Shown: positions 1-64,000, counted from the first letter of the stretch. The stretch: 64,000 nucleotides of DNA from Mytilus californianus (GCF_021869535.1 NW_026262593.1:26288001-26352000), one strand, 5' to 3'. Made by a program: numbers and translations. Notes: generated by a model not told the origin, from the letters alone.

Positions 1-169
1 TAAGAAGCTTTATCAATCATCTTTCGAATGACACAAACGACATATCTGCTAACAGGGGATAAAATGTCGCACCAGTCCTTCACCCCCCCCCCCCCCCACC
101 CCCCTTCCCCATATAGTAAAAAAATGTTAAAGGATAACCATTTATCTCTCTATGACAATGATTATTAAC

Positions 170-605
170 CCAATATCTAACTAATTATTCTGGGGACATA
201 TAGATTCCACCACTGCGCATGCACCAAGTGTGTTACGATATTTCTCCACTCGAGACAGTTAAATTTTAATATTTAAAAACGCGAGGCTTGTATAGAGCTT
301 TTTAAATATTTAAAATTTAACTGTTGAGAGTGGAGAAATATCATAATACACTATATATATAGGTGGAATCTGTTTCTCTAATGATTTTAAGACAAAATCT
401 AAACAAGTATATCCTTCCTCTTCAAAGATTTGCAGAAAGTTGTGTTCTTTATATGTGACGTCATCAGGCATGTTTGCCTTTTTTCTTGACGTCATAATTG
501 AAATTTCTACCAATCATTTGCCGATAACAAAGTTTTCTCTAGAGAGGAGAAATCTTTTTCTCGCACCGATCGAGACATGTGAAAATAGCATGAAAATTAG
601 ATAAA
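170..605. mobile_element. Palindromic non-autonomous DNA element (long hairpin with GC-rich apex)
   Basis: Arms ~229-279 and ~299-351 are near-perfect reverse complements (gatatttctccactcgagacagttaaattttaatatttaaaaa / tttttaaatatttaaaatttaactgttgagagtggagaaatatc) around cgcgaggcttgtatagagc. An outer IR is tatagattccacc/ggtggaatct. Outer boundaries are approximate. Confidence 0.6.
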
Positions 606-789
606 ACATTATTAATAATCCTGGATCATATTAATAATCCGTGATCTCGGAATCCCTATCCGTAATATCGGATTTCCATTCCACGATCTTTGATTCCCAA
701 TCCCTGATTTCGGATTCCTAATTCGTGATATGGATTAATAATCAGTTTACCCTCGGCATACAACAATTAAAACTAAAGCAAGAGTAACA

Positions 790-1190
790 CAAACCCCTAC
801 AAATTAGGGATGATTTCATGTGCTCCGGAAGGGTAAGCAGATCCTTCTCCACATGTGACACCCGTCATGTTGCTCATGTAATTACAAATTCGGTGATACG
901 TCTTATTCTGTGATGTCACATTCGAGAAAAAGAGGACAGGATTGTGGTTACGACAGTTAGAACTTTTTTGAAACAGATATCCCATAACGTTCAACTAATC
1001 CTATCTTTTGTTGTTCAGATTTGTTTTCAACCGACCCTCATTATCAATTTCTTGTCGTAAGTCAGGATATGAGGCAGACTTAACTGTATTTGTTGTATCC
1101 TTTATTTCAAGTTTGATTGGATAGATGTTTCAACATAGTCACCAAACTTCGGATTATTTGTGAATAAACGTAGATTGAATGTACTCTAAC
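790..1190 (-). mobile_element. Decayed Penelope-like retroelement fragment (RT remnant plus 3' tail)
   Basis: The minus strand reads IYPIKLEIKDTTNTVKSASYPDLRQEIDNEGRLKTNLNNKR, resembling the post-YxDD RT region of the element at 26-27 kb. It is followed by the same tail sequence seen at 12003-12255. Confidence 0.65.
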
Positions 1191-1504
1191 AGATCTTGAA
1201 ATGTTTTAGTATTTACTTCTGATTCACATCGCCCCTAGAGTAGGTACTTTCACAGTAACTTTGAAGCCCGGCTTTGATTGCTAATAAAATTGATGTTAAT
1301 AGTTTAGAAAGGGGTTTCACGGAGCACTTGGAAGACTTAGCAAGATGTCGTTGTTTGTAAGGACACTTATGTAATATAGGTATCCAATACAATGAAGGAA
1401 GATCCAGTTCTTAATCTGGTAAGTGTCTAGTGGGTATATGTTGAGTGTCCAAGTGAATTACGACGCATTGTTAACATATTTGATGCATGAAATTAAATAA
1501 GGAG

Positions 1505-2005
1505 ATATATGAGACTATAAGTTTCAAATATGATATTATAAAAGTCAAATATGAGACTTTAGAGTCAGGTATTAAACTATAAAATTCAGATATGAAACTA
1601 TAATAGTCAGATATGAGACTATTACAGTCAGATGTGAGACTTTACAGATATAGTACTATATCAGTCAGATATGATACTATTAAAGTCAGATGTGAGACTT
1701 AACATATAAAATACTATATCAGTCAGATATGAGACTATAATACTCGGATATGATACTATAACAGTCAGATATGATACTATTGCAGTCAGATGTGAGACTT
1801 TACAGATATAATACTATATCAGTCAGATATGAGACTAAAATACTCAGATATGATACTTTAACAGTCAGATATGAGAATATGAGACTAACAGTCAGTTATG
1901 AGACTATAACATTAGAGAAAACTATAACAGTCATATATTAGAATAAAACAATCAAATATGAGACTAAAACAGTCTAGTGAGACTATAACCGTCAAATATG
2001 ATACT
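1505..2005. repeat. Degenerate ~20-bp minisatellite (agtcagatatgagactata-like)
   Basis: Many imperfect tandem copies of cagatatga(g/t)acta are visible directly. Confidence 0.85.
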
Positions 2006-4623
2006 TCAACAATCAAATCAGATATCAGATTTTCTCGTACTTTCGGTAAATCAATTACTTCAAAGAGAAGCAAGAACGATTACAAATGTTAAAAGTTATA
2101 TAAGTTATCACAATACTCAAATCACATCAATGCAGATAGTTGATATGGTCGTTTCAACGTCTCCTGATAATTACATCTTTAGAATTTGACACTTGGAGGG
2201 TTGAGCGCTTACAAACATGTTTAACCCCGCCACATTATATATGTGCATGTCCCAATTTAGGAGGCTGTAGTTCAGCTTTTGTCGTTGGTTCGTGTCTGTC
2301 ATATTGGTTTTTCGTAAATTTGTTTGTTATAAATTAGGCCGGTCGTTTTCTCGTTTGAATTGTTTCATATTTTTACATGTCGGAGCCTTTTATAGAAGAG
2401 AGGCGAAAGATACCAAAACGGACATTTAAATTCATTAGTCGAAAATAAATTGACAACACCATGCCTAAAAACGAAAAGACCAAAAGACAAACAACAGTAT
2501 ACAAAACACAAGACTGAGCAATACGAACCCATTCGGTTTTGGTTTTTCTCATTGTTGAAGGCTATATGGTGACCTATAATTGGTTATATCCACTTATTTA
2601 AATTCTGGTGGTTAGTTTTCTCATTGGCAATCATACCACATCTCCTTTTTTTATACTGTTTTAAAATTAGAATTTAACTACAGTGATATTAATAAAAGAA
2701 GATATAGGTTATACGTCAATGCGAGAGCAACCCAACAAAAAAAACCAAGCAGGGACATAGAGGACAAAATGAAGCAGGAACGAAAATTCAAATACATTAT
2801 ATGTTATCAAAGAATTTTTGGGTAACATAGATTAAAGACCCAATTGTTAAACACATATCCTCTTTTCCCCGAATGTGACCTACCGAATGAGACTTATCAC
2901 CGGAGCACATGAGATCACCACCGGTTTTTGGTGGGTTTTTTTTTTAGTTTTTTATGTTGTGTTTTGTGTACTGTTGTTAGTCTTTTGATCTTTTTCATTT
3001 TTTTTTTTTTTTTTTGCAAAGGCGTTGTCTTTTTATTTTTGACTTATGCTTTTGGTATCTTTCGCCGCTTTAATACACATGCATGTCTTTGTCTATTTTA
3101 TATTTATATATAAACATTACTGTTGATGCTCAAATAATTTAAATGACTGCTCAAGTTGCCGATTCAAAAAATGCCAATAATTTGAGGATGGGTAATTGAG
3201 AAGTCGTAAACAACAAACAATTCCTATTTACCAAGTTGGAGCTTCCTTAAAATCAAATTGTGTTTGATAAGTTTAATACGTAGGTAGAAATCATATAGAA
3301 AATCAGGAAAGATCTTTAAAAGTGACATTGAAATGAACAAAATCGTTCAAATTGTTTTTTTTTTTTTTTGTTTTTTTTTTTTGTAGGAAGAATTAGTTTG
3401 GTGTTCATCACGTGTGTGTAATAGATCGTGCATCAATAATCATTAAACGTCATTCGGTAGATTAAGCATTTAGAATTATTTCAATACGTAACTGTTTGAC
3501 TAGAAATACAACATAATCAATCCTTAAAGTAAAGAAATCATATACATTTTGCAACTTATAATTACATAACTTAGTTAGAATTGCAGAAAACAATACTTAT
3601 TGCTCTTAACAAATTTAAGAAAAGGTTGGGCAGATAAATTAACTGACAAATATTAACATTTCACCAGCTAGTATTTTCTGATAAAAAAAGGAGAGAAAAG
3701 AATTCATTATACTTGGTTTTTTTCAAGCTTTATTGGTCAGATGATAAGTCATCACAGGAGGCTAGAAACGGAGTTCCTCATATGATGATTAACGATATTG
3801 CTATATAGCGAAAAGAGACAGTTTAGCTCTTACGGTAGCAAAAAAAGGGATTTGATGCTTCAAGTAGTGAAGAAAGGATTTTTGACGGTTTCTAACCCTC
3901 TAACACGGCATTAATTTTAAGCATCGTATCCAGCGATTTTATCATTCATTAAAACGACCAAAATCTTGCAATTTGCAAGAATCTCAAGTATTATAACGTA
4001 TTGTACGAAGCTTCAGGAAGAAAATTCCAAACCAAAACTGGAAACCTAAAGACATCACAAAGCGAGGAAGATAAAAAGCAAAACTTCAAAGTTTACAGAA
4101 AAAAAGAGATATACCCTGAGTAATTTGTAATCACGAACATCCATCAAAACCGGAAGTGATATTAATTGCAGTATTTATCCAGATTTTCATGCATCATCTG
4201 TCCTATGACGGAGTGTTCAAAGTTCATAATAAGTCAAATTCGGTAGAACCAGGATCAAAATTTGTAAACAGACGTAAGCACATAGGAAAATATGTTTGCT
4301 ATAATTGTGACACAATCACCAGGTCATGATCGCCCAATTTGTAATGTAGGGATGATATAAGTTCAGTGTAATAGTAACATAGAATGTGTTGGAAAGACAT
4401 GAATGTCCCCTTCTTTCATTATTTTTTTCTGTCCATATCTGTTTTAAATGAATAATGCGTCATCAGAAACATCAATATTAAATTATGTTACTCAATGGTG
4501 TACCCATACAAACATACAATACAGCTCAATCTATAATCACCGGGCAACTGTTGGGTTTTGGAAGAACGGATTAACAAACAAATGTAAAAACTCATCAACC
4601 ATACCAGGCTTTTATAATTTGGT

Positions 4624-4668
4624 ACGCCAAACGCACTTTTCGTCTACATAAGACTCGTCAGTGCCGCT
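4624..4668 (-). ncRNA. Degenerate minimal type I hammerhead ribozyme motif
   Basis: Minus strand: gcggca-CTGACGA-gtc ttatgta gac-GAAA-agtgcgtt-tggcgt. The core and stem II are intact; stems I and III carry mismatches. Confidence 0.6.
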
Positions 4669-7450
4669 CCAATCAAAACAAACAGTTGGAAGTCGAAATC
4701 AAATACGAAGTTGAAGAGCTTTAACTACTATTCACTATAAACTTGATTTATTTTATTGGAAATGTAATTTGAATAGATGATTGTATTAAAAAGAATGGCA
4801 AAAAAACATTACCATATACTTTAAAGAGATCTTGTATATTAGATGCCAATGACACAGCGTTTGATACTATAACTATGAATAAATTGATTGATGTCTGTTT
4901 TCTTATCATCCAGTGGCCTATATTTCATACATACTCAAAACGAGAATACTGAGGTAGGGCTTATTTCCCCTGTTTTAGTGTCACTCTCATATTCAAAATT
5001 TGAAAGTTATCAAAACTTACTGGAATAGTTTATTTGAAACAAATCAAATAATTGACAATACATTTTTTGTAATTTTACAGATCTAGATATCCATAAAATC
5101 AAATTGTTATTCAGCCATATACAGCCTTGTTGTTGTATACTTTCCTGATACAATATCTCCTATTTTACATGCTGTATGAAATTGTGTATCGAAGGACATC
5201 TTAAACCAATACGAATTAATGTGTATCTAAAAGACAAACCACATCTTTACTATAATGAAATTTCATGAGACTGTCATGCAAGTGAGAGGATTAGCTAGCT
5301 ATAAAACCAGGTTTAATCCACCATTTTCTACATAAGGAAATGCCTGTAACAAGTCAGGAATATGACAGTTGTTTTCCATTCGTTTTATGTGTGTGAGTTT
5401 TCGATTTTGCCATTTGTTAAGGGACTTTCCGTTTTTAGTATTCCTTGGAGTTCGGTATTTTTGTTATTTTACTTTTTCCAAGTTAATAATGTCCTTTTTC
5501 TACATTTTTTAAATAATTCCTATAAAATTTGTGCCAAAATCTATCAATATTGCCATATTTAGGCATTCATGAATTGCTAAAACGCCTTAATGTTGTTACG
5601 GTAAGAGATTTAAAAAACACACATAAAGCTTTTGTGTAAATTATGGAAAAAAAATTTAAGTTGGCCCTGGTGTAAAAAAAATGTTAAAAAATAAGGGTAA
5701 TTGCCAATACTTCTTAACAATAAATCCAAAAGGTAGTTTCATGCAGTGGGTCAACTGGGAATAAGGGTTAGAATTTTGATTGACAGAAGAATGTTGGATA
5801 GGGGCAGATATTTTGCTTTGCAACAGGTCACCTACGGACCCCTCAAAAGTTTTAGGAAGAGTTTTCTGTTCTCTCTTCGTGTCGATAGCGTAGAAAATGA
5901 AAAGCGAAAGACACCAAGCGGACATTCAAATTCATATGGAATGTAGACGCAGTTTTAGCGAGTGCATAGTTTGTCAAAGTTAAACTTTGCAAACGTATGT
6001 TAGAAACGAATGATCAAAACATGTGCGCGCTTAGCCGTTTGTATCGTTTGTGTTAGCAATAAATGCACTCTATGTTTATTATAGATTTTACAACAGGAAT
6101 CTATATGAAGGATAAATCGTCAAAAACTATTTGAATTTATCAATCACGTTTTACAACAGGAATATATATGTATGATAAATTGTAAAATACTATTAAAATT
6201 CATCACAGAGATATATTGTGGAAATATGACTCTACCTGTGAGAAGTTGATAACAAGTAGTATACTGCTCCAAGTTTTAATTTGGGGAATAAATATCAAGT
6301 CACATATCGACATTTGAAAACACAGCTTAAATGTTCCATCTATTTTCTTTTTGTATTATGACATTCTTTACGGAATTTTACCTTCGATATTGCACAAGGT
6401 CGTGTGTTTCTTAATTTTTCCTAACGTTTCTGAGTTTGTTTTCATTTTATGTTAACATTTTCAATACGATATAAATAAGCATTGTTTATAACGTATCATA
6501 GTATTTTTATAATATTTACTCCCGGTATTGTAGAGTTAAGTCCTTTTTTTAATTGATATTCATATGTAGGCTTTCCTATGAACTATTTGCTATTACTCAT
6601 ATCGAGATGACATTGGGAGGGTTGTGACATTCGTCTTTTGAGTTATTTTTTTCTAAAAATGTGTTATTTACTCTGAATGGCAAATCTTTGGTAGCTAGAC
6701 TCGAGCGAAACGATATCGACTTTTGTTATTGAATGATTCAGCAAGAATCGGAAAAAATGTTCTGCGAAGGCTCACATTTTCCCCGTTTCTAAGCGTTGTC
6801 CTTTACTTATTATATCAAGTCAATACACTGTTGTTTTTCTTTTGGTATTTTTAGCAGATATTAACCAACGTTGGTCCGCTGTATTTTAAGAATTTCTGTC
6901 CAGTTTTGCCTGTAGGATGGTAAGGGTCAAATTTGTTAATAATAAGAAGTGATATAGCATAGTTCAGGGAAAGATACCGTATATCAACGCTTATGAATGA
7001 TGCTAAACCGCTAACTTTCGAATAACTCATCACCGTAAAAAGTTTGTAGGGACGAAATTAACGAAGCATGATAATACATCTCTCCGGGTACATTTCTATC
7101 ATCACTATGTTTTAAATAACAAAAATTATGTTTTATTTTTAAATACCCAATAAATGACATTCAACAGTAGCGAACATACAAGAACAGTTCGATCTTTTGA
7201 CACACAGGTACGGTTCACTAGCTTTTTAAAACTTTTAAATCATAGTCGAGTATAAGAATTACATTTATCTACCTTTATTAATGTCAACATAGTAATCTTC
7301 AATATGGAAGTTTCTTCACACTTGACTGAACAAAATACTTCCTCTTCCAGTCACTGGAAAATCCAGGATATTTGACAGATCCTTCGTATACTTCAATCTT
7401 CAAACTACTGAACACAAACATTGTTTTAGTCTGAAGCGATTTCTTCGTAA

Positions 7451-8536
7451 ATGGATGAGAATATGAAAAACAATACGGCGAAAACTATACAACAACTCAA
7501 TGATGAGAACTTCCAGAGACTCTTAGGACCTACTATATTTCTGATTATTATGCTGATTGTTGGAATACCAGGAAATTTAACAGTACTTATAATATATGGA
7601 CGAAAATATACTAAAAGTGTTTATAGGACTATAGTTTGGAATCTTGCTATTGCAGATCAGATATTCTGCACAGTAGGGATACCGTTTAACATAGCACGTG
7701 TTGTTCACTATTATTCTTTTCAAGGAGAATGGGCGTGTGTCGTGTTCGTCGTAATGCTTTATCTTCTCTTGTTATATTCCACACATCTTTTGATGTTGTT
7801 ATCCATCCACAGATTTCGGAAAATATGCATGCCACTAAAATCACAACTGACTGTAAGAAATGTAAATTACTGGGTCGTTGCTTGCCTGGGAATTTCTGTT
7901 GTACTTTCGTCTCCACAGTTTGCCCTATCCAAATTTAGAAGAATAGACATTGGTCAAAATTTAACTGGCACTACTTGTGCGATATCTCTCTCAAATCCGT
8001 CTATTTATCATACCGCTTTTAGCTATGGATTTCTATCTTTGTTTGTACTTTATACAATAGTTTTGATATTTATCTATTCCATGATCGGCAGACAAATGTA
8101 TACTCAAACACACCGGAGAAAGGAAATGCATGGTAATGGTATTCCGAGATCCATTTCAAGTAAGATGACAAAGATTGCCTTTGCCATTTCACTTGTGTTT
8201 GCTTTAAGCTACATTCCAGTCTTTGTTCTCCAAACAACGCGGAAAATGATAGCGGAAGAAGAATTAAGCACTGGTGCTTTTTCTTTTCTTAAAATTGCTG
8301 AGCGTCTTTACGTTGTTAATCATGTAGTGAATCCGTTTATATATGGAGTTTTTGATAATCAATTTAAGCAACATTTGAAAGAACTTGTCACTTTTAACTG
8401 TCCAATTTGGAGTTCACGGAAAAGTTCAGAATCACCTTCTTCACCAAAGTCGACCACCACCGGATCAACATCAACATCTTCCATGGATACATGTGAAAAC
8501 AGTGTCAGTGTAAATGAGATTGGAGCAAAATGCTGA
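7451..8536 (+). CDS. Intronless class A GPCR, copy A (361 aa), orphan peptide-receptor-like
   Basis: Seven hydrophobic segments with GN in TM1, LAxAD in TM2, C3.25, SIHRF at the DRY position, ECL2 Cys, SYIP in TM6 and NPFIY in TM7. The tail is Ser/Thr-rich. Confidence 0.95.
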   Translation: MDENMKNNTAKTIQQLNDENFQRLLGPTIFLIIMLIVGIPGNLTVLIIYGRKYTKSVYRTIVWNLAIADQIFCTVGIPFNIARVVHYYSFQGEWACVVFVVMLYLLLLYSTHLLMLLSIHRFRKICMPLKSQLTVRNVNYWVVACLGISVVLSSPQFALSKFRRIDIGQNLTGTTCAISLSNPSIYHTAFSYGFLSLFVLYTIVLIFIYSMIGRQMYTQTHRRKEMHGNGIPRSISSKMTKIAFAISLVFALSYIPVFVLQTTRKMIAEEELSTGAFSFLKIAERLYVVNHVVNPFIYGVFDNQFKQHLKELVTFNCPIWSSRKSSESPSSPKSTTTGSTSTSSMDTCENSVSVNEIGAKC

Positions 8537-10879
8537 CACTTTTTTTGAAAGTAACACACTTTGTAAAGCCGTAAAACTGTACGAGAGTAGATAAATGTGA
8601 ACGCTTGCGTTTAGTTAAAAATAATCTGAAACAAACGGGTGATCAATCAATTCTAATATGGTTTTGAGCTAAATCCAGAACTTTCAAAGAACTTATTCTA
8701 GCGACCGAAAACAGACACAAATAAGCCGGGTAATCGTTAAAGCAAAGTATGAGCAACCGACGTGTGTGTTCAGTCGATTTAACTTTATTCTAATTTGAAG
8801 ACGCTTTACCTCAGAAACATATGATTCTGACTTTATTTATTACTGTTCATGTTAGGATTCACTTGTGTTCAAATGTAAGATGATATTTTTGTAATGAACT
8901 TTATATTTATATTTACTTAATATACATTAGAGAAATTCAGATCGCAAATAATTATGCTTTATTTATTTTTGCGGAGCATCTTTGAAAAATTTAACTTTTA
9001 AGAACTGTTTATTTCTAAAGTCACAGGACTGCTTTGTTTTAAGTCATATCATTTTTAAGGGGCATATATAATCATTTATTTGGAAACTTGAATTTTTTTC
9101 TATTAGTTGAATTGTATTGGTTTGTATATTATCTACTATATTTTTTTCATCTTTGATTCAAAATCAGAGGAAAGAATTACGAAACTATATCATAACGCCT
9201 TTTTCCTCCCTAATTAATGTTATATGATGGGTTTCTAACGTCCTATCCTTAATAACATTATAAGCTATAAAGTCAAGGCAAATTAAGGTATTCATGAAAC
9301 CAGAAATCATGAAAATGTACGATGATGCTGCATGTTCTTCATCATAGGATCAAGTTGTCAGTACATCATAAAAATTTTAATTCATTCTTAACACCAAAAT
9401 GAGGAGTACTTCCCGACATTAGTAGTTATAACTGCTACATGATTATGACACCTGTTGAAAACGTTGATAACATTTTAAAAGCAAATACACATACTCTTAA
9501 AATAGATAAAAGGGACTTTAAAGATATTGAAATAAACATAAATATTTGTTATTAAATTTCTATACGTCTTTGTTAATATCTGTTTAAACAAATTTTCCTT
9601 CTTCCTGGTTTATATGCTATGACACTCCAAAATTGAACAAAGATTTTTATTTGCTAAACACACTTCTCAATAATTTGATTTCGAACCTTTCTAATGAGCG
9701 CCATTACAGATTATTTATTAAAATTGATATTACATGATATTTTCCTTATGATTTTTTTTAACCATTTAATACTGTGTATTTTTTTCAAATGTCTCTGTGG
9801 GATTTGATCTTAATATAATTGTACTGTAAACGATATTATATATACGTATTATAATTGTAAATAGTTGAAATAGTTTGTTTTTATTTATTTTTTATTTGCA
9901 TGCTTTCTGTTTGCCCAGCGAAAGGATAACTCAAGATACTGCACCGTTTACAATGGTTGGTATGAATTACTTTGACTTTGAAATTAAACAGAGAAGATGT
10001 ACTGTGAAACGCTATGGTGTGATATTTACATGTCAGAAAATCAGAGCGGTATAGGAGATATGGTATGATCACCAATGAGATAAATGTTCACCAAAGACAA
10101 ATAAACAATTCTCTTTTCGTTTTTTATTTAGAGATATACTCACGAAGTAAATTACATAGATATTCAATCTTTCAATAAAATTCTTTGTCAATTTCACCAT
10201 GATACAGCAAAAGATGCATAATAAACTTAATCGCTACGTTACGGTGTTAATCACGCATTGATCGTAATTATTATGTCTAAACAAACTCATAAACAGTGGC
10301 AATGTTACTTTGCTAAACTAACACCACAGTTTCGCAGTTCGGTCTGACAGGACACTAGAGTTTATAAGTCGTGCGTACATGTTTAGACAAATAAGGAGAT
10401 ATGGTATGATCACCAATGAGATAAATGTCCACCAAAGACAAATAAACAGTGATTGAAACAAATAGACCGTATTTCATTTTCGGAATCTGCGACACATGAC
10501 CTGAGAATTTGCAACACTTGACCTAAGAATTTGCAACACTTGAACTATTGACGTCTTAAAACAATTAATGTTGCATTGTTGCATCTGGAATTTTTCGTTT
10601 ATGCCGTCAAAATGTTATGGAAACGTCTGTGTTGATCAGTAATTGCGGACAAATAGCGATAAGGTACATGTTGTCGACTATCAGCCAGCATTTAATGAAG
10701 TTCACTGATTTTTTTTTTTTTGTTTTTTTTTTTTTTGTCAGATATTTAAAATCCACTGGTTTCATCTATTTATACCATTAAAAACTTTGCCCGCTAATCC
10801 CTCCTTTTCTTTTCATAATTATTTTACATATAGTGTCAAAATGTGTTTTTTTTAATTAAATGTTATTAAATCTTTGTTA

Positions 10880-11330
10880 ACTTTTCAAAAGATTTTGATT
10901 GATTGATTGATTGATTGTTGGTTGCTTAACGTCCAGTGGCAAATATTTCATGCATATTCAGGACGAGAACAAATTAACAATAAATACAATAGGTAGGTTC
11001 TGTAATAGAGGCGTCTGGGATTGAGGTCGGAGAAATTTAGATTGCCACGGGAAATGAGGGTATATTGGATAGGGACAGAAATTTAGCCTTACAACCGGTC
11101 ACCTACGGACCCCTCAAAGAGTTGTTGCAAGGGTTCTTAACGTGCACAGAGCGTGGCACTCTGTTTACACGAGGCATCGGATTTAACGTCCCCATTCTGA
11201 CCGGACGTGGCTGCAAATTTGTACATCCCGCACAGCCAAACGGACGCCCCACTTTGACGAGGGTTTTACTGACGGTCGGAGGAAGACCAATGGTGACCAT
11301 ATTTCTATTCCCCAGTCACCCTTAGGGGTT
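10880..11330 (-). mobile_element. 5'-truncated SINE-like element with (TCAA)n tail
   Basis: A (ttga)n tract lies at ~10875-10897. The minus strand has ggggacgttaaatccg...gcacgttaagaaccc, resembling a conserved SINE central domain. A shorter related fragment is at ~5760-5860. Confidence 0.5.
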
Positions 11331-12002
11331 TTGAAAGGAAATAGGTGATAATGTTAAGTGTATGAAAAATCAAGAGAAAATCATTTCCCGCCAATTCTTC
11401 AATGACTTTTATATCAAATACAAGGACACAAACCTTTAATTATTTCTGCTTTTTAGTTCCTTTGTTCATATACTGTCAATTTATAACAAACTTTTAAAAC
11501 AGCAGCCAAATTCCTTAATATAGTAATGTTTTTAAAGATATTACATCATACAATAAGAGAAATGCTAAATTAATTTTTTTTAAAGAAGACGTCATTTCTG
11601 TCGTGTAATAAAACAAAAACAATAACAAAATGTTTAACACAGTTGGGACATTATCACAGGCAATCTCTGAAAAATAACTTGAGTTGTACTGTTACACCAC
11701 TGTCCCAGGTAAGGAGGAAGGTTGGCGCCTTCAAACATGTTTAACCCCTCCACATTCTTTATGTGCCTGTCCCAAGTCAGGAGCCTGTAGTTCAATGGTT
11801 GTCGTTGGTTCATATCTGTCATATTTGTTTTTCGTAAATTGTTTAGTTATAAATTAGGCCATTGTTTTTCTCAATTGAATTGATTCATATTTTTCAAGTT
11901 GTCTCATTGGCAATCATACCATATCTACTTTTTTTATACTGTATACCTTTATATAACACAAGGTTCCCATCTTGCAATTTTTAGAAATGACAATCAATCG
12001 CG

Positions 12003-12255
12003 AATACGGACGCCATCACGAGTTTGTTGACCGTTATGGAATATCCGTTTCACAGATGACAACGGATATGTTCCAATTGTCGTAACTACAATCCCATCCC
12101 CCTTTCCCTGAGTATGACCTACCGAATTAGATTTATCACCGGGTTTGTACTAATATGAGCAACACGACAAGTGTCACATGTGGAGCAGACTTTGCTTACC
12201 CTTCCGGAACACATGATATCACCCCCAGTTTTTGGTGGGCTTCGTGTTGCTCAGT
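12003..12255 (+). mobile_element. 3' fragment of a Penelope-like retroelement
   Basis: Reads YGRHHEFVDRYGISVSQMTTDMF (RT ORF C-terminal type), then a tail shared with 790-1000 (-) and ~2865-2960 (+). Confidence 0.6.
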
Positions 12256-12608
12256 CTCTTTTGCTATATTTCGATGCCGCGATAGTCTATCCAACTAAAA
12301 CGTATTATGTCGTAATTTTGCTTTACATTATCTAAAAAACGTGTTTGTTACACATACCGATATTGTCTGAATCATTAGTATCAGGCCTTTAAAGTGGTTC
12401 AACTGTAAATCATTTCTTATAAATGTATGGAATCTGATATTACTAACAATTACCAATACATGTCCCCATAAAGACGCCATTTCGCTTATTGTATTTAAAG
12501 CATCCCGAAAGTAAAAGAGAGCAAAACGAAAATGTTGCAACACAGAAACAACAAATACAAAAAGTTGCGTCAACTCGAAAGCGCCCGAAAGTACACCAAG
12601 AAGCCTTT

Positions 12609-14683
12609 GGTAGCAATACACAGTTAGGAAAAAAACTTAAAATTGACACTCATAATTTTTAAACATCCTCTTTCCCTTCCTTTCTAACAAATAAGGCTTA
12701 ATATTTGTGTTTTGCATGTGTATATTTATAGAAAGAGAATCTTCCATAGATTTGATTTCTAATGGTTATAATGGTGAAATATAATCTCTTTTGGGTGTAA
12801 CCATGGCAACAATCTGCATTTCTTTGATACAAAATATTGCATAAAAGGGGGGTGAACATGTCACAAAAGTCTCCAAAATTTGGTCCAAAGGAAAATTTCA
12901 ATCAATTACAGTGATACCTTTCCTGAATCCATAGACATATATCTATCAAGAGGTCCAAAAAAAATCATATGCATTTCTGCTCGTTTTTCCATAAAATTGA
13001 ATTGAAAAGATCGAGCGCAAAATCTTTGTTGATAAATACTACAATAATTTATGAACCTATGGGCGGTACGGATAGGAAAATACGGACTGTCAAACAGAAA
13101 AATTGCCTATAAAACATGCTAAAAACAATCTAAATGTTCATATAAACCCACTAAGAAGGCTATATTATTCTTCAATTATCTAAAAATCTATTTTATTGTA
13201 CAAAAACTTTCATATTTAAAAAATTCACCATGGCCATAATGCGAAACGAAACTTCTAACTGTGTATTGCTACCTTAAGGATAAACATTTTTATTTTTCCA
13301 ATTCCACTTTAAATGGATTTCTGTGTTCTGCTAGCTTAAACGAGCAAATTGGCCTGCTAGTTTTGAAAATTGGTTCAGAAATAAATATTTTATGAAGGTT
13401 AGCAGTTGACACTGAAATGCAACAAAAAAGTGATTTGGTGAAACATGCCATGTCGAAGTGTAAATTCTCCTTTTTTAATCAAATTTCTAAAACTTTACCT
13501 TCTGTGCTTGTCTTTTCTTGTTTAAAAACTTAAATTAACCTTAACAGTAGACAAATTTTACAAGTTAAAGCTATTTTAAGGCTTTAGAATGTCAATTTTG
13601 TTGTGTATTAGCATACCAAAGCCTTGGTTAATATTTAGCAAATACTGAATTGATTTATAACAGCCGGAACAAATTTAGACTTAATTCAAGCTAAATTGTG
13701 ACTTTATACTTGCTAAAATAATAAATTTGATTTAGTCGCATGAAAAAATATAAAGCGTTCCCTTCTGAGGTTTCTACATAACGCGCATTGTTTCTTTTCC
13801 AAGGGGTAGCCACTAAAGTATCAATTTATGACCGAACCAAGTCTTTGTGTCAAAATGTCTATATTGGTTGCTAAGGACAATAAACAACAAAAGTAACATA
13901 CATTGTCATACTAAAAGATGTTTCTCCCTCATAATTGTATCTATAATCTAAATATCAATAGATTTGTGGTATGATTTGTCTAAAAATAAGCAATTCTGTG
14001 ATTTGTCAAATGCCATAAGGTAGCAATACACAGTTAGGAAAAAAACTTAAAATTGACACTCATAATTTTTAAACATCCTCTTTCCCTTCCTTTCTAACAA
14101 ATAAGGCTTAATATTTGTGTTATGCATGTGTATATTTATAGAAAGAGAATCTTCCATAGATTTGATTTCTAATGGTTATAATGGTGAAATATAATCTCTT
14201 TTGGGTGTAACCATGGCAACAATCTGCATTTCTTTGATACAAAATATTGCATAAAAGGGGGGTGAACATGTCACAAAAGTCTCCAAAATTTGGTCCAAAG
14301 GAAAATTTCAATCAATTACAGTGATACCTTTCCTGAATCCATAGACATATATCTATCAAGAGGTCCAAAAAAAATCATATGCATTTCTGCTCGTTTTTCC
14401 ATAAAATTGAATTGAAAAGATCGAGCGCAAAATCTTTGTTGATAAATACTACAATAATCTATGAACCTATGGGCGGTACGGATAGGAAAATACGGACTGT
14501 CAAACAGAAAAATTGCCTATAAAACATGCTAAAAATAATCTAAATGTTCATATAAACCCACTAAGAAGGCTATATTATTCTTCAATTATCTAAAAATCTA
14601 TTTTATTGTACAAAAACTTTCATATTTAAAAAATTCACCATGGCCATAATGCGAAACTAAACTTCTAACTGTGTATTGCTACC
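12609..14683. mobile_element. Non-autonomous DNA transposon with long terminal direct repeats (KolobokP-like)
   Basis: 665-bp direct repeats at 12609-13273 and 14019-14683. Each is bounded by perfect 19-bp TIRs GGTAGCAATACACAGTTAG / CTAACTGTGTATTGCTACC. The internal 745 bp starts with TTAA and ends with ATAA. Confidence 0.8.
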
Positions 14684-15667
14684 TTTGTTTGAAAACAACA
14701 TTATAAATTAAAAAAAAATAAGGACTCATTCTTCAAACGTATCCATTATTTGTGAAGAATAACTTCAAAGTTATTCAAGATGATTGGAAAATATTTGAAA
14801 AAAATATAAATTATCAAAGATCTCTACCAAGTCCCCTATGATGACTTTCACAATGAAATAGTTTGAGTAGTGTGCTGTTACATGATGAAATGTCTAAAAC
14901 AAGTATTGCATCATGAGAGTACCGCTCGTGTGGTGACAAGCACTATTAATGCTGCACAAAATGCATCGTTCATCAATATTTACCAGTAAAACCACCCTAA
15001 GGTCTATAACAAACACAATCGCATAACATGTCTTTTAACTGAACGGAACATTCACTGGAATGGACTCAATGGGATGATCGGGAAAGATGTTGATCCATGA
15101 CCTTTTGTCATAATAGATGGTGTTTCAGTTTATTAAATTTTATATAAGGTATTGATTTTTTTTCTTTATTCTGCAAAAAGCATATTTTACAGACGACATA
15201 AGATCAGTTTTTACAATGACCAGTATAAAATAATTTAGACAAATATTTTTGATTTAAGTATACGAAAATGTGAGCTTGACCTAAAAAATTAATATTACAC
15301 AAAATATAATAATAATTTTGTTATGGATTGACACTGATCATTATTGGTGAAAACGGGCAGTTTATATAGTCTAATTGTAGAGATTTTACGTTTATCATAT
15401 AAACAAATTATAAAAAGACAGTTTTTAGCGGAGGATGCACTTTCATATCATCTCCGTTCTGTCCTTCAATCTCAATCCAAGTAAAAAGAGGTCCGAATGG
15501 CTTTATTTTCAATTCTTTCGGTAAGCTGGATGAATGATTTTCTTTTTTTTTTCTTGTTTTGTTTTATGATTTTTTGGTTGTTTGCTCCTCTGAATGCAAA
15601 ATCTATGAATATTGGTACAATATATGAACTTCACACATTTTGATCTGGAACAGTATTTTTAAAATTT

Positions 15668-16663
15668 TCAAAGCGTAGTTTCTGAAGTAGATTCCCTAGT
15701 ACTGCCTTTAGTTTCGTTACGACGCCAACTACATGTAACCAGTTCTTTAAATTGTTTCTTGAACTGATTGTCAAATAGTCCGTATATAAACGGGTTTGCC
15801 ACGTGGTTAACAACATAAAGTCTTTCCCCAATCCTTAACATTGCAAACTGGAAAGTGTTAAGATTATCCTCATCGACTGTTTTCGCCGTAATCTGAAGTA
15901 TGAACAGTGGAATATAACTCACTGCAAAAACCGTAGATATTGCAAAAGCAATTTTGGTCATCTTACTTGAAATAGCCTTCTGTGTATAGCTGGTGATATG
16001 GTTTTCTAGTCTTCTTTTATGCTGTATGTATAATTTCCGTCCTATAATTGAATAAAGAACGATCAAGACAATGGTATAAAATATAAACAAAGAGAGGAAA
16101 CCGTAACTAAAAGCAGTGGAATAAATTGACGGATTTGAAAGTGATATAGCACAGCTGTAACCAGTTAAGTTATACCCCACATTAATTTCTTCGTATTTCG
16201 AGAGGCCAAAATGTGGGGCAGATAGAATGAATGCAATGCAGAAGCAAGCAATTACCCAGCAATTGACGTTATCCACACTAATTTGTTGTCTCAATGGGAA
16301 GCAAATCTTTCGAAATCTGTGAATTGATAACAGTACTAATAGGTGTGTTGAATACAATAGCAGGAAATACAGCATAACAACAAACACGACACATGCCCAT
16401 TCTCCTTCAAATGAATAATAGTGTACTATCCGAGCAATGTTAAATGGTATCCCAATCGTACAGAAGACCTGATCCGCCACTGCTAGATTCCAGACAATTG
16501 TTCGGTGTACACTTCTAGCATATTTCTTTCCGTAAATAACAAGAACTGTGAGGTTACCAGGAACTCCAATTATTAATGTGATCCCAAGAAAAACTATAGG
16601 TGCCAATAATTTCCGAAACTTCTCATCATTAAGATCACCTATTGTCAAGGTTGAATTAGCCAT
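15668..16663 (-). CDS. Intronless class A GPCR, copy B1 (331 aa from MANST; frameshifted tail)
   Basis: Same 7TM motifs as copy A. The start is taken at the ATG homologous to its paralogs (16663) rather than the upstream TTG. Confidence 0.93.
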   Translation of the reverse strand: MANSTLTIGDLNDEKFRKLLAPIVFLGITLIIGVPGNLTVLVIYGKKYARSVHRTIVWNLAVADQVFCTIGIPFNIARIVHYYSFEGEWACVVFVVMLYFLLLYSTHLLVLLSIHRFRKICFPLRQQISVDNVNCWVIACFCIAFILSAPHFGLSKYEEINVGYNLTGYSCAISLSNPSIYSTAFSYGFLSLFIFYTIVLIVLYSIIGRKLYIQHKRRLENHITSYTQKAISSKMTKIAFAISTVFAVSYIPLFILQITAKTVDEDNLNTFQFAMLRIGERLYVVNHVANPFIYGLFDNQFKKQFKELVTCSWRRNETKGSTRESTSETTL

Positions 16664-18676
16664 GTGAAATTTACCATTACCAGTACAGGAATGCAAGCGT
16701 TTGCTTGTCATCAAATGCAAAATGCAAACATAGCTTTTCGATCCATGAGTATTAAATGAATTTATTTTCCTGGTATTAACGAAGGGAACGAGGAACTGTT
16801 TTTGTATAGATAAAATGCATTTGGATTGGCAAAATTAGGTTACTGCAACATTATTAAAACACTTTATCTTATCATAAGGAAAAAACAATGGACTATCTAA
16901 TCTCATACGTTCGTTGGCTATTTAGATACTATATAAGGTTTTATTTTTACAGAATAATAAACGTACTTCCCTAAAGAGTTATCTGGTTCATGCATAAATA
17001 TATATTTTAAGATTGAATACAGAAACCTGCTGATTATTATGTCATGGCAGATGTCTTCGACCAAGAGTTTTATCAAGGTTACTTCTTCAACTTAATACAT
17101 TGTACAAATACACAACATTATTGCGATACGTCAAATTATATCCCCATTTTACTCGTTGCGTTATTAAAATTTTATTTTAACTGAGTGATAATTACATTTG
17201 ATTAACCGACACATGTTTTACTTTTTGCCCCTCTGATAGTTGTTTTGTGCTTATTACTCATCTGATAATTCTAGTTACTTACAACTGTCCACATTCTTTG
17301 TGTGCCTATCGCACAATATAGTTGTTTTTACCATAAATTAGGCCGTTTTGTTTTCTCTTTTGAATTTAGTTATTATAGTTTACCGAACGGTGTGAGTTTT
17401 GTTAGTTAGTGTAGGGCGCGTACAGTGACCTGTAGTTGTTTAATTCTGATCATTTTGTCTTTGGTGGATAATGTTTCATTGGAGGCCACATCTCCAAATT
17501 TTCTTACAAGCGTGGGAATATGAAAGTATTATAATTGCGTGCAGTCTGTTCGTTACTTTATCGGTAATGTGAATCAAAATACATTTATATTACATGTTTC
17601 GTTTCTTTAGAAACATGTTGGACAACATACAACGATAATGCAAGCAGAAAATAAATGAGGAAATTCAAACCTCGTCAAAAACATCACATAACAACTCTAT
17701 ATTTTCAATTCTAGCGCTAGCAAGGGCGTCATTCGGTTTATTGAGAACTCTGTCCTTTGATTTACAATTGTGTTGAGTTTCATACAAAAAAAAGTCTATT
17801 GATCCAATTTGTGTGTGTATTTGATGTGTATTACATACCGTTTGATTATATACTTATGTCTAGTATTTTGAACGTATTACAATTGTTCTATTTATCTGCA
17901 TTTATTTTATTACTAAATGTACATGATTTCCAAGACGATAAAACAGCTGCATTTGTTAAAGCGAACAAATGATTACGCGTCGTAAAGAAGGGTAAAAAAG
18001 ACAAATACTTTTTTTTTCAAATACAACATGTACAAAGACAGAAAGGGTAAAAAAAGAAATATTTGTGCAAATACACCGACGATAATTAAACTTAAACAAA
18101 AATCATATCATATAAGACAATACATGAAAATACACTAGCTATCAACCAATGAAAATCCAGGATACTTATTTAAGGTTTACTTATGTGGAAAGTTGCATGG
18201 ATTGGAACAATGAAACTATAGAGCTTACATAAAACAGTGGAATAGAATCACATTGTTGTAGTTTACAATTCGATATTGACAACTGTAAACAAGAGACATT
18301 ACTATTTTAAAGGACAAATGACATACCAAAAAGAATCTGCAAGGGACGTTTGAAAAAAAGAAAGACTCTAGCGAGGATGACAATTCAGACTATGAATCGA
18401 TTGGAAGTAAAAAATAGAATAAACGTTCATTAAGTTGGAGACAAATCGAAAACAGTACCAGCTATGATATAATATGTACAGGTGCAAATAGAAACATATA
18501 GTTATTGATGAATATCAATACAGAAGAGGAACCGTATTAATAGAAACAAAACAAAAATGAGTACTTTACAACACTAGATAAATTGTGTTATGCATTGTAC
18601 ATCCGTTTTGGTCACATAGTTTCTGACGTTTCTACGTATTTATACATCCATGGTTTTCGATTTTTTTCAATTTAGC

Positions 18677-18715
18677 GTTCCTGATGAAGTTAAATCCAGA
18701 AGCGGTTGAGGCGCA
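18677..18715 (+). ncRNA. Highly decayed hammerhead-like motif
   Basis: gcgttc-CTGATGA-agttaaatcca-gaagcggttgaggcgc. The CTGATGA core is present but the GAAA and stem III are damaged. Confidence 0.3.
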
Positions 18716-20665
18716 CAAATTTAATTAAGTGTTATTTTCATTACAGTTTACTGGCTAAATGAGAATTTAGAAATGAAGCACGAGGAATTAAACCAAAGAT
18801 AATGGCGATTAAAAGAAACAAAACTTTACCATTGCTTTTGGTTGATAAATACTGATTGGATTAGTTATATAACATAAAATAGAGATCGAAACATATTCAA
18901 TGAAATCAGAGCAGAACAATGAAGCTTAGTACAACACCAGTACCAAACCATATTACTTACTCTAAAACTCCAGTGTAGAATATAAAAGAACGACGAATAC
19001 GGGAAGATAGCTTGATTCTTGTTAACATAGATCTTAAGATTTAAGGCAAATATAAGGAAAAGAACAGGATATTTCAGGCACCTGTAAGGAAGTTTTCATA
19101 TATAGGTTCCATACTACAAGGTGATTTCAAACATGGAGTTAAAGGAGGAATGTCATCAGCCATTACTCTATCTTGACTTAAGACAAATTGCAACATTCAG
19201 CAAACTCATTGGAAAATGTGTTTCAAAATTCCGAGCAAAGTCATTACAATTGTGTTTTATTAGGAGATATCGTGAACCTCCAGTGGGATCTTAGCCTTGC
19301 TCGGTGTTGAATGCTTAGGTTTTACTTGGAGATGGAGAACAGCAATGAAAGTGATTTTCCCATGCTTTTTCTTTTCATAAAGCGTGTTTTTAAGTTTCCT
19401 AATATTAAAATTAAATTAGCAGTTGCCTTTATAGTTAACCATTGTTCTATTGGTAAACCAAGGCTTATAAAGGTTTGTAACTATGAAATGAAATCAATTC
19501 ATGTTGCATTGGACATGTACAATTTGCCATGCTACCCGTATTACAAGTAAATGTAATCAGTGACTTTTTGTGTCTGAAAATTTCACATGGGTACAAAACG
19601 TGATATTGTTCGAGGAACCATGGAATGTGTTCACCTGGTTTTCCACTGTCATATGAACGTGTTCACATGATTCTATAACCAAATATTGTCCTTATTTGAC
19701 TTTTAGAAATCAGGTAAAACATCATTTAGTGTTACCACATTTAGTATTTCTATTACAAATAGTATCAGGTCCTTTAATTGACAAATAATGTCTTATTATT
19801 GATTCTCGAGTCACACATATTTGTAAATTCAAAATAAATTACAAACATGTAGCGCTTATATTGCAAAATAAACAAAAGTATAGTAAATCTTGGACAATCG
19901 ATGGAGCTAAGCAAGAAATAGATAAATTCATTAATTTCAATTTTTTTCTCAAATTTTATCGCTTCAGGAAAAGTATAAGTATTATATTACCGAGTACTGA
20001 GCTGCTAGACTAGTGATACACTTGGGGACTAGCATTTCATCAGCACATGTATCGATAATATTGTCTTTACAATCGTGGACTATTATACTCATACTTGTAA
20101 ATTGAGATATGTTGAATTCAAATATTGAAAGCGTTCAAAGTAGATATCATCAGAAAAGTCTCTTTTTTGTATTGTCATTTTCATGAAACAAATGTAGGCT
20201 TTCTAGAAAAAAAATACATGACTTAGATTATTTGACTACAATAAAAAGACCGCAACTAAATCTTGCACACTTTGTACCTCTATAAAAGGGAAATAGTTCA
20301 GCATTTATTTTGAAGTTTAACGTGTTCTTGAACCCAGTGAAACCTGATTTGGTGACAAGTATGCCTTTTATTTCAGAATGATTTGTAATCTGTAACCTTG
20401 ATTTTACTTCTTTTAGTTGCTGTTACTTGACTGAGTACCAGAATGTCCAACCACAGAGTAGGTAACCTGTCGAAAAATTATATACTCCGGAGTAAAAAGT
20501 CGGTAATATGAAAATAGTCTATTTCCTATAAGTATCTTGTTTGACAAATGTAAAGCATTGTTTTTATAATGATTAATCGTAGCATTGCTCCCGTCCTTTA
20601 ATTTCATAAGTTATAATTACAAGTAAAAGAATATTGTTAAAATAAATGTACTTGAGACATTTCTG

Positions 20666-21691
20666 TTACACAACACTAATTTTAGACTGCTCAAGATGAA
20701 TTTCTGTTATTGAAGTAGATTCTTTAGTACTACCTATTGTTTCGTCACGACTCCAACTACATGTAACAAGTTCTTTAAAATGTTTCTTGAACTGCTTGTC
20801 AAATATTCCATAAATGAACGGGTTTGCCACGTGGTTGACAACATAAAGTCTTTCTCCAATCCTTAACATTGCAAACTGAAAAGTATTTAGGCCATCCTTG
20901 TCGATCTCTTGTGCTGTAATCTGAAGTATGAATAGTGGAATGTAACTCACTGCAAAAACCATAGATATAGCAAAAGCAATTTTGGTCATCTTACTAGAAA
21001 TAGCCTTCTTTGTAGAGACGGTGACTTGGTTTTCAAGTCTTCTCTTATGCTGTTTGTATAATTTTCGTCCTATCATTGAGTATATAACGACCAACATAAT
21101 GGTGTAGAATATGAACAAAGCTAGAAAACAGTAATTATAAGCAGTGGAATAAATTGAAGGATTTGAAGGTGATATAGCACAGCTGTAACCTGTTAAGTTA
21201 TATCCAACGTTTATTTCTTCGTATTTAGAGAGGCCAAAATGTGGAGCAGATAGGATAGATGCAATGCAAAAGCATGCAATTATCCAGCAGTTGACAGTAT
21301 CCAAACGTATTTGTTGTCTTAACGGGAAACATATCTTCCAGAATCTGTGAATTGATAATAGTACTAATAAGTGTGTTGAATACAATAGAAGGAAATACAG
21401 CATAACAACAAACAAGACGCAAAACCATTCTCCTTCAAACGAATAATAGTGCACTATCCGAGCAATGTTAAATGGTATCCCAATCGTACAGAAAATCTGA
21501 TCTGCAACAGCTAGATTCCAGACAATTGTTCGGTGAACACTTTTAGCATATTTCTTTCCGTAAATAACAAGAACTGTGAGATTCCCAGGAATTCCAATTA
21601 TTAATGTAATCACAAGAAACACTATAGGTGCCAATAACTTCCTGAACTTTTCATCATTAAGATCAATTATTGTTTTAGTTGAATTAGTCAT
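20666..21691 (-). CDS. Intronless class A GPCR, copy C1 (341 aa)
   Basis: Intact ORF with 7TM motifs; HRFWKIC variant; ends in SVV. Confidence 0.95.
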   Translation of the reverse strand: MTNSTKTIIDLNDEKFRKLLAPIVFLVITLIIGIPGNLTVLVIYGKKYAKSVHRTIVWNLAVADQIFCTIGIPFNIARIVHYYSFEGEWFCVLFVVMLYFLLLYSTHLLVLLSIHRFWKICFPLRQQIRLDTVNCWIIACFCIASILSAPHFGLSKYEEINVGYNLTGYSCAISPSNPSIYSTAYNYCFLALFIFYTIMLVVIYSMIGRKLYKQHKRRLENQVTVSTKKAISSKMTKIAFAISMVFAVSYIPLFILQITAQEIDKDGLNTFQFAMLRIGERLYVVNHVANPFIYGIFDKQFKKHFKELVTCSWSRDETIGSTKESTSITEIHLEQSKISVV

Positions 21692-24611
21692 GGTGTGAAC
21701 TTAAGAAACACAAGAGGTGTACGTTTTTGCTAAACACTTTAAGCAATATGCACATAAATGTTCAAACTATATCACTAATATTTACGAACAAAGAAACAAG
21801 GAAATATTTTGTATGTAATATAAATTGCATTTGGACGGTCAAAATAAGGTTATTTATTATATATATAAAACAATTGTATCTGATCAAGTAGCGGATATAA
21901 AAAGTGTGTTATTCAATCTCCGAAACATTCTATTGTTGATTTTTTTTTAGTTCCATGAATAGATATATTTCAGGGACGGGATACAGACACCTGCTAATTC
22001 TATACAAACGAATTATTGGGCCTACAGTTATGTCGGGGTTACTTGTTTCAACAATTACGTAACTTTTTCGTGTACTTATACCACTTGTTTTATCTCATCA
22101 TGTAATCTTAAACTTAATGTATATAATACTTTTTTGGCAGAACTTGTATTATCATTTTTATCATATAGTACGAAATTAACATTTTTCTTTGTAATAATAT
22201 GATAATTTTTTTTTTGACAAATGTAAGTTGATATAAAAGTGCTTCCTGTTAGTGTCCCACGTCTGTTCGTAACTTTATCTAATCACAATTCTATTCGGGT
22301 AACCTCGGGTTCTGTGAAAGTAACTTTCAACTGTAACCGTAACGGGAAATATGTAACGAAATTTGATTTATTCAATTTATGGAGAACTGTTCCAAGTCAG
22401 GAGCCTGTAGTTCAGTGGTTGTCGTTGGCTCATGTCTGTCATATTTGGTTTTCGTAAATTGTTTTTTTTTTTTATAAATTAGTTGGATTTCTCAATTTAA
22501 TAGTTTCGTATTTTTCATGTCGGGGCTGTTGGATAGTTGTCTTATTGGCAATCATACCACATCTCCTTATTCTTATATAAAGTGATATTGGAGAAAATCC
22601 TTTAATCCGATAAGTATGGGTACGTTGATTTGGTTAATCAACGACACATTGGGGAATTATTTTCAAATCTTATATCTGTTTGAATTTTTGCATTTCAATT
22701 TCACTATCAAGCAAACATTTGCCAAAAGTAAACACTGCGTGTTTGCCACTGTAAACATGTGTTAAATTTAGACACAAATATAATCAACTGTAGTCTAATT
22801 ATGTTCAAATCTCGTAAATCGAGCAATAAGACAAGGTTACACATCAAACTTGGTGAAACGCATGAACTACAAAAGAAGCGAAAGAGGATTTTGAAAAGGC
22901 GTGTTTCTCAAACCAGACAGTCATTGTTATTTCAAAAGGAAGTAATATTTGTATTGTAACTATTGATACTTTACTTTAATAATTTTCAATAATCTTGCAT
23001 ATAAACGGAAGAATGTTGATTTATGAGTAAGTTACTTAAAACTCGGTCATCTGATTGATCCGTAGAGACTAATGCTTTTGATTATCTGCCTCACAATTTT
23101 ACTAGTATTACTATTATTATCTACTCCAATGAAATTACAATTTAAGAAGCCACATTGAGTTAAGTCGTGGCACCCATACTGGGCGTCTGCAAATTTCCAT
23201 ACCGGGGTTTAACATATAGGTGATGTAAAACCTATTGTTTATCATATTTCAAAAATGTAAAATAACACAAATACCTAAATCCAAGGAAAATTCAAAATGG
23301 AAAGTCCTTTTTAAAATGGCAAAAATCAAACTCTGAAACGCATCAAAGGAATGGAAAGCAACTGTCATATTCTTGATTTGCGTTTCCTTATGTAGAAAAT
23401 GGTGGATTAAACCGGGTTTTATAGCTAGCTAAACGTCTCACTTGTATGACCGTCGCATAAAACATATACGAAGCTTGGTCGGTTTTCAGTAAAAAGAGGT
23501 AAAAGTAATTGAAACAAACACATACATACATACACACACACACACGGATATATATGTAATGTTTACTTGTGGTTTACATGTACTTTGAAATTACCGCAAC
23601 TTACATCCATAATTTATACCTATTGATAAATTGTACGATTAATTTCAACGTCATATTTTGCTTTTGCTATCCACGTATACATTTATTTATATTACGTTTA
23701 TCAACATAGTTCCTACAATTGCCCTTATCGTAGATGCGCGCGACAGGTTTTTGGGAAGTAAACTGTATAAAGCATCAAAAGCCAAAAAAAAAACCTGATA
23801 GAACAAAAACAAAAAGGGCATTTGCCTCAGAAACTTGTAACCTCAGTTAAAGTAAATATATCAAATAATAATTTGACAGTTGTAAAATGAACAAAGGGAT
23901 ACCATTTAACAAGTAAAAGTATTAATTTCAAATGGATGGATTTGAATTTTATGAGTACAGTTATACAAAAGATGTACTCATACCAACCACCAATATTGCG
24001 TAAAAAATTGTGAAGTGTCTGAATGAAAAGATGCAGTCAGGTGTTTTCTTGGATTGAACATTCTGTAGCCGTGTGGTCGCCGTTTGTAATTGTCTGTCAT
24101 AATTTTTTTTATTATTATTGTCTTTAATGATAATGAGGACGCTGGTTTACTTTTTTAAATTGTTTCACTTTTATCATCCTCTTACAGCTTACTATTCGGC
24201 ATATTTTTGCTAAACTTTGAGAGCATTAAGGTGACCTGCAGCTTTTTCCTTTCTCAGACTTTTTTTCTTTGGTGGATGTTGTTTCACAGGCAATCATACC
24301 ATATCTCCTCATTTGTGTATTAATAGCAATATAAAAGCATTATACATTCTTCCTGTCTGTTCAGATATTTATTGCAGTCACATTTTCTTCCCAACTGCCG
24401 AAAACAAGTTATTTTATTTAAATTCTGAATCAGATGGAAAGGCTAACACAATCGTCTAAATGGGACGTCAATGACCCTTTCGCCACTTTTAACATTTGAC
24501 GTCACTCTGCATCTGTGTTTCTATCGCTCACCTCTGATGCTGAATTCGAACACCAAAAGAAAAAGGAAAATTACAGAGTGATAAAAATAACATGAACGGT
24601 ACCAGTTTTCT

Positions 24612-24656
24612 GCGCCAAATGCGCATTTCAACAATCAGTGTCTCTTCAGTGATGCT
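24612..24656 (-). ncRNA. Near-intact minimal type I hammerhead ribozyme motif
   Basis: Minus strand: gcatca-CTGAAGA-gac actgatt gtt-GAAA-tgcgc-ATT-tggcgc. It has a palindromic stem III (ATGCGCAT), an NUH triplet AUU, and stem I pairing with one mismatch. Confidence 0.7.
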
Positions 24657-26129
24657 CGAAGCCAAATTATTTGAAAATCTAAAGCTTATTAAAAAGATAA
24701 ATGGCTATAAACCAAAAAGGACAAAAAAAGTATAGCCAAAGCCGAGCAAGGAATCAGAGATAAAATTAAGTGATATGCGAGAGTTCCCCGTGTGGCATAT
24801 AATACTTGTACTACGATTCTACTGGGTAGCAGTTTTTCAGTTTATATCAATATTGTAAACATGTTAACAAAACAAAACTAACATAGAATATGGTATTCTT
24901 TTCTCTTTTTGGCTTTTTGCATGTTTCTGTTATTATATTTGACTTATATCTTTCCGTCAAACATGCAAACCTACAATGCACATTGTGCAATATAAGATGC
25001 AGCTTCACGGAGATGAATTGTTTGTGACTACTTTAATATGACACTTCACTTTATTTGGTGAGAAAAGTAAACTTTTATATGGAAACTTTTTAGTGACTTT
25101 TTTTATTCTTTTGTTTAACGCAAAATTATTTCATACCGGAAATTCATTGTGTGTTTTCTTTAAAACAAATAACACAATAGGACAACATACAATTGTAATT
25201 TGAAGTGGGAAATATAAAAGGAATTTTAAACGATTGTATACGTCACAAAAGAGTGCAAAATCGATTTTCAGTCCTTGGTTTCACAAAGGCGCAATTCGAT
25301 TTATCGAGATATCAGTCCGTTAATCCTAATTTGTTTGTAGTTACATCTAAAAAAAGGTCTATGATCCGATTAAAATGGGATAGTTTATTTGATTTATAGA
25401 AGACACATTAAGAAGTAATTAGCTAATCTTATTATAAGTTTCTTTTTTTTTATTTATTTCATTATCTAACATTTATTTAAGGATGTTCGCTACTCTATTT
25501 CAAAATAACAAGCTTTTTAAAAGACTTTTATGAATTGATAGTACGTAAATAAAGGAACTAAAAACGCAGAAAAAAATAAAGGGTCCGTGTGCTTGTATTC
25601 GAGATATAAGCCATTGAAAATTTGGCGGGAAATGATTCTCTCTTGATTTTTCATACATTTAACATTGGCACCTTTTTCCTTTCAAAAACATTGAAAAAAT
25701 AACAATGATTTTATAAGATTTTCAAATATGGCTTTTTAAACTATATCTAATAGAATTATGAAAAGAAAAGTAGGGGTTAGCGGGCTAAATTTTTAATGAC
25801 ATTATATGGATGAAGCCAGAGGATTCCGAATATCTGGCAAAAATTCAAAAACAAGAGGAGCGAACATCCTTAACATTGATTGGGCAAAAAGAAAATGGCT
25901 TGTGTAAGTGACTATGATAGCTTTTGAATTGAATTGTTACTATTGAGACTTTCTCTTTCGTATTATTTGTTTGACTTCATAATGTAGCCATTCGGTATTT
26001 TGTTGGAGCCATGGGTTCTTAACTGGACCTCAACCAATTTCTATACCGAAGTTTAACTTAAAATTGATTCAAAAATATGGTTGTCCTGTAGTGAATTCAA
26101 TCCAAGGGAAATTGATCGTGACTTTTAAG

Positions 26130-28218
26130 TTCATACAAACATATCATAACCACATCACAGCTTAAGGCTTCTTCTGAACATTTGAAGGTCCCTACTATGT
26201 ATTGGTTACCTAAACTACACAAAAAACCAGTAAAATATCGTTTCATCTTGGCCTCTAGTAAGCGTTCTACAACTAATCTTTCAGTGCTTTTAACAAGTTC
26301 CTTAACTACTACCAAAGAGCTTATTATAAACTATTGTAATAAAATATATGAAAATAGTGGAATAACTATTTTTGGAGTGTTAAAAATTCTTTGGATGTTT
26401 TAGATAAATTACGTGCTTTTGATGGTCCTTTTGGTTCTGTTGACAGTTTTGACTTTTCTACTCTTTACACTACACTTCCACACAATCTTATCAAACAAAA
26501 ATTTGACTATTTAATTAAATGGTCGTTTGGTAAATCTGAATGCAAATATATTTGCTGCAACTCATTTAAAGCCTTCTTCTCTAATGAGAAAGGTAAATAT
26601 GCTAGATATACTTACTGGAGGTGTGATGAAATGATTGAAGCTGTTAATTTTCTCCTTGATAATATTATGTACGTTTCGGCAGCAAAGTTTATCGACAGGT
26701 TGTAGGTATTCCTATGGGCACTAATTGCGCCCCTTTAATAGCAGACTTGTTTTTGTACTGTTATGAATCACAGTTTATGACCAAACTCAGTAAAGACCCG
26801 TCTAAATTCCATTTAATTGATAAACTCAACAACACTTAACGTTATCTTGATGATATTTTTTCGTAAAATAATCAAGAATTTTCTCAATATACTACCGAAA
26901 TTTACCCAAAGAAACTTACTTTAAATAAATCAAATTTAAACGGTAACAACTGTCCTTTCCTATATTTAGATATTTCGGTTTTACACGTAAAACTCCACAC
27001 TAAAATTTACGACAAAAGGGACGATTTTTCGTTCCCTATTGTTAATTTTCCCTTTTTGGATGGTGATGTTCCTTTGGCACCATCTTACGGTTTTTATATT
27101 TCATAACTCGTTCGCTATTCCCGTGTCTGTTGTGACGTTTTTGATTTTAACGAAAGTAATCTATGTACTACTGGTAAATTATTAAGCAATGGAATTTCGT
27201 TACCACAAATTACTTAAAACCTTTACTAAATTCTTCCACAGATATAAATATTTGGTTTGGAAGTTTGGTTGTACCTGTAGAAAACTTATTTCAAACGGGA
27301 TTTCACATCCTCATTTTTACGGCAATATTGTTTACCGTGCCCGGAAATTTAGAAACGATCCTGGTAAACTTATCGATCCTTTAAGTAAACTTATTCTAAA
27401 AGGTTACCAATTCAACACTGTAATAAGATCATTAAATATTGTTTTTATTGGTACTAATATTGATTTTGTTATCAGTAAATTAAAAGCAAACTAAATATTA
27501 TTGTTATATACTTATACACATTCATGGATCTACAATCTGTCGATACCTGTATCTTGGCATTGCACAAGGTCATGTTTTTCTCTGACTGCTTATGACGTCT
27601 TTACACTAAATCCGTTGGATGTTGGATGCGTACGGATTGATAATTTAGTCATAGATGCATGATTTTTTTTATTAGTTGTTAGTGGCTTTGAACTAGCTGT
27701 CAGCAGCTGCGAGTACTCTCAGATCTGTACTTAGTGTCTTTTTGTTGTTTGGATGTACAAGTACCCGGCCACGTCCACTTGTATTTGTAGTATTTGTATT
27801 TTTATCCATCTGATGAGTTAAGCCTCTTTCAACTGATTTTTATAGTTCGTTCTTATGTTGTACTGTTATACCACTGTCCCAGGTTAGGGGAGGGTTGGGA
27901 TCCCGCTAACATGTTTAACCCCGCCACATTCTGTATGTATGTGCCTGTCCCAAGTCAGGAGCCTGTAATTCAGTGGTTGTCGTTTGTTTATGTGTTACAT
28001 ATTTGTTTTTCGTTCTTTTTTTTGTACATAAATTAGGCCGTTAGTTTTCTCGTTTGAATTGTTTTACATTGTCATTTCGGGGCCTTTTATAGCTGACTGT
28101 GCGGTATGGGCTTTGCTCATTGTTAAAGGCCGTACGGTAACCTATAATTTCTGTGTAATTTGGTCTCTTGTGGAGAGTTGTCTCATTGGCAATCATACCA
28201 CATCTTCTTTTTTATATG
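26130..28218 (+). mobile_element. 5'-truncated, decayed Penelope-like retrotransposon (RT at ORF C-terminus) with 3' UTR
   Basis: Across frameshifts and stops it reads YWLPKLHK, DSFDFSTLYTTLPH, GIPMGTNCAP, RYLDD, KIYDKRDDFSFPIVNFP. The ORF ends KLKAN* at 27494 with no GIY-YIG after it. The tail ends ...ggcaatcataccacatcttcttttttatat. Confidence 0.85.
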
Positions 28219-28434
28219 TAAATGTTAAAACTAGGGCTGAATTACAATTTATTGATATTTAAAAACAGCAACACTTTAACCACAAACCTAACCTCAACAA
28301 TGAAGACACTGACGACAACGACGGAATATAGGATAGCTTTGTTCCGTTTCCGCAACTGTCGTCGCTGGATCAACAAAATTGTACCCGATATTATTTTGTT
28401 ACGCAATAGTTTTTTTAAACTCCGCTAACTGAAC

Positions 28435-29424
28435 CTAAGTTACAGTAGTAGAATCTCTATTGCTGCTTTTGGTTTCGTCATGGCGCCAACTGCACGTTAC
28501 AAGTTCTTTAAATTGTTTCTTGAACTGCTTGTCAAACAGTCCGTATATAAACGGGTTTGCCACGTGGTTAACAACATAAAGTCTTTCCCCAATCCTTAAC
28601 ATTGCAAACTGGAAGGTGTTAAGATTATCCTCATTGACTGTTTTCTCTGTAATCTGAAGTATGAACAGTGGAATATAACTAACTGCAAAAACCATAGATA
28701 TAGCAAAAGCAATTTTGGTCATCTTACTTGAAATAGCCTTCTGTGTAGAGCTGGTGATTTGATTTTCTAGTCTTCTCTTATGCTGTATGTATAATTTCCG
28801 TCCTATGATTGAGTAAATAACGATCAAGACAATGGTGTAGAATATAAACAAAGAGAGGAAACCGTAACTAAAAGCAGTGGAATAAATTGACGGATTTGAA
28901 AGTGATATAGCACAGCTGTAACCAGTTAAGTTATATCCAACATTAATTTCTTCGTATTTAGAGATGCCAATATGTGGAGCAGATAGAATGAATGCAATGC
29001 CGAAGCAAGCAATTACCCAGTAATTGGCGTTATCCACACTAATTTGTTGTCCCAATGGGAAGCAAATCTTCCGAAATCTGTGAATGGACAATAGTAGTAA
29101 TAGGTGTGTGGAATACAATAAGAGGAAATACAGCATAACAACAAACACGATACATGCCCATTTTCCTTCAAAGGAATAATAGTGTACTATCCGAGCAATG
29201 TTAAATGGTATCCCAATCGTACAGAAGATCTGATCCGCCACTGCTAGATTCCATACAATTGTTCGGTGAACACTTCTAGCATATTTCTTTCCGTAAATAA
29301 CAAGAACTGTGAGGTTACCAGGAACTCCAATTATTAATGTAATCACAAGAAACACTATAGGTGCCAATAATTTTCGAAACTTCTCATCATTAAGATCACT
29401 TATTGTTAAGGTTAAATTAGCCAT
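28435..29424 (-). CDS. Intronless class A GPCR, copy B2 (329 aa; chimeric, premature TAG)
   Basis: 7TM motifs are intact. The body is B1-like, the tail and 3' flank are D-like, and the stop lies 12 codons before the homologous stop. Confidence 0.93.
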   Translation of the reverse strand: MANLTLTISDLNDEKFRKLLAPIVFLVITLIIGVPGNLTVLVIYGKKYARSVHRTIVWNLAVADQIFCTIGIPFNIARIVHYYSFEGKWACIVFVVMLYFLLLYSTHLLLLLSIHRFRKICFPLGQQISVDNANYWVIACFGIAFILSAPHIGISKYEEINVGYNLTGYSCAISLSNPSIYSTAFSYGFLSLFIFYTIVLIVIYSIIGRKLYIQHKRRLENQITSSTQKAISSKMTKIAFAISMVFAVSYIPLFILQITEKTVNEDNLNTFQFAMLRIGERLYVVNHVANPFIYGLFDKQFKKQFKELVTCSWRHDETKSSNRDSTTVT

Positions 29425-30837
29425 GGGTAACTTTACCAGCACAGGAATTCAAGCGATCATCAAATGCAACATGCTAACATGGCTTTATATCCCTTAATAT
29501 TAAATGAATTTATTTCCTGGTATTTACGAACAAGGGAATGAGGAACTATTTTTTGTATAGATGACATATATTTGGATTGTCAAAATTAGATTATTTCAAC
29601 ATCATAAAACATTTTTTATCTAATCAGGAGGAAATAAAAACAATGTCATATGGTTGTTTAATCTGGTCTTATTTTTCCGAATGATACACGAAGGACGTAA
29701 CAGTTATCGGGTTCATGAATAAATATGCATTTCACGTTGGGATACAGAAACCTGCTGATAATATTCTTGAAGAACCCTTCGACCCAGAATCCTGTCAGGT
29801 TTATTTGTTTGTATGATTTCAGTCTTACGTGAACCATAATGTAATCTTCCCTTCCATCTTCAACTTAATATATCGTACGGATACATAAATCCATTGTAAT
29901 ACATGAAATTATATTTCCATATTAATTATTGCGTTATTAACATATAGCATTTGATTTACCTACAAATGTTCTACGTTTTGTTCCTTTGATAGTTGTTTTG
30001 GGGCTTGCTTTTTACTCATCTGATAGTAACTTTCAACTATCCACATTCGTCATGTGTCTATCACACAATATTAATGTTTTTATTATAAATTAGGATGTTT
30101 TGTTTTCTCTTTTGAATTTAGTTATTATAATTTACCAAAGATCACCAAACGGTGTGGGTTTTGTTAATTAGTGAATGGTGTATGGTGACCAGTAGTTGTT
30201 TTGATTCTTATCATTTAGTCTTTGGTAGATAGTTGTATCATTGGAGACCACATCCCCAAATTTTCATACAAGTATGGTGCTATATAATTGTTTCCGGTTT
30301 GTTCGTAACTTTATAGGTAATTTGAAATAAACACATTTTTTTAGGTTTCGTTCCTTTAGAAACACGTTTGACAAGATGCAACAGAAATTCGAATAAGAAA
30401 ATAAATAAGGAAATTCAAACCTCGTTAAATACACCACATAGCATCTCTAGCACTAACAAAGGCGTTATTCCAGTTTATCAGGAACTCTGCCCTTTGATTG
30501 ACAATTGTGTTGAGTTTTCATAGATGAAAGTCCATTGATCAAATTTGTATGTGTTCTTTGAATTTATTACATATTTTTGATTATATACTAGTATTTTGAA
30601 CCTATTACAAATGTTTTATTCATCTGAACTTATTTTATTTCTAAACGTACATGATTTTCAAGACGTCAAAAACAGCTGTATTTGATAAAGCGTCGTAAAG
30701 AATGGTAAAAAAGACAAATTCATTTTGTCAAATACGACGACAGAAAGAGTAAACAAAGACAGAAAGATATATTTGTGCAAATACCATGGCGATGATTAAA
30801 TATTAACAAACATCATTCATATAAGAAAATACTATTA

Positions 30838-31365
30838 GTTACATGGTGTGCTAGTGACCTAATACGGTATATATATGGGGTCAGTAAATTCCATATGGGG
30901 TGAGAGCGAAGCTCGAATCCCCATATGGAATTTACTGACCCCATATATACCGTATTACGTCACTAGCACACTATGTAACGAATTTATCTTACCGACTATC
31001 TTAACGTGTCATATTTAGACATAGTCTAGTGACCTATCAAAATGAGCAAGTCTTCAATACCGTCAGCATTAAGAAACTACTTCCATTGATTATGCAAAAA
31101 CAGATACCAACAACTTGTTATAAATAATATTAAATGTGTTTTATGAATTTATTTTAATCTTCATCATCAATTTCTTTGTCTGTTGAAACCTTTAAGATTT
31201 TTTCTCACTACTGTTTTGTTTTTATAAAGGGACGTAACATCACTACTAACCGTGTATTGAAATGAGCCCCGCCTCTCTACTAACCTAATATGGAATATAC
31301 ACGGTCTCCACGCGGACGCTTTTAACCAATCATATTCCTAGAAATGTATAGGAGGTAAGATAAAT
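30838..31365. mobile_element. ~530-bp palindromic non-autonomous element
   Basis: A ~62-bp-arm hairpin at 30838-30979 with a GAGCGAAGCTC apex, plus an IR atttatcttacc (~30982) / ggtaagataaat (~31354). It is absent from the paralogous upstream region of B1 (~18120). Confidence 0.75.
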
Positions 31366-32399
31366 AAAAATACACCAGCTATCAACCAATAAAAATCCCG
31401 GATACTTATATAAGGTTTAAGTATGTGGAAATGCACGATGTTGGTTAATTTTTGTAAGATTTATCAAACTTGCCAACATTTTTGCAAATCCAATCCGACA
31501 ATTCCTGTTCTGATAACTAGTCCATTCTAGCTCTTTTTAGCCATATTCTGAGTAGTAAGATCATTTAATTGTACTTGTGTAGGCCAATTGTCAAAACCTA
31601 AGGCACGAAACTATAATGTGTTATTCAACTCGTTTACCTGGAAATATTTTAGTTCTAAATATAAATGATGGAACAATAACTAGAGCTTTGAAACAATTAC
31701 AAAACTATTTAAGTGATAGGTTTATTATTCAGAATAGTTTCGAGCTCTTACACTCTTTCGTTAAACATTGGGAAATGTGATCGGAAATATTTTGCCTTGT
31801 ATGTTCTCGCTTTATTTTTATATTTCTCTGAACAAAATATCCTGTCTTGTTTTGGTCTTTCTTTTTGCTGCGTTGCAATTAAGGAATCTAATTGTGTTTT
31901 GTTGTTAGATCTTCAGATATAACCTTCACTATTGACGTAAGGATGATATAGAACTTGATATAGGATTAAAACCAATTGTTAACGTCTGAATGTCTATTAA
32001 GGCTTTTTATTTGACTAAATAACGGTCTGATTGACGTTTTCCGTTTAGCAATCCCATTGTCTTTGTTTCCTCGTATTTACTATTGGCCATCCATATATCC
32101 ATTGTTTTGTAATTTTCAAGTATTTTCGTCACCGTTTTCCGGTTTCAAAATGAGGAGAAATCATAATACAAGCACACACACAAACAGGATAATATGATAT
32201 GATATATGCATGAATATTCATAATGTATGATAATCAACGGTTTTCAATACAAAGATATACGTCTAGCACAGCAAAGATAGACACCAAAGTTTTCGCCTTT
32301 TGGTTAACAAATTTTAAAACAAAATTCTAGACAATGTGTTCGTTTGAAAGCAATTACAATAGTCAAGTGTCTCTGTCATATACCAAGATTTTAATCTCC

Positions 32400-33420
32400 C
32401 ACGTATAAATAAACAATATGGAGTATGAACCTGACATACACTTTCATAGATCAGTTACAATTAACAAAAAAATAATGCAAAAATATGCTAGGAAATTTGC
32501 CAAGACAAACCCTGACAAGTTTACTGATTTTAGAGCCAGACAACATAAATTCAATTCCGAACGTAGGTAACACCTTACCCTCATTTTACATCAGCATTTT
32601 AAGTTGGCACAAAGCAAACAATACAACAACAAACAACATACCTAACACAAGCTTTGAAAATACAAGGCAACAAATCTTGTGGGGTAATACAAATATAAAG
32701 TTAAAAAAAAAATATTTAGGGTTTCATAATTAAATAAACGGATGGTGTTATTTTCATCAATGACATCATTGATCAGAAAGGGTATATCTTACAAAAAATT
32801 GGAGAAATTAATCGCAAAACCTTAGAACTTTCATAACTGAAACATTCAATTTCAAAACAATAGTCAAATATATTAAAATCTGATAAATCATTGAAAACCT
32901 CTTTGAAAACAAATTTTAACATATCCTTGACTTATAACAGCGATATTGAATTAATTGAATGTATGTAATTTAAATAATTATGCAACAATATTATTAGCCA
33001 GAATAATGAGAGATCAATAAGATTCTTAAAATGGAAAAATGTATTGAAATTTGACTCAATCACTGAAATAAGAAATATGCTACAATATAATTTCTTTTAC
33101 ATAATCATTGATGATTATAAAATAATAAGATAGAAACTGTTCCATTACATCCTCTTATGTAAACAGTTACTTCATCAATGGAACATACAAGATAACAGAA
33201 TGAGTGTCCTCTGTAATGTGACAGAAAACTAAAAACACTTTTGTGTTAAATGTCAGTACTTTAATGAATTCTGGAACAAATTATATGTGCTTGTAAACAA
33301 AGCCAAGAAGAGGTCATAAATATTTGAAATTGTCAATGATCATTGCTATAGTAATGAGAAATAAAAGCGGAGAAAACAGTACAATTTCCGTCATCATGTT
33401 TAACTTACTATAATATATTC
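32400..33420 (+). mobile_element. L1/Tx1-clade LINE ORF2 3' remnant
   Basis: Reads LPSFYISILSW...RQQILWGNTNIK, and later KLFHYILLCKQLLHQWNI...LCNVTEN*KHFCVKCQYFNEFWNK, a zf-RVT-like C-terminal Zn-knuckle pattern with many stops and frameshifts. Confidence 0.7.
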
Positions 33421-34135
33421 AAAAAAATATTATATAATACATGCAATTGGTAAAACTAACTACGCATACTTATAAATTTACTGGGTAATTTCCCTGTTTA
33501 TCCAGTGACTGATTCATTGGGCACAATAACATGACTTTGTGTTATACTAGGGTTATACTAGCTTCTGAAAAAATAACGTGTCCGTAATTTGAACTTCGTA
33601 AAACAGGGACTGCTTAATTCAGAAGGATCATTTCAATTTCAGAAGGAAAAAAAATAAATATAAAAATTTATTGGAGATTTTCATAAACAATAACAAGTTT
33701 TGCGTACTGAAAACATGACATTTTATCAATTATTAAGCTTATTGTTACATTGAAAAATACATGTATTATGATTTTAATTCACCAACATAAAATTTGTTAT
33801 TCATCATAGCATGCATAGCAGGTTATAAAATATAATCACAATGTTGCTATCAAATAACAGCAAGAGTATAATTGACTTTACAATAGTGATGATCTGTACT
33901 TGGTATAGTGCTATTGTTTAGATGTCGATTTATTATATAATAACGTATACGGACAACAGTTACTTGCTGTCGTAGCATCTCAGTTCACCACATATCTCAA
34001 TTAGCCGTTTCGGGAACTAAAGGATTTTGGGTCATTTCATTGTTCGTACCCCAAAATGAAAATAACGTCATTGGTTGAATTCCCACTGTTTAGGCCGTTG
34101 TAAGCCAATCACAACGTTTTGGTGTACACTGTATA

Positions 34136-34224
34136 TGTAAGTGGATGATAATCCCTTTCTTCGTGATTAAGTACGAGCGTTAGCGAGTACTTATCATGAA
34201 GTAAGGGATTATCATTCTCTTACA
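34136..34224. repeat. 89-bp palindrome with gagcgttagcga apex
   Basis: tgtaagtggatgataatccctttcttcgtgattaagtac pairs with gtacttatcatgaagtaagggattatcattctcttaca. Confidence 0.75.
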
Positions 34225-35215
34225 AACTTAGAATATTGTAAAGTGTTCAAGGCTCAAATGATCTATTCAAGAATTAGTTTCATTGTCAGTGCAATGTTTA
34301 TAATTGATGCATGACTTCCTTTTTCGGCATGTCATTTATAGATTAGTTTTAGTGAAGTGAGGACTTTATTATCATTTGGGAAATATTTTTAAAAAAAAAA
34401 TGCGTTATAGATATTAGGTGACACAACAGTAGAAAGAAAATGTAGGAATTGTACGTTTCCTGGTTGTGAGTATGAATGTAAATCATGTAATATTTTAGTG
34501 AGGAATTATCCTTTTTTATTTACAGTTTAAACCCATTAATACATTTGAGTTACAACTAAATTTTATTTCACAGCCAATATTTTGGTCCGGCTTTTTACAT
34601 CAAATACTGTTTCATTATGTCAGGAAAATGTTCAAAAATAGTGCCCTTATAAGTTTTTAATATGTTCATAATTAAATTCCTGTTTTTTTTTTATCGGAGT
34701 ACAATGTACATGTATTGGAAATAACTATTTTCCCCAACCGCTGATCAAGTAATCAAAGTTTTGGAAAGCTAAAGATTTAGGTTATTTTTTATCTGAAAGA
34801 TTGTTTTTCTTTTTTTTTTTTGCATTGCTTTGGTATTTTTGTTTGTTTCATAATTCAACTTTTAGTCAGTTTCAATCACTGTGTGATAAATCCTTTCAAT
34901 CTGATAAATGTGCTTCGGGGCAGTTGTAACTCATTTATAGAAACTCTTTGTTTTGAACTGTAAATAGACCCAAATAATAGGATAATCCCTTACTAAGAAC
35001 ATGATTTACATTCATTCTTCACAATTAAGATGCATCCAATACTACAATTTCATTGGTCGAGAGTACTTTGCTATATTCTAAATTGAAAATATTACCCAGA
35101 ATGCATTAGATTCTGAAACGGCGATATATAAATTAATTTTCGTTTCCTCGCGTATATTTTTTATAAAAAAATCTCATCAAAGATACTAGGCGCATAAATT
35201 TTGTATTAATTTTGT

Positions 35216-35250
35216 GTTTCGTCTTCATCAGACTCATCAGGGACGCTCGA
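35216..35250 (-). ncRNA. Partial hammerhead motif (stem III lost)
   Basis: Minus strand gagcgtcc-CTGATGA-gtc tgatgaa gac-GAAAC followed by unrelated sequence. Same family as 4624-4668. Confidence 0.5.
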
Positions 35251-35513
35251 ATCAAAAAGGACATGAAGGTCAAATTAAATTTTGATTATATCTGTCGTGT
35301 TGAATTTATTTTTTTTAAACTTTTAATCGACTACGGTCTTGTCCATTTCGTTTCTTAATTGTGAATTAGTATCTTGTTTGACACATCTTAAGGATTGTTT
35401 TATTGAAAATAATTAAGTTACTAGTACAATTCGTGAGAGAGTATTAGTATCATTGATCCAGTCGTATAATTTCATAAGTTATCGCTACAATAAATGTATC
35501 TGAGACAATTATG

Positions 35514-36539
35514 TTACGCAACACTATTTTTAGACTGGTCATGTTGAATTTCTATAGCAGAAGTAGATTCTATAGTACAGCTATTTGTTTCGTCACGACT
35601 CCAACCGCATGTTACAAGTTCTTTAAAATGTTTCTTGAACTGCTTGTCAAATAGTCCGTATATAAACGGGTTTGCCACGTGGTTGACAACATAAAGTCTT
35701 TCTCCAATCCTTAACATTGCAAACTGGAACGTGTTAAGATCATCCTTATCGATCGTTTTTGTTGTAATCTGAAGTATGAATAGTGGAATGTAACTCACGG
35801 CAAAAACTATAGATATAGCAAAAGCAATTTTGGTCATCTTACTTGAAATAGCCTTCTGTGTAGAGCTCGTGATATGCTTTTCGAGTCTTCTCTTTTGATG
35901 TTTGTATAATGTCCATCCTATCACCAAGTAAATAACGATCAAGACAATGGTATATAATATGAACAAAGCAAGATAACCGTAACTAAAAGCAATGGAATAA
36001 ATTGACGGATTTGCTTGCGATATAGCACAGCTGTAACCTGTTAAGTTATACCTCACGTTAATTTCTTCGTATTTAGAGAGGCCAAAATGTGGAGCAGAAA
36101 GAATGAATGAAATACCAAAGCAAGCAATAATCCAATAGTTGACATTATCCAAACTTATTTGTTGTCTCAATGGGAAGCATATCTTCCAGAATCTGTGAAT
36201 GGATAAAAGTACTAATAAGTGTGTTGAATACAATAAGAGGAAATACAGCATAACAACAAATACGATACACGCCCATTCTCCTTCAAAGGAATAATAGTGT
36301 ATTATCCTAGCAATGTTAAATGGTATCCCTATAGTACAGAAGATCTGATCCGCAACAGCTAGATTCCAGACAATAGTTCTGTGTACACTTTTAACATATT
36401 TCTTGCCATAAATGATAAGAACTGTGAGATTCCCAGGAATTCCAATTATCAAAGTAATCACGAGAAACACTATAGGTGCCAATAATTTTCTGAACTTTTC
36501 ATCATTAAGATCCTTTATTGTTATAGTTGAATTAGTCAT
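35514..36539 (-). CDS. Intronless class A GPCR, copy C2 (341 aa)
   Basis: Intact ORF; HRFWKIC like C1; flanks homologous to those of C1. Confidence 0.95.
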   Translation of the reverse strand: MTNSTITIKDLNDEKFRKLLAPIVFLVITLIIGIPGNLTVLIIYGKKYVKSVHRTIVWNLAVADQIFCTIGIPFNIARIIHYYSFEGEWACIVFVVMLYFLLLYSTHLLVLLSIHRFWKICFPLRQQISLDNVNYWIIACFGISFILSAPHFGLSKYEEINVRYNLTGYSCAISQANPSIYSIAFSYGYLALFILYTIVLIVIYLVIGWTLYKHQKRRLEKHITSSTQKAISSKMTKIAFAISIVFAVSYIPLFILQITTKTIDKDDLNTFQFAMLRIGERLYVVNHVANPFIYGLFDKQFKKHFKELVTCGWSRDETNSCTIESTSAIEIQHDQSKNSVA

Positions 36540-37501
36540 GGTGTAAATTTTTTTTTTAAATACATGGGGTGTACGTGTTTGCTAAACACTTCATGCAATG
36601 TGAATATAACATGCAAGTTACTTCACTAGTTATTAAACAAAGAAACGAGGAAATATTTTGGTACATTATAAGTTACTTAAGGGGGTGTCAAATCGAGGTT
36701 ATTCAATATTCATATGAGCAATTTTGTCTGATCAAACAGCGGAAATAAACTGTATTAATTCTCAAAAACATTCTATTGTGTTTTGTTTCAGTTCCATGAA
36801 TAATTGTATTTCGAGATGGGATAGACACCTGCTGATACAGGAAGAAGTTATGTAGATGTTACTTAACTACTTGTACCACTTGCTTTTATCTCTCTTGTAA
36901 TCTTAAACTTAATGTATATAAAACTTTTTTAGCATAATGTGTATTTCCATTTTTATCATATAGTTAGAAATTAATATTTTTTCTCTGTAATAATAGGATT
37001 TATTTCAAATGACAAATGAACGTTGATATGAAAGTGTTATTACTGCTTCCTGTTATTATCCCACGTCTGTTCGTATCTGTATCTCACCACGATTTGATCC
37101 TGGTAGCTTCGGGTTCTGCGAAAGCAACTAACAACTGTAAAGGAAACGGGAAATATGTAACGAAATTCGAAACAAATTATGCAATTCTTTGCATAATGGC
37201 GTTAGAGCTATTTGCAGTCCTATATTTAAGCGTACTAACCAAACAGTATGTATTATCTACCTTACTACAGATCTATTTTCAGTCCTAGCTTTCACAATGA
37301 TTTATTTAATTGATGGAGATCTGTCCCAAGTCAAGAGCGTGTAGTTCAGTGGTTGTAGTTGGTTTATGTCTGTCATATTTGTTTTTCGTAAATTGTTTTT
37401 TTTACTAAATTAGGCTGTTAGTTTTCTCAAATGAAATATTTCATGTCGGGGCGTTTAATAGCCGACTATGCGGTATGTGTTTTTGTCATTGTTGAAGGCC
37501 G

Positions 37502-37814
37502 TACGGTTGCCTATAATTGCTTACATTAACTCCATTTGAATTGTGTTAGATAGTTGTCTCATTGGCAATCTTACCACATCTTCTTATTTTTATATCAGTC
37601 TTTTAGATAATTTAATGTAAAGTAAAATTGGAGATAATCCATTATTCGGAGAAGTATATACGGTTGCCTATAATTGCTTACATTAACTTCATTTGAATTG
37701 TGGTAGATAGTTGTCTCATTGGCAATCTTACCACATCTTCTTATTTTTATATCAGTCCTTTAGATAATTTAATGTAAAGTAAAATTGGAGATAATCCATT
37801 ATTCGGAGAAGTAT
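37502..37814. repeat. Tandem duplication, 2 x ~157 bp
   Basis: tacggttgcc...ggagaagta occurs at 37502 and 37659 with a few substitutions. Confidence 0.9.
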
Positions 37815-38566
37815 GGTTATGTTGATTTGGATAATCAACGACACATTGGGAAAACATTTTCAAATCTTAAATTTGTTTGAAATTTTACATTTGCATTTCA
37901 TTATCAATCATATCAATCTGTGTATGCCACTGTAAACATATGCAAAATTTCAGACATAAATAGAGGCAACTAAGGTGATATTCAAATCTCGTTAAACGAC
38001 TAAGAAGACAAATCAAGGTAAAACCACAACTTTGGGAATCGCAATCACAGAAGCGAAAGAGAAATTGGAAAAAGCGTGATACTCAGGTTTATTTTTGGTG
38101 AATATACTTAAATCAAACAGCCATTGTTATTTGAAAAAGAAGTAAAATTTGTTTTGTAACTTTTGATACTCAACTTTACCAGTTTTCCACAATCTTGCAA
38201 AAAAAACCGGAAGAATGTTGATTAATGAGTAAGTTACTTAAAACACGGTCATCTGATTTGTCCGTAGAGACTAATGCTTTTTGTCATCTGCTGTAATGGA
38301 ACCTCATAGATTTACTATTATCATCTGTTTGACCCCAATGAAATTACAATTTAAGAAGCCACATTGAGTTTAGTCGTGACACTCATACTGGGCGTCTGCA
38401 AATTTCCATACCAGGGTCTAACTTATAGGTTATGTATAACCTATTGTTTATCATTTTTCAAAAACGTATACGAAGCTTAGTTGTTTTTCAGTTAAAAAAT
38501 AAACAAACGGTGACCTAAAATTGTGAATCGCTCTCCTAATTTAAGAAACATATTCGTAATTAGAAC

Positions 38567-40212
38567 GATTGAGTCCCTTTATACTTTTATACTGGATGTC
38601 GAAAAAGTCAAATTCTTCATGCGCGATTAGGAATGAATAGAAGTTCTTTAAACTGTCACTTGTTTCCAAGAAATTTAGTTTCTTCTCCTGACTGTCGCTG
38701 GGGTGATTTGGATACTAACTCACATTTTTAATTATTTTGCCCATTATATTCGGAAATAAGACAAGAAATGATAATCTCATTTGGAAGCCTCCAATTAACA
38801 GTACCAATGGACACTGAATAACTTACAAACGCTCAAATATGATTTCAAATGAAGAAAACATTAGTTTATTTCTTATGGTACAAAAGTTCATTATTAAATC
38901 TTAAAGGTTTACAAACTAATAATTCACACAATGTACATATAAGTATCTTATTAGTTGCATTTTTCTTTTCTTTTTCAGTTCATTATGAAACTCAACTGAC
39001 TTTATCAATATTTTTATTATGTAACAGAGCATGTAGTTTAGATTCATTAGCTCACCTGGTCTAAAAGGCCACGTGAGCTTTTCTCATCACTTGGCGTCCG
39101 TCGTCCGTCGTCCGTCGTCCGTCGTCGTCGTTCGTCGTTAACTTTTACAAAAATTTTCTCCTCTGAAACTACAGGACCAAATTTAACCAGACTTGGCCAC
39201 AATCATCATTGGGGTATCTTGTTTAAAAAATGTGTCTGATGACCCGGCCCGCCAACCAAGATAGCCGCCATGGCTAAAAATAGAACATGTGGGTAAAATG
39301 TAGATTTTGGCTTATATCTGTGATATAAAAGCATTGTGAGCAAATCTGACCGGGTAAAATTGTTCATCAGGTTTTGATCTATCTGTCCTGATCGAGTCCC
39401 TTTATACTTTTATACTGGATGTCGAAAAAGTCAAATTCTTCATGCGCGATTAGGAATGAATAGAAGTTCTTTAAACTGTCACTTGTTTCCAAGAAATTTA
39501 GTTTCTTCTCCTGACTGTCGCTGGGGTGATTTGGATACTAACTCACATTTTTAATTATTTTGCCCATTATATTCGGAAATAAGACAAGAAATGATAATCT
39601 CATTTGGAAGCCTCCAATTAACAGTACCAATGGACACTGAATAACTTACAAACGCTCAAATATGATTTCAAATGAAGAAAACATTAGTTTATTTCTTATG
39701 GTACAAAAGTTCATTATTAAATCTTAAAGGTTTACAAACTAATATTTCACACAATGTACATATAAGTATCTTATTAGTTGCATTTTTCTTTTCTTTTTCA
39801 GTTCATTATGAAACTCAACTGACTTTATCAATATTTTTATTATGTAACAGAGCATGTAGTTTAGATTCATTAGCTCACCTGGCCTAAAAGGCCACGTGAG
39901 CTTTTCTCATCACTTGGCGTCCGTCGTCCGTCGACCGTCGTCCGTCGTCGTCGTTCGTCGTTAACTTTTACAAAAATCTTCTCCTCTGAAACTACAGGAC
40001 CAAATTTAACCAGACTTGGCCACAATCATCATTGGGGTATCTTGTTTAAAAAATGTGTCTGATGACCCGGCCCGCCAACCAAGATAGCCGCCATGGCTAA
40101 AAATAGAACATGTGGGTAAAATGTAGATTTTGGCTTATATCTGTGATATAAAAGCATTGTGAGCAAATCTGACCGGGTAAAATTGTTCATCAGGTTTTGA
40201 TCTATCTGTCCT
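38567..40212. repeat. Tandem duplication, 2 x 823 bp (flank plus 5' end of a Helentron-type element)
   Basis: ga(t/c)gagtccctttatac...atctgtcct repeats at 38567 and 39390 and is nearly identical. Confidence 0.9.
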
Positions 40213-41185
40213 GAAATTTTCAGACAAATCAGACAACCCATTGTTTGGTTGCTGCCCCTGAATTGGTAGTTTTAAGAACATTTTGCAGTTTTTGGTTATT
40301 ATTTTCAATATTATTATAGATAGAGATAACTGTAAGCAGCAATAATGTACAGCAAAGTAAGATCTACAAATAAGTCAACATGACTAAAATGGTCAATTGA
40401 CTCGTTTAGGAGTTATTGCCCTTTATAGTCAATTTTTTGTTATCTTTTACAAAAATCTTCTCCTCTGAAACTACTGAGACAAATTTAACCAAATTTGGCC
40501 GCAATCATTATTAGGGTATCTAGTTTAAAAAATGTGTCCGATGACCCCGCCTACCAACCAATATGGCCGACATGGCTAAAAATAGAACATAGGGGTAAAA
40601 TGCAAGTTTTGTCTATTAATTTTTGAACCGTGATAAATAGAAAAAATCTGAAAGGAGCAAAAATGTTCAGAATGAGCTCTACCAATTGTCCAGATACGTC
40701 AAAACTGTTAGACAAATTTTTATAGGAGTTATTGCCCATAAATGACAAATTTTACCATTTTTTTTTTCATTTTTGCCCATTATCATGAAGACTATGACAT
40801 TTAGAGAGAAACATTTTTTTTTTCCCGTTATGCCTTATATGATTTATATTATAATAGATAAATAAACACTTTAAATCACAAAAATGATCAGCAAGGCAAG
40901 ATCTATCAAAAAGTCAAATGTTGCCAATATAGTTAGTAGACTGTCACTCTTCATAGGAGTGATTGCACTTAAATGAGAATTTTTTTTTTACCCTCTTTTG
41001 TGTTTTGAGCAAAAACTAAAGAAAATAGAGAGAAACTAAACAGACTAAAAGATCATTTATACAAGATCAACAAAATAGAGATTTTTTGTCATGAAGTCTA
41101 TTCTTGTCTAAAATGTTGGAGAGTGTCCTTTGTTTGATATGCACATAGACCAAGGTGAGCGAGTCCAGGGCTTTCAAAAAATATT
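39871..41185 (+). mobile_element. Helentron-type non-autonomous element (HINE/DINE-like)
   Basis: TT target, 5' AGCTCACCTG with partner GTGAGCT, a (CGTC)n/(CGT)n microsatellite, internal ~480-bp repeats and a 3' AGGTGAGC subTIR at ~41154. The 5' part is duplicated at 39049. Confidence 0.75.
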
Positions 41186-41513
41186 TGTGCCAGCCGGACA
41201 TTTTTTGTCTTATCCCGATTTTGATCCCTTCCCAGTGGGCACTCAACGTTGATACAACATTGAAATTTAGTTGAAATTATGTCGTGACGTTGATCAACTT
41301 AAATTCAACGTTGTTTCAACGTCAAGCTATTCAACGTTGACTATTCAACGTAGAATCAACGTTGAATTTACGTTTTACAAATCAACGTTAAAACTACAAC
41401 GTTTATTCAACGTTGGGTTAACGTCAGTCATTTAGGACAGACAAATGTATAAATAGTTGTTAAAATTGAAAGATACAAATATTATTGAGGCAGTGGCGGA
41501 TTCAGGTTGGGGA

Positions 41514-41637
41514 AATGAGGGGGGGGGGGGGTCCGGGACGATCAATATGCACTTGAATGGACATATGGTTGGAACCCCCCTTAAATCCTGGGTTGGAACC
41601 ATCCCCCTTTTTGAAAATGAGTGGATTTGCCCCTGTG
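41514..41637. mobile_element. Short degenerate MITE (cagtggcggatt...ggatttgcccctg)
   Basis: Imperfect terminal inverted repeats around G/C runs. Confidence 0.45.
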
Positions 41638-43026
41638 ATGAGCAGAGCAGACGTGAAGGGGAAGCTGAGTAGTATTGTAAACGATTGCAGGATAATGATC
41701 ATTGGCTGATCCAGAACTTGTTATAAGACTTGTAGGGGCAACTGACTGCCATTAAGAAGGGCCCGTTCAGCCATGCTTCAGATATTCCCCAATAAAACTT
41801 CTGCTTTTTCTATTTCATTTTTTTTTCTTTGTTTATTTTTTAAAGTATTTTAAATAAAAAAAAACAATAAACTACTATTATCCGATTTGTGTTTAATGAC
41901 CTTTAATCATTTCTCAATTTTTTGGGATATCCATCTCAAAACCTCAGTATTAATGCCATTTTTTTTTGTTACATTGTATATCTTAATGCATATTATATAT
42001 TTTTTCGATTTATGTTTTTAAAACAAATCGATTTTTGCTGCTGCTATCTCTTATTAAAATCAATGAAAGCATGGATTTGTATAGTCTCACTATACAAATC
42101 ATTGATGAAAGTATAATCATTAGAGCAATTTTAAATTTTGGCGGTATTTCAAGTTGAGTTCCGAAAAAAATTTCCTTTCGGATGCGCACGCAATCACCAC
42201 GCGCACCTCCTTTCGACGTCCATTTTGAAAATTATCGCGCAAGATTGAGAAACAAAGAGTACACAACTTCGCAATATTTAAAGACGATATATATAAAGAC
42301 AAAAGAAGATTAATCTCTAAAAACCTTTTGGAATTTAGCGTAAGTTTTTTTACAGTTACATTAACGATGAATCATGAGATATACCGCAAATAATAAAATA
42401 ATCTTTATATTTGTTTACTTTTGTCTTTGACTTTGTTCAGAGACCTTTAAGGTTAAAACTAATAAGCCTAACAAATTATTAGAAATAAACATGGCTTACT
42501 ATTAGGAACCTACTTATTTCGTGTGTATGTATCCACCAATTAACGAACTAACATTAACAAGAAATATCTGGACATGTACCCAATCATACCAGAAAAGGGG
42601 GGGATCGGGTCCGTTTGCCCTGATTACATGTTCGCTCTGAGTTTGGTGGTCTGTAGAGTCCGTTCGCCCTGGGTTCGTTCTCTCAATTTTTTCTTAATAT
42701 TGATTTTAATGTTTAAATGACAATAATTCTCACTGATTGTTGTAATACTAGCATTTGAAGCTGAAGGATTTACTTTAATAATTAAAACAACGTTTTGTTT
42801 TGATAAACTAGTCTAGTCAGCTTGGTATTAATAAAAGCCAGAATCTCAGGTGTTAGTGGAGTGGACCCCCTTTTTTATTTTTGGTTTGGATATTTTATTT
42901 GAAAATATTATTTTTTGTTTTATATTTCAACTTAGTTTAACTTATTTACGGTGTTCAAAGTCTTTTCAATGCGATTTAAAAATATTAGTAAAAAAAAAAC
43001 CTTCTATTCTTATTATCTTAGACCAA

Positions 43027-43420
43027 GTATAAGATGGTAGACTGTCTGTGTCAAGATCCTGGTGCTTACATTACAATGTTGTGGTATAATATGGTTGACT
43101 ATCAAGATCCTGGTGCTAACATTACAATGTTGTGGTATAAGATGGGTGACTGTCAAGATCCTGGTGCTTACATTACAATACAATATTGTAGTATAAGATG
43201 GGTGACTGTCAAGATCCTGGTGCTTACATTACAATGTTGTGGTATAAGATGGGTGACTGTCAAGATCCTGGTGCTTACATTACAATGTTGTGGTATAAGA
43301 TGGGTGACTGTCAAGATCCTGGTGCTTACATTACAATGTTGTGGTATAAGATGGGTGACTGTCAAGATCCTGGTGCTTAAATATAATGCTTTGGTATTAG
43401 ATTGGTGATTGTAAAAATCC
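43027..43420. repeat. 51-bp minisatellite, ~7-8 copies
   Basis: Unit gtataagatgggtgactgtcaagatcctggtgcttacattacaatgttgtg. It accounts for the repetitive ORFs 43034-43408, 43168-43365 and 43198-43380. Confidence 0.92.
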
Positions 43421-44167
43421 TCGTTCTTGAGCCCCCAAAAAATGTTTACAGTTAACGTTACCCCAAGTCACGTAATTTCCGTTGAGCTTGAATACAACAG
43501 AAAATAGTTGTATTTGTTAAATTTAGCATGAACTCATATTACATTTAATAAGTGTAGAAGAATGTTGTACACCCTGACCGAGATAAGGGATTTGTTGAAG
43601 AAGGATTACATAAGAGGTCAGAAGGAATATATATTCCAACAGATAGATGAGATCGACATACTTAAAGAAAAGGACATACAATTGGGTGAAGAAAAAGAGT
43701 ATGCTTTATGCGTAAGTAAAGTATTTAAAATTGTATGTTATGAAACTTGTGAAGTCAAATCTTATTATTTGATAAAATGGCCTTAACAGCAGGGAAAATC
43801 CTGATTGTTTAAATCTATCTTATTTGCAAAAGTAGCAAAAGGTAATGGATTCAAGTTATAACAACAATAGTAACTTCCTCAATCTAAAATTTTGATGAAA
43901 AGTTGTTGGTCTAAGTTATAACCAATGAGGTATGAAAATTAACGATGCTTATAAGTTATGTTTACTAAGTAATACTATGAATTTCAGAGTAAGTTTATAT
44001 ATACTTGTAAATAATTTCATTGCAAAGGAACGTTTAATGTACTGGCATTTTTTTTCTTCAGAAGAAATACATCATGCAGATTGGTGGGAAGGACTATAAA
44101 GAGCACATAAATAAAGCCATGCAAAGGTAAACATCTGATATGTGTATATTCTACCTAAAAACAATAC

Positions 44168-44432
44168 AGTCGCAGTGATGTAATGGTTAGCGTGCTGGCA
44201 AACCAAAGACTTGAAAATTGGTATTGCTGTTTCTTTGCTAAGCACCTACCATTAACGTATTAGATATGGTGGCCAGGTTGGGAACCATGTCTTTTTGCAG
44301 ACTTACTAGTTTAAAATCCTGCTCGGCCAGTCAGTCTAGTGAAAAGCAGGGTCAGTTTTCATTTCTGATTATCATGTTCTAAGACAGAATTTACATGCCA
44401 CTGGAAATTAAACACCAATCCATCCATCCATT
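44168..44432 (+). mobile_element. Degenerate tRNA-derived SINE (V-core-like) in intron
   Basis: A-box-like gtgatgtaatggttagcg, then aaaccaaagacttgaaaattggtattgctgtttctttgctaagcac, with a (CCAT)n tail. Confidence 0.55.
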
Positions 44433-45221
44433 CTCAAAAATTGGATGTAAAACCATATAATGAAAAAAAAATTTGTGACATTAAAGTACTGAATACATCC
44501 TTTAATCGTTGCAGTGGTTATTTACATCCTCTTTTTTTTTCTTTTTGTTGCAAAATACATAGATAAAACATTGAAACTAAACACCAGAACTGTGACTGTC
44601 TGCTGAAATTTATAAAAACATTGTGATGAAGAAAAAAATGGTTCCAAGGGGTTCATATCATTTTGGAAAAGTATGACCATTACCACATTTTTCGTTAATG
44701 TTTTTAAAGGTAAATGTTGATATTTTTAACTAAATAAAACTTGCATCATTTGTTTTTGTTTAAAGGTGTCTCACCAACAAACTCATGTCCATAATGAATA
44801 TGAAGGGGAAGAAAACAAAGAGGCATTTGGTGATTCCAATCTGTTCAAGATAATAAGAGGTAAGTAAGTCTTGATATAATTGTAAAAGACTTTCCCATTG
44901 GAATTCTGTTTCAGTTTTATAGTATCTGAAATCCTTATGTTAATGTCAACTGCTATTTCTTTTCTTTTCTGTTAGTGAGACAATTTTCAGTCATCATCTG
45001 TTTCAACATTACCTTTATTGCCACAAAGTGCAACTTAAGTTTAAATTCATGCATAAAAAAAAAATTATGCCATAAAAAAGCTTGGACATTGGTTTTAAAT
45101 GGACATGTCTACTGTTTTATTTTTATTTTTTAATGGTAGAAACTTCTTCGTATCAGATTAATGTACATTTATTTTATTCAAAATTCAGGGTTTTTTTGGG
45201 GCATGATATTGTGCAAAGTAT

Positions 45222-45493
45222 TTTTATGCCCCACCTACTATAGTAGATGGGCATTATGTTATCTGGTCTGTGCAACTGTTCGTTCGTCTGTTCTGCTTCA
45301 GGTTAAAGTTTTTGGTCAAGGAAGTTTTTGATTAAGTTGAAGTCGAATCAACTTGAAACTTGGTACACATGTTCCCTATTGTAGGATCTTTCAAAATTCA
45401 AATTAGTTTTTTTACCTAAATTTTACAATCCACTGAACATAGAAAATGATAGTGCAAGTGGGGCATCCATGTACCAGGGACACATTCTTGTTT
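45222..45493 (+). mobile_element. Short Helentron-type element in intron
   Basis: 5' ttttATGCCCCAC...GGGCAT, a ttcg microsatellite and a 3' GTGGGGCATC...cacattcttgtt end. Confidence 0.65.
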
Positions 45494-46927
45494 GTTATGT
45501 ATTAAAGCTATGATGTTCATCTTTCTATCACATTTTTGTAACAGTTTTTATTATGCAAGTCAAATTTATGTTCTCTTTTCTTTCAGATGCTGTTCTAACC
45601 TGCCACACAGAGGCAACTGAAACTAAAGTAATTGAGCAGTGCTCAAACTATTTGACGTATGCTCCATGAAGAAAAGGAGGAGTTTTAAGCCAAAAGAATA
45701 GTTTTCTTTTCAAAAAAAATAAATTTTTCTTTAAAAAAAATTTTTTTAACATTGGCCAGTTTAGTGTAAGTTGACAGGAAAAAAAGTACAGTGAAATTTA
45801 GAAATACTTTACTTGGTGTTCTTCATCTTTTTGTTTGGTTTACTTAAGCTGCTTATATAATGATTGTGGAGTACACAGCTTTGGTGATGTTATGGTGTCT
45901 GCTAAATTGCAATTTTGATCACCACTGATACCAAAGACTTCAAGATACATATAGGTAGATATAAGAAGATGTGGTATGAGTGCCAATGAGACAACTCAAG
46001 AACCACATATGCAGAAAACACACATAAAAGGTAAAATTCAGATTGACAAAAAGTCCATATAAAAGATATCTGAAATTGTCTTGCTATGTATTTGTGTTTC
46101 TGTCCCAAACTTGCTGCATTTACATGATTTTGGAGTTTTGGAGTAAGTGGGAAAACGTGGATCAACCAGAATCGAAACAATGTGCTGGAGTTGCATGATA
46201 CATGTTTTCCATTGCTTTGAGAAATTAATGATGTGCTAGAATAAAAGGCTTTGTTAATATTGAGGTACTTATCTTGATATTCTTACTGTCTTTACTCCTT
46301 GGTTTTGATTGTTATTGTTTTCTATTCTCTTTATTTAGTTAGTCTCTAGTAGAGATAAGAACGCATGATGGTATACTACCGTGAAATAAAAATCTAGTAG
46401 AGATATAAAGAAAGTATGATGGTATACTAACGTGAAATAAAAAAAAATGGCTTTTGTTATTTCATAGTTTAGATACCTCTATTGTATTTGAACAAGTGCC
46501 AATAAGGATTGATTTACATCGAGACCCATCACTTACCTAACTTCATCCAACCTACAATTGGCCTGATCTCAACCTTAATTGACCTGAATTCAACCTAATT
46601 TCAACCTAATCTGATCTGACTTCAACCTCACGCAACCTGATTTCAACGCAACTCGACCTGATGTCAATTTAACTTGACTAGATTTCAACCTGATTTCAAC
46701 ATGTTATCAACCTCACTTGACCTGATTTCAACAGGTTATCAACGTCAATACAACGTTGTAACTGTAACGTTGATTCAACGTCAGAATTTCAACATCATCT
46801 CAACTTTCAAAACTAACCCAAGTTTCAACGTTGTAATAACGTTGAAGTCTGACAGTAGATCAACGATGATACAACTTTATGTGCCTGCTGGGTTAAGACT
46901 ACGTATCAAGAGGCAATCATGCTAATC

Positions 46928-47674
46928 AGTTGGGCATCATATAAACAATGAATGATTGACATAAAAACGATATTAAACTTGACTTGAGCGACACAGGCTC
47001 TTTAGAGCCTCTAGTTTGTGTATATTGTACGATCAACGTCATTTTTCTTTTGCTGTCCACGTATAAATTGATATATATCACGTGTATCAACGCAATTCCC
47101 ACAATTGCCCTTATCGACGGTGCTAGTGATAGTTTTTTGGGGAATTAAGCTGTATAAAGCATCAAAAGCAAAAACTAGTTGGGCATCATATAAACAATGA
47201 ATGATTGACATAAAAACGATATTAAACTTGACTTGAGCGACACAGGCTCTTTAGCGCCTCTAGTTTGTGTATATTGGACGATCAACGTCATTTTTCTTTT
47301 GCTGTCCACATATAAATTGATATATATCACGTGTATTAACGCAATTCCCACAATGCCCTTATCGGCGGTGCTAGTGATAGTTTTTTGGGGAATTAAGCTG
47401 TATAAAGCATCAAAAGCAAAAACTAGTTGGGCATCATATAAACAATGAATGATTGACATAAAAACGATATTAAACTTGACTTAAGCGACACAGGCTCTTT
47501 AGAGCCTCTAGTTTGTGTGTATTGTACGATCAACGTCATTTTTCTTTTGCTGTCCACGTATAAATTGATATATATCACGTGTATCAACACATATTCCCAC
47601 AATTGCCCTTATCGGCGGTGCTAGTGATAGTTTTTTGGGGAATTAAGCTGTATAAAGCATCAAAAGCAAAAACT
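46928..47674. repeat. Tandem triplication, 3 x ~249 bp (element 3' hairpin plus flank)
   Basis: Units start at 46928, 47177 and 47425. Each contains gagcgacacAGGCTCTttAGAGCCTctagttt followed by flank homologous to ~23630-23800. Confidence 0.9.
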
Positions 47675-48383
47675 AAAGATCCTGATAGAACAATAAAAAA
47701 GGGTATTTGCCTCAGAGACTTGTAACCTTATGTAAGGTAAATATATCAAATTATAATTTGACAGTTGTAAAAAGAACAGAGGACTTTGGTGTACGATTTA
47801 ACAAGTAAAAGTGCTAATTTCATGTGGATGGATTTGAATTGTTTCAATACAGTCAAACAAAAGATGTACTCAAACCAAACACCGACAGGACTAGAAAAAT
47901 TGTGTGTGAATATTCTAGAAATTGCTCAAAGCGTTTACTTTCATGGACAAAGAATCATTGAATATCATAATAAAAGAATCGTAAAGGGTAACAGAAACCT
48001 TTGTCTCGCTTGCAATGGTTGCTGGTAGTGTAAAAGGGTAATTATGACGGCAAAGCTAAGTCCATTCATTAATAATATACCTAACATTTAAAACATATAT
48101 ATATATATATTTGCCCCAAAAAATAAGTCTATTTATCAGTAAAACATGGAAAATGAAAACAAATATTTTTTAAACTTTATTCTGGATACTGTCTTTTGTT
48201 CATGAAATAGCCTTTTCTCACTTTCATAATAATCTGTGAAGGTTATTGATATTAGAAAAAAACACTTTAACCACAAACCTAACTTCAACAATGAAGACAC
48301 CGACGACAGAATATAGGATCGCTTTGTATCGTTTCCCTGGCTGTCGTCGGTGTATCGTCAAATTTATACCTTACATTATTCCG

Positions 48384-49409
48384 TTACACATTAGTATTTA
48401 TAAACTGCTCAAGCTGAACTTCTGTTACAGTAGTAGAATCTCTATTGTTGCTTTTTGTTTCGTCATGGCGCCAATTGCACGTAATAAGTTTTTTAAAATG
48501 TTTCTTGAATTGGTTATCAAATATCCCGTATATAAATGGGTTTGCAACGTGGTTGACAAGATAAAGTCTTTCGCCAATCCTTAACATTGCAAACTGGAAA
48601 GTGTTTAGATCGTCCTTATCGATCATTTTCTCTGTAATCTGAAGTATAAACAGTGGAATGTAACTCACTGCAAAAACCATAGATATTGCAAAAGCGATTT
48701 TGGTCATTTTACTTGAAATAGCCTTCTGTGTAGAGCTGGTGATTTTCTTTTTGATTCGTCCCGTATGCTGTATGTATAATTTCCGTCCTATAATCGAGTA
48801 TATCACGACTAAGACAATTGTGTAAACAAAGAACAATGCTAGAAAACCGTAACTGAATGCAGTGGAATAAATTGACGGATTGGAAAGTGATATAGCACAG
48901 CTAAAGCCAGTTAAGTTATATCCAACTTTTATTTTTTCGTATTTAGAGAGGCCAAAATGTGGTGCAGATAGGATGAGTGCAATGCTGAAGCAAGCAATTA
49001 CCCAGTAGTTGACGTTATCCAAACTTATTTGTGTTCTCAGCGGGAAGCATATCTTCCGGAATCTGTGAATGGATAGAAGTAGTAATAAGTGTGTTGAATA
49101 CAACAGTAGGAAATACAGCAAAACAACAAACACAACACATGCCCATTCTCCTTCAAATGAATAATAGTGTACTATCCGAGCAATGTTAAATGGTATTCCT
49201 ATCGTACAGAATATCTGATCCGCCACTGCTAGATTCCAAACAATAGTTCTGTGTACGCTTTTAACATATTTCTTACCATAAATAACCAGAACTACGATGT
49301 TCCCAGGAACTCCAATTATTAAAGTAATCACGATAAAAACTATAGGTGGCAATAAATTCCTGAATTTTTCATCTTCGAAATCACTTATTGTCATTGTTAA
49401 ATTAGCCAT
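48384..49409 (-). CDS. Intronless class A GPCR, copy D (341 aa from MANLT)
   Basis: 7TM motifs; start set at the homologous ATG; ends in TNV. Confidence 0.94.
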   Translation of the reverse strand: MANLTMTISDFEDEKFRNLLPPIVFIVITLIIGVPGNIVVLVIYGKKYVKSVHRTIVWNLAVADQIFCTIGIPFNIARIVHYYSFEGEWACVVFVVLLYFLLLYSTHLLLLLSIHRFRKICFPLRTQISLDNVNYWVIACFSIALILSAPHFGLSKYEKIKVGYNLTGFSCAISLSNPSIYSTAFSYGFLALFFVYTIVLVVIYSIIGRKLYIQHTGRIKKKITSSTQKAISSKMTKIAFAISMVFAVSYIPLFILQITEKMIDKDDLNTFQFAMLRIGERLYLVNHVANPFIYGIFDNQFKKHFKKLITCNWRHDETKSNNRDSTTVTEVQLEQFINTNV

Positions 49410-50024
49410 GATTAATTCGAAATGCACACGGAATGCAGTTGTTTGCTTGACATCAAATCCAATGTGCATACATGTGTTATTAGTGGTGAAAACTAAATGC
49501 AATATATGTCGTTAGTATTCACTGGTATTTGCAAATAAAGAAAAGTTTAAATATTCAAGTATATAATAAAATACAGTTAAGAGTGTCAAAATAATGATGT
49601 TTCGTTATATAACAACACTTTAAATTAATGATTAAAAAGCGGATATGAAGAGTGTAAATCTAATATCTTATGCTTCGTATATCAAATCGGGATTCATATT
49701 TTATTAAATGAAACAAGTGCTTCCTCGTGCAATTATTTTCTCTATGAATAGATACATTTAGAATTGGGAATATAGCAACCTGCTGTTAATAAGATTAACA
49801 AGCATTTGATCGAAATTCATTCCGCTGTGACTTAGTTCTAATGATTGCTTGCTTACTTGTACGATTTTCTTATTTTCGAGGCTATTTTGAACGCAATACA
49901 GCGTTCAGTTAATTCTATCTAAATGAATTCCACTTTCCGACAAAGTATTATCAACTGTTTCCGAATATTATCGGACGTCTTTTTGTAGAACTTTATTGCA
50001 GGGCAATTTGAGTGCGAAAGATAA

Positions 50025-50740
50025 TATTTAATGAAATTGAGAATGGAAATAGGGAATGTGTCAAAGAAACAACAACCCGACCAAAGAGCAGAAAACCGCC
50101 GAAGGCTACCAATGGGTCTTCAACACAGCGAGAAAATCCCGCACCCGGGGGCGGGCTTCAGCTGGCCCCAAAACAAAAATGAGCACTAGTTCAATGAAAA
50201 TGGACGTCACACCAAACTCCAAAACATATAAATGAACTAAAATTAAAAAACATACAAGACTAACAAAGGCCAGAGGCTCCTGACTTGGGACAGACGCAAA
50301 AATGCGGCGGGGTTAAACATTTTTTTTTTTTGATATCTCAACCCTCCCCCTATAACTCTAGCCAATGTAGAATAACCAAACACACAGCAATACGCACAGT
50401 AAAACTCAGTTTAAAAGAAGTCCGATTCCGATGTCAGAATAGGTAACAAAAGAAACTAAGCAAAATGACAATGATACATAAATTAACAAAGGACTACTAG
50501 CAGTTACTAACATGCCAGCTCCAGACCTCAATTAAACTGATTGAAAGATTATGTCTTCATCATATGAAAATCAAGCACAATCCCTCTTGTTAAGGGTTTA
50601 GTATAATGACATTATAAAATATATGAGAAAATAACCCGTGTCATGCCAACAACTGGTTTTAGAATAAATGTGTTTATTTCCGATGCAAAGACCCTATGAG
50701 TGAATCAATATTAATACCAAAATATGCCAGTATCTTCAAT
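50025..50740 (-). mobile_element. Retroelement 3' UTR/tail fragment
   Basis: Reverse-complement similarity to the dispersed tail seen at 27870-28218 (cctgacttgggacag...cggggttaaacat). Confidence 0.5.
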
Positions 50741-51829
50741 AATTTATAGATATTAGACGATTGCTTGCATTTTACCTTTTTGTTTCATCCTTAGGTATGG
50801 TGGCCATCTTGGTTGATGAACAAAAATAGAGCAAAAATTATTTTAACAGAATGCTATTACGAAGTCTCCCAAAAAAGTCCCAATAACTATATATCCCTAA
50901 GGACTCTTCCTATTATTCATTCAATTCATCTTGCAGAAATCATTGTTTAGGGGTCGGGATCTGAATCATTTACAAGATATAAGAACATTCTCATATGACA
51001 TGGTGTGGGGATGACCCCTGGGGACTATTTCAATGTGTCATTTAAGCAAAGATGAACAGTGGAGGGACAACACTTCACAACAAATGCCAAGTGATCCAAA
51101 AAGTTTATACTGGACTTTAATTGGCCTTTTGCCAGATGAGCTTCAAAAGATGATTGAATAATTGTTGATTCAACAAATTTTCTAATTGTCTGTTGCAACC
51201 TAAATATTAGAATCAAAGCACTGTAAGCGCTGTAGGCAGTTAACCAAAAACCAAGGCAAACGTAATTATGAAAACTGTGGCAGTGTTGCTTCAATTTTTT
51301 TTTTTTAAGATTTGAAAGAACAAACATTAAACATTCGTATATTGTACATTTATTTTATTTTATTAATTAATATTTCATCAAGGTTTTCAAAAGCAACTCA
51401 TATATCAATGTAAATGACCCCCATCTTCACCCCCAAGTGCATGCTGTTATTCCATACCAAGTTTGGAATAAAATGACAGGTGATTATAAAACAGTTGGTC
51501 AAACATTCACTGCTTGAAAGATTTATATGTTTTCTTTAAAATGAGCCATACATGAAAATTATTATAACCAAGAAATAATTTAATAAATAATTAAAGTAAA
51601 TTCAATTAACCTAGACTCATTTTTTGCATCAAATTTTTTTTTATAATAAACAAGAAATAATTGTAACAGGAAGTCTCCAAAACAAAGCCCCATTATTCGT
51701 CATTTCCATGGTCTCCTGACATTGGGCATAAGTCCAGTTCATATTGGTTTGGTCTAGTAAAGTGATATGCATATGTGACACCTAGGAGATTGACCCTGTA
51801 TGTCATTCAAATTTTTTTGAAATGATGAA

Positions 51830-52630
51830 CAGGAATAAATATGGTTTAGCTGTGTGTATCTCGGTGACCACAGGGACTCTCCCTATGTTTCATTTGATTT
51901 GTTTTATTGTCTCATACATGAATATATATGGTTTAGGGGTGGGAATCTCGACCATTTCCAAGTTCTCAATCAGGAGGGGGTGGGGTGACCCGAGGAACTC
52001 CCCATATATTTCATTTGATTTGTTATATTGTCCCATACATGAATATATATGGTTAAGGGGTGGGGATCTTGACTGTTTACAAGTTCTCAAACAGGAGGGG
52101 CTGGGGTGTCCCCAGGGACTCCGCCTATATTTCATTTGATTTGTTTTATTGTCCCATACATGAATGTATATGGTTTAGGGTGGGGATCTCAACCATTTCC
52201 AAGTTCTCAAACAGGAGGGGTTGGGGTGACCCCAGGGACTCCCCATATATTTCATTTGATTTGTTAAATTGTCCCATACATGAATATATGGTTTAGGGGT
52301 GGGGATCTCGACCGTTTACAAGTTCTCAAACAAGAGGGATGGGGTGACCCCAGGGACTCCCCCTATATTTCATTTGATTTGTTTTTTTGTCCCATACATG
52401 AATATGTATGGTTTAGGGGTGGGGGTCTCGACCATTTCCAAGTTCTCAAACAGGAGGGGGTGGGACGACACCGGGGACTCCCCCAAATTATTTTCATTTG
52501 ATTTCTTTTATTGTCCCATACAAGTATATATATTGTTTAGGGGTGGGGATCGCGACGGTTTACAAGATAAAAGTACATTTTCAAATTAAAGGGGGTGGGG
52601 ATGACCCCCACGGAATCACCCTATATTTTG
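51830..52630. repeat. ~120-bp GC-patch minisatellite, ~6-7 copies
   Basis: Unit ggggtgggaatctcgaccatttccaagttctcaaacaggagggg...atatggttta. It accounts for the ORFs at 51822-52589. Confidence 0.88.
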
Positions 52631-52727
52631 GTTGATTTTTTGTATTGTCCTGTTCTCATTACTGAAGACTGCATGTGTCTATCACTTACTGTTTTCGAGA
52701 AATAGTCATTTGAAAATTTAAAAATAA

Positions 52728-55625
52728 AATGCTTCGCTGGGGCGCAGCTTGATACGACTGCAGAGGTTGAACCCTGAACAGTTGGGGCAAGTATGGACAC
52801 AACATTCAAGCTTGATACAGCTCTGCATTTGGATTGTTATTAAATATTTGACACAGCATAGGTTTCTGACACAGAAAGAATGTGGTCTAAGAACTTGAAT
52901 TTTTTTAATTTACCTATTATGGTCCAATGTCCAAAATCAAAATACATGGTTAGATTCAGCATATCAAAGAACCCCATATATTCAATTTTTGTTAAAATCA
53001 AACAAAGTTTAATTTTGGACCCCAACTTGGACAAACTTGAAAACTGGGCCCATAATCAAAAATCTAAACACATGTTTAGATTCAGCATATCAAAGAACCC
53101 CAAGAATTCAATTTTTGCTAAAATCAAACTAAGTTTAATTTTGGACCCTTTGGACCTTAATGTAGACCAATTTAAAAAACGGGACTTAAAATTAAAAATC
53201 TAAATACACGTTTAGATTTGGAATATCAAAGAACCCCAATAATTCAATTTTTGATGAAATCAAACAAAGTTTAATTTTGGACCCTTTTGACCTCAATATG
53301 AAGCAATTTGATAGCGGGGCCCACAAATAAAAAATCTAAATTCATGGTTAGATTCAGCATATCAAAGAACCCCATATATTCAATTTTTGTTGAAATCAAA
53401 AAAAGTTTAATTTTGGACCCCAACTTGGACCAACTTGAAAACTGGGCCCATAATCAAAAATCTAAACACATGTTTAGATTCAGCATATCAAAGAACCCCA
53501 AGAATTCAATTTTTGTTAAAATCAAACTAAGTTTAATTTTGGACCCTTTGGACCTCAATGAAGACCAATTTAAAAAACGGGACCCAAATTAAAAATACGG
53601 TTAGATTTGGCATATCAAAGAACCCCAATAATTCAATTTTCGATGAATTCAAACAAAGTTTAATTTTGGACCCTTTTGACCTCAATATGAACCAATTTGA
53701 TAGCGGGGCCTACAAATAAAAAATCTAAATACATGGTTAGATTCAGCATATCAAAGAACCTCATATATTCAATTTTTGTTGAAATCAAACAAAGTTTAAT
53801 TTTGGACCCCAATTTGGACCAACTTGAAAACTGGGCCCATAATCAAAAATCTAAATACATGTTTAGATTTAGCATATCAAAGAACCCCATGTATTCAATT
53901 TTTGTTGAAATCAAACAAAGTTTAAATACTGGACCCTATCTTGGACCAACTTGAAAACAGGGCCCATAATAAAAAATCTAAACACATGTTTAGATTCAGC
54001 AAATCAAAGAACCCCAAGAATTCAATTTTTGTCAAAATCAAACTAAGTTTAATTTTGGACCCTTTGGACCTCAATGTAGACCAATTTAAAAAACAGGACC
54101 CAAAATTAAAAACCTAAATACACGGTTAGATTTGGAATATCAAAGAACCCCAATAATTCAATTTTAGATGAAATCAAACAAAGTTTAATTTTGGACCCTT
54201 TTGACCTCAATATGAACCAATTAGATAACAATGTCCACAAATAAAAAATCTAAATACATGGTTAGATTCAGCATATCAAAGAACCCCATATATTCAATTT
54301 TTGTTGAAATCAAACAAAGTTTAATTTTGGACCCCAATTTGGACCAACTTGAAAACTGGGCCAAAAATCAAAAATCTAAATACATGTTTAGATTCAGCAT
54401 ATCAAAGAACCTCATATATTCAATTTTTGCTAAAATCAAACAAAGTTTAATTTTGGACCCTTTGGACATTAATGTAGACCAATTTGAAAACTGGACCCAA
54501 AATTAAAAATCTAAATACACTGTTAGATTCGGCATAACAAATAAATAAATGTGATCAAAGATTTTACAAATCTAATGCGCCATACTGTGCAATTAAAGAT
54601 TACTTCTTGAAATTTTTCAATATTTGAAATTTGAAAAAAAAATAATATTTGAAGAATAATTCTTTTTAATTTCTGAAATCTGAAATGAGAAAAAATTGGC
54701 CCCCCACAATTTCTTTTTATCCCCCCCCCCTTTTTCCCCCAAAAAAATTCTTTCCCTCAAGATATGGTCATAATCTCAATTCAAATTTCCAATGGAGTTG
54801 GCAACCATAATTACCCATTTAAATTTACCATAGTGCTAACTTAATCTATTTTATAATAGAATTAATAAAAATATAGTGTCAAATCTTTCATATGGATTTT
54901 TTTGTAAAAAAAAAAGATGAAAACATTTGCAGATATTTTTACTGGTCTTCCTTTATAAATATGCATTTCTTTAAACATAATTTAAAAGCAGTGTAAGGGA
55001 AGTAACCAAAACGTTGTATTTGGATTACCTCCCTTACACTGTTTTAGATTATCTTTATTGTTCATTAACCATTACTTTATACATAATTTAAAAGCAGTGT
55101 AAGGGAGATAATTTCAATGATGTATTTGATTTATCTCCCTTACACTGCTTTAAATTATGATTTGTACTAAAGTATTTGTCCATTAACCAGGACAACCTTG
55201 TTTTTCCCCCTTTTTTGCCCCTAATTCCTAAACGGTTTGAGCCATAACCCCCCAAAGCAAATCCTAACCATCCCTTTGTGGTATGGAAACTTGTAGTATA
55301 ATTTCAGAGAGATCCATACACCGTTCCACAGTTATTGTCTGGAAACTAGAAAATGCTAATTTTTGGCCCCTTTTTGGCCCCTAATTCCTTAACTGTTGGT
55401 ACCATAACCCCCAAAATCAATCCCAACCTTCCTTTTGTGGTATTTAACCTTATGGTCAAATTTCAAAAAGATCCATTCACTTAAACTAAAGTTAGAGTGC
55501 GAAAACCAATATGTATTCGGACGACGACGCCGGACGACGACGACGACGACGCCAGACGACGACGACGACGACGACGCCAACGTCATACCAATATACGACC
55601 ACAAAATTTTTTTGCGGTCGTATAA
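52728..55625 (-). mobile_element. Helentron-type non-autonomous element with internal satellite array
   Basis: Minus-strand 5' end tttttATACGACCGC...GTGGTCGTATA, then a (GTC)n microsatellite (~55520-55575). The 3' end is GTCGTATcaagctgcgccccagcgaagc at ~52730-52760. Confidence 0.75.
52930..54540. repeat. Satellite array of ~125-138-bp monomers with higher-order (~390-400 bp) structure
   Basis: About 12-13 monomers aaaatctaaatacatggttagattcagcatatcaaagaacccc... in three recurring variants. It accounts for the MVRFSISKNP ORFs. Confidence 0.88.
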
Positions 55626-57504
55626 AAATAAAATCCTATAGGGTTCTATAGTTAACCCCTCCCTTCTTCATGTCCCTCAAATACCGCTAAATAGACCCCA
55701 ATGCACAAACAAAAGATTAATGGCTCCGCTAGACATGTTAGTCTAATATTCTATGAAACCCTAAGTAAATCTGACAAACGGTCAAAGTTGTCTTCTTTGA
55801 CGGTTTGAGTGGATTCGGTCCGACTTGTCTCGGGGACGAGTTGTCCACATTACTTAAAACATCCCATCTCTGTAATCTGTGATCGTAATTCTGCCAAGCA
55901 AGGCACACCTCCATTCACATAGAGGGAAAAGTCAGTACACGATAATTTACAATACAACGCGCATCACTTTATATATTAAAATATAAAAAAAATTCAGCCA
56001 CCTCATAAATTATTATGTGCATCAACGTCGATTTCCGCATCTGTTTCATTAAACTGGACCCCTGTTGTGTTCACTTATCGCTACACTTCGGTGCGAAGCT
56101 ATAGATAGAACGGCGGACCAGTTTACTGTTTCATGATCTCGTTTCATTCATAAAATAACAACAACCTTATTTGGCAAGATAAGTTAAAAATTACCGCCCA
56201 CTTATATAACTTTATTTCCTCTATCATAGAGATTTGTTGTACATGAACAATATTCCTGCGCATTTTCGCATTTGGGAAATATAAACGACTTGTATAAAGT
56301 TCCGATTTTCGGCGATGAAATATTTCATACAATTGTTCTTTGACATCGTAGCCAAAAGCACAGGGGATAATAAACTACGTACGGATTTCTATTGAGCACT
56401 ACTTCCTATGTGCAACTTCAAAAGTTTTGGGTAGTTCGACGATCATTTAAGGTTTTTCTGGTCATATTTTTTGTATTCCAGAAATAAAAGTATTAAAAAA
56501 ATGTCCAAATAGTTATAAATAACATAATAGCCAGCTAGATAATAACAATGGCACGTATTTCAGCATTTATTGGGTAGAACACAAATCTAGTTAGGATGCT
56601 CGCATAAAGCAGCTTAACTGCCTAAAAAAATAGATAATGTATTTTGTGTAAAAGCCTGTAGTATCAACAGTGATAGCAACATAGTTGTCTATCAGCATGC
56701 TTAGAACTCAATGAAACTTTACAATTCAGTTGTGATTTTTGCTTTAACATTTTACTTGTATGTTATTTTGTACACATTTTTGTGAACAGTCAGACAGTAG
56801 TCCCTTATCAAACAAAAACGGTTTGGACTTCTTTCCTGTTGTGATATGCAGTTAGAAACAATAAGGTCAAATAAGTCAACACTTCTCTGTGATAAACCAT
56901 AGTACTTTAGCAAGTCTACCAGCTGACATGGCCATTATATTGTAGTGTGTCAGACCATCAATTTTAAGCTTACCACCCACTTAAGGTGACAATTGAAATT
57001 TAGCATGCTGTACCAAATTACTCTTGCTTCATTATCATATATATTCCATCGAAATTTCATACTACAATCAAATTGAAAGCTAAATCAAACTGACAGGAGA
57101 GAATACATCAAAACATAAGAGAGACATAGATTATTAAATGTTAAATCCCAGTGAAGGCAGATAAAAATACCATTTGTGAAAAAGTAATCAACCAACAAAT
57201 TAAAGTTGAATAAATTAAGCCAACAAAATGAATCTATGTCATTTATTTTAGATGACCATTTATTTATTCTAGAAAAATGAAACATGATTCTTTAATTGGC
57301 TGACATCACATCTCTGGCTTAATTTAAAATGAAGAGAAAAGAAAACATTATCTGTTATGCATTGATTAAAAATAATAATCTTTTGATCGTAGAAGCAGCA
57401 AAGGATTTTTTTTTTAATTTACTTTTCTTAACAAATTATTTTCAATTGATAAAAAATAAACTGAAAAGAAAATATACTAAATAAATGTACAAAATGGGTG
57501 TACG

Positions 57505-57509
57505 CATAC

Positions 57510-57545
<36 letters not shown>
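57505..57545. repeat. (TA)n microsatellite
   Basis: Direct observation. Confidence 0.9.
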
Positions 57546-57548
<3 letters not shown>

Positions 57549-57579
57549 TACAAAGAATTGTTTTGTTTTTATGCATATA

Positions 57580-57829
57580 TTAAAAATATTTTGGTTTGCC
57601 CAAACCCTACCCAAAGGTAGAGACAGTAGGTAGGTAGGTAGGTAGGCATTTTCTTTTTTTTTTCGGCAAAGAGAAGATGAATTGTCAGATGTTTTTTAGT
57701 ATTCATGACTATCTGATTAAAAAGATTAAAAAAAATTTCACATCAGGGCAATTTAAGATTTTAGTAGGCAGCTATTTTCTGGGTAGGTAGGGTTAGGGCA
57801 AACAAACATAGTCTTTTTTATGGCCTAAC
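57580..57829. mobile_element. MITE (tttgcccaaaccctacc...ggtagggttagggcaaac)
   Basis: Imperfect terminal inverted repeats; internal (GTAG)n. Confidence 0.55.
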
Positions 57830-58170
57830 ATGTATACCTCATATACATGTACAGACTGAAAAAACATTACAACATTATTTCTAATATCTAGCTACCCTGT
57901 TTTCATGAATATGAATTATTCATAAATATTCAAGGATAATTTAAGAATATTCAAGGATAATTCAAGAATATTCAGGAATATTCAGGAATAAATCTTATTT
58001 TGTCCAATTTCATCTTCTCTTTCAGTTTCTAAATATATCAAACATTCACTAGACAAATGTTTCCTATAGTTCGAACTTTCTGAAAAAGAACCTTCACCTA
58101 TAATTTTTTTACAATTGTATAACCATAGTTAACAAAACAGTAGGATTTCTTCCCTTCTTCCAGTTAACAA

Positions 58171-58590
58171 TATGAAATCTGCATTTTGTCTTGTTATCTA
58201 TATGATATCTGCCCTTTGTCTTGTTAACTATACGATATCTGCCCTTTGTCTTGTTAACTATATGATATTGTACATGCATGTCCCTTCATCTATTTCACAA
58301 ATATGATATCATCCCTGCATCTATTTAACAATATGACATCATCCCAATGTCTAATTTACAATATAAAATCATCCCTGTATCTATTTAACAATATGATATC
58401 ATCCTTGCATGTATTTAACAATATGATATCATCCCTGCATCTATTTAACAATATGATATCATCCCTTCATTTATTTAATAATATGATATCATGCCTGTGT
58501 CTATTTAACAAATTGATATAATTCCTGTGTCTATTAAACAAATTGATATAATTCCTGTGTCTATTTAACAGTATGATATCTTCCCTTCTT
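58171..58590. repeat. 30-bp minisatellite, ~14 units, in the CPLANE2 3' UTR
   Basis: Unit atatgatatcatccctgcatctatttaaca, with a variant subfamily tatgatatctgccctttgtcttgttaacta at the left end. Confidence 0.9.
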
Positions 58591-58787
58591 CTGTTTTATT
58601 TGATAACAGTACATCTCTGTACCATAAATGTTCGCAGATAATATTTAATATTTGTGCGACATCATTAAAGTCTGTTTTACCATCATTATCGGGAATATTT
58701 CTTATTTTCAAGATTGGGATTTTCCAATTTTGTTCAAAATCTCTGATGTCTCTTTGCGTTATTTCTGTATGTGCATGCTGATCAAAT
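58565..58787 (-). CDS. CPLANE2: CPLANE2/RSG1 small GTPase, terminal coding exon
   Basis: ag|A TTT GAT..., reading (K)FDQHAHTEITQRDIRDFEQNWKIPILKIRN...DVAQILNIICEHLWYRD...KISYC*. The phase matches the previous exon. Confidence 0.88.
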
Positions 58788-59054
58788 CTTAAATAAGTTA
58801 AGGATATTTTTTGCTAATATTGAAAATATAAACCTTTTTATAAATGATATCTTTGTCAAAGTTCATTTATAATAAATGAAAATTATTGGAAAATTAAGAT
58901 AGGTTCATGTATTGGTTTTTAGATAATAGCAATTAAAAAAATAAATTTGAAGTTTCAACAGAAAAAAGAATTCTTGTAATTTTTCATATGAAAGTCTGTA
59001 ATATGAAGGTTTTATTATTAGTTCAGTGACACATAAACTTAACATTATCAATGT

Positions 59055-59490
59055 TCTATGAAAATGAGGATAGGGTCAGATGAACTATGCCAGACAGACA
59101 TGTACACCTTACAATCATCCAATACACCAAATATCTCTAATAGTACCTGAGAAACAGATCAAGGCACAAAATCTTAACATTGACCAATGAACCATGAAAT
59201 TGAGGTCAAGTTCATATTAACCTGCCAGTCGGACATGTACACCTTACAATCATTCCATTCACCAAATTTATTTGAACTTATGCTTATGGTATCTGAGATA
59301 CAGATTTGACCACCTAACTTTAACCTTGATCCATGAAATGAGGTCTAGGTCAGGTGAACCCTACCTGACTGATATGTAGACATTGCAAGGAACCCATATA
59401 CCAAATATAGTTATCATATTACTCATAATAAGTGAGTATTTCACTATTTTTTTTCAAGCAGTCACTGAACCATGAAAAGAGGTCAAGGAC
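59055..59490. repeat. ~170-bp tandem repeats (Helentron-type core) in intron
   Basis: About three copies of gaaaatgaggtcaaggtcagatgaac...gacatgtacaccttacaatc... Confidence 0.65.
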
Positions 59491-60023
59491 AATACACCTT
59501 ATTGCTATTTATGCCAATCTGGATAAGTTCTAAAATTACACAACTTTTTCAGACCAGTTGAAGCTATCTGGTACCTTGTTCAAACAATATATTATGCATA
59601 AAACTTTTCATAGAGACATGTTTATACCATCATAGACACATCAAACAAAGACAAACAACACTAAGGCTATATCACTAAGTTGCGGTATCTTTTATTGTGA
59701 TGATGGCACCCCTGTGGCAAAACTAGTTGACACAATAAAAGATACCACAACTTAGTGACAGCCTACTATAGTTTTGATGTCTTTGAATCTTCTTGTATGA
59801 TGTACAAAGTAATAAGACAACGTTTTTTGTAGTAGGAGAGGGATGTCTTTGGTTGATGTGGACTTTTGTATTGTGAGGTATTTTTTGGTGAGTCCTATTA
59901 TCCCTGTTTATATATAGTGTTTTCTCTTCTCTGTTTGAAGTATTCCAGTTGTTATAACAGCTATTATTATGCTATGCTGATAAGAATTTTTTTCTTTTTT
60001 TATGTATATTACACAAAGGATAC

Positions 60024-60160
60024 TTTGTTCCCATGATGATTTTACAAGATGTATCTTTTGGTCCACTAAATCTTCCAAAGTTCTGTGGAATGTCATCAAA
60101 ACTACTCTTGTCAACAAATGAAAATAGGTACATAGTACAGTCACACTTTTCTAAACATGC
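60024..60160 (-). CDS. CPLANE2: CPLANE2/RSG1 exon
   Basis: cag|GCATGT...ACAAA|gtatcc, 137 nt, reading ACLEKCDCTMYLFSFVDKSSFDDIPQNFGRFSGPKDTSCKIIMGT(K). Confidence 0.9.
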
Positions 60161-61029
60161 CTGAAAAGAAAAAAAAAGAAAAACATGTTTAGTTTTTAAG
60201 CATTATTTTTATTTCTTTTAAGGTGCCAGCAAGACAAAAGCAGAAACAAAAAAATAAAATACCTGTGTTTTTTTTCACATAAAGAAGAAATGTTAATTTT
60301 ACTAAAAAATTACAAAAGAATTCTATTATCAAGAATATAACAAAAGATAAAACTAGAAAAACTGAGATGTCACTAAGGGCCTGCTTGCACATTTTATGTT
60401 AGGCACAGAGTCTGATGCTGTGTATACATGCATACACAGCAATTCATGTTCATTGGGGGTCAATTTCATAAACTCTGACACAGAGATTTAATTTACAGGT
60501 AGGATAATTTAGGATAAATCTAATGTTTTGTTAATATCTAAGCACTTTTTTATTTTGATAGGTATTTAGGTAAGTGGTAGGCAACAAATATTTTTTTGAC
60601 ACAGTTATCATTTTGAAATAGCAAATTATATCTACATAATGATTTTCATAGAAATTCTATTTAAAACATTTCTAAAACATTTGGCACCAGGGATTAATTT
60701 GGAATGCATATTTCACCTATACATCAATTTTTGTAAAAATTCTTAAACAAAAAGTATTTCTCAATATTTACACAGAAAAACAAAGCCTTTACCAAATATT
60801 TTACATGTACAATCAATTTGGAATAGCACATTATACAAATATCTAAATTTTTGTTGAAATCATAGCAAAAAAAAAAATTGTTTCTCAATTTTTGATTTTT
60901 TAACAAAGTAAGTCAATACCCTTTTTTTAACCTTTTTAAACTTTGGTACCTTCAATCAAAAGGAAAAATATCTTATTTCACCTATGTTTCAATTTTTGTT
61001 TAAATCTTTGCATAAGAATAATTTTTAAC

Positions 61030-61830
61030 ATAAACTGTTGTTACAGAGATATGTCTCGCCTGTATGTAATTTTGATAGTAAAATGAAAATGGAAACAGCA
61101 CCTCTTATTTCTTGCCTTCACTTCTTTGTAGAGGTGAGACAAAAAACTAAGTTTTCAACACATCTACCCCCCAATCATTTCCAATTGAACTGCAAATTTG
61201 ACATCAGGAAACCTGAATTCAATTTGGAATAACTTATTATGTCACTATATCAACAATGTTTCTGAAAATTTGTGAATATTTAACAAAAGTTTAATATAAA
61301 TAACATTTGATTAAATGTTGTATTTATCTAAATTAGTGTGAAGTAAAAATAGGTCTCATCAGAAACAGGAATTTTTTGTACAAAATGTATATAAATATCC
61401 TTTTTTCTTATATGAAGCTCTTCTACATTCTGGAATGAAACTTCAATATTTATCTATAGTTTCAAATGCCTAAATAAGGAGAATTGTTTTGACCTAAAGT
61501 ACCAGCAACTTATAATCAACAAAATTCCTTTTTTTTTTTAATTTTATTTTTACAGAATTTTAAGATGCAATTTTAATTGTAAATTACATGGCCATAGCAT
61601 TATGTGTTCAAAAATATATGTTCAAAAAATGTATTCATTAAAAAACAGGAAGTTGATGAGCAATGAATGTGTAAACCTATCACTTGCTGCAAAATTTCAA
61701 GAAACACTGATTTGCAGTGCCTGAGAAAATAGTGTCATTTCATGTGACTGAGGGGTGGGGGGTGGACACATTGACAGATGGACCGACAGAGGTAAACCAA
61801 TATGCCCCAGCCCTTTAAAAAAAAAAGGTT
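61030..61830 (-). mobile_element. Decayed Helentron-type element in intron
   Basis: gacagatggaccgacagaggtaaaccaatatgcccc terminus typical of the reverse-strand 5' end of these elements; boundaries approximate. Confidence 0.4.
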
Positions 61831-61956
61831 TTTTTTAACATCCTGTACCATTTAAATTAATATTGTATCCATTATGCCAGGTGAGGTATAATGATCAAGA
61901 AGTAAATAGAAGACATTGAAAATAAATTTTCTGAATTAATTAGGCAAACGCCTTAC

Positions 61957-62081
61957 CGGCTGAATATGGTCAAACTTTTTCAATGCCCCTTCACCTGCAT
62001 CCCATAATTGTAGCTTGAACATTATCACTTTGTTGAATTGCTGTATTTTTCCTGGCCAGTAAATAGTTGTTGTCTGTATTC
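61957..62081 (-). CDS. CPLANE2: CPLANE2/RSG1 exon (switch II, DxxG)
   Basis: ag|GAATAC...CAGCCG|gtaagg, 125 nt, reading (G)IQTTTIYWPGKIQQFNKVIMFKLQLWDAGEGALKKFDHIQP. Confidence 0.92.
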
Positions 62082-62853
62082 CTTCAATGACAATGTATTT
62101 ATTAGTTCTTAGTCTTAAGAATCAGAAAAAAATAGTTTGACACATGCATCAGGGTTTAAAAACAATGAAAACCACTGTCTGACTATGGTATACCCATTGT
62201 ACTTCTAACAGAAAGTAAGAAAAACTAGTGAGCAATAATATACAATGTACCATTAAAGGCATATTACACTTCTGCGAATAAAGCTTCAAAATAGTAAGTC
62301 GAGAGTGGCAAAAATATGTTTTATACAGATTTTCAAACTTTCCTATACAAAAAAAAAAGAGTTATTTCATGAACCTGCAAGCTCTTTAAATATAAAAATC
62401 TACTCAATATTCATGTAAAATGCTATAATATAGGGGTTTTCAATTCCTGAAGAAGAGTTTGTATTCTGTGGAGTAGTCTAATGTTAACTGAGAGTGATGG
62501 CAATTGTTAAGTGGTTGATGTTTGCAATAGTAATTCCTACATGTAGACTCCATTATACACATGTACAGTCAACATAAAACTGAAGGAATAATTCCTGAGT
62601 TACAACTAAATATTTCCCATATTTCAGTATTAAGCTATTAAGCTTTCCTTTCTTTAATACTTATCTAAATAAAATCTTTAACTGTGTCTGATCTAGAATT
62701 TTTTCATAAAAACTGCATCCTCTGGCAAACTTTATAATATTTATGATTGTTGATCACATATTTTATGCAAAAATGGTTCTATAATGCACTTTAAGATCCA
62801 AAACAAATTTTCTTATGTTCATTTTAACTGTTATTGTCATGACAACATTATAC

Positions 62854-63000
62854 CTGCGGTCTCACTATGACTGGTAGGAATCTGGTTCCCTGATAATTTT
62901 GCAATAGTACTAGTTTTTCCTACACCACTCTTACCGACCAGAAATATTTTGTATATCACTTCCTCAACTTGTGTAGGAACATTGGGTTTTTCTAGGAGAC
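62854..63000 (-). CDS. CPLANE2: CPLANE2/RSG1 exon (P-loop)
   Basis: cag|GTCTCC...CCGCAG|gtata, 147 nt, reading (G)LLEKPNVPTQVEEVIYKIFLVGKSGVGKTSTIAKLSGNQIPTSHSETA(G). This matches the recalled human RSG1 GLLERP...YKIFVSGKSGVGKT. Confidence 0.92.
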
Positions 63001-64000
63001 CTGTAAAAATAAATGTACAGGTAATAGTAATTATTGATTATAATAATATTGATTTGTCAAATAACATGTATATGATGTAAGAATTGAGAAAAATTGTATC
63101 AGATCACTATAAAACATGTAGATATTACAAAAACTCATGGTAAGAGTTAACAGTTGTTCAAGGGGGCATATCTATGAGGTACAAAGCAGAGTTCATATTC
63201 ATATCACATTAGCATTTTCTCGTTGCAGAAAGAAAGGATATTCCAAATGAAATGGTACATTAAAAATTTACAGGCTTTTTAATCAGCCAGACAAGTATTA
63301 AATGAACAGATAAATCTATTATGTTTATCGGTAGTTATATTTTTTTGTGAAAGAAAAATAACAAATAAAACTACTATTTGTACAGTTTATATGCTATCAA
63401 ATTTTCATTAAAATGTCTGGATTTTTACCAGAATAAGAGAAGGTTTGCTAAGGCACTTTTTCATATCCTTGGCCTGAAAAAAAAGTCACAAAGTATCCTC
63501 TAGTATTTATCAAACAAAAACCTTAAGAGTTAAGATGTCAACAAAACATTGGTCACTCAGATACCATATTATGATTGACTTTGAATAACATATATGCTTT
63601 TAATAGTAGGCCATCAGACTTCTTCAATCTAAAGAAAAAATTACAAAACACTTTGAGATATCATACAGGAGGGTGTGGATGGAGGTTTACAGAATAGAGA
63701 ATAATGGGCAAAAAATTTAAAGAATGGAGAAAAAGTGACCAAAAAAATAAAGAATAGAGAATAATGAGGTGCTAAAATATAAAGAATAGAGAAAAATGGT
63801 CTAAAAAAATTAAAGAATACATAAATGAAGGACCCCCCATCAAGATCCTCTTACAGCAACGTCATAAAACAGTGCAGAGAGATATAAACTTGTGTAATGC
63901 TTGATTTTTTTTGGCAGAACTTCAATGCAGTCTCATTTATGGCTACTTAGACTAACCAAACAAGGATATTCTATATATGGCTATTGGTTTGTTCTTTTTG

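What the first reader, a model, noticed from the sequence alone, without database searches (positions are those of the whole stretch)
7451..49409. Six-gene tandem array of intronless, short-N-terminus orphan class A GPCRs: candidate bivalve chemoreceptor cluster
Seen: six single-exon CDSs with ~20-residue N-termini (NxT/NxS sequon next to the start), all with intact 7TM cores, within 42 kb, showing duplication, chimerism and tail loss. Inference: this birth-and-shuffle pattern resembles chemosensory receptor arrays more than single-copy neuropeptide receptors. The TM3 pocket face is strongly hydrophobic (VVMLYFLLL, Leu at 3.32, no aminergic Asp), hinting at hydrophobic ligands.
Basis: partly seen in the sequence, partly recalled or inferred. 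Interest (0 to 1): 0.75.

Follow-up and report, generated by a model that had tools for sequence, protein, structure and literature searches.

The report
Mussel orphan GPCR six-gene array
Six neighbouring, intact, intron-free rhodopsin-type receptor genes in a mussel (Mytilus) genome form a conserved cluster of a mussel-only receptor branch. This kind of cluster is already described in molluscs, and the near-identical ligand pockets argue against each copy sensing a different chemical.

Summary
The only six ORFs of 200 aa or more in the 64 kb window are full-length class A GPCRs: G1 7451-8536 (+), and G2 to G6 on the minus strand. All have short N-termini, a sequon beside the start codon and intact 7TM cores.

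G4 is a real chimera: a G2-like body with a G6-like tail and 3' flank. G2 and G4 lost their tails independently. The G6-G5-G4-G3-G2 block fits one unequal-crossover duplication of an ancestral three-gene array.

The genes belong to a 46-leaf clade whose named members are all Mytilus. It lacks D3.49 (usually HRF), and its shared signature is Y5.50, SY[IL]P and NHVANPFIY. This clade sits inside a very large bivalve orphan radiation. No known peptide receptor is an orthologue; about a dozen families tie at 17-23% identity.

The chemoreceptor reading is only partly supported. The array is shared copy for copy with M. coruscus, and omega is 0.12-0.23. Pocket and extracellular parts are the most constrained (omega 0.10-0.15). 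Change is concentrated in ICL3 and the C-tail.

Low-level sense transcripts exist for G3, and probably for G4 and G6. The tissue is unknown.

Lineage-specific class A tandem arrays in Lophotrochozoa, Mytilus included, were published in 2025, so this is a new member of a known kind.

The parts
7451..8536 (+). G1: 361-aa class A GPCR, the old divergent paralogue (62-66% aa identity to G2-G6), tail-to-tail with G2
   Evidence: ORF; 7tm_1 at 102.5 bits. The exact protein is annotated in GCA_021869535.1. Its 90% cluster holds M. galloprovincialis and M. edulis proteins. Omega 0.15 against the M. trossulus orthologue.
15668..16663 (-). G2: 331-aa GPCR ('C' type). Tail shortened by a 5-nt deletion between about 15677 and 15678, giving a frameshift and a TGA stop.
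   Evidence: Orthologues of 331 aa in M. coruscus (P0004) and M. trossulus (P0003). Omega 0.12.
20666..21691 (-). G3: 341-aa GPCR ('B' type, duplicate partner of G5)
   Evidence: 94% identical to M. coruscus P0001; omega 0.23. The CDS and 3' region 20230-21567 are covered by near-identical contigs in three probable RNA runs from two studies, and by sense-oriented reads of a stranded RNA run.
28435..29424 (-). G4: 329-aa chimeric GPCR. The body (nt 1 to about 975) is G2-like; the tail and 3' flank are G6-like. The stop TAG at 28435-28437 replaces a sense codon, and the relic of the old tail runs to a TAA at about 28396-28398.
   Evidence: Sliding-window identity, tail alignment, flank matches. 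The M. coruscus counterpart has no ORF and at least three frame changes. Reads laid on G2 carry G4-specific letters.
35514..36539 (-). G5: 341-aa GPCR ('B' type)
   Evidence: Orthologues in M. coruscus (P0002), M. trossulus and M. galloprovincialis. Omega 0.20.
48384..49409 (-). G6: 341-aa GPCR ('A' type)
   Evidence: 98% identical to M. coruscus P0006; M. galloprovincialis orthologue P0007. Omega 0.14. Reads with a G6-specific letter in the stranded RNA run.
15688..28449 (-). Duplication unit 1: G4 tail, intergenic region, G3, intergenic region, G2 body
   Evidence: A collinear chain of matches to unit 2; the non-coding parts are 79-84% identical.
28449..48434 (-). Duplication unit 2: G6 tail, intergenic region, G5, intergenic region, G4 body. 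It is lengthened by about 9 kb of inserted DNA between about 38.5 and 47.5 kb.
   Evidence: The G6-G5 spacing is 4.2 kb in M. coruscus against 11.8 kb here.

Best explanation
This is a conserved tandem array of six functional paralogues. They belong to a class A GPCR subfamily so far seen only in Mytilus, the 'HRF clade', with H3.49-R-F, C4.50, Y5.50, S-Y6.48-[IL]-P and N7.45-H7.46. That clade is one branch of a very large bivalve orphan radiation with a peptide-receptor-like fold, in which none of the 205 sampled members has W6.48.

Shown: an old duplication gave G1 and the ancestor of G2-G6. Further duplication gave an A-B-C array. One unequal crossover between C and A then produced G6-G5-G4(C/A hybrid)-G3-G2. 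This happened before the split from M. coruscus. Since then the copies have been kept by purifying selection.

Inferred: the ligand pocket is almost unchanged among copies, while ICL3, the C-tail and the flanks diverge. The copies therefore most likely recognise the same or a very similar polar or charged ligand, through contacts such as R2.64, N2.61, Q6.55 and E7.39. They would differ in regulation, desensitisation or place of expression. They should signal through G proteins, because R3.50, Y5.58, NPxxY and F8.50 are intact.

Open: whether the ligand is waterborne or endogenous. My odds are about 30% environmental cue, 30% lineage-specific endogenous peptide or hormone, 10% microbial or immune cue, and the rest other.
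For: Six intact 7tm_1 ORFs and no fragments. A confident 7TM + H8 model.

The 46-leaf clade lacking D3.49 has support 100, and all named members are Mytilus. The exhaustive search gives 1,519 representatives at E<=1e-30. The core family scores 322-464 bits, then there is a plateau at about 220-260 bits. Relatives in oyster, scallop and clam carry mutually inconsistent automatic names: CCK-like, tyramine, capa, tachykinin, M3, beta-2, orexin, TAAR4.

Best solved-structure matches tie across NPY2R, PrRPR, NMUR1, CCK1R, BRS3, opioid and orexin receptors at E about 1e-17 to 1e-12 and 17-23% identity.

Omega is 0.14-0.23 between paralogues and 0.12-0.23 between orthologues. By region: pocket 0.10 (0.03-0.22), extracellular parts 0.145, intracellular TM halves 0.12, loops plus tail 0.41. 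Pocket identity is given.

The two duplication units are collinear, with uniform 79-84% non-coding identity. M. coruscus has the same order.

Transcripts.
Against: No ligand, tissue or signalling data exist. Generic residue numbers were assigned by counting from motifs, not from model coordinates, so some 'pocket' positions may be misassigned. Gene conversion between copies (mosaic similarity of G3; low dS in the extracellular half of TM7) could mimic pocket conservation.

Many clade members come from unnamed Logan or ENA assemblies, so restriction to Mytilus is shown only for named sequences.

The timing of the duplication is ambiguous. In M. trossulus, G5-like and G2 orthologues flank a relic of the G3 5' flank with no G4. 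Yet the units are more alike (79-84%) than window versus M. trossulus non-coding DNA (68-73%).

H3.49, T3.40, Y5.50 and Y6.48 replace canonical activation switches, so normal G-protein signalling is assumed, not shown.
Confidence: 0.8

Rival explanations
1. One reading: a chemosensory receptor cluster in which duplication and shuffling diversify odorant or tastant recognition, tuned to hydrophobic ligands.
For: Lineage-specific, tandem, intronless CDS, short N-termini, low transcript level. This is the same profile as published candidate chemoreceptors in Aplysia (PMC2700072) and lophotrochozoan lineage-specific expansions (PMC11886862). Across the wider 42-row Mytilus family, extracellular TM halves are more variable than intracellular ones (entropy 1.40 vs 0.98, p=3e-4), and positions 3.33, 5.42, 6.55 and 6.58 vary.
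Against: Within the array the pocket is the most conserved part (omega 0.10), with 40 of 47 positions identical in G2-G6. There are 1:1 orthologues across Mytilus species and no pseudogene in the window. R2.64, N2.61 and E7.39 are invariant, which does not fit a purely hydrophobic ligand. There is no tissue evidence.
Confidence: 0.3
2. Receptors for an endogenous, lineage-specific (neuro)peptide or hormone. The duplicates would be subfunctionalised by tissue or by signalling tail.
For: The nearest solved structures are all peptide receptors, and the model has an ECL2 beta-hairpin. The pocket is conserved under strong purifying selection while ICL3 and the C-tail diverge. Orthologues are stable across species.
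Against: There is no orthology to any known peptide receptor family. The genes lie in a radiation of at least 1,500 clusters at 50% identity, far more than known bivalve peptide systems. No candidate ligand is known.
Confidence: 0.3
3. Sensors of microbial or algal metabolites on gill or haemocytes, that is, an immune or feeding-related role, in line with the general expansion of bivalve immune receptors.
For: Only the lineage-specific expansion pattern and low bulk expression.
Against: There are no immune genes or domains in this window and no direct evidence.
Confidence: 0.1
4. Redundant, decaying duplicates with no individual function.
For: C-tail truncations in G2 and G4. The G4 counterpart in M. 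coruscus appears broken.
Against: All six ORFs are intact in AT-rich DNA where no other ORF exceeds 124 aa. Omega is 0.12-0.23 in every comparison. Transcripts were detected.
Confidence: 0.03

Closest known systems
Lineage-specific expansions (LSEs) of class A GPCRs in Lophotrochozoa (Nath et al. 2025, Mol Biol Evol, PMC11886862)
   Same: Class A receptors without 1:1 orthologues at family or order level, in tandem arrays. Mytilus genomes were included in that study, and about 22% of Mytilus LSEs have intra-genus 1:1 orthologues, as seen here. That paper proposes them as chemosensory candidates.
   Different: The paper reports high entropy and positive selection at extracellular, ligand-facing parts and retention of DRY. 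This array has a conserved pocket under purifying selection and HRF in place of DRY. I could not check whether these six genes are in their lists, because no supplements are held.
Aplysia californica candidate chemoreceptors AcCRa/b/c (Cummins et al. 2009, PMC2700072)
   Same: For AcCRb: intronless, 319-364 aa, short N-terminus, genomic clusters spaced 9-13 kb with transposons between, a non-canonical DRY (ERC), and TM3 the most conserved part.
   Different: Homology to AcCRs was not tested because no sequences were at hand. AcCRs have shown rhinophore and tentacle expression; these genes have no tissue data.
Peptide receptors of the vertebrate rhodopsin beta/gamma groups (NPY2R/NPY4R, PrRPR, OX1R/OX2R, CCK1R, NMUR1, opioid, GHSR)
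   Same: They are the best sequence and fold matches. Shared features are the ECL2 beta-hairpin, the C3.25-C45.50 cysteine pair, N1.50, D2.50, R3.50 and NPxxY.
   Different: Identity is only 17-23%, many families tie, and none is an orthologue. D3.49, W4.50, P5.50 and W6.48 are all replaced.
Vertebrate odorant receptor and TAAR gene arrays
   Same: Single-exon CDS, tandem arrays built by unequal crossover, and low expression per gene. From memory, ORs also have Tyr at 6.48. zTAAR13c is among the top fold matches.
   Different: There is no specific sequence relationship. OR arrays show pocket diversification and many pseudogenes; this array shows neither.

Membership tests
Class A (rhodopsin-type) GPCR, Pfam PF00001 | Full-length match to the 7tm_1 profile above the gathering score | tested here: met
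   All six score 102-108 bits against a cut-off of 30.5, over profile 1-3 to 260 of 260.
Class A (rhodopsin-type) GPCR, Pfam PF00001 | Seven TM helices plus helix 8; N1.50, D2.50, R3.50, the C3.25-C45.50 pair, NPxxY | tested here: met
   AF2 model with pLDDT 85.7 and the expected helices. These positions are invariant in the six genes and the family.
Class A (rhodopsin-type) GPCR, Pfam PF00001 | Canonical microswitches D/E3.49, W4.50, P5.50, CWxP (typical of the class, not required for membership) | tested here: not met
   HRF, C4.50, Y5.50 and SY[IL]P across the 42-row Mytilus family. None of 205 superfamily rows has W6.48.
Lophotrochozoan class A lineage-specific expansion (Nath et al. 2025) | No 1:1 orthologue outside the family or order; a paralogous clade restricted to one lineage | tested here: met
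   A 46-leaf clade with support 100 whose named members are all Mytilus; oyster, scallop and clam sequences fall outside it. Caveat: many leaves are unnamed assemblies.
Lophotrochozoan class A lineage-specific expansion (Nath et al. 2025) | Tandem clustering in the genome | tested here: met
   Six genes in 42 kb. The same array is present in M. coruscus, M. trossulus and M. galloprovincialis.
Lophotrochozoan class A lineage-specific expansion (Nath et al. 2025) | Raised variability or positive selection at extracellular, ligand-facing positions | tested here: not met
   Within the array, omega is 0.10 for the pocket and 0.145 for extracellular parts, against 0.12 for intracellular TM halves. 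At the wider family level the feature is met (entropy 1.40 vs 0.98).
Chemosensory receptor (functional class) | Expression in chemosensory epithelia and response to external cues | not testable with these tools
   Only low-level transcripts in runs of unknown tissue.
Conserved bilaterian neuropeptide receptor orthogroups (NPY/NPF, CCK/SK, orexin/allatotropin, PrRP, NMU/capa) | 1:1 orthology, or clearly highest similarity to one family | tested here: not met
   The profile against PDB gives a best E of 1.9e-17 with about a dozen families within a few orders of magnitude. Foldseek identities are 17-23%. A tree against curated deorphanised receptors could not be built because no reference sequences are available by id.
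Aminergic receptors | Asp at 3.32 | tested here: not met
   L3.32 in all six genes and in 34 of 42 family rows; none has Asp.

The most novel reading that the evidence does not exclude
The HRF clade could be a true bivalve chemoreceptor family, which would be among the first for the class. In that reading, six pocket-identical copies are deployed in different tissues or larval stages to detect one ecologically key polar waterborne cue, for example a settlement, spawning or food cue. The receptors would activate through a non-canonical switch set (H3.49, T3.40, Y5.50, Y6.48).
Probability: 0.25. Interest if true: 0.6.

Novelty: new member of a known kind. Interest (0 to 1): 0.3.

Why it matters
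Bivalve chemoreception is poorly understood. A 2024 paper still states that candidate chemosensory GPCRs were unknown for the class (PMC11682238). A compact, fully intact array that is conserved across species would be a convenient test case: one ligand screen could serve six near-identical pockets.

The clean three-to-five gene unequal-crossover history is a tidy example of how such arrays grow. The family-wide replacement of DRY, PIF and CWxP residues is of some interest for GPCR activation.

The genes are already annotated, at least in part. The general phenomenon was published for 238 lophotrochozoan genomes. Nothing here yet ties the array to chemosensation.

Tried and rejected
- Pfam scan of the ten longest non-GPCR ORFs in the window: no families.
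- A bacterial-type promoter and terminator scan was uninformative for this eukaryote.
- Literature searches for Mytilus with HCRTR2, and for Mytilus GPCR with settlement, gave nothing on these genes.
- No supplements of Nath et al. are held, so I could not check whether these genes are in their LSE lists.
- The Logan contig L005 (a G1 orthologue from another species) is collinear with the genome and so cannot separate RNA from DNA.
- Reads laid on G2 turned out to carry G4- and G6-specific letters, so G2's own transcription is not shown.
- The internal stop in the M. trossulus B gene was first read as pseudogenisation. It only trims the last 8 codons.
- Dating the segmental duplication from the CDS tree was rejected as unreliable. 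G3 is a mosaic, and flank identities conflict with the tree.
- Pocket analysis on model coordinates was not possible, because coordinates are not exposed.
Full report
**1. Observation**

The window has no N runs. A mechanical ORF scan finds only six ORFs of 200 aa or more, and the next longest is 124 aa. They lie at 7451-8536 (+) and, on the minus strand, within 15668-16720, 20666-21691, 28435-29442, 35514-36539 and 48384-49502.

Using the ATG conserved among copies, the CDSs are:
- G1 7451-8536
- G2 15668-16663
- G3 20666-21691
- G4 28435-29424
- G5 35514-36539
- G6 48384-49409

All six match Pfam 7tm_1 over the whole profile at 102-108 bits, against a cut-off of 30.5. tblastn with the six proteins finds no other copy or fragment in the window.

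The alignment shows 81% mean column identity. Each copy has an NxS/T sequon at residue 3 (7 in G1) and an invariant NLTG sequon in ECL2. N1.50, D2.50, C3.25, R3.50, C45.50, Y5.58, P6.50 and NPFIY are all present.

An AlphaFold2 model of G3, built on a 51-sequence alignment, has pLDDT 85.7 and pTM 0.84. It shows seven helices, helix 8 and a beta-hairpin in ECL2.

Two small caveats apply. G2 and G6 also have non-conserved upstream in-frame ATGs. 'Single exon' is shown only for the coding part.

**2. Organism and orthologues**

The exact G1 protein is encoded on a 74.8-Mb record of GCA_021869535.1. From memory, and from an earlier scan note, this is the California mussel, Mytilus californianus.

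The word-based protein search finds 45 relatives. All named ones are Mytilus, the best being M. coruscus at 94%. A tree of these, a CDS tree and locus comparisons show 1:1 orthologues:
- In M. coruscus, G6, G5, G3 and G2 lie in the same order and orientation on one contig, 4-5 kb apart.
- The M. coruscus stretch orthologous to G4 is 89% identical in DNA. It has no ORF over 85 aa and at least three frame changes. This is an apparent pseudogene, unless these are indel errors in that assembly.
- M. trossulus has a G5-like gene (with a stop 8 codons early), the G2 orthologue and an inverted G1 orthologue. A relic of the G3 5' flank lies between the first two, and there is no G4.
- M. galloprovincialis has G6 and G5-like orthologues side by side. 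It also has two G1-like proteins on the same contig.

**3. How the array was built**

G1 is old: 63-65% nucleotide identity to the others, with dS saturated. G2-G6 are 84-93% identical, with dS 0.20-0.54.

Self-comparison shows that unit 1 (15688-28449) and unit 2 (28449-48434) are collinear along their whole length:
- G2 body and upstream match G4 body and upstream.
- G3 and its upstream match G5 and its upstream.
- The G4-G3 spacer matches the region downstream of G6.
- The G4 tail and 3' flank match the G6 tail and 3' flank.

The non-coding parts are uniformly 79-84% identical. This is what a single unequal crossover between the last gene (C, G2-like) and the first gene (A, G6-like) of an A-B-C array predicts: A-B-[C/A hybrid]-B-C, which is G6-G5-G4-G3-G2.

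Sliding windows put the switch near nt 975 of G4. Identity is 92-97% to G2 before that point, and G6 is the best match after it. M. coruscus shares the hybrid and the order, so the event predates that split.

Whether it predates the split from the M. edulis group is unclear. The G3 relic in M. trossulus and the CDS tree say yes. The flank identities (79-84% between units, 68-73% window to M. trossulus) say no. G3 itself looks like a mosaic produced by gene conversion.

The tail losses are independent. G2 has a 5-nt deletion and frameshift, shared with M. coruscus and M. trossulus. G4 has a nonsense codon followed by an in-frame relic of the old tail. Unit 2 is inflated by about 9 kb of inserted DNA.

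**4. What family it is**

A profile of the six proteins against all PDB sequences gives NPY2R at 1.9e-17. PrRPR, NMUR1, CCK1R, BRS3, opioid, ghrelin, NPFF and orexin receptors follow within a few orders of magnitude. Foldseek with the model gives the same mixture, plus ETB, SSTR2, A2A and a fish TAAR, at E about 1e-9 to 1e-10 and 17-23% identity. No family stands out, so the genes are not 1:1 orthologues of a known peptide receptor.

A profile search brings in scallop, oyster, clam and gastropod proteins. Their automatic names disagree with one another: CCK-A-like, tachykinin 86C, tyramine 2, capa, M3, beta-2, orexin-1, TAAR4.

The exhaustive HMMER search counts 1,519 representatives (clusters at 50% identity) at E<=1e-30. 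The core family scores 322-464 bits, followed by a long plateau at about 220-260 bits.

In a 205-row alignment none has W6.48; Y occurs in 145 rows and F in 53. Most keep DRY. The window genes fall in a 46-leaf clade with support 100. In it, 3.49 is H, or rarely Y or C, and all named members are Mytilus. The signature of this clade is HRF, C4.50, Y5.50, SY[IL]P and NHVANPFIY. R2.64, N2.61 and F2.60 are invariant, and E7.39 is near-invariant.

M. coruscus has about 13 members on at least five contigs.

**5. Selection and the chemoreceptor question**

Nei-Gojobori omega is 0.14-0.23 for all pairs among G2-G6. It is 0.12-0.23 for G1, G2, G3, G5 and G6 against their orthologues. All copies are therefore maintained.

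By region, pooled over the ten G2-G6 pairs, with bootstrap intervals where computed:
- 47 generic pocket positions: 0.10 (0.03-0.22)
- Extracellular TM halves plus ECLs: 0.145 (0.10-0.21)
- Intracellular TM halves: 0.12 (0.06-0.19)
- Cytoplasmic loops plus proximal C-tail: 0.41 (0.24-0.75)
- ICL3 alone: 0.65
- C-tail alone: 0.55

40 of the 47 pocket positions are identical in G2-G6, and 34 of 47 in all six genes. This is the opposite of the ligand-facing diversification reported for lophotrochozoan LSEs (PMC11886862, section read) and expected of odorant-type arrays.

Across the wider 42-row family, extracellular halves are more variable (entropy 1.40 vs 0.98, p=3e-4). Positions 3.33, 5.42, 6.55 and 6.58 change there. 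Ligand divergence may therefore exist between subfamilies, but not within this array.

TM3 is indeed hydrophobic with L3.32. Even so, the conserved R2.64, N2.61, Q6.55, K6.59, E7.39 and Y7.42 argue for a polar or charged ligand contact. Residue numbering was done by counting from motifs, not from coordinates.

**6. Expression**

In three small runs that are probably RNA (two studies), near-identical contigs cover the G3 CDS and its 3' region (20230-21567). The intergenic DNA is empty apart from two short repeats.

In a stranded RNA run from the genome's own study, 31 reads were laid from about 6% of the run. Nearly all had the first mate on the plus strand, as expected for minus-strand genes in the usual library type.

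The reads laid on G2 carry letters diagnostic of G4 (15854, 16046) and G6 (16451). G3 is therefore transcribed, and G4 and G6 probably are, all at a low level. G2, G5 and G1 were not assessed. Tissue is unknown because run labels are coded.

**7. Comparison with known systems and verdict**

Tandem arrays of lineage-specific class A GPCRs have been catalogued across 238 lophotrochozoan genomes, including four Mytilus genomes, and proposed as chemoreceptors (PMC11886862).

The Aplysia AcCRb genes are strikingly similar in build: intronless, 319-364 aa, short N-terminus, clustered 9-13 kb apart, ERC for DRY, TM3 most conserved. They are expressed in rhinophores (PMC2700072). For bivalves, candidate chemosensory GPCRs were still called unknown in 2024 (PMC11682238).

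The array is thus a new, well-preserved member of a known kind. The orphan, lineage-specific reading is supported. The chemosensory reading remains a hypothesis at about 30%, and the conserved pocket and slow turnover weaken it.

Interest is modest (0.3). It would rise if sensory-tissue expression or an external ligand were shown.

Noticed in passing
window 12603-14709 (direct repeats 12609-13275 and 14019-14685): A 2.1-kb insertion bounded by two 667-bp direct repeats that are 99.4% identical. It is absent from the orthologous M. coruscus site (L001 about 17809-17812 joins window 12602 and 14710), so it is a recent mobile-element insertion between G1 and G2.
   Followed up: partly
window 38567-40214: Two head-to-tail copies of an 825-bp unit, 99.4% identical. 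They lie inside about 9 kb of extra DNA (38.5-47.5 kb) that separates G6 from G5 here but not in M. coruscus, where the spacing is 4.2 kb. The extra DNA overlaps the CACTA-like element of note s1-318189.
   Followed up: partly
window 51863-52650 and 52930-54544: Two satellite-like tandem arrays with a period of roughly 120-135 bp and 78-92% identity between copies. They sit next to a strong negative GC skew (-0.21) at 54-56 kb. ORFs of 90-107 aa inside them have no Pfam match.
   Followed up: no
window 20433-20527 and 18492-18891: Short interspersed repeats. One lies in the G3 3' region. Both reach very high summed depth in RNA-type contigs and continue into many unrelated contigs, which suggests a transcribed SINE- or MITE-like element.
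   Followed up: no
window 46928-47675: Tandem duplication with a period of about 250 bp, 97% identical, just downstream of G6.
   Followed up: no
L007 1995-3020 (M. trossulus): The G5-like gene of M. trossulus has a stop 8 codons before the usual one. This is a third independent trimming of the distal C-tail in this family. No gene was listed there in the look-up table.
   Followed up: partly
L001 6019-7042 (M. coruscus): The G4 counterpart in M. coruscus is split over three reading frames, and its tail is only 65-70% identical. It is either a pseudogene or the result of indel errors in that assembly.
   Followed up: partly
window 16664-16963, 21692-21991, 29425-29724, 36540-36839, 49410-49709: The 300 nt upstream of G2-G6 keep several short conserved blocks in all five copies despite 64% mean identity. 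These could be shared promoter or 5'UTR elements.
   Followed up: no
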